This document shows, piece by piece, positions 1-64,000 of a stretch of DNA of 64,000 nucleotides. A model generated the notes under the pieces. That model ran no database searches. It was not told where the DNA came from and saw nothing but the letters and a program-made list of their open reading frames with translations. Each line of letters begins with the position of its first letter. The stretch's first letter is position 1. The position numbers were made by a program, and so were the translations under genes. The stretch is from Sphyrna mokarran (lineage: Eukaryota), in the NCBI GenBank assembly GCA_024679065.1, contig JAGIQG010000009.1, positions 107,384,001-107,448,000 on the forward strand, in the 5' to 3' direction.

Positions 1-289
1 GGAGCTGACGCCAACCATTATGTAGAGCACCTGCAGCCTACTATACAACACAATTGGGTATTCCGTTTTCTGGAAGCCAGTTGAAACTAAAATAGAGCGC
101 AATGGAAAACGGGTTTCTGATGCAATAAAACCTATTTCCATACCCAATGCCGACCAGGCTGAGCTAGGATCCTTTGTTGCTTGGAAGCAAGGAGATCTAT
201 TGGGCTCAATGTTGAGCATTGCCCTTTGGGAATTTTCAGTGACACCAAAACATCAGGAAGCAGAGGAGAAATACAGGGAGGGCTTGATC

Positions 290-590
290 ATAGAACGCCG
301 ACAGTGTAGGAGGAGGCCAATTGGCCCACTAAGCCTGCACAGACAACAATCCGACCCAGTTCGTATCCCCATAACCCCACATATTTACTCTGCTAGTTCC
401 CCAGACACTAAGGGGCAACTTAGCATGACCAATCCATCCAGTACATCTTTCCTCGGATTACCCGGAGGAATCCCACGCAGACACAAGAAGAACATGCCAT
501 CTCCATAGAGTGACCCAAGTTGGGAATCGAACCCAGATCCCTGGTGCTGTGAGGCAGTAGCGCTAATCACTATGTCACCATGCCGCTCCA
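290..590 (-). mobile_element. tRNA-derived V-SINE (HE1-like) with CR1 tail. Similar copies at about 3390-3670(-), 5345-5505(+), 6390-6690(-), 17355-17820(-), 20220-20535(-), 21312-21605(+), 23950-24280(-), 24325-24570(+), 32020-32317(-), 39490-39825(-), 59120-59415(+), 61270-61495(+)
   Basis: A/B-box tRNA head, V-domain core of the type ctccgggtgctccggtttcctcccaca, and a CR1-like tail ending (attctatg)n. Confidence 0.85.
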
Positions 591-749
591 ATGACGAGAG
601 AGCAGGCAGAAATGTCTAGAGGTAGAAGGAGGCATTTAGACACGGCCCCTTACACTGAATTGCTACTAGGAGCGCACTACAGTCGCAAATCATCCAGATT
701 CCATTTCTATTTTAGTCGTTATAGCACCAGCCCAGGACACATTATTTTA

Positions 750-1190
750 TTTTATTTGATTTATTATTGTCACATGTATTGTGATACAATGAAAATATTT
801 TTCTTGCGCACTATATAAACAAAATATACCGTTAATAGAGTATACAGTGGAGAAGAAAAAGAGAGAATGCAGAATATAGTGTTAGAGTCACAATGAGGGT
901 GTAGAGAAAGATCATTTAATATGTGATGGAACCATTCACAAGTCTGATGACAACAGAGAAGAAGCTGTTCTTGAATCAGTTGGCACGTGTTCTCAGACTT
1001 TTGTCTTTTTCCATACGGAAGAAAGTTGAAGAAGTATGTCCAGTGTGTATGGAGACCTTGATTATGCTGGCTGCTGACCTGAGACAGCGGGAAGTGTAGA
1101 CGGAGTCAGTGGATAGGAGGTTGATTTGTGGATTACACTCGCGACCCTTTGTAGTTTCTTGCAGTCTTGGTCAGAGCAGGAGACATAAAG
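750..1190 (-). mobile_element. Rex1/Babar LINE 3' fragment
   Basis: Minus strand reads LRTRAN*FKNSFFSVVIRLVN, the Rex1 ORF end; tail tacatgtgacaataataaatcaaa. Confidence 0.8.
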
Positions 1191-1194
1191 CACA

Positions 1195-1540
1195 AAAATC
1201 CAGGTTGGCTGTCCAGTGTCAAATGGAGGTAATGCTGCACTGTTGCAATGGAGGTGAGGACTATTATACTAACGTTGAACCTGGTGAATGTAAAAAATCC
1301 CATTGCAATTTCAAGACAGATACCCCCATGTCCTGGCCAAAAGCTGCTCCTCAATCACCATCTTAAAACAAAAATAAATTGCTGAGTTTTGCATTGTTAT
1401 TTTTGTAAGCTTCCTGTACGCAAATCACTTGCCTTTCCTAAATTGCAAAAGTGGCTGCTCTTCCAAAATCTTCACCCGGCTTTAAAGTGAATTGGGATGT
1501 ACTGAGGTCGTACAAGGCGCTGTAGAAAGCAAATTGTTAT
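1195..1540 (+). mobile_element. Deu-domain-type SINE relic with L2-like tail
   Basis: gtcctggccaa...ttgggatgtactgaggtcgtacaaggcgctgtagaaagcaa. Confidence 0.55.
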
Positions 1541-1631
1541 TTATGTGTATAAATTTACAATCGTGCCTTTCCAAAAATGCAAACAACATCAGATCAAAAT
1601 TTTAAAATTTAGTTTCATTTCTTTATTCCAG

Positions 1632-1739
1632 AGAAAAATAACAGGAATCCTTCCCCGATACTTGGACTGGGAGGTGCTTCAGTTTTGCTGAGTATAACCG
1701 TCATTTTTCTTATATGTGGACTCTGCTGGCAAAACAAAG
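1632..1739 (+). CDS. Gene A transmembrane exon
   Basis: ctttattccag| acceptor and AAAG|gtgtgt donor. Encodes the hydrophobic stretch ILGLGGASVLLSITVIFLICGLCW and ends NK plus a phase-1 G, as in gene B. Confidence 0.85.
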
Positions 1740-4700
1740 GTGTGTGTTCCTGTCAAACCTACTTTAGTAGTATGTTTTCGCTATAGGGGCAGTTGCTCTA
1801 CTGCTATGAGATCTAACCAGGTAAATGCTTCCAACGAACTTGTCACTTTTTTTGTGTGATCGGAAACCCGATTAGTATGAGCAATTATTTTAAAACACGC
1901 CATTTCCTTCAGAATTATACAACTGTTCCAATTTAGAAAGACACCATTAGGCCGTATGCCGGCTTTTCGTAGGAACAACTGATCTACTATCACTCGCTGA
2001 TCTTCCCCCCATTTTCAGCTAATAATCCAAATCAGTCTTGGAAACCTCGAGTAAATCTGATTCACTCACAATCTCAGGCAGTGTATTCCATATCTAACTT
2101 TATCGCGGCGTTTATCGCGAGGGGGATAGAATACAAAAGCAGGGAGATCTTGCTGCAACTATACAAGGCACTAGTGAGGCCGCAATTGGAGTACTGTGTG
2201 CAGTTTTGGCACCTTGTTTGCGTGAGGATATATTGGCCTTGGAAGGAGTACAGAGACGGTCCACCAAGCTGATACCGGAGATGAGGGCGATAGGTTACGA
2301 GGGGAGATTAAATAGACTGGGCCTATACTCGTTGTAGTTTAGAAGGCTGAGGGGGGATCTTATAGAGACTTACAAGATAATGAAAGGGCTAGATAGGGTA
2401 GAGGTAGAGAAAGTCTTTGCGCCTAGAAAGGAAAACAGAACTAGAGGGTACAGATTCAAATAAGCCGGGGGGGGGGGGGGGGGGTGGGGGGGGGAGGCAG
2501 TTTTAGAGCGGAGTGGAAGAGAAACTTCTTCACTCAAAGAGTGGTGAATCTCTGGAATTCTCTGCCCATTGAAGTGGTGGAGGCTGCCTCGTTGAATATA
2601 TTTAAGTCAGGGATAGGTTTATTTCTGATAGACAAAGGAATTAAGGGTTATGGGGAGAAAGCGAAAAAGTGGAACTGATCCACTTCAGATCAGCCATGAT
2701 CTTAATGAATGGCGGGGCAGCCTCGAAGGGCTAGATGGCCTACTCCTCCTCGTATTTCACATATTCTAACCACTCGAGTGGTAAAATATTTTCTTCCTGT
2801 CGCTATTGTCTTTTAGCTACATCACTTAGATTTGCCAATCATTTAAATCTGTGCCCTCTTGTTCTCGATCCTTCCACTAAAGGTACAGTTGTCACTATCT
2901 ACTCCTGCTAGGTCCCTTGAGATTTTGAATAAATGAAAAATCTTACCATAGCTTTCTCGTCTCCAAAGACAACCGTCCACCTTCCTTACTCACTATGAAA
3001 TGCCTAGCCCAATACATGAAGAAGATAATATCATCATAGAAACAGGCAAGACGATGGCCTAGTGGTACAGTCCCTAGATTATTAATCCAGAAACTCAGCC
3101 AATGTTCTGAGAATCCTGGTTCCAATCCCTTCTGGCAAATGTGGAATTCGAATTCAATAAAAGATGTCTGGAATTCAGAATCTACTGAACACCATGAAAC
3201 AATTGTTAGAAAAAGACGTCTGGTTTAATGATAACCTTTAGGGAAGGAAATCTGCCATTGTTGTCTGGTCTGGCCTACACGTAGCTCCAGATGCACAGCA
3301 ATATGGTTGACTCTCAACTGCTCTTTGGTAATTATGGATAAATGCCGGCCGGGCAGTGACACCCGTGACCCATGAATGCAAAAAAAAAGAGGAAGGAGGG
3401 CATTCGGCCTATCGAGTCCACACTAACTCTCAGACAATGTGCCCTACACTGCAACTTCATATGTTTACTACGATAATCACCCTAATCCACGTATTTTGGG
3501 ACACTAAGGGGAAATTCAACATAGTTAAGCATATTTTTGGATTCTGGAAGGAAATAGGAGTACCCGGAGGGAACTCACACAGACACGTGGAGAATATACC
3601 AACTCCACATGGATAGTTATCGAAGGCTGGAATTGAACATGGGTCCCTACCACTGTGAGGCAGCACCATATCCTTGCACTCATTATGCTCCTCGTCCATA
3701 TGTATCGCAATCAGTTTCTCTATGTTAGTGTTTAAGACCAATTTTATGATGTTTTAACAAGAAACTGATTCAAACAGTTATATTAATGTCGATATTATTT
3801 TTCTTTCAGTTATCCTGAGACTGAGAAGGTAAAAAAACTCATCTTATCAAATTGTTGATTATTCAGACCATAATGTGCAGAATTTTAAATTTAAACATCA
3901 TTTTGCTTCTTGCAGACAGTGCTGTGAAATTGATGCGATATCTGGTACGTGAATTGTATGCATTCTGCATTAATTACCTCACAGGTGGAGAAGGTGACAA
4001 AGAAGGCGTATAGTATGTTAGCTTTCATAGAAAAGGGTATAGAATATAAGAGTAGGAGTTTGATGTTGCAGTTGTATACAACTTTGGTTAGGCCTCACTT
4101 GGAATACTGCGCCCAGTTCTGGTCTCCGTACTATCGGAAGGATGTGGAGTCCTTGGAGAGAGTGCAGAGGAGGTTTACCAGGATGCTGCCTGGTATGGAA
4201 GGACTGTCCTATGAGGAACGATTAGATAGACTGGGGTTGTTTTCCCTTGAAAGACGTCGGCTTAGAGGGGATCTCATAGAGGTGTATAAGATTATAAGGG
4301 GTATAGATAGAGTAAATGGAGGTAAACTTTTTCCACCTTTAGAAATGGATAGGACGAGAGGTCATGGCCATAGGGTGAGGGGGGCTATGTATAGGACGAA
4401 TATTAGAGGGCAGTTTTTCACACAAAGGGTAGTGGGGGTGTGGAATGCACTGCCGAGTAAGGTGGTGGGAGCAGGCACGCTGGGGCTGTTTAAGGGTCTC
4501 TTGGACAGCCACATGAGCGGTATGCAGATAGAGGGATATGTTAGGACTGTTTAACTACGGCTTTTTTCCACAGGTAATTCGGTCCATAATTTGAGCACGC
4601 ATTCGGCAGGTGGTGCGGGTACAGCTCTTGGATGTTGATTCATGGGTTGCCTGGTACCTCATGTCGTATATGAGTGCTTTATGTGGACCACCTGAAGGGC

Positions 4701-7700
4701 ACCATGACAGCTCAGAGACTATCGATGTGGCTGTGCAGACACTTGGAATTGGGCCGGTGTCTGCGGGAGTTTGCGCGTTCTCCCCGTGGTTGCGTGGGTT
4801 TTCTCCGGGCACTCCGGTTTCCTCCCACAACCCAAAAATTCGCTCTTAGGCTGATTGGGTAACAAATTGTCCCTATGGTGAAAATTTTCCAAATTAGGAT
4901 TAATATATATATTATTATATAGGAATATTAAAATAGGATAATGTATTTGGTATTACGGTGGCGCGGGCTCGTTGGGCCGAAGGGCCTGTTTCCCGTGCTG
5001 TGTTGCTTAAAAAAAAAATTACTATTCCCGGCAAATTGAAAACAAATCTAAACTAAAAAAGTACATTTACAAATAGTTTCATTCGAATGAATTCAATTTC
5101 TGGTGCTACGCGTGTCTGTTATGTTTGTGGTTCTGACCCTCTCTGAATGCTATTCCCACAGCCGATCTACAGCCAGCGACACAGGTAAGAACGATTGGAT
5201 CACAACATGTTTGGTATGTGCAATTACATAGTTCTGATAACCAATGTCTTTCTGCTAATTTACTATATTTTCTTTCCTGCGATTGATATGCTCTATCCCT
5301 TCTCCGCTTATATTTCCTGAATATGCTTATGAAGTTTTGACTCCACAGGTGTGCGGGTTAGGTGGATTGTCCATGCTAAATTGCCCCTTGGTGTCAGTTG
5401 GATTAGGGTAAATAAATGACGTTATGGGGATATGGCCTGCGTGGTCGGTGCAGGCTCGATGGGCCGAACGGCGTCCTTCTGCAGTGTGTGATTCTATTCT
5501 ATGACTATGTCCAGCAAAATGGGAGAAATGTTTATACTTCCTATTAAAGTAGCGATTTCTTGACGATAGTTGCCAAACTTCTTGAAAACTTAAAATCACT
5601 TTAAAAAAACTTCCAAAGGCAAGGTCTGTATTCAAAAGACATAACTAAAATTGATGCAAACCACAAAAATTATATAAGACAAACAAACATTAACCTAAGG
5701 ACAAGGGAGGCCTTCGGATGGTCGAATAACTCCTATTCAGTGGTACAAGATCTGCAAAGATCTGAGGCACTCAGCCAAAATACAGTATGATTACAGCTTC
5801 TGTTATCTCAAATATATCTATAATTTAGCTAATAATTAGCTTAGATTCAATTTAATTCCGTGTTAACATGTCAGTCCAGTACAAGGCAGGTTACCTCAGC
5901 CAGTTGCAATACACTTCTTAACATAATATTTTATTTGTCCGTTTCATACCGGATATCTTCCCTTTGGCAAAACCCACTTCCTGGTTGCTGTGTTGTTAAA
6001 GTCGCTTCTACTGCTATTCCTTTCCCATAAGTGCATTGCCAAGACAATCAGATAAACAACACTCCGGACACATATATTTTTTCATGTCAGGATAATAGAT
6101 GCATCTACTTGATACATTATATTTCAATAACTGCCCCAGGATTTGAAAATAATAATGTTCATTCTGCTGGCTAATGGATTTCTGGCTGTTTAACGTTTTA
6201 ATCTTATCATTATTTCTTCAGCATTTGCTTTTTTGATTGAAGTGAACAAATACATTTAATGTTAAGATACATTTAATATATTAATGCAGAGTCACTTAAT
6301 ATTCCAATATGGACTTTAAGATCATACTTAATTCCTTTCAATACTGTTATTCCATTCATATAAGATCAAACTTTTAACATTGCCCTGTTAGGATCATAGA
6401 ATTCCTACAGGACTATGTTCTATTTGATCAGCCTGCATCTTGGCCCTATCTCCGTAACCCCACATGTTAACCCTGTTAATCCCCCTGACACTACGGGGCA
6501 ATTTAGCATGGCCGATCAAACCAACCAGCACATCTTTCAGTTTATGGAAGGAAACCAGAGCACCGGAGGAAACTTATACATACACGGGAAGAATATGCAA
6601 ACTCCACAGATAGTGACCCAAACCCGGAATTGAACTCAGGGCACTAGCGCTGCGAGGCAGCAGTGCTAACCACTGTGTCACCCTGCTACCCCTGGTGGAA
6701 TCATTTCAACTCTTCCCCACTACATTGTCACTATAAACTAAAGATCTGCCTATGGATCTGCAAGCTGACCTAAAAGCTCTTTCATAAAGTTAAGCCAGAT
6801 GTAACCACGATCAATAATGATGCTTAGCAGATGTATCGCTCATTAGCTCCAGCTCATCCAGTGAGCTGAAAGGCTCCTCTCTGTTTTGTTTTTAAGGATT
6901 GATATTTTCCCAATAGACATTGACCCACAAAATTCAAACCGCCCCCAAAATGTGCAGGACTATATTAAATTGCTAAGCTCAGTCAGAGTTGCAAGGCCTG
7001 AAATGAAATGAGTAGACTTATCTAAGTAAAGATCTTTCCAGAGTTTTGTGCGTCAGGATGTTGTTCAAGTAGTTCGGACAAAAGCAATGGCCCTCTTTGC
7101 ATTCTACTTGTGGTAACAGACAGAATTTCTGTGTGGTCCAAAAATGGTAGTTAATGGATAATGGTCCTTCAACAATGTGAATTTCTCCTATTCAGGAATT
7201 TATGAAATTTCTTTACTCCAAAAATGCTTCCCTTTCAATCTGGTAAGAGTTACTTTAGTTTTTCTCAAGGTTCAAGAAGCAAAAGCAATGTGTCATTCTT
7301 CACTTGATGCATATTTCTCTTAAATATTGTTAAAAAATAAGGAGATGCATTGCAAACTAATTGCAAGGATCAAAGTGCGTGACAGCTTCAGATTTAAACA
7401 ACTCTCAGTCCACTCAGGAACTGATCCATTGCTTTTCGAAATAATGCAGGAGTTCATCTGTTACCAAACGATTAGAAGGGCTGGAAGAAGTCCTTATGTG
7501 TCAGAATTGTCATAATTTCTGTGGCTTCTTGCTCACATTTATCTGTAGTAAACTTGGCTCAGATCAATTTTGCTGAAACATGGATTATCAGGTTGACTGC
7601 AACTACGCTCAGGGGACTGGGCACCAAAACATTCAGATATTTCGATTGCCGACGCAAAACAGTCAAAGTGCTCAGTATAGAAGCTTCATGGCTCTATACT

Positions 7701-8965
7701 TACATCAGAATCCCACGACTCAAAAATCCCTATTTTTTTCTACTAATATGCGCATTTTGCTGTGTTTTAGGAGCTACCTTGATTTCCACATACACAAGCT
7801 TCAGCCTCTCATTTATCACAGATAGCTGTACAATATGCTTTGAGGGCAAATTAATCATGTCTCCTTAGCCCGTTGGTTCTCTTAAGCACATGTTTCACAG
7901 GTGAAACATTTTCCTTTCTAATTTTTATTTTATCCAACTGTTCGCACTAAAATTCTTCTTCCTGAGTGGCTAGCCAGCATGTGTTCCTAGTCCTTGTCGC
8001 CAGGTTTTATGTTGTATTTTAGAGGTAGGATACTAGGGAGAAGGAAGGTTTAAAACAACTGAAGTTTATTTGCCGTGTCTGATCACTTGCATAGCTGATC
8101 GGCTCTCAGTTTCTCGTTCCAGGATGTATGGCCTCACTTCCAAAGAATATATTCAATCAACAGAGATTCAGTTTAAGTTTAAGTTTATTTATTAATGTCG
8201 CAACTAGGCTTTCATTAACACTTCAATGGAGTTACTGTGAAAATCCCCTACTTACCACTCCCCGGCGCCTGTTCGGGTTCACTGAGAGAAAATTTAGCCA
8301 AAATGGCCAATGCACCTAACAAGCACGTCTTTCAGCCTGTGGGAGGAAACCAGAGCACTGGGAAGAAACCCACGCAGGCGCGGGAAGAAGGTGCAGAGTC
8401 TGCACAGACATTGATCGAACCCAGGAATCGAACACCATCTCGGATTGTGAGGCAGCAGTGCTAACAATCTAACAAGAGCAAGAACCAATAAGAATTAACG
8501 CAAATATATGACAATATGGGGAAAAGATTTTTACATGAGGTGTACTTAAAATCTGGGAGGCACTGACTGAGAATGGCATGGAGAGAAATTTAATTGTGTC
8601 TTCAAAGATTGGAGATGGGATAATTCTCAGAAGTCAATATATTTGGAAGGTAACAACAGAAATTGCGGGACTGTTGAATTGTTCTTGTTGATCCGACATG
8701 GACACAACAAGACAAATATGTCCTTCTGTGTTGTAGATAAAACGCCATCAATCAATTCTCAAAGGGGAGAGCAGCCTATGATCCTCTGGGCCTGTGGCGA
8801 AGTTTACATACTATTTACATGTCTCAACACATCTACCCCAGCCTGGGCCACTACTGGCGATTTTAATCTCTTTCTCCGCCTGAACTCCACATCTTATCTT
8901 TTCTTGACAACACATTATTCAAATTCCTTTGTTTTTTTTTACCGTAGGATGCTGCAAACGTGTGA
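1632..8965 (+). CDS. Gene A (5'-partial): single-pass receptor, probable paralog of gene B. Exons 1632-1739, 3810-3828, 3916-3944, 5162-5184; terminal exon tentatively 8948-8965
   Basis: All exons have canonical AG/GT sites and matching phases (1-1, 1-2, 2-1, 1-0, 0-stop). Joined peptide: xKNNRNPSPILGLGGASVLLSITVIFLICGLCWQNK-VILRLR-RQCCEIDAIS-ADLQPATQ-DAANV*. Exon phases match gene B, including a 19-nt micro-exon. The terminal exon is the least certain part. Confidence 0.75.
2096..2770 (+). mobile_element. CR1 LINE 3' fragment
   Basis: LYKALVRPQLEYCVQFW and FFTQRVVNLWNSLP motifs, frameshifts, CR1 3' UTR; poly-G run at 2467-2494. Confidence 0.9.
3978..5016 (+). mobile_element. 5'-truncated CR1 LINE with V-domain-containing 3' UTR (composite copy 1)
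   Basis: ORF2 C-terminus LVRPHLEYCAQFWSP...FFTQRVVGVWNALP, stop at 4554. Followed by a unique UTR segment, the V-SINE body, a CR1-type tail and polyA. AATTAC flanks both ends (3972-3977, 5017-5022). Confidence 0.9.
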
Positions 8966-10146
8966 ATTGTCGTGGCTAAACTTAGACGCACTGGCAATTA
9001 AATCTATTTCTTTTTATTTTATTGCGATGATTATTAGGTGCACTCTAATTGTGGCATTGATTCCTTGCATAATAACAAAGTGAACACCAAAGAGAAGAAG
9101 ACAAGGAAAATGAACAATAACACAGATCATATCGAATATGCTACCATCAGCTGCAGCTATGGGAAGAAACTTGAAATGCTGCAATATCCAGCTCTTCACA
9201 AACCCTGATTCTCACTGAGTCGTATCTAGCGTACTGATTACCTTATTCTCTATTTCACTATCAATAATTAAGCTTGTTTAACGTTAACTGTGAATGTTTG
9301 TGAACATGCAGCTGTTCCTAAATTCCCAATTGTTTAGTATATCAACCTTGAAATTATTCAACTTGTAGAGACGCTGTGCCTGTTCAAGAATCCAATCCTT
9401 GTTCTCATGATTACATTGTACATTTTACCAGCACCGGGAAACAGAACAAGGAAAGGAAGGAGATCCACTGGGTCACTACTTGAAGAAAATGTATAAATCA
9501 GTCAGTGAAAATATCATTACGTGAATATTCCCGCTAATTTCATGAGAAAGGTTATTTGCTGTCTCCCTTGGTATTTGATTCAAGCAATCTTCCCAATGTA
9601 ATTTCATTATTGACAACCAATAGCAATCTAAGTATTTTCCCAAAATGTAATTATATGAGTACAGTTAACTGCTTTTAAGTACTTAGTCATTTTAACTCTG
9701 TGCTGCAAATCATAGTGTTCCATTAAATCCTGCAAATTTTGTGCTTGATATTTTCTCAGATCTATTGTCTCGAGTCACGCATGTAAGGGGAGTAGGATTC
9801 AGTATGATTTGGAGTAAATAGTTTCCCATACTATATCAAAAGGGAAAAGGGGAAAGTAGTTGATATTATAAACTGTCGAGTGTGTCCGATAGTGAATGTT
9901 TTATGTTTTTATAAAATTTTATGTTTTTATATAATTCTGTAAACCTGTAGTTCTATTGCTTGCACCTGAGTGGCCCTATATTCTTTAATAGTCATTAGTA
10001 TTCAAAATATCAGTCCATCTCAAATCATTTTCAATAAATTATATTTTATGAGAGGCGTTTTGACATACTATAATATGAGCTCCATGAATGGTAGAGTTGA
10101 GCTGAATAACCTACTTCTATTCCTATGGTCTTATGGTCTTACCATA

Positions 10147-11056
10147 AGGCGGAGAATGAGAGGAGATCTAATAGAGGTGTATAACATTATGAATTTTATA
10201 GATAGAGTGAAAAGTGGTAAGCTTTCTCCTAGGTTGGATACAATAATTACGAGGGGCCACGGGCTAAGGGTGAGTGGGGCGAGGTATAATTCGGATGTTA
10301 GAGGGAGGTTTTTCACACAGAGGGTGGTGGGGGCCTGGAATGCATTGCCAAATAAGGTGGTGGAGGCAGGCACGCTAGGGTTGTTTAAGAATCACTTAGA
10401 CAGGCACATGAGCGGACTAGAGGTGGAGGAATACAGGACACTTTTCTAAATAAAGATCAAGAGCCTTGGGACATTCCTGGGAATCAATTGATTCCTATGG
10501 ATCTTCCACTATATGTCATGGCTCACTTGCTTTATTTCTGCGCTTCTGGGGATTTCGTAAATGTCGGTCTAGTTTTGCATATTTATTGATGTCTTTTCTT
10601 TTACTTCACAGTTAATTGCTGACAACAAGAGGTATACACGCGATGGGTCGTGCGATGGCTGCTCTTGGATGTTGCCTCGAGAGTTGTCTAGTACTTCACG
10701 TCGTTAGTGTACGCTTAAACTGGAGCAGCTGATGGGCAACAATGACAACTCAGTGACTATCACTGTTTGCTTTGCAGATACATGGATTTGGGCCGGTATC
10801 TGCGGGAATTTGCACATTCTCCCCCTGATTGCGTGGGTTTACTCCGGGTGCTCTGGTTTCCTCCCACATCCCAAAAACGTGCTCTTAGGCTGATTGGTGT
10901 AACAAAGTGTCCCTAAATTAGTTTTCCCTCAATCTTCCCCAATAGGTGTAGACAAAGGTCATAGATAGAGGAGGGCAGTCATAATGTTAAAATGGCAGCG
11001 CGGGACCATTGGGCGGAAGGATCTGTTTCCCGTGCTGTATTGTTCTTTGATCTTTG
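10147..11056 (+). mobile_element. CR1 LINE 3' end with V-domain-containing 3' UTR (composite copy 2)
   Basis: RRMRGDLIEVYNIM...FFTQRVVGAWNALP, followed by the same UTR layout as 3978-5016. Confidence 0.85.
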
Positions 11057-11379
11057 TACACCGGTTATTGCCTGGAGTACTTCACAATCTCTCTTCTGAA
11101 TTACCTACATCTGTTTTTAAAGTTACCTCCCCTTTCCTATCAACCATCAGTAGTGTGAACACTTTCTCTCGAGCCACACGAAAAAGTCCTGTTAAAATCA
11201 TTAAATAAACACATTCAAGTCCATTCATGAATTTCTACTTTCCAAAGAATATAAACTAAATTTATTCAATCTCTCCTTGGAACCAACTCTTGGAACTTTC
11301 CTAAAATTCAGTTGCTGCTCTGTCCCTCATCCATCTCTCTGGTAAGTATAGACTTGACTGTTGAAGATATTTTTGGGCT

Positions 11380-11890
11380 GGTGAGTTGGGAAGAATGGTA
11401 GCCTCATTAGATAAAGAATTCAATTGCACAGAAAAGCTTGCAGGAGGGCTTTCCTGGGATGTTGCCAGGAAGATTGTAACTATGAGGAAAGATTGATTAG
11501 ACTGGGGATATTCCCAATGGAATAGGGGAAGGAGAGGAGAGACTTGGTTAGGATTGGAAAGTGGTGAACTACCTAGGTAGATTGAATGCTTACTTTAGCA
11601 GAGTGTTCAGCAACCATGAGGCATAGAAGTGACTGATAGAGAGGTTAGAGAAACAGTAATGGAACAATTATTCACCCAAAGGTTTATAGGCGGCTGTAAC
11701 TCACTGTCTGAAAGGGTTGTAGAGAAAACAAAATTCAATAAATTTCAAGAGTGATTGGATATTCACCTTAAGTGCGGTAACTTGCAGAGTTACGGGCCGA
11801 ATGCTGGAAAGTGGGACAAGATTGGATGGCCCGTTTTGCAGGTGGCGATCACAGTGTGCCAATGTGGCCGTAAATTTTCTATGATTCTAT
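11380..11890 (+). mobile_element. Highly degenerate CR1 3' end
   Basis: Remnants of YEERLIRLG, TQRxxGxxNSL and the tail. Confidence 0.65.
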
Positions 11891-12055
11891 ACTTGTCCCA
11901 CATTTCCCTTTTGAGGGAACGAATCTTGACCGTACGAGAAGAATCCCCTTCTATGAAGATAGCTCACTGTCCCTTCATTACCAGCTATTCTGGAAAATCT
12001 CAGCGCATCTGACAGCATCTGTGGGAAGATTTCGAGTTCAGAGGCCCTTCGTCAG

Positions 12056-12275
12056 AGGTGTTCCCAAGTGTCTACTGCCCTTATCCTTCTAGATGGAAAT
12101 GGTCGTGAGTTTGGAAGGTGCTGTCTAAGAATCTTTGGTGAATTTCTGCAATGCATCTTGAGGAGAGTACACACTGCTGCTACTGAGTCGCGATGGTGGA
12201 GGGAATGAATTTTTGTGGATGTGGTGCCAATCAAGCGGGCTGCTCTGTCAGGGATGGTGCAAGGTTCTTAAGTAT
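12056..12275 (-). mobile_element. CR1-group LINE fragment of a distinct family
   Basis: IHSLHHRDSVAAVCTLLKMHCRNSPKILRQHLPN; related to 30790-31400. Confidence 0.65.
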
Positions 12276-13043
12276 CAGTCGCCTTTAAATATACAGTTCA
12301 GATAGCCTTCTGAAAACGCTTCGAGCCGAAGCGCTTGGTCTCAAAATATTTTAAATAAGCTCATCGGGAAATGCTCTGCATATACAAGAACGCGTATGTG
12401 AAACCACATTCCAATACTCATCAAAACATTGAAATGAAATGCTCCCAGTGAGAAGTGATTTCCAGAGTATGGAAGTCCCGCAATACAATAGGATTGTTTT
12501 ATAATTTCACCTTTGTTTTATATTTGTCATCAGCGTTTAACCATTAGTGCTCGACAATAGGCAATGCCTGACATCACAAAATATCGTAAATGCCATGGAT
12601 TGCATTTTAGAATATAATTAGTATACCTTCCCTGTGAGAAAGTTAAATATTTTCAATCTTTGCATTTCATTTCCGCTTGCAAATTTTTGTGGTTCTAGAA
12701 TTGCATCACGTGCCAACATTGAGGCTGCTACCAGAAGAATCGATTGCAATCGCCAATTTAGGTGGCATAGTGGTTAGCACTGCTGCTTCCTAGTGCAAGG
12801 GACCTGAGTTCAGTTCTCGGCTTGGGTCTGTGCGGAGTCTGCACGTTCTTCTCGAGTCTGCGTGAATTTCCTCTGGGTACTCCTATTTCATCCCACAGTC
12901 CAAAAACATGCTGATTAGGTGGATTGTCCATGTTAAATTTTCCTTTAGTATACCCGAACACTAGTGTGGAATGTGGTGACTGGGCGATATTGACAGAAAC
13001 TTCATTGCAGTGTTAATGTAAACCTACTTGTGACACTAATAAA

Positions 13044-13340
13044 GCAGATACATGGATTTGGACCTGTTATTGTGGGAGTTTGCGCATTCTCCCCGTGCTT
13101 GCGTGGGTTTTCTCCGGGTGCCCCGGTTTCCTCCCACATCCCAAATATGTGCTCTTAGGCAGATTGGCAGAACAAATTCTTGCTAAATTGTCTCAAATTT
13201 AGTTTTCATACATAGATCTATAAACATAGACAGGGATGACAGGGATCATGGGTAGAAGTGGGAACATCGAGGTGGCGTCGCGGGCTCGTTGGGCCGAAGG
13301 GCCTGTTTCCCGTGTTGTTTTGTTCTTTGCTCTTTGTTCT
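13044..13340 (+). mobile_element. 5'-truncated 3' UTR of the composite CR1 family (copy 4)
   Basis: Starts gcagatacatggatttgg and matches 10774-11056 and 42677-42955, including the (tgttctt)n tail. Confidence 0.8.
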
Positions 13341-28089: not shown

Positions 28090-28344
28090 GTCTGCCATCT
28101 TACGTCTTCCTGTCTTCGCCAGGCTCGTTAATTTCGTTGACGTCTGACTTCCTGTCAAATATGAGCTGTCAGTTTAGCCATATACTGCAAACCCAAGCTG
28201 CAAAGATACCAGCAAACCGCGGTGCTGGCGGTATCATTTCTCACTGTAGAGCTCCAAGGCAATTCACGCTGAAGGCTGATCTTATCGCATGCTGCCATTC
28301 AGACTAACGAAGTTTCTTTTCCTGTTTGATAGCAGTCCGTAACA
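28090..28344 (+). promoter_or_regulatory. Candidate promoter/5' UTR of gene B
   Basis: Non-repeat, CpG-containing sequence just upstream of the leader exon. ETS-type CTTCCTG at 28106 and ACTTCCTG at 28147, CRE-like TGACGTC at 28138, YY1-like GCCATCTT at 28094. Confidence 0.4.
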
Positions 28345-28405
28345 ATGGCGACAGAACGGTGGGCAATGACCTCTCTATTTCTCTTGATTTCAAGTTGTCT
28401 AGAGG
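28345..28405 (+). CDS. Gene B signal-peptide (leader) exon
   Basis: acaATGG Kozak context, encodes MATERWAMTSLFLLISSCLE, then G|gtgagt, a strong phase-1 donor matching the phase-1 V exon. Confidence 0.8.
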
Positions 28406-31400
28406 GTGAGTGAATAATCGCGCCCTGATTGTTTAAATATTGTAAGAAAACCGTGGGAGACAACATTTCTTTCGCTGCACTATTAACCCAAAATCTCAGC
28501 TATTGTTCTGGGGACCCGGGTTCAAATCCCGTCGCGGCAGGTGATGGAATTTGAATTCAATAATAATAACTGGAATTAAGAATCTATTGGGGGGCAGCAC
28601 GGCGGCACAATATTTAGCACTGCTGCCTTACAGCGTCAGGGACCTGGGTTCAATTCTGGGTCACTGTTTGTGTGGAGTTTGCACATTCTCCCCGTGTCTG
28701 CATGGGTTTCATTCAGGTGCTCCGGTTTCCTCCCACACTCCAAAGGTGTGCGGATTAGGTTGATTGCTAAATTCACCCTCGTGTCAGAGGATTAGCAGGA
28801 TAAATATGTGGGGTTATGGGAATAGGATATGGGTGGGATTGTAATTGGTGCAGACTGAATGTCCTCCTTTTGCACTGTAGAGATTTTATGATGACCATGA
28901 AACCATTGGCAATTGTCGCGGAAAAGGCATCTGGTTCTCTAATGTCCTTTAAGGAAGGATACCTACCGTCCTTGCCTTTTCTGGTCTACATATGCCTCCA
29001 GAGCCACAGTAATGTGATTGACTCTCAACTGCCCTCGGATACCTGGAGTTGGGCAATAAATGCTGGCCAGCCAGAGATGACAATGTTCCATGAATAAGTA
29101 AAACAATTAGACAGACCAAGTAAATGATCGCATACATTTCTAAAACACGAGTAAAGCATACCTTAATACACTGCTACATTGGTCTAAGGGAAGGTAGCGA
29201 TAAAGACCAACATTTGCTGTCCACGTTTATAATTACACAGACCCACCAACTTATACTTAGCATCAAGTTCCCCTTTTAACTTGTGTTTTGCAAAGCATTA
29301 CGAGGTACTAACCGAATTCGGAAGTGTGGTAGCAATAATTCAAATGAACATCTGAATGACTTGGTATTTTTCATCCACTCACATTATAAAAACTATATTG
29401 ATATATTTGGAATGCTTTTTGTAGGAAATTATTAAACCGCGTGCTTACATTTCTTTGTCTTTTTTTACGTCTATTATCTAAAGAAATGCCTTGCTTAGTT
29501 ATGTACCTGGAACTAATAACACACAATTGTTAGTGAGATTTTTTTTTAGCGATTCTGTAGTCTCTGCAAAGAATGCATCCAATTTAGTAACTGTCGAGTC
29601 ATTTAGACCATGAATAGTCCCGTGTATTTTTGATAATCCTTAAACCTACTGTTGTTTCTTCCTCACACCTAAGACATTTATTCCTTCCACTACAATTGCC
29701 AGTAAAATATTCCAACTTGTTGCGACCTATAGGGAATAAATTCCTACAGCATTTCCGATTTTTTGTGCTGTTTGTAATTTGTGAATACCCCAAAATCCTG
29801 TCACAGACTGACTCCAGTTAAATAAAAACAGATTACTGGATTCTGGAATCTGAAACCAAAAGAGAAAATGCTGGAAAATCTCAGCCGGTCTGGCAGCATC
29901 TGTAATCGTCTTTGACAAATGGTCACCTCGACTCGAACCATCAACTCTTTTCTCTCCTTTCTGCCAGAGCTGCTAAGATTTTCCAGCGTTTTCTCTTTCG
30001 GTTACAGACTGACTCCAGTTTGCGCAATCTATTATAATTTTAGATCATTGGACCATATGTTCTTTTAGATATTCCTGTCAAAGAAATCCCAGTTGTCAAC
30101 AGTTCCTCAAAGTTCATTCCCTTCAATTCAGGGTTTAACCGTGCAATCCATACCTCTTCTGACATACCTGCAATACCCCTGATACAATCTCACCAGGCAA
30201 GCTATGGTTTTCAAATCGCCAATCTTGAGTATTTGGTTTTGCTTCCTGCAATGCAGCCAAGTTGACAAATACTTTACACAAATAATTGCTGCAAATGGTA
30301 CAATTAATCAGAAGTTACAAAACTACTCTTTCTAATAATCTTTTGCTCTAACATTTGTGTTTAATATCAAGATATTTTTAAATAAAAGATTTGCAAAGCA
30401 TTGCCAGTGATACTATCGAGTTATATCTAACCTCAGATGCCTGGTGTTAACAACTCAAATCAACTTTTGGGTCCAATTCTCCCGGTAATTCATGTTATTT
30501 CTTCTTTTCAAAATGAGCCAATACGTTGATAGAATTGTGTTGCTAGAAAACAAACATGCAACCAAGTGTGCGGTTTAGAACAGTAACTGTAATACTTTGT
30601 TGCTTATCGCAGAAGCATACCTTCTGTCAAAAATCGTATTGTCGCAAATTTAGGGTCGGGATCAGAGAGATATGTGCATTTCTTGTTCATTGTGTAAACA
30701 ATGTCCATAGTATTTCTTTATTATTGCTACACGCAGTAATAATCGGTAAGTTTCAACTCAATCCAAACATGAGTCATTGTTTTTAAGGATTACTTTACAG
30801 GATATGGGCGAGGCTGGCTAGGCCAACATATATTGCCCACCATAGTTGCCCTTGCCAAGGTAACGGTGAACTGTGTTCTTGAACCACTGCAACCCATGAG
30901 CAGACTTATAGTGGTGTTAGGGAGGGAGTTTTAGGATTTTGACTAAGCGACAGTGAAGGAATAGCAATGTATTAGCAAGTCAGGGTGATGATCGGCAGTT
31001 GATGATGTTGCTATGTATCTACTGTCCCTGTCATTCTCGATGTTTGGACCCTGCTGCCCGAAGAACACTGATGAGTTCAGGCAGTGCAAATTGTTAATGG
31101 TACACAAGCTGCCACTATTCCTTGGTGGCGGAACGGTTCGAATGATTGTGGAATGCATAGCAGTCAAACAATTTGCTTTGTTTTGGATGGCGCCAAAACA
31201 TGTTGGACGTGCAGTCATTTAAACAAGTAGAGAGTATCACATCCCTTGGACCTTGTGGATGGTGTACCAGATTTTGGGCACTCAGGAGGTGAATTAATCG
31301 ACCTTGGGGTCCTAGCATTTGACCTGCTCTTGTAGCTAAAGTATTTATATCGCTACTCTAGTTCAGTTTCTGGTCAACGGTAATCCTCACGATGCTGATT

Positions 31401-34400
31401 AAAAATAATCCAGTGAATTAGCACATCCTATATATTCATAGATAGCTGTTCCTTTACTCTTAAGAAAAGGGATGACACCCAATAGGGTTAACGCCTTAGA
31501 TTGTAATATGTAAATCTAGAAAGTAAAAACAATTCAATTATTTATGGACATGGTATGGAAAAAGATGTTTCCTTGATGGAAGCTCAACTCAGCACATATA
31601 TGAAAAAACATTCAATCTTCAACGAAAAATCCAGTTTTTGTTTTCAGGAGAAACAAAAGGCTTCACTTCAATATGTGAGCAGCTATTCAAAAAGGTTCAC
31701 AAACGAACATATTTTCTTGCATTAATCAATTTCTTGATGGTTGCTTGACACAGGAACTATGTTCGGCCAGGTCTCTGAATGTACTTGGGCAAAAGTTTTG
31801 TTTCCCTGAATTCATGATGTGGTCAGTTTTCAATGATTAGTTGTGCACTGTAGTACTCTATGACTGTTCACATTCAATACTATGGGCCACGTTTGTCCAA
31901 TGGGGTTAGGTGGACACGTCAGAGCCTTTCATTCGGCGGTGCCGACTCGATGGGCCTTTTCTGTGATTCTTCGAGTTTATTGTTCCATTAACGCAAGGTG
32001 TTAATAGCAAATGCTAGTATAGAATCATAGAATCCTACAATGTAGAAGGAGGCCATTCGGCCTATCGAGTCAGCAGAGGCCACAGTATGCATTTACCCTA
32101 GATAATCCCCCTGACACTAAGGGACAATTTAGTATGACCAATCCACCGACCATGCACATTTTTGGACTCTGGGAGGAAATCAGAGCATCCGGAGGAAACC
32201 CACGCAGGCACGGAGAGAATGTGCAAACTCCTCGTAAACAGTGACCCAAGCAGGGAATCAAGCCCATTTTCCTGGTATTATGAGGCAGCAGTGCTACCAC
32301 TGTGTCACTATGCCACCCATTTCGAATCATATTCTGGCTCTAAGTAATAACGAAACATATTTATTATAATACCCTGTTTCTGAAATCAGATATTTTAGAT
32401 AACTGTCTGAGGATAAGTGCATTAAATTGATTTATTATTTTGTAATATCAATTCAACAATACAAAACTAAAATGGTGCTTTTGATTTTCTCTTCATTGTT
32501 TTTTATTTGTACCTGTTATTCCCTCTTTCCTTTACCAATACTTTCTCTCTTGAATTTTTTAATCATATATATCATAACTTATTTCCAAACTAATGATAAA
32601 CTGTTGAAGTAATGCAGAAGGAAATCTGAGATTGCATGGTTTGCAATTCAAGACTTCCCAAAGTTTTAGGTTTTATTTATTAGTTTATTTACTCCTGTCA
32701 CAAGTAGGCTCACATTAACACTGCAATGATGAGAATCACCTAGTCGCCACACCCAGGGCCAGTTCGAGTACACTGAGGAAGAATTTAGCACCTGCAGTGC
32801 AAATAACCAGCACATCTTTTGGACTATGGGAGGAAAAGAACTTCATGGCTAACGAATGCCGAATGAACCATAATCTTTTTTGCTCAATAGGCCAATGTGC
32901 CAAAGGTTCTGTTCATATCGAGGTTCTTAATTAGGACGAGATCAATTCTTTGCAAGAGTTTTTTTCTATTGAGCATCAAAGTTTCTCTACTGCATCTCGA
33001 GGAGAAAAACATTCCCTTATTTACTGCATCAATATTTTCTTAGAATGATATACGCTTACGACTTGCAATTATTTGTCACAGGCGAAGATGCCACAACTAA
33101 ACAAAACGGTATTGGCTCAACATGCGTGATACACTGTTCTTCGTTAATTACTCCTTGTCTTTCTTTGTAAACCCCTAGGTACGGAGACCGCCACTTCCCC
33201 CGTAGTGCAAAGCCCCGGTTCAGTTCATATATTCCAAGGTGGAAGCGTGATTTTGAATTGCAGTTTTCGGTTAGATGGACTGGGAACTTACAGCTGGAGG
33301 AGAGATGACAGCCCCATAGACTTTGAGTCTCCGAAGTACAAGAACAGAATTGTCAAAGCGGACCAGCATGCTTTCAATTCGAGGAAGGATGCATCCATTC
33401 TCATTAAGAATATGACAGAATGCGAGTCCGGGATATATTACTGTGAGATTGAAATCTTGGGGAGACCAAAACAATCAGGCAATGGAACCTCGGTGACCGT
33501 ACAGCGTAAGGAAATGTAACCAGAAAGCTTTGCAATGCTGTTCGCACAGTTAAAATTCTCCCCCATTCTTTCCACCATACTGTTGCTACTCTGTTTTTGT
33601 GAAACTCGTTTTTGGTTTCAGAATGGTTAAAAGGTTTAGTTCTTTCATTGCGCCCAAGTGTGGTTCTACTTCATTCTTTCCCCATGCCCATATTCTTTCT
33701 ATGCCTCTGTTTCCTCTCCACCTACCTGTCTTTCTATCCATTTCGAGCTTTATGTCCCTTTGTGTCGTTGCTCTCTTCGCTATTGTTCTTTCGGAACGAA
33801 TTTATGAAGTAGCAACTTATGTGTTATTTCTTTCAACAGATGTTTGCGACAAACCAGTCGCTGTAAATAACTTGCTGCTTGACTGGATATGGATCGCAGT
33901 GGCAGGGGGCGTCACCTTGCTTATTATCCTGGTACTGCTGATAGTGATAATATTCCTTGCTCGACGAAACAAAGGTAATTGAAGTTTTGAAAATAGTAGC
34001 CATAATTTGGCATTTATTACTATCATGCTTCATTCTAGCAAAATATCGTTACAATGAGACATTTTTATAGCAAACGTCAAGTGAATAATCAATACATTTT
34101 ACAGTAAACAAGGGCATGCATGTACCTGAAGCTTTTCATACTTGAAGTATATGGTTCCTTCTGGTCTGCGAATTATAATAAAGTATGGTGCTTAGTCACT
34201 ACAGAAAGCACAAGAAATAAACTTTACTCGATCTATGGGTATAGAAACATTCATTACATTTCTTGCATGCTGTGCCCAAAGATAGATCCTTGCCTCACTG
34301 TCTGCTGATGCTTCATCATGAAACATTTCCTTGTCAGTTCGATGTCTATCAGTGAACTTTGCTATTGTCTTCCACTCTCAGGGCTAGGATGAAGAGACAA

Positions 34401-37174
34401 TTCCCAAGACTATCTCAGTTGAGAGTGAACAGAATCCGCGTTGTTGGTGTTATAAAAACATAGAAAATGGGAGCAAGATAAGGCAAATTGGCTCTTCGAG
34501 CCTGCTCTGTCATTTATCACTACCATGGCCGATCGTCCAAGTCAATAGCCCAATCCTGCTTTCTCCCCATAACATGTGATCCTATTCGCTCCAAATGCTA
34601 TGTCTAGTTGCCTCTTGAATATATTCTATATTTTGTCATCAACTACTTTCTGTGGTATTGAATTCCACAGGTTCACCACTCATTGGATGAAGACACGTCT
34701 CCATACCTCCGTCCTAAATTGCGTACTCTGTATCCCCAGATTGGGACCGCTGGTTTTGGACACAACCAACATCGGAAATATCCTCCCTGCATCGACCCTG
34801 TCTGGTCCTGTTAGAATTTTATCAGTCTCTCTGAGGTTTTTCCCTCATTTGTCTGAATTCCAGCGAAAACAATCCTAACCGAGTCAATATCTCCTCATAC
34901 ATCAATCTCCCCATCACTGGAATTAGTCTAGTAAACTTTCGCAATACTTCCTCGAGAGCAAGAGCATCTTTTCTTAGAAAAGGAGACCAAATTTGCACAT
35001 AATATTTTTAGTGTGGCCACGCCAAGTCCCCGTATAATTGCAACAACACATCCCCTCTGCTGTATTTGAAACCTTCCGCCACATGCTATTTGCCTTCTTT
35101 ATCACCTGCTGCACCTGCATGCTTACATTCAGCGACTGATGCACAAGGCTCATACTGAAGCACACTATTTAGCTTCCGAAGCTAAAGACTCCGCCTGAGA
35201 ACTTATACTAGTTAGGAAAGATTAAGGGGGCCGGCATGTGTTTCCAATAGAAAAGGAAGATTCGCAGCCACCCCAATTTTCAAAATTATGAGGGACGGTC
35301 GCATGATAGTAACACCACTAGACTACTAATCAGAGGCCCAGATTAAAGCTTTCGTTCCAATTCCCCACGTGGCTGATGGTAGAAATTAAATTATATCAAT
35401 AAATCTGCAATATAAAGCTAGTCTCAGTACTGTTGACCACTAAATTATCACCGATTTTTCATAAAAGCCCTTTGGTTCATTCATGTCTCTGGAGATGTAA
35501 GTTTGCCGTCGATAAATGTCTCCAAAGCAACATGGTTGATCCTCAACTCTTATCGAAGATGGCCGAGCAGGCATCTCAATTTAAGGCCAATTTGGGGGTG
35601 GGTAACAAAAGTCAGCGACGTTCACGTTACATGAAAGGATTAAGAAGCAAACAGGAGTGTGCAAGTGTTTAACAAGTACAAATTTAGAGACTTAGCATAG
35701 GCTATTTATGAGGCAGACCAGAACTACAGTCCATCAACATAACCTACCCATTCATAAATTCAGTCGTGAATTCGTGTTAACTCGCTTTAGCTGGAAAGCG
35801 GTTAGAATATGAAACTTGGCCAAAAACTTAGTTAAGACCACTAGTGCAGAGACATTTGAAAGGATACTAGAGAAACACTTGAGAAACAAAAACAAGTGTA
35901 AGAACCCGTTGATGGGGTTACATGAAGAAGTGTTTGAAGAGTTTCAAAAAGAACTGCATGAAGCAGTGGAGTCGAATGGTCTGTTCATGTGCTGTAACTA
36001 GCTTCTAATTTTCAAATTAGTGTGGTTTGGAAAAGTATTATTTCAAAGGATAGCACGAAGGGCATTTATTACTCATTCGTAATAACCATCTTCAGAGGCC
36101 AATTAAGAGCCCACCATATTGGGTCTGGAGTCACGTATAAGACAGGTCGGTTTAAGATGGCAGATTTTCTTCAGGAAAATGTATTAATAAACCAAAGGGG
36201 GATTCCTTTTGCACAAGTCGATTACTGTTTTTATGGTTCCCTAAACTAAGGCTAGCTTTTAACTCCAGACTTAGTAATTCATTTTATTATTCACCAGCCA
36301 CTGAGACACCATGGTGAATTTCATTTTCCCCTGAACATTAGCTTGAATCTGTCGATCGCTCGTCTAGGCTATTGCCACCACGTCCTGAATCAGCATTTAT
36401 TTTTCATAAAACGTGAATTGCAGGGCAATAGGTCAATACATCTCAATACTCTAATGTGTTGCCAAGAACTTAGTAACAGGGAAAAATTAAAGGAAGTGAC
36501 ATTAAGAAGTAGGCAAAAATAGGTTAGGAACAGCAGATATTGAATGTGAGTAACTTCACAATGTTAATTCCCCATTCTTGCTACTATAGCACATTTATAG
36601 TAAGTCCATCTGAGCAGAGTTACACGATTTCGATTTTTTTGAGATTGCATTGTGGTCATTGTTTTGGATATCGATTGTCAATATTAATAACAGAATTAAT
36701 CACAATTATATTTAATTATTTTCTTATTTACAGCTTACGCTTTACTTGTCAGGTAAGACAATCAATATTGCGTTGCCAATTTGTAATGCCATAATGACTT
36801 CTTGCAAATGTTTGCACACGACGAAAAATTACAACACATCTGCTAAATATCTTTTTGCTCTACAGAGAATGTTCTTCTTTTGATTGTGCAAAAGAACCAG
36901 GTAAGTGATCGCCATCTTTATTTGAGCAAGATGTTAGCAGTTGCTCATATTAATATAACAAATCTGCAGGCTGTACGTTTGTACCTGCATGTGTGTATAT
37001 GTGTGTAAGTCTGTGTATGCATGCAAGTAAATGTGAGTTTGTGTATGAATGCGTGTATGTGCGGGCGAGTGTGTTCATATGTGTATGTTTGTTTATGTGT
37101 CTGTGCATGTTGTGTATGTTTCTGTTCGTGTGTGAGGGCGTGTATGTGTCTCTGTTTTTGTGTGTGTGTGCGTA

Positions 37175-37213
<39 letters not shown>

Positions 37214-40200
37214 CTATGCGTGTGTTGCTTCAAATCAAACAAACCACTGGGTTAAAAAGCACAAAAATAAAGAGCATGCAAATACGCAAATAAAAGTTTA
37301 TTTATGCATCATTGTGTCTGAAATAGATCAACCTTCATTGATCTATCGATTATTGTTAGTAAACAAAGTAAGGATTTGTCTTTTTCCGAGCAGCATGGAA
37401 TATCTATTCCTTTTAATCGGGAAATAAACAAATTGGAATTTGATCACATGTCAAATAAAGTTTGAAACTTCGAAGAGGTGGCCTTTCAATAGGGAGATGA
37501 TTCAGAAAAGGTTATTTTATTTTAACTTAGCAATCGCTGACTGAGCTCAGGGTGATTCTGAGGTTTCTGGGCGGCACGGTGGCACAGTGGTTAGTACTGC
37601 TGCTTCGCAGCTGCAGGGTCTTCGGTTCGATTCTCGGCTTGGGTCACTGTTTGTATGGAGTTTGCACATTCTCCTCGTGTCTGCGTGTGTTTGCTCCAGG
37701 CACTCCCGTTTCCTCCCACAGTCCAAAGATGTGCGGATTAGGTTGATTGGAAATTGTCCCTTAGTGTCCAAGCGTATGGAGGTTAGAGGGATTAGTGGGT
37801 ATGATATGTAAGGATGTGAGGGTAGGGCCTCTGTGGGATTATGTTCAGTGTAGACTCGAAGGGTCTTTTTCTGCACTGTAGAGTTCTATGGTTCTTTCCA
37901 TGATCTGTAAAGGAATCAGAATTGGAAAGCTTTGCTTAATATAAGCTTGTATTTAACATCAGAATAAAATGCATTTTGAAATGTCATTTCCATTCAGGTT
38001 CATTTACACACTTTCTCAACGTTGTGCTAACAATTTGGGGCCGTGAAGCTCAATATCAGTTTCAGAGGCACCGTGAAAGCAAACTGTTCTCACTTTGTAC
38101 AGGCAGAAATTTATACATTTGAGAAGTGGTGAAGTGTAAGTTACATTCGCGGTATTTATACTGCAAGCCTTTATCTCAAAACGGATACAAGCAAACACGT
38201 TTTACTGAAAGCAGAAAGCTTCCTTTAGTTTTTTTCTTTAGAGAAATACTCTTAAATGAAAATGCAGAGACATCAATCTTAGCAACAACATCCACGCTCT
38301 CAAAACGTTGCTATTTATATAACGTTCAAGACTTCAAGCCTTATTTTCTCTCAAACATTTTGAAACATGAATTCCTTCTCATGGTCTGGTCAACTATTGT
38401 TGCCAGATACTCCTGCGGAATGCGAAGCAACATCAGCATAGTTTAAGTAAGATCATAAGAACATGATAAATGTGAGCAGGAGTAGACCATTACTGTCCTT
38501 AAGCCTCTTCCATCATTCAATGTGATCTGGCTGATCTGCTGGCTGAACCACATGTGCCCTTGGAATGAACATCTCCTGTATTAGAAGTTGCTGAATTGAC
38601 CAGAAACTATTTCGGTCAATTTCAGCTTCTAAAGCAACTCTAGAATTAATCTATATAATGAACAATGTATGCATATTCGTATACAGAAAATATTATTTTT
38701 TAAGTCAGTGTATACTGATAGGAAAGACAGTGAAAAAAACACTTGAATTGCTGTTAGTGCCAACAACGGAGGCTGCAAAAAGTTAAACCCATCCATTTCT
38801 GTAGACCACTACAACACAAAACGACAGTGAAGAGATGTAGGTTTAAATAAAACAATACGCGTAAAGTACGCAATAAAAAGAAAACATGTCCGTCTGTTCG
38901 TCTTCCCAAAACAAGTACAAATTCCAAAATGTAGAACGCTTTTTTATTCTTCCCGTATTTACGAACACGAATTGATGCAGAATTATTTTGCTGTCTTTGT
39001 TTGCCCGAAAGGGTTAATTATCCATTCTTCCTCTCGGCATGCTCACTCTTTACAGCTTTTGTACACCTGACTAAGCCACTGCTAGCCAGCTATTTTCCTT
39101 TCTGTGTCTGTAATCCATTCCCTTCTACTCCTATTTTTAACAATTTCTCTTTTTTAAACTTCTTGGATATAATTATAGCCAACGACGACATGTAACCCCG
39201 CTAGTACAAAATAAAGCATCGATTTGTTCCAGACTACATTATTCCCCGTTGAAGATATTCCATACTGGTCACAATAACTTGGTCACATCCGTTCCGCTTT
39301 TTTTGCACAGGCATGGGCAGCAGTTCACATTTATTCGCGGCCAAAATATCCACATCGCCAGTTATTCTTTTAACCAGTTCTTCTTCCCCCATCAGAGGCA
39401 AGAGATGATTTCTTTTAATTTTGTAATTTTAATTAGCATTTTGTGAGATGAGTTCAGCAAGAGTTTTTCAATGACGTTTCCTCGGCCTAGTCATAGAATC
39501 GCTACAGCCATATAGTCCCTATAGTGCAGAACGAGGTCACGTGGCTCAATGTGTCTCCACACATCTCTCCGAAAGAGCATTTTACCCACCTCTCCCCACC
39601 AATTCTCGTAATACTGCACATTACCACTGTTAATTTACCTAACATCTTTGGACACTAAGAGGCAATTTCGCATGAACAATCCACTTAACTAGCACATCCT
39701 TAGACTGGGGGGTAAACTGGAGGATTAGGAGGAAACCCACGCAGACACGGGGAGAACGTACCATGTGTAACCCAAGGCTGGAATCGAAGCCGGGTCCGTG
39801 GCATTGTGGGACAGCAGTGCTTACCAGCTCGGATTTGGGTGACTGCCTGTGCAGAGTTTGCTCATTCTGAGCTTGACTGCATGGGTTTACTCCGGGTGCT
39901 CCGGTTGCCTTCCACACTCCAATAACATGCAGGTGATGCTCTCATTCGGCCTGCTGAGACACAATATCGCATAATTAACCTCCAGCCCTTTCTAATTATA
40001 TTGTTTCATGCTCGCCACTAATTATTGACAAAAAGCTTTGGTAGTTCACGTAAATGGAACCAGAATGACAGATGCATCTTTGTTTAAACTGAATTAAAGT
40101 GCATTTAATCAGCAGTGATGAAACTTGTTTCAAGAAAACTCGACTGATGTGACAAATGGACTAGTATTCTCTGGATTGAATGCATTTTAAGAGCGTTATT

Positions 40201-43200
40201 TCTTTACGTCTGTTTATGGTCGTCTTGTGTTGATAATCAATTAGTCCAGGAGCGATTTTACGGCCTCGCTCGGGCGAGACGGACATTTTCATTGTGGGGC
40301 CTTCGCCCACGCGGATTTCATGGCGGGCGAGGTAATACAGTCCTGAGTGTTTTGTAGAATGATAAGGATTTGTCCCTTCGTAGCCTCCATTGTACTAATA
40401 GCAATTCAAGCGTTTGATCAGTGTATTTTCCATAAGCACATGCTCACTTTATGAATTGGTTTCTCTGTATACTGATATAAATAGTTTTTAATAAAATAGC
40501 TACATTTTGTCTTTCCGTTTAAAGTTGAAATTAACCAAACGAATTTCTGATCAACTCAACAAATTTTGATCATTGTGGTTGGCCACTACAGCGGATCAGC
40601 CAAAAAAATCTAGAGTTTCACCAGCAGCTGAGGGGCAAGGTCAGCCAAATTGCGTTCCAACACATTGAACAGTGAAGCATCTTAAATATTAACTAGCTAC
40701 AACACACAAACAAAAAGCCAACAAAGTCGTACACATACTAAATCTGAGTCTCACTTGTCTTCATATCCAAGGCCAGAGTATCTTACAACTTCAAAAGTAC
40801 TTAATTGATTTTAAAATCTCTTTGGAGATCCAGAGGTTTGCAAAACTTTTCTTTCTTCTTTAAAGTTTACTTTAGACGCTGAGCAGGCATATCTCTAAAC
40901 ATGAGTGCACATAGAACTTCAACAGGCAAAATAGTTCGCAAGTGCAACATTACTGAAAAGCTACTTGCTGGAACACATGCGAATGTGCGACTCGACATTG
41001 AAAATATTTATTTGTCCAAAACATCAGACAAATTTAGGTTTGATTTTGATTTGATTTGATTTATTAATGTCCCATGTATTGCGATGAAGTAAAAGAAATG
41101 TTTCTTGCGCACTATGCAGACAAAGCATGCCATTCATAGAGAAGGAAACAGGTGTTACAGTCATAACTAGGTTGTAGAGAAAGATCAGCTTAATGCAAGT
41201 TAGGTCCATTCATAAGTCTGAGGGCAGCAGGGAAGGTGTCCTTCAGTCGGTTAGTAAGTGACCTCAGACTTTCGCATCTTTTTCCCGATGGAAGAAGGCG
41301 AGAGAGAGAATGTCTGGGGTGCATACTATCCTTAATTATGCTGGCTCCTTGGCGAGGCAGTGGGAAGTATAGACAGAGTCAATGGATTGGAAGCTTGTTT
41401 GTGTGATGTAATGAGCTACATCTATGGTGAGATGAATTGTCTTTAAAATATGGATTAATCATGTTCTCCCTTTGCCTGAAACAGAAGTGCCTCGGAGAAA
41501 GAAAGTGCGGGAAGTGCGAGATCGTGCTAAACATCAGGTAAATGTGTGTCTGACTATTTTTTAAGTTTATTTATTAGTCACAAGTAAGGCTGTGAACTTA
41601 CTGTGAAATTCTCCTAGTCGTCTCACTCTGATGCCTGTTCTAACCAGCACATCTTTCAGAGGAAACCCAAGCCCTCAAAGGAAACCCACGAGACATGGGG
41701 AGTACGTGCAAACAGAAAGTGATCCAAACTGGGAATTGAACCTGGGTCCTGGCGCTGTGAGGCAGTAATGCTAACCACAGTACTCTATCCACTCCAAAAT
41801 ATGACGAGGTCCGATCACACCTGAAATATATATCTTCACAGGCACATTTTTGTGTATTGGGATTACATAGAACACAGAACATAGAGTTATACAGCACAGT
41901 ACAGGTCCTTCGCCCTCAATGTTGTTCCCAGCTATGTCCAACCCAAGATCAAGCTATCCCTCTCTCTATCATTCTGGTGTGCTCCATGTGCCTATCCAAT
42001 AACCGCTTGAAAGTTCCTAAACTGTCCCACTCCACTACCACAGCAGGCAGTGTATTCCACAGCCTAACCACTCTCTGAGTGAAGAATCTACCTCGTACAT
42101 CCCCACTCTATCTCCCACCATGAACCTTATAGTTATGCCACCTAGCAACCGCTACATCCACGTGAAGAAATAGTCTCTGAACATCCATTCAAATAGCACG
42201 AGGAATCACGGGCTTAGGGTGGGGGGGGGGGGGTAAAGTATAATTTGGATGCTAGAGAGAGTTTATTCCACATAGAGGGTGGTGGGGGTATGGAACGCGC
42301 TGCCAAGTAAAGTGGTGGAGGCAGGCACTCTGGAGTTATTTAAAAGATACTTAGATGGGCACATGAATAGAATGGGAATGGAGGGATATAGAAAACTGAT
42401 TTAAAATAGGGATCATGAGCCTTGGGAGTCTCTGGGGAGTGTGTAAACGAGTCCCTAGGAAGTGTGTAAATAGTCGATGATATTGATGTATTTGTTTTAT
42501 CCTACAGGTACTTTCGTCCGCCTTGTTGTCTAACAACAGGCATACACGCGATGGGTCGTGAGAGGGCTGCTCTTGGATTTTTTTCGAGAGTATCCTCGTG
42601 CTTCACGTCGTCAGTGTACGCTTGACCTGGACCATTTGATGGGCAACACGACAGCTCAGTGACTATCGCTGTGCTGTGCAGATTTGGGCCTGTATCTGTG
42701 GGAATTTGTGCATCCTTCCCGTGCTTGAGTGGATTTTCTCCGGGTGCTCCGGTTTCCTCCCACATCCCAGAGATGTGCTCTTAAGCTGATTGGCAGAACA
42801 AATTCTCCGTAAATTGCCTCAAATTTGGTTTCAATGCATAGATCTATAACCATAGACAGAGATCACGGGTAAAAGTGGGAATATCGAGGTGGCGGCTTGG
42901 GCTCGTGGGGCCGAAGGGCTTGTTTCCCGTGCTGTTTTGTTCTTTGTTCTTTGTTATTCTATCTATCCGCCTCATCATCTTATAAACCTCTATTCAGTCG
43001 CCTCTCATCCTCGTCCGCTCTAAAGGGAAAAGCTCCAGCTCCCTCAACCTTTCCTCATAAGACCGACCCTCCAAACCAGGCAGCATCCCGAGAAATCTCC
43101 TCTGCACTCTCTCTAATGCTTCCACATCCTTCTCATAGTAAGGTGATCATAACTGAACACAATATTCCAAATGTGGTCTCACCAACGTTCGGTATACTTG

Positions 43201-44933
43201 CAGCATAACCTCTCGGATCTTAAACTCAACCCCCTGTTAATAAACGTTAACACACTATAAGCCTTCTTTACTACTCTATCCACTTGAATGGCAACCTTTA
43301 GACATCTGTGCATATGAACTCCAAGATCTCTCTGTTCCTCCACATTCCTCAGAACCTTGCCATTGACCACGTAAACCACATTCAAGTTTGTCCTAACAAA
43401 ATGAATCACCTGGCACTTATCAAGATTAAACTACATTTGCTATTTTTCGATCCAGCTCTTCAGGCTATCAATGACCCTTTGCAGCCTGCACGAATCTTTC
43501 ACCTCATCCACTACTCCACCAATCCTACTGTCATCAGCAAATTTGCCAACCCACCCTTCAGCCCCCTCTTCTACGTCATTGATAAAAATCACAAATAACA
43601 AAGGTCCCAGCACTGATCCCTGTGGTACACCGCTAGTGACTGGCCTCCAGTCTGAAATTTTTCTTTCCACCATCACCCTCTATCTTCTTTGAGACAGCCA
43701 GTTACTTATCCAATCGGTCAAATTTCCTTCTACCCCACACCTCCCTACCTTCTTCATGCGCCTACATGGGGAACCTTGTCAAACGCCTTTCTAAAATCCA
43801 TCTTTATGACATTAACTACTCTACTTCTGTCTACACACTTAGTTCCCTCCTCAAAGAATTCAATCAAATCTGGGAGGCAGGCACTTTTCAAAACAGTGCT
43901 GACTATCCCGGATTAAACTGCATCTTTCCAAATGGTCGTAAATCCTAACTTTCAGGACCTTTTCCATTAACTTACCGACCACCGAAGTAAAACTAACTGG
44001 CCTATAATTACGAGGGTTATTCCTACTTCCTTTCTTGAAGAGAGGAACAACATTCACCACTCTCCAGTCCTCTGGCACTATCCCCGTGGACAGTGAGGAC
44101 TCAAAGACCAAAGCTAAAGGCTCCGCAATCTCACCTCTTGCCTCCCAAAGTATCCTAGGATGTATCCCATTTGGCCTAGGGGACTTATTGACCCTTAGGT
44201 TTTTCAACATTGCTAATACATCTTCCCTCAGAACATGTATCTCCTCTATCCTTTCAGACTGTATCACGCACTCATTCTCAAAACATGGCCCCTCTCCTTA
44301 GTGAACACTGAAGAAAAGAATGATGACCTGTTGCTCTGAGACGGTGTCCTCTGGTCCCAGAATCTGCCACAAAAGCAGACACTTCTCAACATCTACCCTG
44401 TTAAACAACATGAGAATCGTTTACATTGTCTCTCATTTTTCTAAACTCCATTGAACACAGACCCTACTATTTAGTTTATTCTCGAAAGAAAATCCCCCCA
44501 TTGCGGGGATCAACCTAATGAACTTCTTCTGAACAGCCTCCAAAACACATATATCTTTTCTGAGATAAAAGACAAAAGCTGTTAAGTTAATCCCGGTAGA
44601 AGGAATTCTGGATGGCAAAACAATTTAGCGTTTTGTCTCTAAGGGCTAAGATAGAAACTGTTTCCACAACAATTGTTGCTCTTCAGGAACTTGGTAAACA
44701 ATGATACTCTGTATATCTACTTTTCTTTCTACCTTTCTTTGCAGAAATGCGGTTGAATTATGTGAATGAAATGTAATATTAGCTCTGTAATATAATCTAG
44801 CGTTATGGTAATATGATTTTTACCTGACTGTTGCTCCTTCACTTTAAACGTTTTTTCTTACTTTGCTCAGACGGGGACTGTTGCTATGATTTTGGCGCCT
44901 TGTCTATCTGTAACTCCATACAACGTCCTATAA
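28345..44933 (+). CDS. Gene B: NKp30/NCR3-like single Ig V-set type I membrane receptor. Exons 28345-28405, (33082-33108 optional), 33179-33505, 33840-33974, 36734-36752, 36866-36900, 41485-41537; terminal exon at 44745 or 44871
   Basis: Continuous reading frame across canonical splice sites: MATERWAMTSLFLLISSCLE-G(EDATTKQNG)TETATSPVVQSPGSVHIFQGGSVILNCSF...WRRD...ESGIYYCEIEILGRPKQSGNGTSVTVQ-HVCDKPVAVNNLLLDWIWIAVAGGVTLLIILVLLIVIIFLARRNK-AYALLV-RECSSFDCAKEP-EVPRRKKVREVRDRAKHQ-(KCG* or TGTVAMILAPCLSVTPYNVL*). The NKp30 resemblance is judged from remembered motifs, not from a search. Confidence 0.85.
28470..29100 (+). mobile_element. Second tRNA-SINE family with a V-SINE nested at about 28590-28890. 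Other copies at about 3050-3390(+), 35300-35640(+), 36060-36390(-), 50450-50800(-), 60255-60690(+)
   Basis: gggttcaaatccc B box, then atgaccatgaaacc, gaaggaaatctgcc and gggcaataaatgctggcc. Confidence 0.75.
29820..30003. mobile_element. Penelope-derived inverted-repeat element
   Basis: Arms of about 48 bp (gaaaatgctggaaaatctcagc / gctaagattttccagcgttttc), flanked by the 17-bp direct repeat ACAGACTGACTCCAGTT. Confidence 0.65.
30790..31400 (-). mobile_element. CR1-group LINE 3' fragment (same family as 12056-12275)
   Basis: Similar degenerate ORF; its 3' end (gttggcctagccagcctcgcccatatcc) is shared with the second SINE family. Confidence 0.6.
33082..33108 (+). CDS. Gene B possible 27-nt frame-preserving micro-exon (G-EDATTKQN)
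   Basis: tttgtcacag|...aacg|gtattg, phase 1-1. Creates an N-G-T sequon across the junction. The downstream intron is only 70 nt. Confidence 0.5.
33179..33505 (+). CDS. Gene B Ig V-set exon (V and J-like G strand in one exon)
   Basis: Polypyrimidine tract plus cccctag| acceptor and CAG C|gtaagg donor. B-strand Cys (LNCSF), C-strand Trp (SWRRD), F-strand GIYYC and G-strand GNGTSVTV are all present. Confidence 0.95.
33840..33974 (+). CDS. Gene B stalk and transmembrane exon
   Basis: tttcaacag| acceptor and AAAG|gtaatt donor. Encodes the uncharged TM WIWIAVAGGVTLLIILVLLIVIIFLA followed by the RRNK stop-transfer. Confidence 0.93.
34455..35150 (-). mobile_element. CR1 LINE 3' fragment
   Basis: VHQSLNVSMQVQQVIKKAN on the minus strand; CR1 UTR. 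Confidence 0.85.
36990..37225. repeat. (TG)n microsatellite with degenerate flank
   Basis: Seen directly. Confidence 0.95.
37570..37895 (+). mobile_element. Full-length V-SINE (HE1-like)
   Basis: ggcggcacggtggcacagtggttag head, ggttcgattc B box, V-domain, CR1 tail. Confidence 0.9.
41040..41420 (-). mobile_element. Rex1/Babar LINE 3' fragment
   Basis: Homologous to 750-1190 (LLPSGKRCESL); (TCAAA)n tail. Confidence 0.8.
41865..44312 (-). mobile_element. CR1 LINE, interrupted by the 42191-42955 insertion
   Basis: NYRPVSFTSVVGK, GVPQGSVLGPLLFVIFIND and KFADDS motifs. Confidence 0.92.
42191..42955 (+). mobile_element. Composite CR1 with V-domain 3' UTR (copy 3), nested in an older minus-strand CR1
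   Basis: ORF2 end (VVGVWNALPSKVVEAGTL), UTR and tail. ATTC duplicated at 42187-42190 and 42956-42959; removing the insert restores the host CR1. Confidence 0.88.
44325..44590 (-). mobile_element. CR1 fragment
   Basis: YLRKDICVLEAVQKKFIRLIP. Confidence 0.75.
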
Positions 44934-44974
44934 CTGCGGTCTGCATCCCTGTTTTATTAACAGCAAGGACTTGG

Positions 44975-46498
44975 AAGTTTTAAAGAAAACAAGAGAGGAG
45001 ATTGCAGAGCCTCTGGCTCTGATCTTCAGGTCCTCGTTGGTTACGGGTGTGGTTCCGGAGGACTGGAGGATAGCGAATGTAGTCCCATTGTTTAAGAAGG
45101 GGAAGAGAGACCTTCCTGGGAATTATAGGCCAGTGAGTCTTACTTCTGTTGTGGGCAAGGTATTGGAGAGAATTATTAGGGATAGGATTTATAGTTATTT
45201 AGAGAGAAATGAATTGATTGGGGATAGTCAGCATGGTTTCGTGAAGGGTAGGTCATGCCTTACTAACCTCATTGAGTTTTTTGAGAAAGTGACCAAAGAG
45301 GTGGATGGGGGTAAGGCGGTTGATGTAGTATATATGGACTTTAGTAAGGCGTTTGATAAGGTGGCCCATGGAAGACTTCTACAGAAAATGCAGATGTGTG
45401 GAATAGAGGGTGATTTAGCTAATTGGATTAGAAATTGGCTGGCAGATAGAAGACAGAGGGTGGTGGTTGATGGGAGATATTCATCGTGGATTTCGGTGAC
45501 GAGTGGTGTGCCTCAGGGGTCTGTTTTGGGGCCCCTGCTGTTTGTAATTTTTATAAATGATCTGGATGAGGGTATTGAGGGATGGATCAGTAAATTTGCA
45601 GATGATACTAAAGTTGGTGGTGTGGTAGATAGTGAAGAGGGGTGTTTTAGTTTACAGAGTGACTTGGACAAGTTGCAGAGCTGGGCCGAGAGGTGGCAAA
45701 TGGAGTTTAATGTGGAAAAGTGTGAGGTAATGCACTTTGGCAGGAACAATAAATGTGTAGAGTATAGGGCTAATGGTAGGGCTCTTAATAGTGTTGAGGA
45801 ACAGAAGGATCTTGGTGTATGTGTCAATAGATCCCTGAAAGTAGGCAGTCAAGTGGATAAAGTTGTTAAGAAGGCATATGGAGTCTTAGCTTTTATTGGT
45901 AGGGGGATTGAATTTAGGAGCCGCAGCATCATGTTGCAACTGTACAAAACTCTAGTGCGGCCGCACTTGGAGTATTGTGTGCAGTTCTGGTCCCCACATT
46001 ATAAGAAAGATGTGGAGGCATTGGAGAGGGTACAGAGGAGGTTTACCAGGATGTTGCCTGGTATGGAGGGCAGGTCCTATGAAGAGAGGTTGAAGGATTT
46101 GAGGTTGTTTTCGTTAGAAAGGAGGCGGCTAAGAGGGGATCTTATTGAAGCATATAAGATGATTAGAGGTTTAGATAGGGTGGACAGTGATAGCCTTTTT
46201 CCTAGGATGGAGAAAGCTAGCACGAGGGGACACAGCTTTAAATTAAGGGGTATGAGTTATAGGACGGATATCAGAGGTAGGTTCTTTACTCAAAGAGTGA
46301 TTAGGGAGTGGAATGCCCTGCCTGCAGCTGTTGTAGATGCGCCAAGTTTGGTGGCGTTTAAGAGGTTAATTGATAAGTATATGGAAGAGAAGGGAATGGT
46401 TTAGTTTGGAGGGGCATTGCTTTTTATTTTGGTCGGCACAACATCGAAGGCCGAAGGGCCTGTTCTGTGCTGTATTGTTCTATGTTCTATGTTCTATG
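44975..46498 (+). mobile_element. Young 5'-truncated CR1 LINE with uninterrupted reverse-transcriptase ORF (about 477 aa)
   Basis: NYRPVSLTSVVGK, YMDFSKAFDKV, GVPQGSVLGPLLF and KFADDTK motifs; (GTTCTAT)n tail; no endonuclease domain. Confidence 0.97.
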
Positions 46499-47299
46499 AA
46501 TGTGCCATCGAAAATCTTTCATTTTTCACTCAAGCTACGCAAGATAAAATAATAATAAAGGGAACAGTAATTTATACTCATTAGAAGAGTGTGCTTATTG
46601 GTTGGCAGATGTACGCTGGTTACCAACAAGTGATGCATAAAATTAAACGCATTAAAATGCATTTCTTTTAACCAAAGTAATGCTTGTGTCCTTTCTCCAA
46701 AAACAGGATGATAGTTACCTTAACTGTCACCATAATGAAGCCAACGCGAAGCAAAACCGGCCGGCGTTGCCAAGGCGGAACATACAGTAGATCTTCTCAT
46801 TATTTGATTATTGTCGTGTCTGTATTTCACCATCCGGCCTTATCAAAATAACAGTGAGATAAGAAAAACTACTTTCAACTTTTCAGTTTTTTGTGACAGT
46901 TAGTTGTTTATTAATGCACAATGTACGCTGTATGAAATTTCAAATATATGATTTTGTTTCTTTTTCAAATAGAATTTCTTTGAAGTTGCTGTTCCCATGG
47001 CAACTTATATACTATTATTATTCATTATTATTAATATAAGAGTTACAAAATGAATTATGGTATGTTGCTGTATCTGATTAGTGTAAAATTTATTGCCCAT
47101 CCGCTATTTGCCCTCAAGAAAGTGATGATGAGCTGCCTTCTTGAACTCTTATAGTCCCTGAGCTGTTGGGACACACAGAGTGCTGGGAAGGAGGGAGTTC
47201 CATGATTGTCACTCAGTCATCAAAGCGGGAATTGAACTTAGGTCCCTCGAGCTGTGAGGCACTTTGCTAACCATTGTGCCATCGATGTTCACTTCTTTC

Positions 47300-48500
47300 G
47301 TGTGCCTTTTAACGGCGTTGTTGAATTGAGATTTGGGCGCTCTCTGATAATTCAGCACTGGCAATCTCTCCACAAAGCATGGGATGTGGCCATGTTTCAT
47401 CCAATACAAATATCCAAGGCTTCGACACTTGATTTGCAGTAGCATGTTTGCCCTCGAAGGGGCTGCTTCACTGGTTACTTTATCTTTAAAAGTAATCATC
47501 GTAAACACAAATAGAAGCATTTCAGCCATTGCTCTTGTAAGCTGTCCAGTTGTCGGTATCTTGCAGAAATATGCTGAGGATTCAGGACTTGTAGGTAAGT
47601 ATCTTGGTTTTGTGGATCAGATTGCTGTTTACCCATGCCATCTTTGTTAGTAGACTTCAGTTGATGGCTGCCTTTTCTATGTTCTAGTTAATTATGATGC
47701 AAGTTGTCTCTAATCATTAAACGAATAGGATGATTTCCTCACTGTTTCCGTAGGCGAGATATTTCCTCTGATCTCAGAGGGAGCCGTAACAATCTATTCC
47801 AATCTTATATTTTGCCTGGCACTTCTGGTGACCAAGGATGAAGTAAACGATCCATTAACATTTGGAATTGTTTTTCTCTCTGAACAAGTAGTACGACATT
47901 ACCGGAGTACGAAGGTTCTCTGATCACGATGTATCACAATTTTGTCGTGGTTTCCAGTTTTGACTATTTAAGGATTTTCCTGTCAGATCGTGTGTGGAGA
48001 TACACTCCTGTCACGACGGTAGGGAAAGCACAGGACAATAGGACATTTAAAAAGCTACCAAACAGTAGCAGTCCTCCTTAACCCCATTCTTGATCTATTC
48101 CTAACTCAGAGTGGGAGCCATCGAACTGAATGATGCCACGCATGTTATCATGCAATGACCATATTTGACAGCGAAATCTTTATTGGAGGGCAGCCAATTT
48201 CCTCTGCTTTAGTAGACACACAGCTCGTTCATTGTGTGCAATGGTAATGCGATCCGCAAAAGTAGGTTATAGTGGCTTATGCTATTCTGTGCACTTCTCT
48301 TGAAGCTGACGGTAGGTTGCGTGTGAGGGAAGATCATATCTACCCTGAATATATCGCTGTGAAGCCACATTTTGCCTCTGTTGGTTAGGTAGTGGAGCCT
48401 AATTACAATGAAGGTCTTCTCGGTGATGTGGAGGAGTGAGATGCCCCAGAAGTTTTGCAATCTGCTCGATGCTAACATATAGACGTACCAATTGTGCCTC
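47300..48500 (-). mobile_element. Degenerate RTE-clade LINE
   Basis: Minus-strand frames give NFWGISLL, RQLQEKCTE, KIGCPP, LHDNMRG, IKNGVKE and HKTKILTYKS, which are RTE-type RT signatures with many stops. Confidence 0.8.
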
Positions 48501-49024
48501 TCCATTTTGTTGCTTTCCAAAGATTTTTGTTTTAACAAAAGAGCCATTTATCGATTTGGGAATTTAGGAACCAATTTGGATCATAACTTCTGCCAAACAT
48601 GGGCTATTGGAAATGGGGTTTGTGCAAATATTTACATTTGCTTTGCTGCCTTTTTGTGATGATTTAGTTTATTATTTTGGGCAAGAGGAGTGAGCAATTC
48701 ATCTATTTATCTCTAACTGTTGAATGACAGAAATTATTTAATGAATTTCTAAGCATCACTACCACAGTGTATTCAATGAAGAAATATTGCTGAGTGGAAC
48801 TTGACCACATACAGATGAAATATTGTTTCACCAAAACTTTTAATGACAAAGCACGAAGAAAATTTAGCAAATGCAGTTCGAAAAAGATACAATTGATTCA
48901 GTTTAACGTAGTAAAACTGAGTAATTTTGTGTAGCAAGAGCAATTGTTTTCTTCGGCTTAGGATCATTGTTCTGGGCATCAGTCAATAAACCTACATTTT
49001 ACCCATTAGTGCCCCGTTTCTCTA

Positions 49025-50075
49025 ATGTCATTCTCCTGGACAGATAGAGTTATAGAGCCTACGGCCAACTTTTCTATGCCGCCTTTTTTGTAAAATCACT
49101 AAGAGTTCCAATTGCCCATTTCCCTCTATACCCATTTTACCTATGTAACTGTCTAAATGCTTCTTAAAAGATAGAATTTACCCTCTGCTACCTCTGGGAG
49201 CCTGTTCTAAACACTCACCACTCTCTGCGTGAAACAAAAATGCCCATGTACCTTTTTACATCTCTTCACTTTCACTTCAGATCTATCGTCTAGTCTTAGA
49301 TTCTCCTGTCTTAGGGAAAAGATGCTGACTATCTAACTAATCTATGCCCCTCATGACTTTATAGACCTCTATAAGATCACCCCTCAGTCTCCTACGCTGT
49401 AGGGGAAAAAAAAATCCCAGTCTAGAGGGCCTCTCCTTATAACTCTAAACATCAAGTCCCAGTAAATTTTTGTACACTCTTTCTAGTTTAATATTATTCT
49501 ACCCATAATAAGGTGACCAGAACCAGAGACAGTAATCCAAGTGTGGTTTTACCAATGTCTTATACAACTTCAACAAGAGGTCCCAACTCCCATATTCAAT
49601 GTTCTGACCAATGAAATAGAGCATGCTGAATAATTTTCTTCATCACTTTGTCCACCTGTGACTCCATGTCCAAGGAGATATGATCCTGTACTCATAGATC
49701 TCATTGTTCTATAATTTTCTCCAGCATCCTATCGTTAACTGAGTAAATCCTGCTCTGGTTTGATCTTCCAAAAGGCATTGCCTCACATTTATCTAAATTC
49801 AAGTCCATCTGACATTCATCAGCCCAATGGCCCAATTGATCAGGATTCTGTTGCAATATTAAATAACCTTCTTCACTCTCCACTATGTCACAAATCGTAG
49901 TGTCATCTGCAAACTTAGTTACCATGCCTCTTAAATTCTCATGCAAATCATGAACAGAAATAGCAAGTAACAGTGGACCCTGCACCGATTTGTGAGGCAC
50001 ACTGTTGGTCACAGGCCTCCAGTCTGAAAATTATACATCTGTCTTCTGTCACCAAGCCAAGTTTGTATCCAAAAT
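49025..50075 (-). mobile_element. CR1 LINE fragment
   Basis: TKFADDTTIC and QMDLNLDKCEAM motifs. Confidence 0.88.
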
Positions 50076-51599
50076 GCTTCTTCTTTGGCCTTTCTTTTGT
50101 CCTGTGAAATCTCCAAGACAATTTCCTTCACATGAATAGTTTTGTGCAGATAAAGACCTTCAAAATATTGAAACCAAAAAGAATTATTTCCTAATGCAAT
50201 ATTGGATGATAAGAATATAGACATCTTGCAATACAGACAAGAATTATTAAATATAGTGGAAGTTAAAACAAGAAAAGCTTTGATATCAGGGAAATTTTAA
50301 ATTAATCTCTTCCTTGTAAACTGAGTGAACATGCGTACAACAGTCGTTTCGTATCGAGCTCACATTTTTCTCCAATTGAATCAAATATTGTGTTTCATAA
50401 GTTTCCCGAAAAGCACCATGTTGTGTTACTTTAAATGTATCAGTTTTCAGTTAACTCCACATTTTCCCCCCATGGGATGGCAGTGACGCTGGGAATGTCA
50501 TCCATCTATTTTTCACCCCTTCATAATTGCCTTCGAACTCTGTGGCTTGCTAGCCCATTTGCAAACGCAGTTAAATCGTGGATTTGCAATCATATACCAG
50601 CCAGGCCTTGTACGGATGGTTTCTTTTCCCTAATGGGTTCCTAACAACAGTCAATTATATTTTTCACTGTCACTGTTAGCTTTTAACTTTATATTACAGA
50701 TTTATCAATGGGACTGAAGTTCCATTAGCTGGTCGCCAAAGCTCCAGCTCGGACCTCTGAATTATCAGTTAGCGATATTACCACTCTGCCACCACTTCCC
50801 AACCAACATATCATTGGAACCTCACAAGAATCTACCTTCGAATCGAAAAAATGTTATCTTTCTAAAGTCACTTCGAGCTTGAAAAATACATGATCTACAT
50901 ATAAATGATTTACTTTTCTATCACTTAGCATTTATTTTGCCCCAGAAAAAGAATCTTGTGTTGCAACACTTTGATGCGATACTTCAAAAGGATAATTTTC
51001 AATCTGTCTTGCAAATTACTGCTCTGCTCAATCAGCAATGGAAACATTTACTCGATATCAGGCTTAGTTATTATATTGTGGTTTAAGTTTGTTACATGCA
51101 AATGCCACCCACATAAGCTTTTGTGCATCTGACATCTCCACGCTGAAATTTAGAGCGGCCTATTGTTCAGACATCTTGCTTAATAATTTATTGCAATGTA
51201 TGGGAACAGTTGACCTTCATTTGTGGTCAAACGTGCATATTATCACGGGTTATATGATGATTGAACTTTCAGTGGTCAGTGGTCTGTGCATCAACAGTAA
51301 AATTGCAGCTTTTACAAATGGTGAATGGTTTGTTTCTCTGTAAGACCAAAAACCACAAAGATCATAAGAACTTATAACGTAACTATAGCTACTAGTGTAC
51401 AGAAAATGCATTTAAAGTGGAAGAATTCCTCTGTCACTAGAACAGTGGACGTGGAGGGGCCATTTACTCGTGGTCTATAAATAAAATAGACTATTGATAA
51501 TTAACTTATAGCTTCATTTTGAAAATCCTAACTACCTAACCTTTGGTCCTCCATTCACCAGTAACCTTTCTGCAAGTACTGATTTAATCCCTTGTGCCC

Positions 51600-53570
51600 T
51601 TTGATGTGCCAGTCCCCAACCAGGCCATTTCACCCTTGCAACCTGACCTTTCACCTTGGTACTACTCTCATCTCCACTCCCTAAATTCAAAAGAACGCAA
51701 CTTGATGGAATATGGTAGCAACTATCCTAGACATCCACTGTCCGCGGCGTGACTATGCCACTTGAAGCACTATCGCATCCTGCTATCGTCTTCTAGCACT
51801 GCTCACTATTTCAGAATCATCCTGGATTCCCTTTCCCAACAACCAACCATCTTCATCAAACCCTCTCCCGTGTTTCCCACTCTTAATTCCAACTACATTT
51901 GTGAAGAGTTCACGGACTCCTTTGTTACAGAAATTGGGACAATCTGATCCACTGCCTCTGTTTATCACTTGCTTCCGCCAATCCACTTGGTTAAACTTCC
52001 TGCTTTAGGTGTGAGATCACACCTTTCTCCAATTTCCCTCCTATCTAACCATATGCTCCAGGTTAATCTCGTCAGTGAGAGCCAGTTGCTGTTCCAGTGA
52101 ACTTATTCCCATCAACCTACTGATTGTTCAATTCCCCGCAACCCGCTGCCACTCAGCTCTCTTTGTTAGCTGATATTGTAAATTACTGCCTCTTTTCAGT
52201 CGTTGCCTTGCTTTGCTATATGGTATAGAATAGGATAGAACCCTTGCAGTGCAGAAGGAGGCCATTCAGCGACTTGTGTGTCCTATTTCGCACTTGTCCT
52301 GGATTAAAAACGCTGAACCAAGCCAATTTGAGAGTTGTGGGTGAATCAAGCCAGTTTACTAAACGAATGTACATACAAGGGAGACCCCAATGTCTATGAG
52401 ACGACATTTCTTCACCACATTTATATAGTATTTTTGTCGACGTTACAGTGTCAATCATGGTAATAGAACAATCCATTGTTTGTACTTTCGACCTTGTATG
52501 TTTATGTCTATGCAAAAGTGATACTTTCTCCATCATTTCCCGGTTCCTCTATGAATCTCCTTCCTCATACCGAAAGTGCATGTATTCTGTCCCTGCCAAC
52601 ATCCTCTTTCCTTTTTATTTGACTCGTTCCCATCGGAAAACAGCAAATTGTTTTAAAGAAATACACATATAAAAATAATGCTTAACTCAGACACTTAGCA
52701 AAAAGTCCCCTTACTTCATTGTTGGAAACCTGTTCGTCCCATCATATCTAAATTATGCAGTTTGTTTTATATTAATTCTTTTCTAAGTTATGTCTGCAAA
52801 TTCAACAAAGCAAAGCCAAATTTTGCAGCGTATGTGTATTAATGGTGACCTACTGTCCCATTTCCAACTCCCTGGACGTCTCAAAAGTCCTTAATCCATT
52901 CCCATCTTTCCCAGAATTCCAAGCTTGAATCCCTCCAATTACGTTTCAGTTTGGATCAATGTCACAAATGAAATCCGATGTGACAAAAGTAATGTGTTCC
53001 TCCTCGATCATCTCAATTTGGTTGCAAATTCTAATACCCGTACCATCTTCCTCCAATATCTTTCCACTGCCATCCAACTGGATGCGACTGGTTCCACGTT
53101 GTTCCAACCTTACAACCAGTGAATCACTTGCAATGGTCAGAATGGTGTCTCTTTAAGTTTCCCCACCATTTCCCAAGAAGTGTTCCTTCGCCCCATCATT
53201 CTTTTATTCATCCATTTTCCCCCATGGCAACGTCACCTGGAAGAATAGTATTCATTTTCATATAGACACTGGTGGCATCCAACGCCACTTCACCGCCATC
53301 TTCCCTACAGTTGCTAAATTTTCACGCTGCTATTCAGACATCCAGGACAGGATGAACACAAATGTCCTCCAATTAAGTATTAGAAAAGCTGAAGCCTTTG
53401 TTTTTTACTCCTGTCCCTCTACTATCGACACTCTCCTTCATTCTCGGAACAATCTAGCATTATGTTAGTCTCATAAAAGCCTTGCTGTCAAGGTTAATCC
53501 TGAGATGATCTCAGGATCGGTGAGCTTTGATCTTTTATGTGCAGCAAAACCATCAAATTCCACCTTCATA
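51600..53570 (+). mobile_element. Degenerate L2-clade LINE fragments (about 51600-52200 and 52850-53570)
   Basis: Pyrimidine-rich relics of LLDLSAAFDTVDH and PQGSxLGP..LF...FH.Y.DD.Q. Confidence 0.6.
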
Positions 53571-54339
53571 ATGTTGAGCCATGGAATTATAGAGAATTCT
53601 ATAATTCTGGAAACAGACTCTTCGGCCCATCTTTTCCATGCCACCCAGTTTTTACCATTAAGCTAGTCCCAATTGTCCGCGTTTGGCCCATATCTTACCC
53701 GTATAACTGTCTGAATGCTTTTTAAATAACAATGTGCATCCGCCTTTACTGTCACCTCTAATAACTGTTCCAGACACTCACCACCCTCTGTGTGAAAACG
53801 TCGCTCCTGTCTCAGTTCATCTGCTGTTGTCACGCTCACCCATGCCTTACATTCCATTCGATTCGACTGTTTCGATCTTTTCGTGGCTGGTCTTTACTGT
53901 GGTTCTTTATCAGCTGCATTTAGAGAGGCATTACATACCACAACAACAACTGCATTCTTATCTCGTTTTTCTACCATTGCATCAAAGATCTCAACCAAGT
54001 TAGTCAAATCTTATCTTTATAGGTAGGTTCTATTCCCTGTTTTTTAATATAGATTCCACTATAGAACGATTTATATGTTGCAGCACAGAGGAGGCCATTC
54101 AACCCGTTAAGTCCGTGCTGCATCTCTGCAAGAGCAATTCCAAAAAATCTAATATTCCATAATTTCCCTATAATTCTGTACATTTTCTCTTCAACTTTGT
54201 TGAAATGCCATTGCAAAGACAAGATTGTAACAGGCCCCGCTACACTCCCAACTTGCCCTTTGCACCTTTCTATTCACATTAACTCCGTATTTTCTGGTTC
54301 TTGACTCTTCCGCCAATCGTAACAACTGTACACTATGGG

Positions 54340-55025
54340 GATGGAGAAGAGGAGCATTGCATTATTTCTGAAAGAGATCCTGACTACATGAGGGAGGCTA
54401 TCTTAGAAGACTCTTCTAATGAGGCCAGTTTAGAAATAAAAAAAAGGGCGATTAATTTGCTGGGTCTATATTACAGGCCTCTCGACAGTCAGAAGGAGAT
54501 TAGAGAAACAGGTGTGCAGGCAAATAACAGGGAGGTGTGAGAAGAAGAAGGTTATTGTCGTAGAGGATTTCAACTTTGCCAGTGACTGGATAAAATAGAT
54601 TTGTTTTTCCTGAAGCAGAGAAGGCTGACCGGGGGTGGGGGTGCGTGGTAGGGAGTGGCAATATGATAGAGGCCTACAAAACCGTGAAACGCATAGTGAG
54701 CATGGATCTCTTTCCCATTGCAGAGCTGTCTAAGAGCAGAGGGCATAGATTTAAAGTGAGAAGTGAATTCTTTAGCGGGAATCTGAGGAAAAGCATTTCA
54801 CCCAAATGGTGGTGGAAAAATGGAACGCGCTGTCTGAGAGGGTGGGAGAGACAGGTACCTTTGCAACATTTAAAAAGCATCTGGACGAGCACTTAAATCT
54901 CTAAGGCATATTAGGCTGTGGAACAAGTGCCGATAAATAGGACAGTTTATGGTGGCATTAGATAGTCGGTATAGACATGGTAGGCCAAATGGCTTGTTTC
55001 TGTTTTTTATGACTCTGACTCTATA
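54340..55025 (+). mobile_element. CR1 relics (endonuclease piece joined to an ORF2 3' end)
   Basis: LGLYYRPLDS plus a degenerate DFN motif, then MIEAYK...SRGHRFKVR and the tail. Confidence 0.75.
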
Positions 55026-55959
55026 AACAAAACCATACTCTGGCAAAACGTGCAGATGCCGGCATTGGATTGGGGTGTGCACAGAAACTATTCTCAGAAT
55101 GGCAGGTTAAAGCCCAAAAAGTTCACTTGAAATCAACCTATTCCAAACAAACAGATTCCAAATAAACTGTTGGACTTAAACCTGATGTCGCGGGACTTCT
55201 TAGTAAACTCTGGCAAACCAGTTGTCTCAACAAAATACATTGCTAAATGTCTGTTTAGCGAAGTTCCAGAGGACATGCCGGTGCGATAGATCAATGTGTC
55301 CTATGGACAGATGAATCCATGTTCCCCATCATTGCAGACATACAGCAGACATTGAAATCATTCCAGACGATTTTAAACACTGATTGTGTCCATCCATTTA
55401 AATTCTATACACAATCTGTATAACGTTTAAGTACTCCGGATTTTGCACTCCCTTTTAAGGTTATAAACAACATTATCACTCTATCCTTTGTTTTGAAAGT
55501 GAAACAATTCTGTGCGCATTCCAGAAGCACAGACAGACATAAATTTTCGCAACAAGTCGCTTGTAAAAAACAGTCAGTGATAGGGGTTTAATTTAATGAT
55601 ACAGTTACGCCAGGTAAGAAAAGTTTGAGACGATGGGTTCACTACATCGTTCTTGAGCGGATAACAGCACATTTTGGTATATATTGAAGTAGTGGCAGGA
55701 AAGATACCATAAAACATTCTATAATCTCGGCAAGAAGTTCTAAAAGTGACAAAAACTTTGATGAGAGGAATTGTCCCACGATCTTAGACAGCCAGTCAGG
55801 GAACAATAAAAAAATCACCTAACAGATGAACATCAAACTCGAGACACAAATCAGAAACTGATCATGCGCCGTGCAGACCAAACATAGAAAGATCACACAT
55901 CGCTTAAGCCAATTAGAAGAGACCCATTTCTCGTTTAAACCAATCAGAAAGCAATAATC

Positions 55960-56238
55960 GGGGCGGCAGGGTGGCACAGTGATTTGCACTGCTGCCTCAG
56001 AGTCCCGGTGACCTGGGGTCGATTCCTGGCTTGTTTCGCTGTCTGTTTGGAGTTTCCATGTTGTCCCCGTGCCTGCGTGGGCTTCCTCCGGGTGTTCCTG
56101 TTTCCTTCCACAGTCTGAAAGACGTTCTTGTTAGGGTGCATTGATCCGAACGGGTGCTGGAATGTGGCGACGAGGGAAATTTCAGAGTAACTTCATTGCA
56201 ATGTTAGTGCAAGCCTTACTTGTGACTAATGAATAAAC
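55960..56238 (+). mobile_element. V-SINE subfamily with an alternative, Rex-like tail. Also at about 8170-8465(-), 12760-13043(+), 16325-16605(+), 16940-17235(+), 20540-20860(-), 32670-32835(-), 41560-41780(-), 61600-61875(-), 62450-62745(-)
   Basis: Same head and body as the HE1-like SINE, but the consensus tail is gtaacttcattgcagtgttaatgtaagcctacttgtgacactaataaa. Confidence 0.85.
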
Positions 56239-56244
56239 TGTATT

Positions 56245-57365
56245 TTCTACAGAAAATGCAGATGTGTGGAATAGAGGGTGATTTAGCTAATTGGATTAGG
56301 AATTGGCTGGCAGATAGAAGACAGAGGGTGGGGGTTGATGGGAGATATTCATCGTGGAGTTCGGTGACGAGTGGTGTGCCTCAGGGGTCTGTTTTGGGCC
56401 CCTGCTGTTTGTAATTTTTATAAATGATCTGGATGAGGGTATTGAGGGATGGATCAGTAAATTTGCAGATGATACTAAAGTTGGTGGTGTGGTAGATAGT
56501 GAAGAGGGGTGTTTTAGTTTACAGAGTGACTTGGACAAGTTGCAGAGCTGGGACGAGAGGTGGCAAATGGAGTTTAATGTGGAAAAGTGTGAGGTAATGC
56601 ACTTTGGCAGGAACAATAACTGTGTAGAGTATAGGGCTAATGGTAGGGCTCTTAATAGTGTTGAGGAACAGAAGGATCTTGGTGTATGTGTCAATAGATC
56701 CCTGAAAGTAGGCAGTCAAGTGGATAAAGTTGTTACGAAGGCATATGGAGTCTTAGCTTTTATTGGTAGGGGGATTGAATTTAGGAGCCGCAGCATCATG
56801 TTGCAACTGTACAAAACTCTAGTGCGGCCGCACTTGGAGTATTGTGTGCAGTTCTGGTCGCCACATTATAAGAAAGATGTGGAGGCATTGGAGAGGGTAC
56901 AGAGGAGGTTTACCAGGATGTTGCCTGGTATGGAGGGCAGGTCCTATGAAGAGAGGTTGAAGGATTTGAGGTTGTTTTCGTTAGAAAGGAGGCGGCTAAG
57001 AGGGGATCTTATTGAAGCATATAAGATGATTAGAGGTTTAGATAGGGTGGACAGTGATAGCCTTTTTCCTAGGATGGAGAAAGCTAGCACGAGGGGACAC
57101 AGCTTTAAATTAAGGGGTATGAGTTATAGGACGGATATCAGAGGTAGGTTCTTTACTCAAAGAGTGATTAGGGAGTGGAATGCCCTGCCTGCAGCTGTTG
57201 TAGATGCGCCAAGTTTGGTGGCGTTTAAGAGGTTATTTGATAAGTATATGGAAGAGAAGGGAATGGTTTAGTTTGGAGGGGCATTGCTTTTTATTTTGGT
57301 CGGCACAACATCGAAGGCCGAAGGGCCTTTTCTGCGCTGTAATGTTCTATGTTCTATGTTCTATG
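56245..57365 (+). mobile_element. Young CR1 LINE, near-identical to 45377-46498
   Basis: Same sequence with a few substitutions and one 1-nt deletion near 56395; same tail. Confidence 0.97.
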
Positions 57366-58539
57366 TAGCTTTATGATGTAATTACTCGCGCTCTGCGTTG
57401 TGGCTTGAAAAGAGTTAATAAGCAGCAGTTTCCACTCATCAAGGAGCGTTCCAAATTTGAAACAGAAGTTTACACTGGCTGCTGTCCACAGAGAAGCAGA
57501 GGTAATGGCGAGAGCACAGACCGAACATCGACCTGAATCGGGAAGCAAGATCTCTAATGCGCCTGTGAAATCGCTGCCCGATATTCATAACTATTAGGTT
57601 ATAACTTATTAAAATTTACTCAGTTACTTCACAAACCTGTCTCATGATGCTTGTATATTTAAAGTCTCAAGTGATCACAATTCGAATTTACATATGCTAA
57701 ATTCTCTTAGCCAAGAACAACATCATACGTGTCAGCAATTTCGCCACTGGCGCAATAACGAATAGAGGTCCCCACAGTGGTTCTAGGGAGGGCGGGTTGG
57801 AGTGTCACTTGAATGTGACCCAACATGAAGTATCAGGAAATAGCGTCTGCCACTGGAATATTAGAATAACATGTTTTCTGTGGGATTAATCAGCAGGAAC
57901 AGGGAATTTCTCATCAATATGGCCACATAGCCTTCAGTTTCGTACAACACCGCCATCGCGTGGAGAAGTTTAGAATTGCCCGAAACACGGCAATAGGTGC
58001 AAAAATCATTGCACATGCAACCCGTACATGACACTCAGGTCAGACCAAGATGGAATTTCTTGAGGCTTTGACTGACAAAGTGGAGACTAGATGAATTTTG
58101 ACTTTTAGATGCCTACTGAGGTATTGCGAGATTTGGAAACTGCCAAAATTAAAGCAACCAGGCTGGTCACCAGAAGCATATGTCACGACGGCAACGAGGC
58201 ATTAAAGGGCAGACCAAATACGATTTCCTGCCATAATTCTGGACAAATCTAGAGTACAGCTTTCCAGCAGTAAGCATAGAGTTTTCGCGATGTGGGACAC
58301 TGCAGGAGATCTGCACTCTAAGATGCTAGCAGTTAAACCTGGTTCAGAACTACACAACAACCAGCAAGGACATACCAAAGTACCTCTACTCACTCGCCTA
58401 GAAGGTTTGCAGCAGGCAATATTTTCTGGGTTTCCTGAGGCGCGCAATGTTGACGCATCTAAATGAGCGACTTGGGTGCAATCAGAGGTCAAATATTCCA
58501 ACTCTTTCTTCTGAAAAAATGTTGTTTACTATGACCCAT

Positions 58540-58840
58540 CTGACCGTTCATACTTTAATCTATTCGTCCATCCAGCTGTCCACCTCTCTATTCGTCCATC
58601 TATCTGCCATTCCGTTCATCCTCCCTCCATCCAATCATCCATCCACTTGTCTATCCATCCAATCCGTCCGTTCATCTGTCCATTCATGCGTCCACTGTCC
58701 ATCAGTCCATTAATTTATCCATCTATTCATCTATTCGTCCTTTCATTCATCCATCCAGCCATACACCCATTTGTCTGTTCGTTTGTCCTTCCATCCATTC
58801 GCCCATGCATCCATCTATCCATTTATCCATCCATCCATGT
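58540..58840. repeat. Degenerate (TCCA)n simple repeat
   Basis: Seen directly. Confidence 0.9.
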
Positions 58841-60477
58841 ATTTGTTAGGTTTAGGCTGCACTCCTATATGGAGGTGAGCTTACAGATGAAGAGATTTCA
58901 GTTCTGGCAGGTAGGACATTTACTTTAATTTGTATCTTAGTTTATTTGGTTTAGTTTATTTGGTTATTTGATTTACTTCAAAATAATAAACCACTTACCT
59001 CAAGAATCACATTTCATCTGACCTTAGCAACTTCCCAAAAAGAGATGGCATTAATCTTACTTTTGTTTTTTTTTTCCCATATTGCGATGCACTACTGGAG
59101 TTTCCAATTAATTCCAACGCACGATGGCGCAATGGTTAGTACTGCTGCCTCACGACGTCAGGGATCGGGTTCGATTCCCAACCTCGGGTTACTGTGTGGA
59201 GTTTGCATATTTTCGCTGTGCTTGCGTACGCCCCCTCCAGGTGGCCTGGTTTCCTCCCACAGTCCAAAGATATGCGCATTAGGTGGATTGGCCATGTGTC
59301 AGGGGGACTAGCTAGGTTAAATACATGGGGTTAAGCGGATAGAGCCTGGGTGGGATTCTGGCTGGTGCAGACTCGATGGCCAAAAGGCCTCCTTTTGCAT
59401 TGTCGGTCTCTATGATCCAAATTTAGATGCCAATTTATCAGTATTATGTATGGCATGGAGGATGGTGGGGTCAAAAATCACCATAATGCTTCAACAACTG
59501 AATAATTTCCATGTTATTACCCAAAGGGAACCTGTAGCTCCTTTTACACCAGTCTTCCCCAGACCATTATTTCCCACATCAAACTACTTTTCAGAATAGA
59601 ACGATTTGATGAGTATTCCTCATTAAGACTGCAAAATTCTCTTGCTAATGTATTCGGTTTTACTTGGTTGAGCGTTATTGTTTCGCACGTTTGCTCTGGC
59701 TACGGAACTCCATCTAAATTAACTGTTAGGGGATGTTTTGTAGAATATTTCTAAGCATAGCAGACATGAGGCTGTGACAATTTATGATTATTACACTCCT
59801 TATAGGTTTTAATCAACGAAGTGCGTGCAGATTCATTGATGGAGCTTTACTTCATAGTCATTTATCCAAAGTAAGCATGATCAGTATTGTTGATGTCTGA
59901 GTAGAAATCAGACCATTTCCTTCCCTATATCTGCATCATCACTTGCCTACAGCTTTCCACGTTCCACTAGAAATTTGTTTAGCTCAGCTATGCCTACTTG
60001 CTTCCTGCAGCGACATGGGCTCATTACTCTAAAGGATATTTCGCAACTTAATAGGTTAACATTGTCTTACTTAATACGTCAATGGTTTGTGATTATAAAC
60101 TGTTAATTTTAACTACCCGATTTTAGTTGCCCCCATGATGATGTTTTAACAACAATCAAAGATGTCCTTACTCTATGTCTGATTTGCTTTGCAGTTATCT
60201 ATCTCATGGACATTTGCTTTTGCCTTTGGGCACTTGTTCCCCTTTTCGATTACAATGGCATTGTGGCATTGCCGCTGGATTAGTAATCCAGATTCAGGGC
60301 AATTCTCTGAGGACCCTGGTTCGAATCCAACCACGACAGATGGTAAAATTTGAATTGAATAAAAATTTGGAATTTAAAGCCCAATGATGACCATGAAACC
60401 ATTGTTTATTGTTGGGAAAAAAATTGGTACACTAATGTATTTTGGGGAAGGAAATCTGCCGTCCTTTCCTCGTCTGT

Positions 60478-60560
60478 GAGAAGTTTCACAACAAAATCCA
60501 ACAGGTTTATTTGGTACCATGACCTTTCAGAGTGTTGATCCTTCATCAGGTGAGTGGCTA
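60478..60560 (-). mobile_element. Penelope pseudo-LTR fragment with a degenerate hammerhead core, inserted in a SINE
   Basis: Minus strand reads cacCTGATGAaggatcaacactctGAAAgg...ccaaataaacctgttgga. A related inverted pair lies at 55100-55200. Confidence 0.6.
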
Positions 60561-62896
60561 ACGAGGCCTGACCTACATGTGATTCCAGCCCACAGTAATA
60601 TGGTTGACACTTAAGTGCCCTTAGGGATGGGCAATAAAGGCTGGCCGAGCCGGCGACGCCCATGTCCTATAAATGAACGAATACTTAAAAAATGCAGGAA
60701 ATAGAGGGAAGGGTTCTCAATTATTTTCAAATATAAAGCTCCCTTGGTGATGTGAGTGCAACTTAAGGAGAGTGTTTATACGCTTTTGAAGTTTCTATCC
60801 CTTCTATCTAATCAAAACCGCTTGCATTGTAACACATGTTTTTCTTCGGCATAAAGACGAGTGATACAACCAGACATGTCTTGATAGTTTTGCTTCAGGT
60901 ACACAATATGAACCTTGTTGCAAGTCTGGGCAATAATTGAATCAAAATTTGGGCTTCGACTCCACCCGAAATCTCATCTCCTTGGGGTCGCGACAATGCC
61001 ACAGAGGATCCCCAAGAAGCCGATCCCCGTTCTGTCTACACGTTGTTCGCCGGCTTCTAAGTCAGTCCTGCGATCTAAGCTAAAAAGATCTTCATCTCAC
61101 TGTTCCTGCAGCAGCCGCTCGAGTCCCTCCGGTATTCTGGAGACATCCAACAATGGCTGATGGTACCCCAACTCCTGAGGGCACTTTCCATGTCGTGTTG
61201 AACCCGAGATAGGAAGATGTCAAATGTGAAGAACTCCTGATTAACGCTCACCAGAAGCTTAAGTAGATGATTTCCTCCGAGTGCTCCGGTTTCCTCCCTC
61301 AATCCAAAGATGTGCGGGTTAGGTTGATTGGTCATGCTAAGAAATTGCTCTTTAGTGTCCAGGGTAGCGGAGGTTAGAGGGTTTAGTGGGTAAAATATGT
61401 AGGGATATGGGGATAGGTCTGGATGGAGTTGTGTTTGGTGCAGACTCGATGGGCTGAGGGGCCTCTTTCGGCACTGTAGGGTTCTATGATCTATGAAAAG
61501 AGGAGGTTATTGGAGAAGGTAAAGAAACGTGAATAGATCTTGGACTTAACGTATAAAAAGAGGCAAGAAAGGATATCGAAAGAAATATTTGAACGAACAA
61601 AAGTTTATTTAATATTGGGTTTACGTTAACACTGCGATGAAGTTGCTGTGAAAAATCCATTAGGCACCACACCCGGTGCGAGAATTTAGCATGGCCAACG
61701 CACCTAACCAGCACTTCTTTCGGACTGTGGGAGGAAGCCAGAGTACCGGGAGGAAACCCACACAAACATGGGAGAACAAGCAGACTCCACATAGGCAGTG
61801 ACCCAAACCCGGAATAGAAATTGGATCCCTGCCGCTGGAGGCAGCAGTACTGACCACTGTACCACCGCGCCGCCCCATACAAATCAAAGACAATGAATGA
61901 ATCTCCACCAAATCCTGCTCGCCCAAAGATCGCAGGCTGAGGTGATCCACCTGGCCTTGAAGCAGTTTGAATACATTTTGAGAAAATGCTTCACCAGCAG
62001 AGATATTTTTAGCATGGAATAAACTTGTATTCAATAAATATTGAATTTTCTTTCAAACAAGTCACGGCAGAATTGTCTCCGCACTCTTTGCCGGATCCAC
62101 GTCGCTGTTTCATCAAAGAAGGAAACTCCGTTCACGGGGTTGGGGATGGTAGGGGGTGGAGGTCGTTACCTGCACGCCAATCCCCAAGCTCCGCCCCATA
62201 CAGAAAGCAGAGGGATTGGATGTACACTTAAATCTCCAACCCGGCATATCAAAATGGCAATTTATGTGTCATTTAGTTTTTTAGCAAGATATACCTGTAC
62301 AGTAAGTACAGAGTCTTCAAACTGTTCAACCTCTCAATATGTTTGTGTGGTAAAACACGCGGGTGAAGATTGTTTTTGGAGGATTTTTGTAGGAGTGGGG
62401 TGGATGGGATGTCGAGGCTACAGAAACAGCAACGTATAGCTGTCTGCAATAATATTTAACGTTAACTTAGAAGTGTCACAAGTAGACTTTCATTAATACT
62501 GCAATGAAGTTACTGTGAAAATCCTGCAGTCGTCACACTCCTGCGCCTATTCGGGTACACCGAGGAAGGATTTAGCATGGCCAATGTACCTATCCAGCAT
62601 ATCTTTTCAAGTGTGGGAGGAAACCGGGAGAAACGCACACACGCATCAATAGAACATGCAGCTTCCGCACCTCCAAGGCTAGAATCGAACCTGCGTCTCT
62701 GGCACTGTGAGACAGCAGTGCAGTCACGTCGCCACCGTGCCTCCCATACCCAGTAGCTGTCTATCGAATTTGGCTGTCCGTTGTATGAATAAGCACGAAA
62801 ATTATTGGCCTCCCGGCTTCTTTTGCAACATTTTTGTTCTTCATAACAATAGATGACAGAATAACATTATCAACTTGATCAGCCAACCATACAAAT

Positions 62897-62902
62897 TTTA
62901 TT
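62897..62902 (-). terminator. Candidate polyadenylation signal of gene C
   Basis: AATAAA on the minus strand about 490 nt after the stop, beyond an AT-rich 3' UTR. Confidence 0.45.
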
Positions 62903-63386
62903 TAGATAAAAGACTTCGTTTAATGGAAAATAGCTAAGCCAACATCACCAACCCTAAACGGAACACGGACATACTCAACTACCTTCTTATCCGCAACAAC
63001 AACATGTCTGGAGGAAATCTATTCCTCAATATCTCCAGGGCAAGGTACAATAATTAGAGGATTCGTTCATTGGAAAGTGATTACGATGACAGATGCCAAA
63101 TAGTGAAGACTGTACAAAAAAAGCAACTCATCACGATTCATTACTGGTCGCGATGATTAAAATCAAAATAAAGAGTGAAAGAATAAAAATAAATCACGTG
63201 TTTATGAACTTTTGAGAATAAAATAACAGCAATATGTTGCAAAAATGCGACTCTTTGATTTACAGGAAGGGAGTACTGCACCTTGCATTTTGTACCAAAG
63301 ATCATGTTCATCGAAATCTCAACCCTGAACTCACTATTGATGTACCATTTTTCAGTCCTTTCTTTGCCGATTCCATGCCTGAGGCA

Positions 63387-63629
63387 TCATTGGCGTGCCG
63401 GGGCCCGAACCACCCCGTACACTACCGGTTCTTCCATCTGGTTTCGAGGTCTCACTGGCGCCTGATTCTTGTTCTTATCACGACTTTGCCTCACTACCGC
63501 GTACACAACCTCGTCTTCTCGTTGAGGCGGGGGTTCCACCTCATGATTGTTCGTGCGATTCCTCGGTCGCTGTGTTTTGGGTTTGGCGATGCGCAGGTCA
63601 GCATAAATAACATTGTTCGACGTGTCTCC
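63387..63629 (-). CDS. Gene C terminal exon: inhibitory-receptor cytoplasmic tail with three ITIMs (remainder of gene probably mostly beyond the window)
   Basis: Long polypyrimidine tract then tttgag|GGA GAC (the rarer GAG acceptor). Encodes GDTSNNVIYADLRIAK...EDEVVYAVVRQ...EEPVVYGVVRAPARQ*. VIYADL, VVYAVV and VVYGVV fit V/I/L/SxYxxL/V. Confidence 0.85.
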   Translation of the reverse strand, partial: GDTSNNVIYADLRIAKPKTQRPRNRTNNHEVEPPPQREDEVVYAVVRQSRDKNKNQAPVRPRNQMEEPVVYGVVRAPARQ

Positions 63630-64000
63630 CTCAAATGAAACAAAATTTAAGAAGAAAGAAACGGAAATGTTAACACTGCAGTTGTTCAGCATAATAGTGC
63701 CATTACTGACCTAATGTAAAAACGCAGGAAGATGTGTTGCGAAGTTGTGCTTAGAGGTTAGAAGTGCAATCACATAGAGTGGCAAGAAAAATAAAATGTA
63801 AAGGGCAAACAACAGGGTTACCAAGGCAACAGACTTTCAGGCATTTGGATCTTTTTGAACTCAGCCAATCAATTTGAATTAGGCAATTAGAAAGCAACAA
63901 CCTATTAAATTTAAATCTGATGATTTTGGCAATTTCGGACCTATCCCTTTGTGAGGGATATTGATGTGACTTCACGGGTATAAAAGAAAAGAGCAGCGGG

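What the first reader, a model, noticed from the sequence alone, without database searches (positions are those of the whole stretch)
1632..63629. Cluster of NKp30-like immune receptor genes with divergent signalling tails, hidden among repeats
Seen: two same-strand genes (A, B) with identical post-TM exon phases, and a convergent gene (C) ending in three ITIMs. Known: clustered Ig-V receptor families with contrasting tails (KIR/LILR, CD300/TREM, teleost NITR, Xenopus XMIV) act as paired immune receptors, and mammalian NCR3 is single-copy in MHC class III. Inference: this is part of an expanded cartilaginous-fish NKp30-related family that includes inhibitory and non-ITAM-coupled members, possibly MHC-linked. 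The ectodomains of A and C are not visible in the window, so their family membership is not proven.
Basis: partly seen in the sequence, partly recalled or inferred. Interest (0 to 1): 0.85.

Follow-up and report, generated by a model that had tools for sequence, protein, structure and literature searches.

The report
Shark NKp30-like receptor genes, three tails
This shark DNA carries one complete, expressed NKp30-like immune receptor gene, the back half of a second, and the tail exon of a possible third, each with a different signalling tail; the gene family is already described in sharks.

Summary
Gene B (+ strand, 28345-46790) is a complete 7-exon gene. Its single V(J) exon best matches human NKp30 by sequence and by predicted fold. 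A mismatch-free contig of run X1 joins its V exon to its TM exon at GT..AG.

Gene A (+, 1632-9208) is the stalk/TM-to-stop part of the orthologue of Mustelus LOC144497821 and of a deposited nurse shark NCR3. These proteins carry NKp30-like V domains, so A belongs to the family by orthology. Its V exon lies off-window.

After the TM exon, A and B share the exon phase series 1, 2, 1, 0, including a 19-nt microexon.

Gene C (-, 63387-63629) is one terminal exon with three ITIM-like motifs. Its ectodomain is unseen and its family is unproven.

There is no charged-TM member and only one V exon in the window, so a paired activating/inhibitory system is not shown here. MHC linkage cannot be tested in this window.

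An expanded shark NCR3 family is in print (Kinlein 2021; title seen, content recalled). This scan's unchecked notes flag more NKp30-like clusters on the same genome piece.

What may be new is that B is conserved across sharks and rays, with a 22-residue membrane-proximal stretch 91% identical between them.

The parts
1632..1739 (+). Gene A stalk/TM exon (phase 1 to 1), coding KNNRNPSPILGLGGASVLLSITVIFLICGLCWQNK. The TM has no charged residue.
   Evidence: AG/GT sites. 89% identical over 37 aa to Mustelus asterias P0176, E 2.6e-16. 53% over 38 aa to nurse shark NCR3 P0110, E 2.5e-6.
3810..3828 (+). Gene A 19-nt microexon (phase 1 to 2), coding VILRLR(R).
   Evidence: Found by a scan for AG+19 nt+GT. 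The peptide equals VILRLRR of P0176 as printed. Strong polypyrimidine acceptor.
3916..3944 (+). Gene A 29-nt exon (phase 2 to 1), coding QCCEIDAIS.
   Evidence: It matches QHGEIDAIPAS of P0176, two codons shorter.
5162..5184 (+). Gene A 23-nt exon (phase 1 to 0), coding (A)DLQPATQ.
   Evidence: It lies within the P0176 tblastn hit at 5143-5229. ADLQPATQ is identical in P0176.
9038..9208 (+). Gene A last coding exon (phase 0, stop at 9206-9208). It holds an ITIM-like IEYATI and a second, non-conserved LQYPAL.
   Evidence: 74% identical over 38 aa to P0176, E 2.3e-10. 47.5% to nurse shark NCR3 P0110, E 5.5e-4. Motifs.
28345..28405 (+). Gene B leader exon (ATG at 28345, ends in phase 1).
   Evidence: tblastn with orthologues: Cetorhinus P0171 72% over 25 aa. 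Donor G|GTGAGT.
33179..33505 (+). Gene B V(J) exon (phase 1 to 1), NKp30-like, with GNGTSVTV as the J-like G strand.
   Evidence: Pfam V-set 4.6e-11. Best PDB sequence hit NKp30 2.8e-8. Foldseek ranks 1-4 are NKp30. X1 contig covers 33178-33505 with 0 mismatches.
33840..33974 (+). Gene B stalk/TM exon (phase 1 to 1). Asp sits at the outer TM edge (LLLDWIW), no basic residue lies in the TM, and RRNK follows it.
   Evidence: Joint 33505->33840 (GT..AG) in contigs of X1 and X2. Orthologue alignment.
36734..36752 (+). Gene B 19-nt microexon (phase 1 to 2), coding AYALLV(R).
   Evidence: Sequence and splice sites. AYALLVR is present in the orthologues. Depth bins at 36610-36990 of X1, X2 and X7 fit 21+35 laid bases.
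36866..36900 (+). Gene B 35-nt exon (phase 2 to 1), coding (R)ECSSFDCAKEP.
   Evidence: 80-87% identical to orthologues over 14-15 aa in most (71-79% in three). Phases. Depth bins.
41485..41537 (+). Gene B 53-nt exon (phase 1 to 0), coding EVPRRKKVREVRDRAKHQ.
   Evidence: tblastn hit of P0171 at 41478-41561.
46707..46790 (+). Gene B last coding exon, DDSYLNCHHNEANAKQNRPALPRRNIQ followed by the stop codon (46788-46790).
   Evidence: tblastn with orthologue tails, E down to 6e-5. Coordinates.
63387..63629 (-). Gene C terminal coding exon (phase-0 acceptor, stop at 63387-63389), with three ITIM-like motifs and a 26-nt direct repeat 84 nt apart.
   Evidence: Weak non-random similarity to B-type tails. 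No homologue found. No expression data.
44971..46404 (+). LINE reverse-transcriptase ORF (477 aa) in the last intron of gene B. It is one of many LINE fragments that separate the exons.
   Evidence: Pfam RVT_1 8.9e-38. 25 tblastn segments across the window, with a 97.6% identical copy at 56384-57268.

Best explanation
The window lies inside a shark NCR3 (NKp30-like) multigene region. It holds parts of three type I membrane receptor genes.

Gene B is complete and transcribed. It encodes a leader, one germline-joined V(J) domain of NKp30 type, a stalk/TM segment with an acidic residue at its outer edge and no basic residue, and a roughly 65-residue tail without ITIM or ITAM. The first 22 tail residues (RRNKAYALLVRECSSFD[S/C]AKEP) are almost invariant from sharks to rays. 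B looks like a one-per-species orthologue across elasmobranchs.

Gene A is the stalk/TM-to-stop part of a different lineage, the orthologue of a nurse shark NCR3. Its tail ends in a conserved [V/I/T/A/D]EYATI tyrosine motif of ITIM/ITSM type.

Gene C, convergent to B, contributes only a last exon with three ITIM-like motifs.

Inferred mechanism, not shown here: the V domains bind cell-surface ligands of B7 type. A, and C if it is real, would damp signalling by recruiting SH2 phosphatases to the phosphorylated ITIMs. B would signal or traffic through its conserved membrane-proximal segment and an unknown partner.
For: Gene B:
- Pfam V-set 4.6e-11.
- NKp30 is the best solved-structure hit for the exon (3pv6_B 2.8e-8, against SIRPa 4.9e-5). 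It is also the best full-domain hit for the 10-row orthologue profile (6yjp_A 3.3e-10, against TCRa 7.2e-9).
- The AlphaFold model has pLDDT 94.6. Foldseek ranks 1-4 are all NKp30 chains, with TM 0.78-0.80.
- The X1 contig of 798 nt has 0 mismatches and joins 33505->33840 at GT..AG. X2 shows the same joint. The unique intron bins have zero depth.
- 16 proteins with E<=1e-5 among 459 candidates, from 13 named species, one locus each.
- In the tree the window's V sits in the shark B clade (99/97), with the rays beside it.
- Shark-versus-ray identity is 0.91 in the juxtamembrane stretch and 0.45 in the V domain.

Gene A:
- All five exons map onto Mustelus P0176. The TM exon is 89% identical (E 2.6e-16) and the last exon 74% (E 2.3e-10).
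- P0110 is named 'Natural cytotoxicity triggering receptor 3', Ginglymostoma cirratum. It hits NKp30 best in the PDB (7e-10).
- A Pristiophorus gene model (P0001) fuses an A-like gene to the B orthologue. This suggests that the A-B order is conserved.

Shared architecture: phases 1, 2, 1, 0 and a 19-nt microexon in both genes.

Gene C:
- Phase-0 acceptor with a long pyrimidine tract, and three ITIM matches.
- Profile of B-type tails against the C tail: 9.3 bits, reached by 1 of 2000 shuffles. Smith-Waterman: 0 of 500 shuffles reached the score for 5 of 9 orthologue tails.
Against: - The margins over other V families are small. NKp30 scores 43.0 bits against 38.7 for TCR alpha in the profile search.
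- The tree contains only hits of the V exon, so it has no outgroup and cannot test NKp30 membership.
- Neither A nor B has the basic TM residue of mammalian NKp30.
- The runs laid are contigs whose RNA label is the tool's guess.
- A's V exon and all of C upstream of its last exon were never seen.
- For C, 4 of 9 pairwise comparisons were reached by shuffles 1 to 143 times of 500. Triple-ITIM stretches arise by chance in 28 of 100 simulated windows. No homologue was found, though the length limits of that tool make the blank uninformative.
- No expression data exist for A or C.
- Every functional statement is inference from motif knowledge.
Confidence: 0.8

Rival explanations
1. Gene C's exon is not part of an NKp30-like gene. 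It would be either the tail of an unrelated ITIM receptor (another IgSF or a lectin-type receptor) or a chance ORF that is not expressed.
For: - 28 of 100 simulated windows hold a stop-free stretch with three or more ITIM-consensus matches, and the real window has a second, low-complexity one.
- No homologue was found with the exon as query.
- blastp of the tail against the 195 proteins held, with default composition correction, gave nothing below E 0.2. An earlier run against 173 proteins without that correction gave E 0.036 at best, to B-orthologue tails.
- No V or TM exon for C lies in the window.
Against: - The exon has a strong acceptor in phase 0, as do the last exons of A and B.
- It aligns colinearly with B-type tails beyond what composition explains (1 of 2000 shuffles).
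- It has a 26-nt direct repeat at a 28-codon period over two of the ITIM units.
- It lies tail-to-tail with B in a region where unchecked scan notes report further ITIM-bearing NKp30-like genes on both sides.
Confidence: 0.3
2. Gene B is a generic single-V receptor of another family (SIRP-like, CD28H-like or an antigen-receptor-like V), and its NKp30 likeness is superficial.
For: - SIRP alpha and TCR alpha follow NKp30 closely in every search.
- NCBI's automatic names for orthologues disagree: 'myelin protein zero-like protein 1' for Carcharodon, and 'uncharacterized' for 13 of 16.
- B lacks the TM arginine of mammalian NKp30.
Against: - NKp30 ranks first in three different tests: single sequence, profile (among full-domain hits) and fold.
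- The match is as strong as that of a deposited nurse shark NCR3 (41.8 bits).
- The CDR3-to-G-strand stretch C-E-I-E-I-L-G...GNGT aligns with human C-R-V-E-V-L-G...GNGT.
- The E-I-P / PPP loop motifs given for the CD28H group (passages in PMC11599192) are absent.
- SIRPs have added C1 domains, while B has one V exon between the leader and the TM exon.
- 12 of 30 looked-up hits of the V exon carry NCR3 names.
Confidence: 0.1
3. A, B and C form a paired activating/inhibitory receptor system that shares one ligand-binding domain, as KIR or LILR genes do.
For: The tails contrast within about 62 kb. Unchecked scan notes describe such pairs in neighbouring windows.
Against: - No TM in the window has a basic residue.
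- A-lineage V domains are only 30-35% identical to B's V and form separate starred clades.
- B is a slowly evolving one-per-species orthologue, unlike fast-evolving paired receptors.
Confidence: 0.1

Closest known systems
Shark NCR3 family (nurse shark NCR3 genes, GenBank MT914154-914161; Kinlein et al. 2021, Immunogenetics 73:333)
   Same: Gene A matches a deposited nurse shark NCR3 protein (P0110) in its TM and tail exons. A belongs to the same starred clade through its Mustelus orthologue. B's V domain hits NKp30 as strongly as P0110 does. A second nurse shark NCR3 (P0118) is also among the V-exon hits.
   Different: I could not read the paper, so I cannot say which of its subtypes correspond to A, B or C. 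From recall only, it reports eight divergent subtypes and MHC linkage. B's elasmobranch-wide orthology and its invariant juxtamembrane stretch may or may not be described there.
Mammalian NKp30 / NCR3
   Same: One V-type domain with a germline J-like G strand in a single exon, followed by a stalk/TM exon. NKp30 is the best sequence and fold match.
   Different: - Mammalian NKp30 is single-copy and pairs with CD3 zeta through a TM arginine (recalled; the title of Memmer et al. 2016 was seen).
- A and B have no basic TM residue.
- B has Asp/Glu at the TM edge (His in one ray).
- A has an ITIM-like tail.
- The tails here are split over four small exons, including a 19-nt microexon.
Xenopus NCR3/XMIV-type multigene NKp30-like genes, and NCR3-like genes of bichir, sturgeon and lungfish
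   Same: They appear among the hits of B's V exon, named NCR3 or NCR3-like (P0105, P0020, P0059, P0149, P0135, P0148, P0083). There are several copies per genome.
   Different: They fall in other clades than the A and B lineages. No B-type tail was seen outside elasmobranchs, but the only search that could have found one was the single-exon search.
KIR/LILR, CD300/TREM and teleost NITR paired receptor clusters
   Same: Clustered IgSF receptor genes whose tails differ in tyrosine motifs.
   Different: In the window there are no near-identical ectodomains and no charged-TM activating partner. B is conserved rather than rapidly diversifying.

Membership tests
NKp30/NCR3 (vertebrate) | A single extracellular V-set domain with a germline-joined J-like G strand (GxGT..V), encoded in one exon | tested here: met
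   For B: exon 33179-33505 (phase 1-1) holds the whole V domain, including GNGTSVTV. Pfam V-set 4.6e-11. For A and C the V exons are off-window.
NKp30/NCR3 (vertebrate) | NKp30 is the nearest solved structure by sequence and by fold | tested here: met
   For B:
- phmmer: 3pv6_B 2.8e-8 is the top hit.
- Profile: NKp30 is the best full-domain hit, 3.3e-10.
- Foldseek: ranks 1-4 are NKp30, E 1.6e-11 to 2.0e-10.
The margins over SIRPa and TCRa are small.
NKp30/NCR3 (vertebrate) | A basic (Arg) residue at or in the TM for pairing with CD3 zeta / FcR gamma, and a short tail without motifs (mammalian feature, recalled) | tested here: not met
   B's TM has Asp at its outer edge and no Lys or Arg inside. 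A's TM has no charged residue, and its tail has an ITIM-like motif.
NKp30/NCR3 (vertebrate) | Location in the MHC (class III) region | not testable with these tools
   No MHC marker lies in the window (one search found only the A and B exons). Leads only:
- Passages call NCR3/NKp30 MHC-linked in sharks (PMC12227049; PMC10751288).
- Unchecked scan notes report AIF1 122 kb upstream and MHC genes on the same piece.
- A Polypterus relative is fused with PRRC2A in a gene model.
NKp30/NCR3 (vertebrate) | Binds B7-H6 | not testable with these tools
   This needs a binding experiment.
Shark NCR3 family (Kinlein 2021 deposits) | Clear homology to a deposited nurse shark NCR3 protein | tested here: met
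   A against P0110: TM exon 53% over 38 aa (E 2.5e-6), last exon 47.5% over 40 aa (E 5.5e-4). The Mustelus orthologue P0176 is 58% identical to P0110 over its full length. B against P0110: 34% identical over 138 aligned positions spanning the V domain, in a separate clade.
Paired activating/inhibitory receptor cluster (KIR/LILR type) | Near-identical ectodomains on ITIM tails and on charged-TM, adaptor-coupled forms | tested here: not met
   One V exon in the window. A-lineage V domains are 30-35% identical to B's. No basic TM residue.
CD28H / CD28 family | E-I-P(-P-P) or PPP motif in the CDR3 loop, and a YxNx tail motif (as given in PMC11599192 passages) | tested here: not met
   B's loop reads YYCEIEILGRPKQSGNGT, without EIP or PPP. 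A YLNC (YxNx-like) is present in this species, but the orthologues read YLHC, LLHC or YSHC.

The most novel reading that the evidence does not exclude
Gene B represents an ancient NKp30-like receptor lineage, with one copy per species in sharks and rays. Its function would lie in a signalling or trafficking module not seen in other NKp30 receptors. That module has an acidic residue at the outer TM edge in most orthologues. It also has a 22-residue membrane-proximal segment (RRNKAYALLVRECSSFDSAKEP) kept 91% identical over the shark-ray split, while the V domain drifted to 45%. If so, B works through an unknown conserved partner rather than through ITIM, ITAM or a basic-TM adaptor. It could be the slow-evolving functional core beside which the fast-evolving ITIM-bearing paralogues (A, perhaps C) expanded.
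Probability: 0.3. Interest if true: 0.55.

Novelty: new member of a known kind. Interest (0 to 1): 0.35.

Why it matters
NKp30 is said to be the one natural-killer receptor traceable across jawed vertebrates. Its non-rearranging VJ domain is also used in arguments about where antigen receptors came from (passages in PMC12227049 and PMC10751288).

This window gives exact, partly transcript-backed exon maps for two lineages of the shark family. It shows that they share a tail architecture of four small exons with a 19-nt microexon.

It also singles out one lineage (B) that is conserved across elasmobranchs and has a near-invariant membrane-proximal segment of unknown function. That segment is a concrete handle for experiments.

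The general claim, an expanded NKp30-like family in sharks, is already in the literature. Part of it (linkage to the MHC, divergent subtypes) I give from recall. So the finding mainly confirms and annotates.

Tried and rejected
Dead ends:
- The search with C's exon alone was blank. The tool's length limits make that blank uninformative.
- The C tail against this scan's notes by sequence was blank.
- The ESM Atlas search on the B-type tail (P0170 residues 168-235) gave no feature hit and only meaningless short-helix structure rows.
- The Rfam gathering scan of the window gave 0 matches.
- Kinlein 2021, Flajnik 2012 and Ohta & Flajnik 2015 are not held. Their content is cited from recall or from titles only.
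- Six literature searches found no open paper that describes the tails of shark NCR3 genes.

Ideas considered and dropped:
- I considered that a LINE insertion had split an ancestral 58-nt exon of gene A, because intron sequence before 5162 translates to ...NAIPT, like Mustelus ...AIPAS. I dropped this because B has the same two exons with the same phases, so the intron is ancestral.
- I considered the Tyr of B's microexon (AYALLV) as a YxxL signalling motif. It sits where paralogues have Ile or Cys (VILRLRR, AILRLKR, ACIALQR), so it may simply be a hydrophobic position.
- A's IEYATI...LQYPAL could be read as a long-spaced ITAM-like pair. The second tyrosine is absent in Mustelus and S. canicula.

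Supplementary files of papers were not opened. Those of PMC11599192 and PMC10751288 may list shark genes that bear on B's identity.


Full report
WHAT IS IN THE WINDOW

The window has 64,000 bases, no N, 41% G+C and CpG observed/expected 0.55.

Much of it is LINE debris:
- A 477-aa ORF at 44971-46404 is a reverse transcriptase (Pfam RVT_1 8.9e-38).
- That ORF gives 25 tblastn segments spread over the window.
- 9,721 of 64,000 bases lie in intra-window repeats, and none of the 13 exons below overlaps them.

tblastn with the V exon, and with the 173 proteins held at that point, finds exactly one Ig V exon in the window, at 33179-33505.

GENE B (+ strand, 28345-46790)

I placed seven exons from the sequence and from orthologues found in the databases:
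- leader 28345-28405
- V(J) exon 33179-33505
- stalk/TM exon 33840-33974
- 19-nt microexon 36734-36752
- 35-nt exon 36866-36900
- 53-nt exon 41485-41537
- last exon 46707-46790

All have AG/GT sites, and the phases are 0>1>1>1>2>1>0.

Searches were made exon by exon or with database orthologues.

Expression:
- The look-up of sequencing runs listed 16 runs. X1 held 0.56 of the sampled words of 33179-33974, where exons make up 0.58 of the bases.
- I laid four runs on 33100-36990. One X1 contig of 798 nt covers 33178-33505 and 33840-33972 with 0 mismatches and skips 334 bases with GT..AG ends.
- X2, another organism, differs at 16 letters on each of the two laid pieces and shows the same joint.
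- X6 shows the same joint shifted by two substituted letters.
- X7 has separate contigs for the V and TM exons.
- The unique intron bins 33620-33749, 34010-34399 and 35570-36609 have zero depth in all four runs.
- In X1, X2 and X7 the depth in the three bins from 36610 to 36990 equals 8, 17 and 31 bases of the same contig. This fits the microexon (19 nt plus 2 ambiguous bases) and the 35-nt exon. The rows themselves were not printed, so this part is inferred.
- The runs are contigs whose RNA label is the tool's guess. An intron-less contig together with empty introns is what a transcript gives.

IS B NKp30-LIKE?

- Pfam: V-set 4.6e-11.
- phmmer against PDB sequences: the four best hits are NKp30 chains (2.8e-8 to 4.7e-8). 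The first full-domain hit of another single-V receptor, SIRP alpha, scores 4.9e-5.
- The alignment pairs C-E-I-E-I-L-G...GNGT with human C-R-V-E-V-L-G...GNGT.
- A profile of nine orthologues plus the exon again has NKp30 as the best full-domain match (3.3e-10, 43.0 bits). TCR alpha (7.2e-9) and SIRP alpha (2.7e-8) follow. Multi-Ig proteins score higher only by summing weak domains.
- A deposited nurse shark NCR3 (P0110) gives 7e-10 and 41.8 bits to NKp30. B is therefore as NKp30-like as a published shark NCR3.
- AlphaFold2 on the exon with 29 aligned sequences gives pLDDT 94.6. Foldseek ranks 1-4 are NKp30 chains (E 1.6e-11 to 2.0e-10, TM 0.78-0.80, rmsd 2.2-2.6). SIRP alpha follows at 1.0e-9 with rmsd 3.8.
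- The whole-library search with the exon found 380 proteins at E<=0.001. Of 30 that I chose to look up, 12 carry NCR3 or NCR3-like names, from nurse shark, Chiloscyllium, Heterodontus, Pristis, Polypterus, Erpetoichthys, Acipenser, Protopterus and Xenopus. Two are named pIgR-like, two turtle-/SIRP-beta-2-like, one securin (a fusion), and the rest are unnamed.
- These names are automatic, and the margins over other V families are a few bits.

B IS A CONSERVED ORTHOLOGUE

With Pristis LOC127586044 (P0004) as query, 16 proteins scored E<=1e-5 among 459 candidates. They come from 13 named species of sharks and rays plus one unnamed transcript, with one locus per species among the hits.

The window's V exon is 77% identical to Cetorhinus, 75% to Carcharodon and 72-73% to Chiloscyllium and Rhincodon.

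In a 56-row maximum-likelihood tree of V domains:
- The window falls in an 8-row shark clade (99/97).
- The six ray rows are its sister (85/55).
- A 3-row clade (Leucoraja, Pristis, S. torazame) joins them (99/97).

The tree holds only hits of the exon, so it has no outgroup.

Region by region, shark-versus-ray identity is as follows (20 pairs):

| Region | Identity |
|---|---|
| V domain | 0.45 |
| Stalk | 0.19 |
| TM | 0.62 |
| 22 residues RRNK...AKEP | 0.91 |
| Distal tail | 0.47 |

The window's own version differs from the consensus of that stretch at one residue.

The residue before the W-x-W at the outer TM edge is Asp or Glu in 8 of the 9 full-length orthologues aligned and His in Pristis. 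The window itself has Asp there.

The tail has no ITIM or ITAM match.

GENE A (+ strand, 1632-9208)

The exon at 1632 is 89% identical over 37 aa to Mustelus asterias LOC144497821 (P0176, E 2.6e-16). The last exon is 74% identical (E 2.3e-10).

Three small exons between them code:
- VILRLR(R), identical to Mustelus
- QCCEIDAIS, against QHGEIDAIPAS in Mustelus
- (A)DLQPATQ, identical to Mustelus

The same exons match nurse shark 'Natural cytotoxicity triggering receptor 3' (P0110) at 53% and 47.5%.

P0176, P0110 and three further orthologues form a 100/99 clade of NKp30-like V domains.

So A belongs to the family by orthology, although no V exon lies in 1-1631.

The tail ends in IEYATI. The position two residues before the Tyr varies among orthologues (V, I, T, A, D), so the motif is ITIM/ITSM-like rather than strict.

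A Pristiophorus gene model (P0001) fuses an A-like V-TM-ITIM gene to the B orthologue. This suggests that the A-B order is old.

SHARED ARCHITECTURE

In both genes the TM exon ends ...NK|G in phase 1. It is followed by a 19-nt microexon (1>2), a 29- or 35-nt exon (2>1), a 23- or 53-nt exon (1>0) and a phase-0 last exon.

The microexon peptide recurs in other family members: AILRLKR, AIRRLKG and ACIALQR.

GENE C (- strand, 63387-63629)

This is an 80-codon last exon with a phase-0 acceptor behind a long pyrimidine tract and three ITIM-consensus matches.

A 26-nt direct repeat (77% identical) 84 nt apart covers two of the motif units. Short two-copy repeats are often chance.

Motif count alone is weak evidence. 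28 of 100 simulated windows have such a stretch.

The tail aligns colinearly with B-type tails:
- A profile of nine tails scores 9.3 bits, reached by 1 of 2000 shuffles.
- Pairwise, 0 of 500 shuffles reached the score for 5 tails. The other four were reached 1, 2, 14 and 143 times.

No homologue was found (length-limited), and there are no expression data.

C's upstream exons lie beyond the window. Its family is plausible from its position but unproven.

WHAT IS NOT SHOWN

- No basic TM residue and no second V exon are present, so a KIR-like activating/inhibitory pairing is not supported within this window.
- MHC linkage cannot be tested here.
[quoted passage not shown] Passages in PMC10751288 place NKp30 among the VJ genes of the MHC.
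- Unchecked notes of this scan report AIF1 122 kb upstream, MHC genes 16-21 Mb away on the same piece, and further NKp30-like clusters from 10.6 Mb before to 250 kb beyond the window. These are leads, not evidence.

COMPARISON WITH WHAT IS KNOWN, AND VERDICT

Kinlein et al. [quoted passage not shown] From recall, it reports eight divergent nurse shark subtypes linked to the MHC.

This locus is a new, well-mapped member of a known kind.

The part that may be new is the conservation pattern of the B lineage and the shared microexon architecture. I could not check either against that paper.

The species is a shark. Among annotated genomes its A gene is nearest to Mustelus, which suggests a carcharhiniform (inference).

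Noticed in passing
window 44971-46404 and 56244-57271: Two LINE copies whose ORFs are 97.6% identical at protein level over 295 aa. One has an uninterrupted 477-aa RT ORF and sits in the last intron of gene B. This suggests recent activity of this LINE family.
   Followed up: partly
window 3810-3828 and 36734-36752: A 19-nt microexon directly after the TM exon is shared by the A and B lineages. Its peptide pattern ([AV]-[IYC]-x-x-L-x-R) recurs in other elasmobranch NCR3-like proteins (P0061, P0088, P0122). It looks like a family hallmark that mammalian NCR3 lacks (the mammalian point is recalled).
   Followed up: partly
protein P0001 (Pristiophorus japonicus): A database gene model fuses an A-like receptor (V, TM, ITIM tail) with the B orthologue. 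It is probably a mis-join of two neighbouring genes, which would mean the A-B order is conserved in a sawshark.
   Followed up: no
protein cluster of P0017 (Polypterus senegalus): A two-V NKp30-like bichir protein shares its 90% cluster with a model named 'PRC2A protein, partial'. PRRC2A is an MHC class III gene in humans (recalled), so this hints at class III linkage of the family in bichir.
   Followed up: no
window 5143-5161: Intron sequence just before the 23-nt exon of gene A translates in frame to ...NAIPT, resembling the end of the preceding exon in Mustelus (...AIPAS). This is probably chance or a remnant of an alternative acceptor.
   Followed up: partly
window 36993-37427, 21807-22278, 19517-19891: Long CA/TG-rich microsatellite tracts give spurious Cys/Val-rich ORFs. 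One of them (near 19730, minus strand) produces a chance triple ITIM-consensus match.
   Followed up: yes
window 34400-35440: Intron 3 of gene B holds repeat segments that are very deeply covered in contigs of all four runs laid (summed depths in the hundreds). These are transcribed or abundant SINE/LINE families shared by several shark species.
   Followed up: no

Follow-up and report, generated by a model that had tools for sequence, protein, structure and literature searches.

A V domain behind a likely decayed tRNA-like SINE head in the 3' UTR of a CR1 LINE lineage of Sphyrna mokarran: probable capture and retention

That a LINE can carry pieces of a SINE has a precedent in BovB elements. 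SINEs with a V central domain (V-SINEs) range from cnidarians to vertebrates (PMC4824008, PMC5804259), and according to a 2016 paper conserved SINE domains of this sort had not been found in LINEs. Sharks and rays possess the V-SINE HE1 and its partner LINE HER1 (listed in PMC3747384), and a tRNA-like head, a V domain and a CR1-type tail, with the tail common to SINE and LINE, are found both there and in the DNA studied here; HER1, compared by its table row only, is described as tail-sharing, whereas the present LINE carries a head remnant and the V domain itself. Capture and amplification of a V-SINE body by another mobile element is described for the MITE MER6/MER6A (PMC6887750), whose captured V domains cluster apart from those of SINEs, as they do here. 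However, MER6 is a non-autonomous DNA transposon that moves as DNA and captured body and tail without the head, whereas the present carrier is a coding retrotransposon with the V domain inside its reverse-transcribed RNA and with a head remnant kept. Sequence shared between SINE bodies and LINE UTRs is also known from RTE and Vingi 5' UTR pieces in SINEs and from the 5' UTRs of Ingi-3_AC and R4-1_ADi, which contain a Ceph-like piece, with SINE-to-LINE recombination suggested for Ingi-3_AC (PMC5786205); these cases concern 5' UTRs of RTE, Vingi, Ingi and R4 and a flow mostly from LINE to SINE, unlike the CR1 3' UTR, the V domain and the probable SINE-to-LINE flow reported here, and according to that survey no sequence resembling a conserved SINE body had come to light. 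Alu/L1 and small-RNA/L1 chimeras likewise unite SINE and LINE sequence in one retrotransposition event (bioRxiv 10.1101/2025.02.02.635956), but each of these is one isolated insertion in which the SINE precedes the LINE piece on its 5' side; in the present element the SINE follows ORF2 on the 3' side, and the chimera went on to replicate as a lineage. With canonical vertebrate CR1 (PMC13343379) the present element has the ORF2 C-terminus, 5' truncation, tail stem-loop and short terminal repeats in common; the text of that source has a single match for 'SINE' and one for 'UTR', and says nothing on what 3' UTRs contain. A search confined to the literature found no report of a V domain in a LINE, and two V motifs had no match in the searched supplement of a 2026 survey, whose consensus set is deposited on Zenodo.

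The window, that is, the whole 64,000-nt stretch analysed, contains four copies of the element, each 5'-truncated, so that the data cover its 3' half. Alignment bore out the coordinates and order given for them in an earlier note on this DNA (3978-5016, 10147-11056, 42191-42955 and the truncated 13044-13340): the order of parts, from the end of ORF2 through a long UTR and the V domain to a CR1 tail, is common to copies 1-3 (Table 1), and the distance from stop codon to V domain, put at about 200-350 nt, measured about 210 nt in copy 1, 355 nt in copy 2 and 295 nt in copy 3. The four copies have four different 5' ends and a single 3' end, as expected for 5'-truncated target-primed insertions. 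Of the 12 CR1 3' ends in the window, three have a long V-containing UTR (about 420-570 nt) and the other nine have about 35-75 nt, so that this 3' UTR, with its SINE-derived and hairpin modules, is about ten times longer than those of its neighbours. Copy 4 adjoins a free SINE (about 12752-13043) at the latter's 3' end. Head remnant, long hairpin and codon-level conservation of head and V domain were not part of the earlier note.

Table 1. Features of the four V-bearing CR1 copies and their surroundings (positions in the window)
Feature	Positions	Strand	Basis or remark
Copy 1, left putative TSD	3972..3977	.	AATTAC, 6 nt
Copy 1, ORF2 C-terminus, 5'-truncated	3978..4554	+	frame open to stop 4552-4554
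Copy 1, pyrimidine tract and CAG, splice-acceptor-like	4562..4573	+	5' edge of shared UTR block
Copy 1, 'unique segment', a long and imperfect RNA hairpin	4581..4688	+	predicted fold; z -5.06 sense, -0.71 antisense
Copy 1, A-box region of decayed tRNA-like SINE head, without B box (deleted)	4697..4749	+	weakest of three head matches
Copy 1, V domain with lead-in	4750..4872	+	tree; by-eye match to published V-SINEs
Copy 1, AT-rich spacer	4873..4956	+	subfamily-specific
Copy 1, CR1-type tail stem-loop, then A run	4957..5016	+	tail profile; fold z -2.7
Copy 1, right putative TSD	5017..5022	.	
Copy 2, ORF2 C-terminus	10147..10449	+	stop 10447-10449
Copy 2, variable segment	10450..10611	+	162 nt; pyrimidine tract and CAG at its end
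Copy 2, long hairpin	10629..10716	+	z -1.86 sense, +0.5 antisense; 8/200 shuffles equally stable
Copy 2, decayed head (B box deleted) and V domain	10734..10912	+	
Copy 2, spacer and CR1-type tail, short terminal repeats	10913..11056	+	no convincing TSD
Copy 4, end of head remnant, V domain, spacer, tail	13044..13340	+	5'-truncated within decayed head
Host CR1 of another family, split by copy 3	41864..44140	-	short UTR without V domain
Copy 3, left TSD, within host antisense CR1	42187..42190	.	ATTC
Copy 3, ORF2 C-terminus	42191..42404	+	frameshifted G run, internal stop; terminal stop 42402-42404
Copy 3, variable segment	42405..42507	+	pyrimidine tract and CAG at its end
Copy 3, long hairpin	42537..42624	+	z -4.63 sense, -0.97 antisense
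Copy 3, decayed head and V domain	42641..42808	+	best head match; B box and another ~9 nt deleted
Copy 3, spacer and CR1-type tail, short terminal repeats	42809..42955	+	
Copy 3, right TSD	42956..42959	.	ATTC

The best 120 of the 2774 relatives of the copy 1 ORF2 fragment are bird RT-type proteins (44-54% identity), presumably CR1 elements, and the fragment is highly similar to the RT-bearing family of the window; no Pfam match was obtained within its 191 aa, and in no copy does the sequence reach back as far as the RT domain. The CR1-type tail profile matches all four copies, the tails fold with z values of -2.7, -2.8, -0.6 and -2.1 (copies 1-4), and copy 1 ends in an A run, not in repeats. 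Thus ORF2 affinity, a 3' stem-loop with a short-repeat end, and variable 5' truncation with short or no TSDs all place the element with CR1. With V-SINEs it shares the V central domain, but it lacks a tRNA-derived head in which the A and B boxes are intact and, instead of a short non-coding unit starting at the head, the unit reaches ORF2 in three of the four copies. In a tree of 12 of the 13 ORF2 pieces, the upstream half of the host CR1 being left out, the ORF2 ends of copies 1-3 form one clade (98/97; 72/77 on the 215 nt common to all rows). ORF2 shows coding constraint, with divergence concentrated at third codon positions: differences at positions 1/2/3 number 14/17/36 over 92 codons, and 6/5/18 and 6/7/14 over 38 codons each, and dN/dS is about 0.34, 0.11 and 0.17 in the three comparisons.

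The V domain had been described as standing without a tRNA head, which the alignment corrects. About 70 nt upstream of it, copies 1-3 show a decayed match to the tRNA-like head of the free SINEs of the window, which we take to be HE1, and copy 4 starts within the 3' part of this head. The B-box motif is present in 14 of 17 free heads vs none of the four LINE-borne copies, and copies 1-3 have the same B-box deletion. A 31-column profile of 17 free heads (of 23 free V hits, six were left out, their heads not being visible) ranked the three LINE-borne sites 11th, 16th and 17th of 127,938 positions, all higher positions being SINE heads by membership of the training set or by eye, and its scores were reached by 0, 1 and 7 of 2000 shuffles. 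The best site, in copy 3, matches at 21 of 31 columns, and eight of the ten mismatches are transitions. The match is short (about 30-42 nt) and the 31-column length was picked after the alignment had been seen; with 20, 45 or 52 columns the profile misses at least one of the copies, a gapped HMM test was equalled by 209, 34 and 13 of 1000 shuffles, and pairwise alignment by 138, 9 and 15 of 2000. ARAGORN found no tRNA anywhere in the window. The B-box-less stretch ahead of the V domain is therefore likely, judging from sequence, to be a decayed SINE head and, because the V domain sits behind such a head, a LINE would have captured a SINE. The opposite direction, suggested in the earlier note, would make a LINE 3' UTR of this type the source from which V-SINEs arose. 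LINE sequence can turn into a SINE body, as the RTE 5' UTR did in Ceph-SINEs (PMC5786205), and in some of their states the head and V lead-in carried by the LINE look, by eye, more like frog V-SINEs than like the free SINEs of the window, and therefore the LINE-borne version may be old. However, a decayed head with the B box deleted is a derived state, nine of the 12 CR1 ends in the window have no V domain, and the literature records V-SINEs from cnidarians, molluscs and insects; the suggestion did not hold up, and with head remnant, B-box loss and distribution all against it we treat a LINE source as ruled out, leaving it scarcely any probability.

The LINE-borne V domains are 71-76% identical to the free-SINE consensus of the window, and the V core matches, in a by-eye comparison, V-SINE consensus sequences published for frog and fish. 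Against 18 free V domains (five of the 23 hits were left out as short or fragmentary) they form one clade (100/99). Independent SINE insertions beside CR1 copies would have left V junctions that differ between copies; the junctions and the B-box deletion proved to be shared and, with the V and ORF2 clades and the TSD of copy 3 described below, lead us to reject such insertions. Head and V domain together are 84-86% identical between copies (150/175, 139/166, 142/167), vs 83-86% at ORF2 codon positions 1 and 2 (p 0.56-0.85, no difference) and 53-63% at position 3 (56/92, 20/38, 24/38; Fisher p 1e-5, 1e-4, 5e-3). V identity is 82-87% between subfamilies, near the 89% seen inside one subfamily (copies 3/4). 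The spacer 3' of the V domain has 51-65% identity between subfamilies, for a random baseline of 53%, and 85% between copies 3 and 4. As head and V domain are conserved like codon positions 1 and 2 and unlike position 3, this comparison suggests constraint inside the LINE. A V core of nine pairs keeps 9, 9, 9 and 8 pairs in the four copies; head and V domain as a whole fold no better than shuffles (z -1.6 to +0.1), their consensus fold has two-sided changes at 3 of 50 pairs, and for these two reasons no global structure is claimed.

High V identity may alternatively stem from exchange between copies. According to this explanation the V domain was captured but is a passenger, its identity being due to gene conversion or template switching, either between LINE copies or with an unsampled SINE subfamily, in line with the recombination hot spot model argued in PMC5804259. 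The V tree pairs copies 1 and 2 (95/87), whereas the ORF2 tree (89/83) and the hairpin (83% identity vs 65-67% for the others) pair copies 2 and 3, and the UTR looks like a patchwork in which the shared block is flanked on either side by segments that do not align. However, the ORF2 and V trees do not differ significantly (AU p 0.43), the LINE-borne V domains do not mix with the 18 free ones, and exchange requires crossovers on both sides of head and V domain in each lineage while the tail is conserved too. We consider a passenger V domain unlikely.

From the TSDs AATTAC (copy 1) and ATTC (copy 3), movement as one unit had been proposed. Both repeats lie at zero offset. AATTAC has a chance rate of 0.55-2.8% with fuzzy ends and on this rate alone stays putative; a TSD of at least 4 nt arises in 8.5% of random site pairs (±2 nt fuzz), and ATTC by itself would often be chance. 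ATTC is independently confirmed, because the flanks of the antisense host CR1 overlap by exactly these 4 nt against two of four reference CR1s (of the other two, one was shifted in register by 4 and the second failed to align the left flank); the host reading frame is continuous across the site when the four bases are counted once. The flanks of copies 2 and 4 gave only off-register 4-5-nt matches, which were treated as chance. The validated TSD of copy 3 thus brackets ORF2 end through tail, and movement as one unit stands for this copy. This TSD also argues against the idea that hairpin, decayed head, V domain and tail are a separate non-autonomous element joined independently to already diverged CR1 ORF2 lineages. 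For that idea speak the segment between stop and acceptor-like motif, which is 19, 162 and 107 nt long in copies 1-3 and in copy 1 not alignable with copies 2 and 3, as well as copy 4 without ORF2 and copy 2 without a TSD. But all three hairpin-bearing copies include an ORF2 end upstream, these ends form a clade, and the divergence of hairpin and spacer is about that of third codon positions. A separate module is quite improbable.

The 'unique' segment ahead of the head was found by nhmmer only in copies 1-3, and a covariance model run with filters off gave three strong hairpin matches in the window, with the next best at 13 bits; no further copy was found there by either method. Of the copy 1 structure, 28 of 33 pairs are kept in copy 3 vs 20.8 expected (p 0.0008), covariation values were reached by 33-36 of 500 shuffles, and three of six directional pair-retention tests are non-significant (p 0.25-0.46). 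The segment is thus modelled as a sense-strand hairpin with mixed covariation support. No known RNA family reached the gathering threshold in the window, and two weak matches (E up to 5) within 3900-13400 lie outside the element. Pyrimidine tract and CAG stand at the same place in copies 1-3 (background 0.9 per kb per strand); the sequence upstream of them is retained in all three copies, and the motif is acceptor-like by sequence only. Foreign sequence between ORF2 and head, this motif included, would be accounted for by read-through (3' transduction), in which a CR1 master stood upstream of a genomic V-SINE whose compatible tail took over, the unique segment being captured flank; SINE and LINE tails in the window are both of CR1 type, and the tails of the copies score similarly against either. 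However, the tail HMM (E up to 20) detected nothing in the unique segment, where inspection by eye had suggested a decayed original CR1 tail, and the post-V spacer has no clear homology to the post-V region of free SINEs (4, 70, 20 and 32 of 200 shuffles, only copy 1 being as low as 4). Read-through is very improbable, and it would be a variant route to the same capture, not another outcome.

We therefore favour, at a probability of roughly 0.7, the explanation that a CR1 lineage took up a V-SINE whose remnant head and V domain, together with the hairpin, likely act in cis on the LINE RNA; capture of a SINE body kept over long divergence, one of the two origins considered in the earlier note, is supported by the shared junctions, the V and ORF2 clades and the validated TSD, and with more weight than that note gave it. 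Capture likely occurred once, and the V core has likely been kept under selection in the LINE. One ancestral active CR1 would have gained a sense-oriented V-SINE upstream of its tail, by SINE insertion into the UTR of the active master or by template switch. Loss of the B box would have silenced the internal Pol III promoter, which if intact would yield a short RNA carrying the LINE's own tail. The lineage would then have split into three or more subfamilies, one represented by copy 1, one by copy 2 and one by copies 3 and 4, while ORF2 was still coding and head and V domain were under purifying selection. That this selection acts on RNA structure or protein binding aiding transcript stability or assembly of the retrotransposition particle, so that what benefits a SINE also serves the LINE, has slightly less than even odds. 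More tentative is the proposal that the LINE domesticated a SINE: it would have lost the B box and kept head remnant and V domain, beside an RNA hairpin of conserved structure, under protein-tight purifying selection across at least three diverged subfamilies, and the V domain would be a portable cis-acting retrotransposition element; if true, this would be the first described conserved SINE domain maintained within a LINE.

What keeps SINE central domains conserved over hundreds of millions of years is debated, and three models, SINE-LINE interaction, recombination hot spot and host benefit, have been put forward. A replicating CR1 lineage that has no working Pol III promoter and conserves its V domain at codon level uncouples this domain from transcription by Pol III and suggests that its benefit arises at the RNA or retrotransposition stage. 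In genome annotation, V-bearing copies would appear as CR1 plus a separate SINE fragment and inflate SINE counts. A V-bearing LINE would offer a natural test of what conserved SINE cores do: its synonymous ORF2 sites are a built-in neutral clock that SINEs lack, and the function of the V domain becomes testable in an autonomous element with and without it.

The window has a GC content of about 42% and is rich in repeats, with numerous fragments of CR1-type LINEs and 27 matches to the V domain. Alignment confirmed the four V-bearing CR1 copies (copies 1-4, the last truncated) that the earlier note had located and gave them one common order, which in copies 1-3 runs from the end of ORF2 through a variable segment, a hairpin, a probable decayed SINE head, the V domain and a spacer to a CR1-type tail. 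In copy 1, about 190 codons of ORF2 are open up to the stop codon, and 2774 relatives of this protein were found, the best 120 of which are bird reverse transcriptase (RT)-type proteins of 44-54% identity that we take to be CR1 proteins. Twelve CR1 3' ends were examined: in nine, which lack V, the tail stem follows the end of ORF2 at a distance of about 35-75 nt, and in the three containing V (copies 1-3) the distance is about 420-570 nt. The central block within the 3' UTR is a V domain, as had been proposed, and by eye its core recurs in the consensus sequences published for V-SINEs of frogs and fishes (supplements of PMC6887750 and PMC5804259). The V-bearing CR1 lineage is real, on the evidence of four copies from one window, and its element behaves as a CR1 LINE and does not qualify as a V-SINE in membership tests.

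Positions of the features in the window
Feature	Position (strand)	Remark
V-bearing copy 1	3978-5016	ORF2 stop 4552-4554; pyrimidine tract + CAG 4562-4579; hairpin segment 4573-4696
V-bearing copy 2	10147-11056	ORF2 stop 10447-10449; tract + CAG 10600-10617; junction 10146/10147
V-bearing copy 3	42191-42955	ORF2 stop 42402-42404; tract + CAG 42496-42513
V-bearing copy 4	13044-13340	junction 13043/13044
CR1 split by copy 3	41864..44140 (-)	other family
Young short-UTR CR1	45377-46498	RT-containing frame open
Young short-UTR CR1	56245-57365	junction 56240-56245
Young CR1, 3' fragment	13713-13859	147 nt
V-less CR1	26266-25195 (-)	
Free V-SINEs, set A (examples)	8401(-), 12834(+), 16402(+), 17016(+), 20758(-), 56049(+), 61788(-), 62666(-)	
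Free V-SINEs, set B (examples)	504(-), 20452(-), 28674(+), 37657(+), 59198(+)	
Abutting SINE pair	near 20540	
V-SINE pieces	39768(-) / 39853(+)	head to head
Exon-like pieces around copy 1	3810-3828, 3916-3944, ~5161-5183 (+)	19, 29, ~23 nt
Further exon-like candidates	36734-36752, 36866-36900	19, 35 nt
Inverted pair	38585-38774 / 40382-40565	68% identity
Tandem duplication	22032-22187	80-nt period
Decayed repeat	36988-37225	~88-nt period
Dispersed repeat families	3051-3324, 28473-29095, 60252-60674; 745-1130, 41045-41403	

Copy 3 was inserted within an antisense CR1 belonging to another family, and its host flanks were mapped one by one onto four reference CR1s. With two of the four, both flanks covered the same 4 positions, which are exactly the ATTC duplication, and the frame of the host CR1 is continuous once these positions are counted a single time; with the remaining two, the register was off by 4 in one and the left flank did not align in the other. 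A 4-nt match such as ATTC, taken alone, is frequently expected by chance, and it is the flank mapping together with the frame that identifies it as a real target-site duplication (TSD) spanning ORF2 end to tail. The earlier suggestion that this copy moved as one unit was therefore upheld, and the putative 6-nt TSD of copy 1 has a chance rate of 0.55-2.8%; inspection of the flanks of copies 2 and 4 gave no TSD. Each of the four copies has a 5' end of its own and all share one 3' end, the pattern that truncated LINE insertions would give.

In a tree of 12 CR1 rows, the ORF2 ends of copies 1-3 formed one group (support 98/97, 564 columns); when the tree was limited to the 215 columns common to all rows, support fell to 72/77. 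In a tree that included 18 of the 23 free V domains, the four carried by LINE copies clustered apart from them (100/99), and the hairpin segment occurs in the window only in copies 1-3. Judged from these sequences, the V-bearing copies appear to have one origin. The segment, described earlier as unique, forms one long imperfect stem with a folding signal in the sense strand only (z of -5.06, -1.86 and -4.63 for copies 1, 2 and 3, against -0.71, +0.54 and -0.97 in antisense); 1 of 200 random 101-mers from the window reached z -4. Among the 34 pairs of the consensus, four showed two-sided and nine one-sided change. Covariation of the three sequences was not significant by column shuffle (33-36 of 500), random placement of the observed substitutions gave p values of 0.0008, 0.02 and 0.03 in three comparisons with copy 1 and of 0.25-0.46 in the other three hairpin comparisons, and no Rfam family matched. 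The 5' edge of the block shared by copies 1-3 is a pyrimidine tract followed by CAG; in copies 1 and 3, GT follows directly, which gives the look of an acceptor and a donor back to back.

According to the earlier note the V domain lacks a tRNA head, which does not hold, as alignment with 17 free SINE heads revealed a likely decayed head in copies 1-3. These copies track the free head from its first bases on through the A box and its surroundings; a stretch of about 18 nt that spans the B box is then missing, and the match resumes at the V lead-in; the B-box motif is present in 0 of 4 LINE-borne copies versus 14 of 17 free heads. With a 31-column profile trained solely on free SINE heads, the three head sites ranked 11th, 16th and 17th among 127,938 positions, every site above them being a SINE head and the best other site scoring lower. 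Their scores were matched by 0, 1 and 7 of 2000 dinucleotide shuffles, and by 6, 4 and 10 of 2000 with a 36-column profile; profiles of 20, 45 and 52 columns each failed for at least one copy, also against 2000 such shuffles. A gapped HMM was significant for copy 3 (13/1000 shuffles) and copy 2 (34/1000) and not for copy 1 (209/1000). The LINE-borne head is likely homologous to the SINE head, in view of its position, its collinearity and the predominance of transitions among the mismatches (in copy 3, 8 of 10). A tRNA-type head minus its B box is a derived state, which argues for flow from SINE to LINE, and the proposal that a LINE UTR was the source of the V domain falls. By eye, some stretches of the head and V lead-in in the LINE copies are closer to frog V-SINEs than to the free SINEs of the window, a possible sign that the donor was another or a more ancient SINE family.

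Differences in ORF2 fall preferentially at third codon positions in three copy pairs (36/67, 18/29 and 14/27; p 0.0005, 0.001 and 0.036), with dS of 0.64-1.46 and dN of 0.16-0.22 between copies, and therefore the copies descend from lineages that split while coding. In the same pairs, head plus V are 84-86% identical, which equals codon positions 1 and 2 (83-86%), and head plus V exceed both position 3 (53-63%, p 1e-5 to 5e-3) and the post-V spacer (51-65%, random baseline 53%). Within the single subfamily of copies 3 and 4, spacer and V are 85% and 89% identical; since the V of these two is already at 89%, the 82-87% between subfamilies leaves little lineage change. The simplest reading is that head and V would have been held by selection. 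The main rival is that V identity came from exchange between copies: V and ORF2 trees do place copy 2 with different partners, but this conflict is not significant (AU p 0.43). The shared V junctions, the single groups formed by V domains and by ORF2 ends and the validated TSD of copy 3 favor the earlier note's other alternative, a LINE that captured a SINE and kept it over long divergence.

Most likely, an active CR1 would have acquired a sense-oriented V-SINE within its 3' UTR, upstream of the tail. Loss of the B box would, by established promoter rules, have silenced Pol III transcription inside the LINE, and the element, with the anatomy described, would have diversified and continued to insert by target-primed reverse transcription, as is established for such elements. 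The rates suggest that selection retained the head remnant and V, and the selected property might, speculatively and at somewhat less than even odds, be an RNA-level benefit for the LINE transcript. Capture and co-mobility by themselves are considered highly probable, and the fuller account including constraint has a probability of roughly 0.7.

Other elements were observed in the window. The free V-SINEs presumably resemble HE1, which makes a shark or ray the probable host. They comprise two types (sets A and B) with head and V in common and different tails (CR1-type versus an AATAAA-rich end), which points to tail swapping inside one genome; in the head-to-head pieces the shared head region is partly inverted. 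A young short-UTR CR1 family has two copies, truncated in a similar way at the 5' end, whose identity across 1122 nt is 98.9%, and its 3' fragment is 99% identical. Several elements (copies 2 and 4, a young CR1 and a SINE pair) begin right where some other SINE or LINE ends on its 3' side, hinting at an insertion preference for AT-rich tails. The V-less CR1 on the minus strand shares its terminal repeat type with the V-bearing family and may be related to the element as it was before the capture, with a sister position unresolved in the tree. Exon-like pieces with good acceptor and donor sites around copy 1 suggest that it may sit sense-oriented within an intron of some gene, and comparable candidates occur elsewhere. 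The inverted pair, with a 101-mer of z -5.7 at 38588, is possibly a MITE-like element; the tandem duplication contains a dinucleotide repeat, and the dispersed families show 67-79% identity.

A Repbase survey of SINE-LINE similarity reports that SINE bodies contain 5' parts of RTE and Vingi and that a Ceph-like piece occurs in the 5' UTRs of two further LINEs; it states that nothing resembling the conserved bodies had been found (PMC5786205). The MER6 MITE captured a V-SINE (PMC6887750), a parallel to the probable capture of V by the CR1. The excerpts of a vertebrate CR1 survey, whose consensus set is deposited on Zenodo, give no description of such a V-bearing UTR (PMC13343379), and HE1/HER1 are tabulated in PMC3747384. 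PMC5499810, PMC11481361, PMC13295347, PMC7245038 and bioRxiv 10.1101/2025.02.02.635956 served as context only. No report of a V domain inside a LINE was found in the literature searched, which misses most subscription papers, and an unannotated Repbase or Dfam consensus is possible. The distribution of V has been documented, with RNA stability named as a possible function (PMC4824008). A V domain conserved inside a coding retrotransposon bears directly on the question of why the central domains of SINEs are conserved and renders it testable.

Follow-up and report, generated by a model that had tools for sequence, protein, structure and literature searches.

An MHC-linked, non-rearranging VJ-type gene of the shark NCR3/NKp30 family with neither transmembrane charge nor ITIM

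Introduction

How would a receptor with an NKp30-like V domain signal if its transmembrane segment (TM) carries no charge? In NKp30 proper, a basic TM residue pairs with CD3zeta/FcRgamma. This basic residue and the short tail of NKp30 are both absent from the protein encoded by a gene that we analysed in Sphyrna mokarran, within a stretch of 64,000 nucleotides that is here called the window. The locus raises two questions, namely to which family the gene belongs and by which route its product may act.

Results

Gene structure

The gene consists of seven exons at positions 28345-46790 on the + strand and encodes a protein of 237 aa, which is built from a single germline-joined VJ exon, an uncharged TM of 26 residues and a tail of 67 residues. 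The exons are as follows.

Exon 1, 28345..28405, + strand: ATG and signal peptide (aa 1-20), with a phase-1 donor; 90% identical to the Mustelus orthologue.
Exon 2, 33179..33505, + strand: entire V-set domain and J-like G strand, germline-joined (aa 21-129), bounded by AG/GT; canonical Cys48, Trp60 and Cys109, an additional Cys102 and three N-glycosylation sequons.
Exon 3, 33840..33974, + strand: short stalk with Cys132, for which an intrachain bond to Cys102 is predicted, the TM (aa 145-170; 26 uncharged residues with an (A/G)xxxG motif) and basic stop-transfer residues.
Exon 4, 36734..36752, + strand: micro-exon of 19 nt with the juxtamembrane YxxL (YALL).
Exon 5, 36866..36900, + strand: micro-exon of 35 nt encoding the latter half of the conserved juxtamembrane stretch.
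Exon 6, 41485..41537, + strand: basic cytoplasmic linker.
Exon 7, 46707..46790, + strand: acidic-Tyr site with His/Cys, proline-basic end PALPRR and stop codon; 79% identical to Mustelus (tblastn).

The splice structure is based on canonical sites and orthologue proteins rather than on reads, and over 237 aa the spliced model has 87% identity to an annotated protein of Mustelus asterias, with values of 65-74% for three further sharks. Among 13 sequencing runs, none listed as RNA carried the gene, and one presumed-RNA run had 0.43 of the words. The initial annotation had ended the gene at 41537 with a cytoplasmic tail of at least 39 residues. The tail itself stands, but this end and the length of about 39 residues do not, because the seventh exon (46707-46790) carries the stop codon and brings the tail to 67 residues. 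A frameshift that was suspected by eye in exon 7 could be ruled out, the reading frame being unbroken, and a possible extra exon near 40592-40639, which has good splice sites but lacks an orthologue match, was excluded from the model.

All six NKp30-like motifs that had been recognized in the letters lie in a single + strand frame (33253-33501) within exon 33179-33505, and the J-like GxGT strand is indeed germline-joined, as it shares this exon with the V-set domain. No perfect RSS heptamer or nonamer was found within 33001-33900, and the VJ pattern had 0 occurrences across 100 shuffles of the window. The gene is thus an intact, non-rearranging VJ-type receptor gene, which we assign with high confidence to the MHC-linked shark NCR3/NKp30 family on the evidence given below.

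Genomic neighbourhood

The gene is part of a cluster that comprises 18 VJ exons and lies on the chromosome that bears MHC class I. All 53 MHC class I matches were found on its contig, at 85.8-95.8 Mb, the nearest being located about 11.6 Mb from the gene, and 26 of the 33 V matches lie on the same contig in two clusters. A search for MHC class II beta came back blank, as it did for its own controls. The neighbours in the cluster have their orthologues among nurse-shark proteins that were deposited as NCR3. The absence of any charged residue from the TM (aa 145-170) was confirmed, but its portrayal as unusual did not hold up: most of the called TM exons in the cluster (10 of 17) are uncharged, and an uncharged TM is already on record for the nurse-shark protein QTT61901.1, deposited as NCR3. 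ITIM- or ITSM-type tail exons are present in six of the ten uncharged-TM neighbours, and a central TM Arg/Lys is found in six neighbour genes.

Transmembrane segment and tail

The gene has orthologues in 16 named sharks and rays. Among the orthologue rows, 15 include a complete TM; none of these 15 has a charge in it, and 14 have the (A/G)xxxG motif. A canonical ITIM, (S/I/V/L)xYxx(I/V/L), occurs in the tail of 0/18 orthologue rows, the two tail tyrosines of this species having Lys and Asp at position -2. Shark-ray identity, measured over 35 pairs, amounts to 91.6% for the 21 aa of the juxtamembrane segment, a value that may be inflated by constraints on micro-exon splicing, compared to 62.9% for the TM, 46.1% for the V domain and 17.9% for the stalk. 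All 18 rows examined have the juxtamembrane YxxL, 12 of 14 have the distal Tyr and only 5 of 18 have PxxPxR. Pfam has no family for the tail, and an Atlas query with TM plus tail returned nothing at 0.9 or above. A low-quality model of the full-length Mustelus protein predicts a continuous helix from the TM into the juxtamembrane segment (aa 141-183). The distinctive feature of the gene is a combination: neither TM charge nor ITIM, kept across sharks and rays, together with a near-invariant juxtamembrane segment. This segment, which lies just inside the membrane, likely binds a partner.

CTLA-4 has an AP-2 endocytosis signal, and the juxtamembrane YxxL might likewise serve ligand removal, or else act as an extended ITIM-like motif, so that the receptor would damp the adjacent activating paralogs that bear Arg/Lys. 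Its presence in every row examined and the ITIM- or ITSM-type exons of the neighbours are in line with such a role, as is the precedent of LAG-3, for which PMC10768021 describes a non-canonical motif, (F/Y)xxL(D/E), used from sharks through to humans. Nevertheless, we regard this as unlikely. The YxxL has Lys at -2 and Val at +4 and therefore departs from both the ITIM and the LAG-3 consensus, its Tyr lies just 6 residues from the membrane in what is predicted with low confidence to be a helix, and the conservation extends over some 20 residues, far beyond the need of a four-residue motif. Moreover, this Tyr is replaced by Cys in the sister gene at 107.259 Mb.

The output had at the outset been read as co-receptor-like. 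Such a receptor, resembling CD4/CD8 as a co-receptor or CD28H as a co-stimulator, would recruit LCK through a zinc clasp or bind GRB2/SH3 adaptors. Exon 7 of this species does have a CxH, a YxN and a PxxPxR end, and the amphipathic juxtamembrane helix and long conserved tail recall shark CD4 as it is presented in PMC10768021, where the LCK clasp of CD4/CD8 is defined as a conserved Cx(C/H). However, the Cx(C/H) in the distal tail of this species has no counterpart at that place in any of 14 orthologue rows, nor has the YxN, the rows mostly reading L-H-C-H. The protein also has only a single Ig domain, and its V lacks the E-I-P motif given for CD28H in PMC11599192. In its CD4/CD8 sense this proposal is weak, and we consider recruitment of this kind very unlikely.

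Fold and family placement of the V domain

The V domain matches Pfam V-set with an E-value of 5e-11. Among PDB sequences, NKp30 was the best single-domain match both for the V exon (E 8e-8) and for a profile of 13 orthologues (E 4e-11), the only entries ranked above it being multi-domain Ig proteins whose weak scores add up. A first AlphaFold run on the full-length Mustelus orthologue (5 sequences, mean pLDDT 43) was replaced by a V-only model (75 sequences, pLDDT 94.9), for which Foldseek returned NKp30 at ranks 1-4. VIA-align against 48,161 chains also placed NKp30 first (Z 15.1, rmsd 2.6, 103 aligned), with a narrow margin of about 1 Z unit over the next match (14.1) and with CD79b below it at 13.1. 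Identity to human NKp30 is just 27-29%. The Atlas returned only generic V-set clusters for this domain. The matches by PDB sequence, Foldseek and VIA-align, together with the linkage to the MHC chromosome, back the NKp30-type V(J) domain of the initial annotation.

A mammalian NCR3 profile gives higher scores to 20 of the 29 V domains of the same genome (rank 21 of 29), which makes the gene a paralog and not the NKp30 orthologue. On this profile its V obtained 44 bits, compared to 36.5 for nurse-shark NCR3 QTT61901, 29.6 for a CD28H-like V and 11-21 for SIRP-like rows. A V-domain tree of 72 out of 89 rows, from which 17 near-duplicate or redundant rows had been dropped and which had no curated CD8, CD79 or TMIGD2 sequences, resolved shallow clades alone, and the CD28H-like shark V falls within the NCR3 rows. 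The gene belongs to a clade of its own (14 rows, support 96/92), with the gene at 107.259 Mb as its sister (98/83). When three alternative groupings were compared by AU tests on 36 rows, none could be rejected (p = 0.23, 0.095 and 0.31). With respect to a grouping with another V-set family, the best hits thus speak for NCR3 and the deep nodes of the tree speak neither for nor against it. CD8, CD28/CTLA4 and PD-1 were absent from the listed sequence matches, and two orthologues carry the source name NCR3-like. That a convergent V-set gene of the CD28H/TMIGD2, CD79, MPZL or SIRP type merely sits in this cluster would agree with the deep nodes, with the generic Atlas clusters and with one orthologue source-named 'myelin protein zero-like 1', but it is highly improbable in view of the four comparisons topped by NKp30 (two PDB sequence searches, Foldseek and VIA-align), the assignment of the CD28H-like shark V to CTLA-4 by the same PDB search, the lead over QTT61901, the CD28H-like V and the SIRP-like rows on the mammalian profile, and the alignment of the TM and its basic cap with nurse-shark QTT61901.

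Discussion

Relation to known receptors

The nurse-shark NCR3 family (MT914154-914161) was reportedly described by Kinlein et al. in 2021. The present gene shares with this family the germline VJ exon, the single V-TM-tail build and the location in a cluster on the MHC chromosome, but it has no ITIM and stands in its own clade. Two members have orthologues in this cluster: QTT61901.1, with a 69-aa tail in addition to its uncharged TM, and QTT61904.1, with a Lys in the TM. No nurse-shark entry was among the 19 orthologue matches of the gene itself, though clustering at 90% could hide one. Human NKp30 is alike in fold (TM-score 0.80), VJ exon and MHC linkage, whereas its TM has Arg and its tail is short, the 67-aa tail found here being spread over four exons. 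Lungfish, axolotl, newt and sturgeon have NCR3-like receptors, which we take to be XMIV-type paired receptors, with the same single VJ domain, uncharged TM and long tail, but these receptors carry the canonical ITIMs that the present subtype lacks in all 18 rows. CD28H/TMIGD2 and CD28HL1-3 also combine a single V with GxG, an uncharged TM, and tail Tyr and proline motifs. In PMC11599192, they are characterized by E-I-P in CDR3, YxNx in the tail and a location in other synteny blocks, whereas this gene has E-I-L-G, a YxN in this species only, and its place in the NCR3 cluster.

Proposed function

Building on the structure of the gene, its fold match and linkage, the features of its TM and tail, and its conservation, all of which the analysis shows, we propose with a probability of roughly 0.6 that the protein is an adaptor-independent modulatory lymphocyte receptor of the NCR3/NKp30 family that works without TM charge or ITIM; its ligand, its partner and the sign of its signal we infer. 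Because the TM carries no charge, pairing with CD3zeta/FcRgamma is probably absent, as had been surmised earlier, and recruitment of any of CD3zeta, FcRgamma and DAP12 would be quite unexpected. There is about an even chance that the output would run via the near-invariant juxtamembrane segment, which would continue the TM helix and, together with (A/G)xxxG, hold a dimer partner or a cytoplasmic protein. The distal Tyr and the proline-basic motifs would then be weaker docking sites for SH2 and SH3 domains. More tentatively, the V domain may bind a B7-family ligand via an NKp30-type groove. Of the 11 residues by which NKp30 contacts B7-H6 (PMC3135353 Table II), 5 are identical here, and in this score the gene leads the 29 V domains of this genome by one point. 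In ray orthologues the number drops to 1-5 of 11, and a conserved B7-H6-like ligand is therefore doubtful.

Implications

An NKp30-like V on an uncharged TM matters little in itself, because it is common in the shark NCR3 cluster and already on record. What remains of interest is a subtype conserved across sharks and rays inside a fast-evolving cluster of paired receptors. A literature search, with the main shark NCR3 papers and their supplements outside its reach, found no account of this subtype. It is conceivable, albeit a long shot, that a third class of NKp30-family receptors, neither adaptor-coupled nor ITIM-bearing, has been retained in sharks and rays and is fixed there as two single-copy sister genes whose products pair as a heterodimer. 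The present gene and its 107.259 Mb sister would then pair via their TM and juxtamembrane helices, the heptad core positions of which look complementary in the alignment (Y-L-C-F here, C-L-F-Y in the sister). If true, the MHC chromosome would encode a VJ receptor made of two germline chains, which would bear on the origin of paired antigen-receptor chains. A cytoplasmic segment that is twice as conserved as the ligand-binding domain offers a specific and testable handle on how germline VJ receptors may signal with neither ITAM adaptors nor ITIMs.

Gene structure

Alignment of the window with annotated shark proteins yielded a gene of seven exons with canonical sites and consistent phases throughout. 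It encodes 237 amino acids plus a stop, and the product is 87% identical to a Mustelus asterias protein.

Exons of the focal gene, from annotated shark proteins aligned to the window
28345-28405, exon 1
33179-33505, exon 2 (V exon), with AG and GT ends
33840-33974, exon 3
36734-36752, exon 4
36866-36900, exon 5
41485-41537, exon 6
46707-46790, exon 7

The initial annotation had the start right but ended the gene at 41537, overlooking the last exon. All six NKp30-like motifs share the V exon in a single frame (33253-33501), and the J-like strand is germline-joined within it, as first claimed. The sequence around this exon contains neither a perfect RSS heptamer nor a perfect nonamer, and the VJ pattern did not occur in 100 shuffles. 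The transmembrane (TM) segment of the spliced model, correctly described as lacking charge, comprises 26 uncharged residues and is followed by a tail of 67 residues. Two LINE reverse-transcriptase fragments (44914-46498, within intron 6, and 56245-57365), presumably CR1-like, are 98.9% identical over 1122 bases, reflecting a recent insertion or duplication.

Family assignment

The V domain is NKp30-like, as had been proposed. Human NKp30 was the top single-domain match in PDB sequence searches with the V exon and with a 13-sequence orthologue profile; DCC, contactin, Robo and one other multi-Ig chain also scored, through summed weak domains. The confident V-domain model (pLDDT 94.9) retrieved NKp30 at Foldseek ranks 1-4, and VIA-align against 48,161 chains placed NKp30 first (Z 15.1, rmsd 2.6, 103 aligned), followed by VNAR (Z 14.1) and CD79b (Z 13.1). 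As a control, the shark V exon L029 (G000:C1:160536500-160536823), which carries GxG and EIPPP, the latter a CD28H feature according to PMC11599192, had CTLA-4 as its top match in the same search; it is likely a CD28H or CD28HL gene. Three related germline VJ exons outside the MHC contig (L026, L028 and L030; G000:C993, 54.2-55.0 Mb) had no clear family in the PDB search.

Against a profile built on 78 of 95 mammalian NCR3 sequences, the focal V scored 44 bits, ranking 21st among 29 V domains of its own genome (best 83), and above nurse-shark NCR3 QTT61901 (36.5), a CD28H-like V (29.6) and the SIRP-like rows. The gene is a paralog of NKp30, not its orthologue. In the tree, support was confined to shallow groups: the clade of orthologues (14 rows, 96/92) and its grouping with the sister (98/83). 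AU tests did not reject placement with mammalian NCR3, or placement with the CD28H-like V. The case for membership in the NCR3 family is accordingly made by best hits, fold, motif and synteny rather than by phylogeny.

A paired-receptor cluster on the MHC contig

This contig carries 26 of the genome's 33 V matches (14 at 96.3-96.9 Mb, 12 at 107.3-107.7 Mb) and all 53 MHC class I matches (85.8-95.8 Mb). The second NCR3-like cluster (G000:C1548:96260000-96875000), with closely spaced tandem V exons, is about 0.4 Mb from the class I genes and includes the V domains with the best mammalian NCR3 scores. Kinlein (2021) reportedly described thymic expression and eight divergent subtypes linked to the MHC. 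NKp30 is regarded in PMC10751288 as an established VJ gene with MHC linkage, and PMC12227049 cites eight nurse-shark NCR3 accessions.

Within 544 kb around the window we counted 18 VJ exons: the pattern gave 16, tblastn added one, and a further one has a stop. A TM exon could be called within 9 kb for 17: ten are uncharged, six have a central Arg or Lys, and one is ambiguous, running into a SINE. The uncharged TM, initially regarded as surprising, is thus the norm in the shark family. Tail exons of ITIM or ITSM type, assigned by position and strand rather than transcripts, belong to six of the ten uncharged-TM genes; one of the others has a degenerate tail, one has no tail found, and two lack ITIM and ITSM, namely the focal gene and the sister gene at 107.259 Mb. 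Together these genes form a paired-receptor cluster. An uncharged TM with an ITIM tail also occurs in QTT61901.1, a nurse-shark protein deposited as NCR3, and in NCR3-like proteins from lungfish, axolotl, newt and sturgeon.

Neighbouring NCR3-family genes (window positions for the first two; contig G000:C1548 for the others)
1632-1739 (TM exon) and 9038-9205 (last exon, IEYATI ITIM), + strand: upstream gene orthologous to nurse-shark QTT61901, V exon immediately outside the left edge of the window
63390-63640, - strand: downstream gene, last exon with three ITIM-type motifs (VIYADL, VVYAVV, VVYGVV), V and TM exons outside the right edge of the window
107258000-107271100: sister gene L004, uncharged TM, no ITIM, same extra V and stalk cysteines as the focal gene, a juxtamembrane segment of its own, with conservation seen in catshark and sawfish
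107459000-107584000: seven related V genes in tandem, uncharged-TM (mostly ITIM-tailed) mixed with TM-Arg forms, one V with a stop; a paired-receptor expansion
107622000-107643400: duplicated pair whose GSVTW strand is NKp30-like (PDB E 3e-11), one TM candidate running into a SINE, the other without a TM exon found

Conservation and proposed output of the ITIM-less subtype

A profile search over 8000 candidates returned 19 proteins (9 from sharks, 7 from rays, 2 extra isoforms and 1 further), none of them from a chimaera or bony vertebrate. No ITIM was found in the 18 orthologue rows examined and no TM charge in the 15 rows with a whole TM, 14 of which keep (A/G)xxxG. Averaged over 35 shark-ray pairs (7 x 5 rows, excluding a TM-truncated isoform), identity was 91.6% in the 21 juxtamembrane residues, 62.9% in the TM, 46.1% in V and 17.9% in the stalk; the distal tail reached 46.1% (30 pairs). 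Stalk Cys132 is kept in 12 of 13 shark and ray rows. The extra V cysteine is at position 102 in 7/7 sharks and at position 65 instead in 6/6 ray rows; each of these positions falls at the membrane-proximal end of a V domain, which suggests an intrachain rather than an interchain bond.

The focal protein is thus built as V-TM-tail with neither a basic TM residue nor an ITIM, and we infer that it would not couple to CD3zeta/FcRgamma; NKp30-CD3zeta binding is described in PMC12272517 as going by TM charge. Ligand binding by an NKp30-type groove is plausible because G51, F85, E111, L113 and G114, among the 11 B7-H6 contacts of NKp30 tabulated in PMC3135353, are identical in the focal V, but ray rows keep only 1-5 of the 11. 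Signal output most likely goes through the juxtamembrane segment, which would form a helix prolonging the TM, as in a low-confidence model, and hold a partner. The main rival is that its YxxL, kept in 18/18 orthologue rows, acts as an ITIM-like or endocytic motif. The co-receptor-like output first suggested, in the sense of a CD4/CD8-type LCK clasp (as in PMC10768021), is weak because the CxH motif is confined to Sphyrna mokarran among the rows compared.

The focal gene is a real, intact member of an already known family, and its modest remaining interest is that of a conserved subtype without an ITIM.
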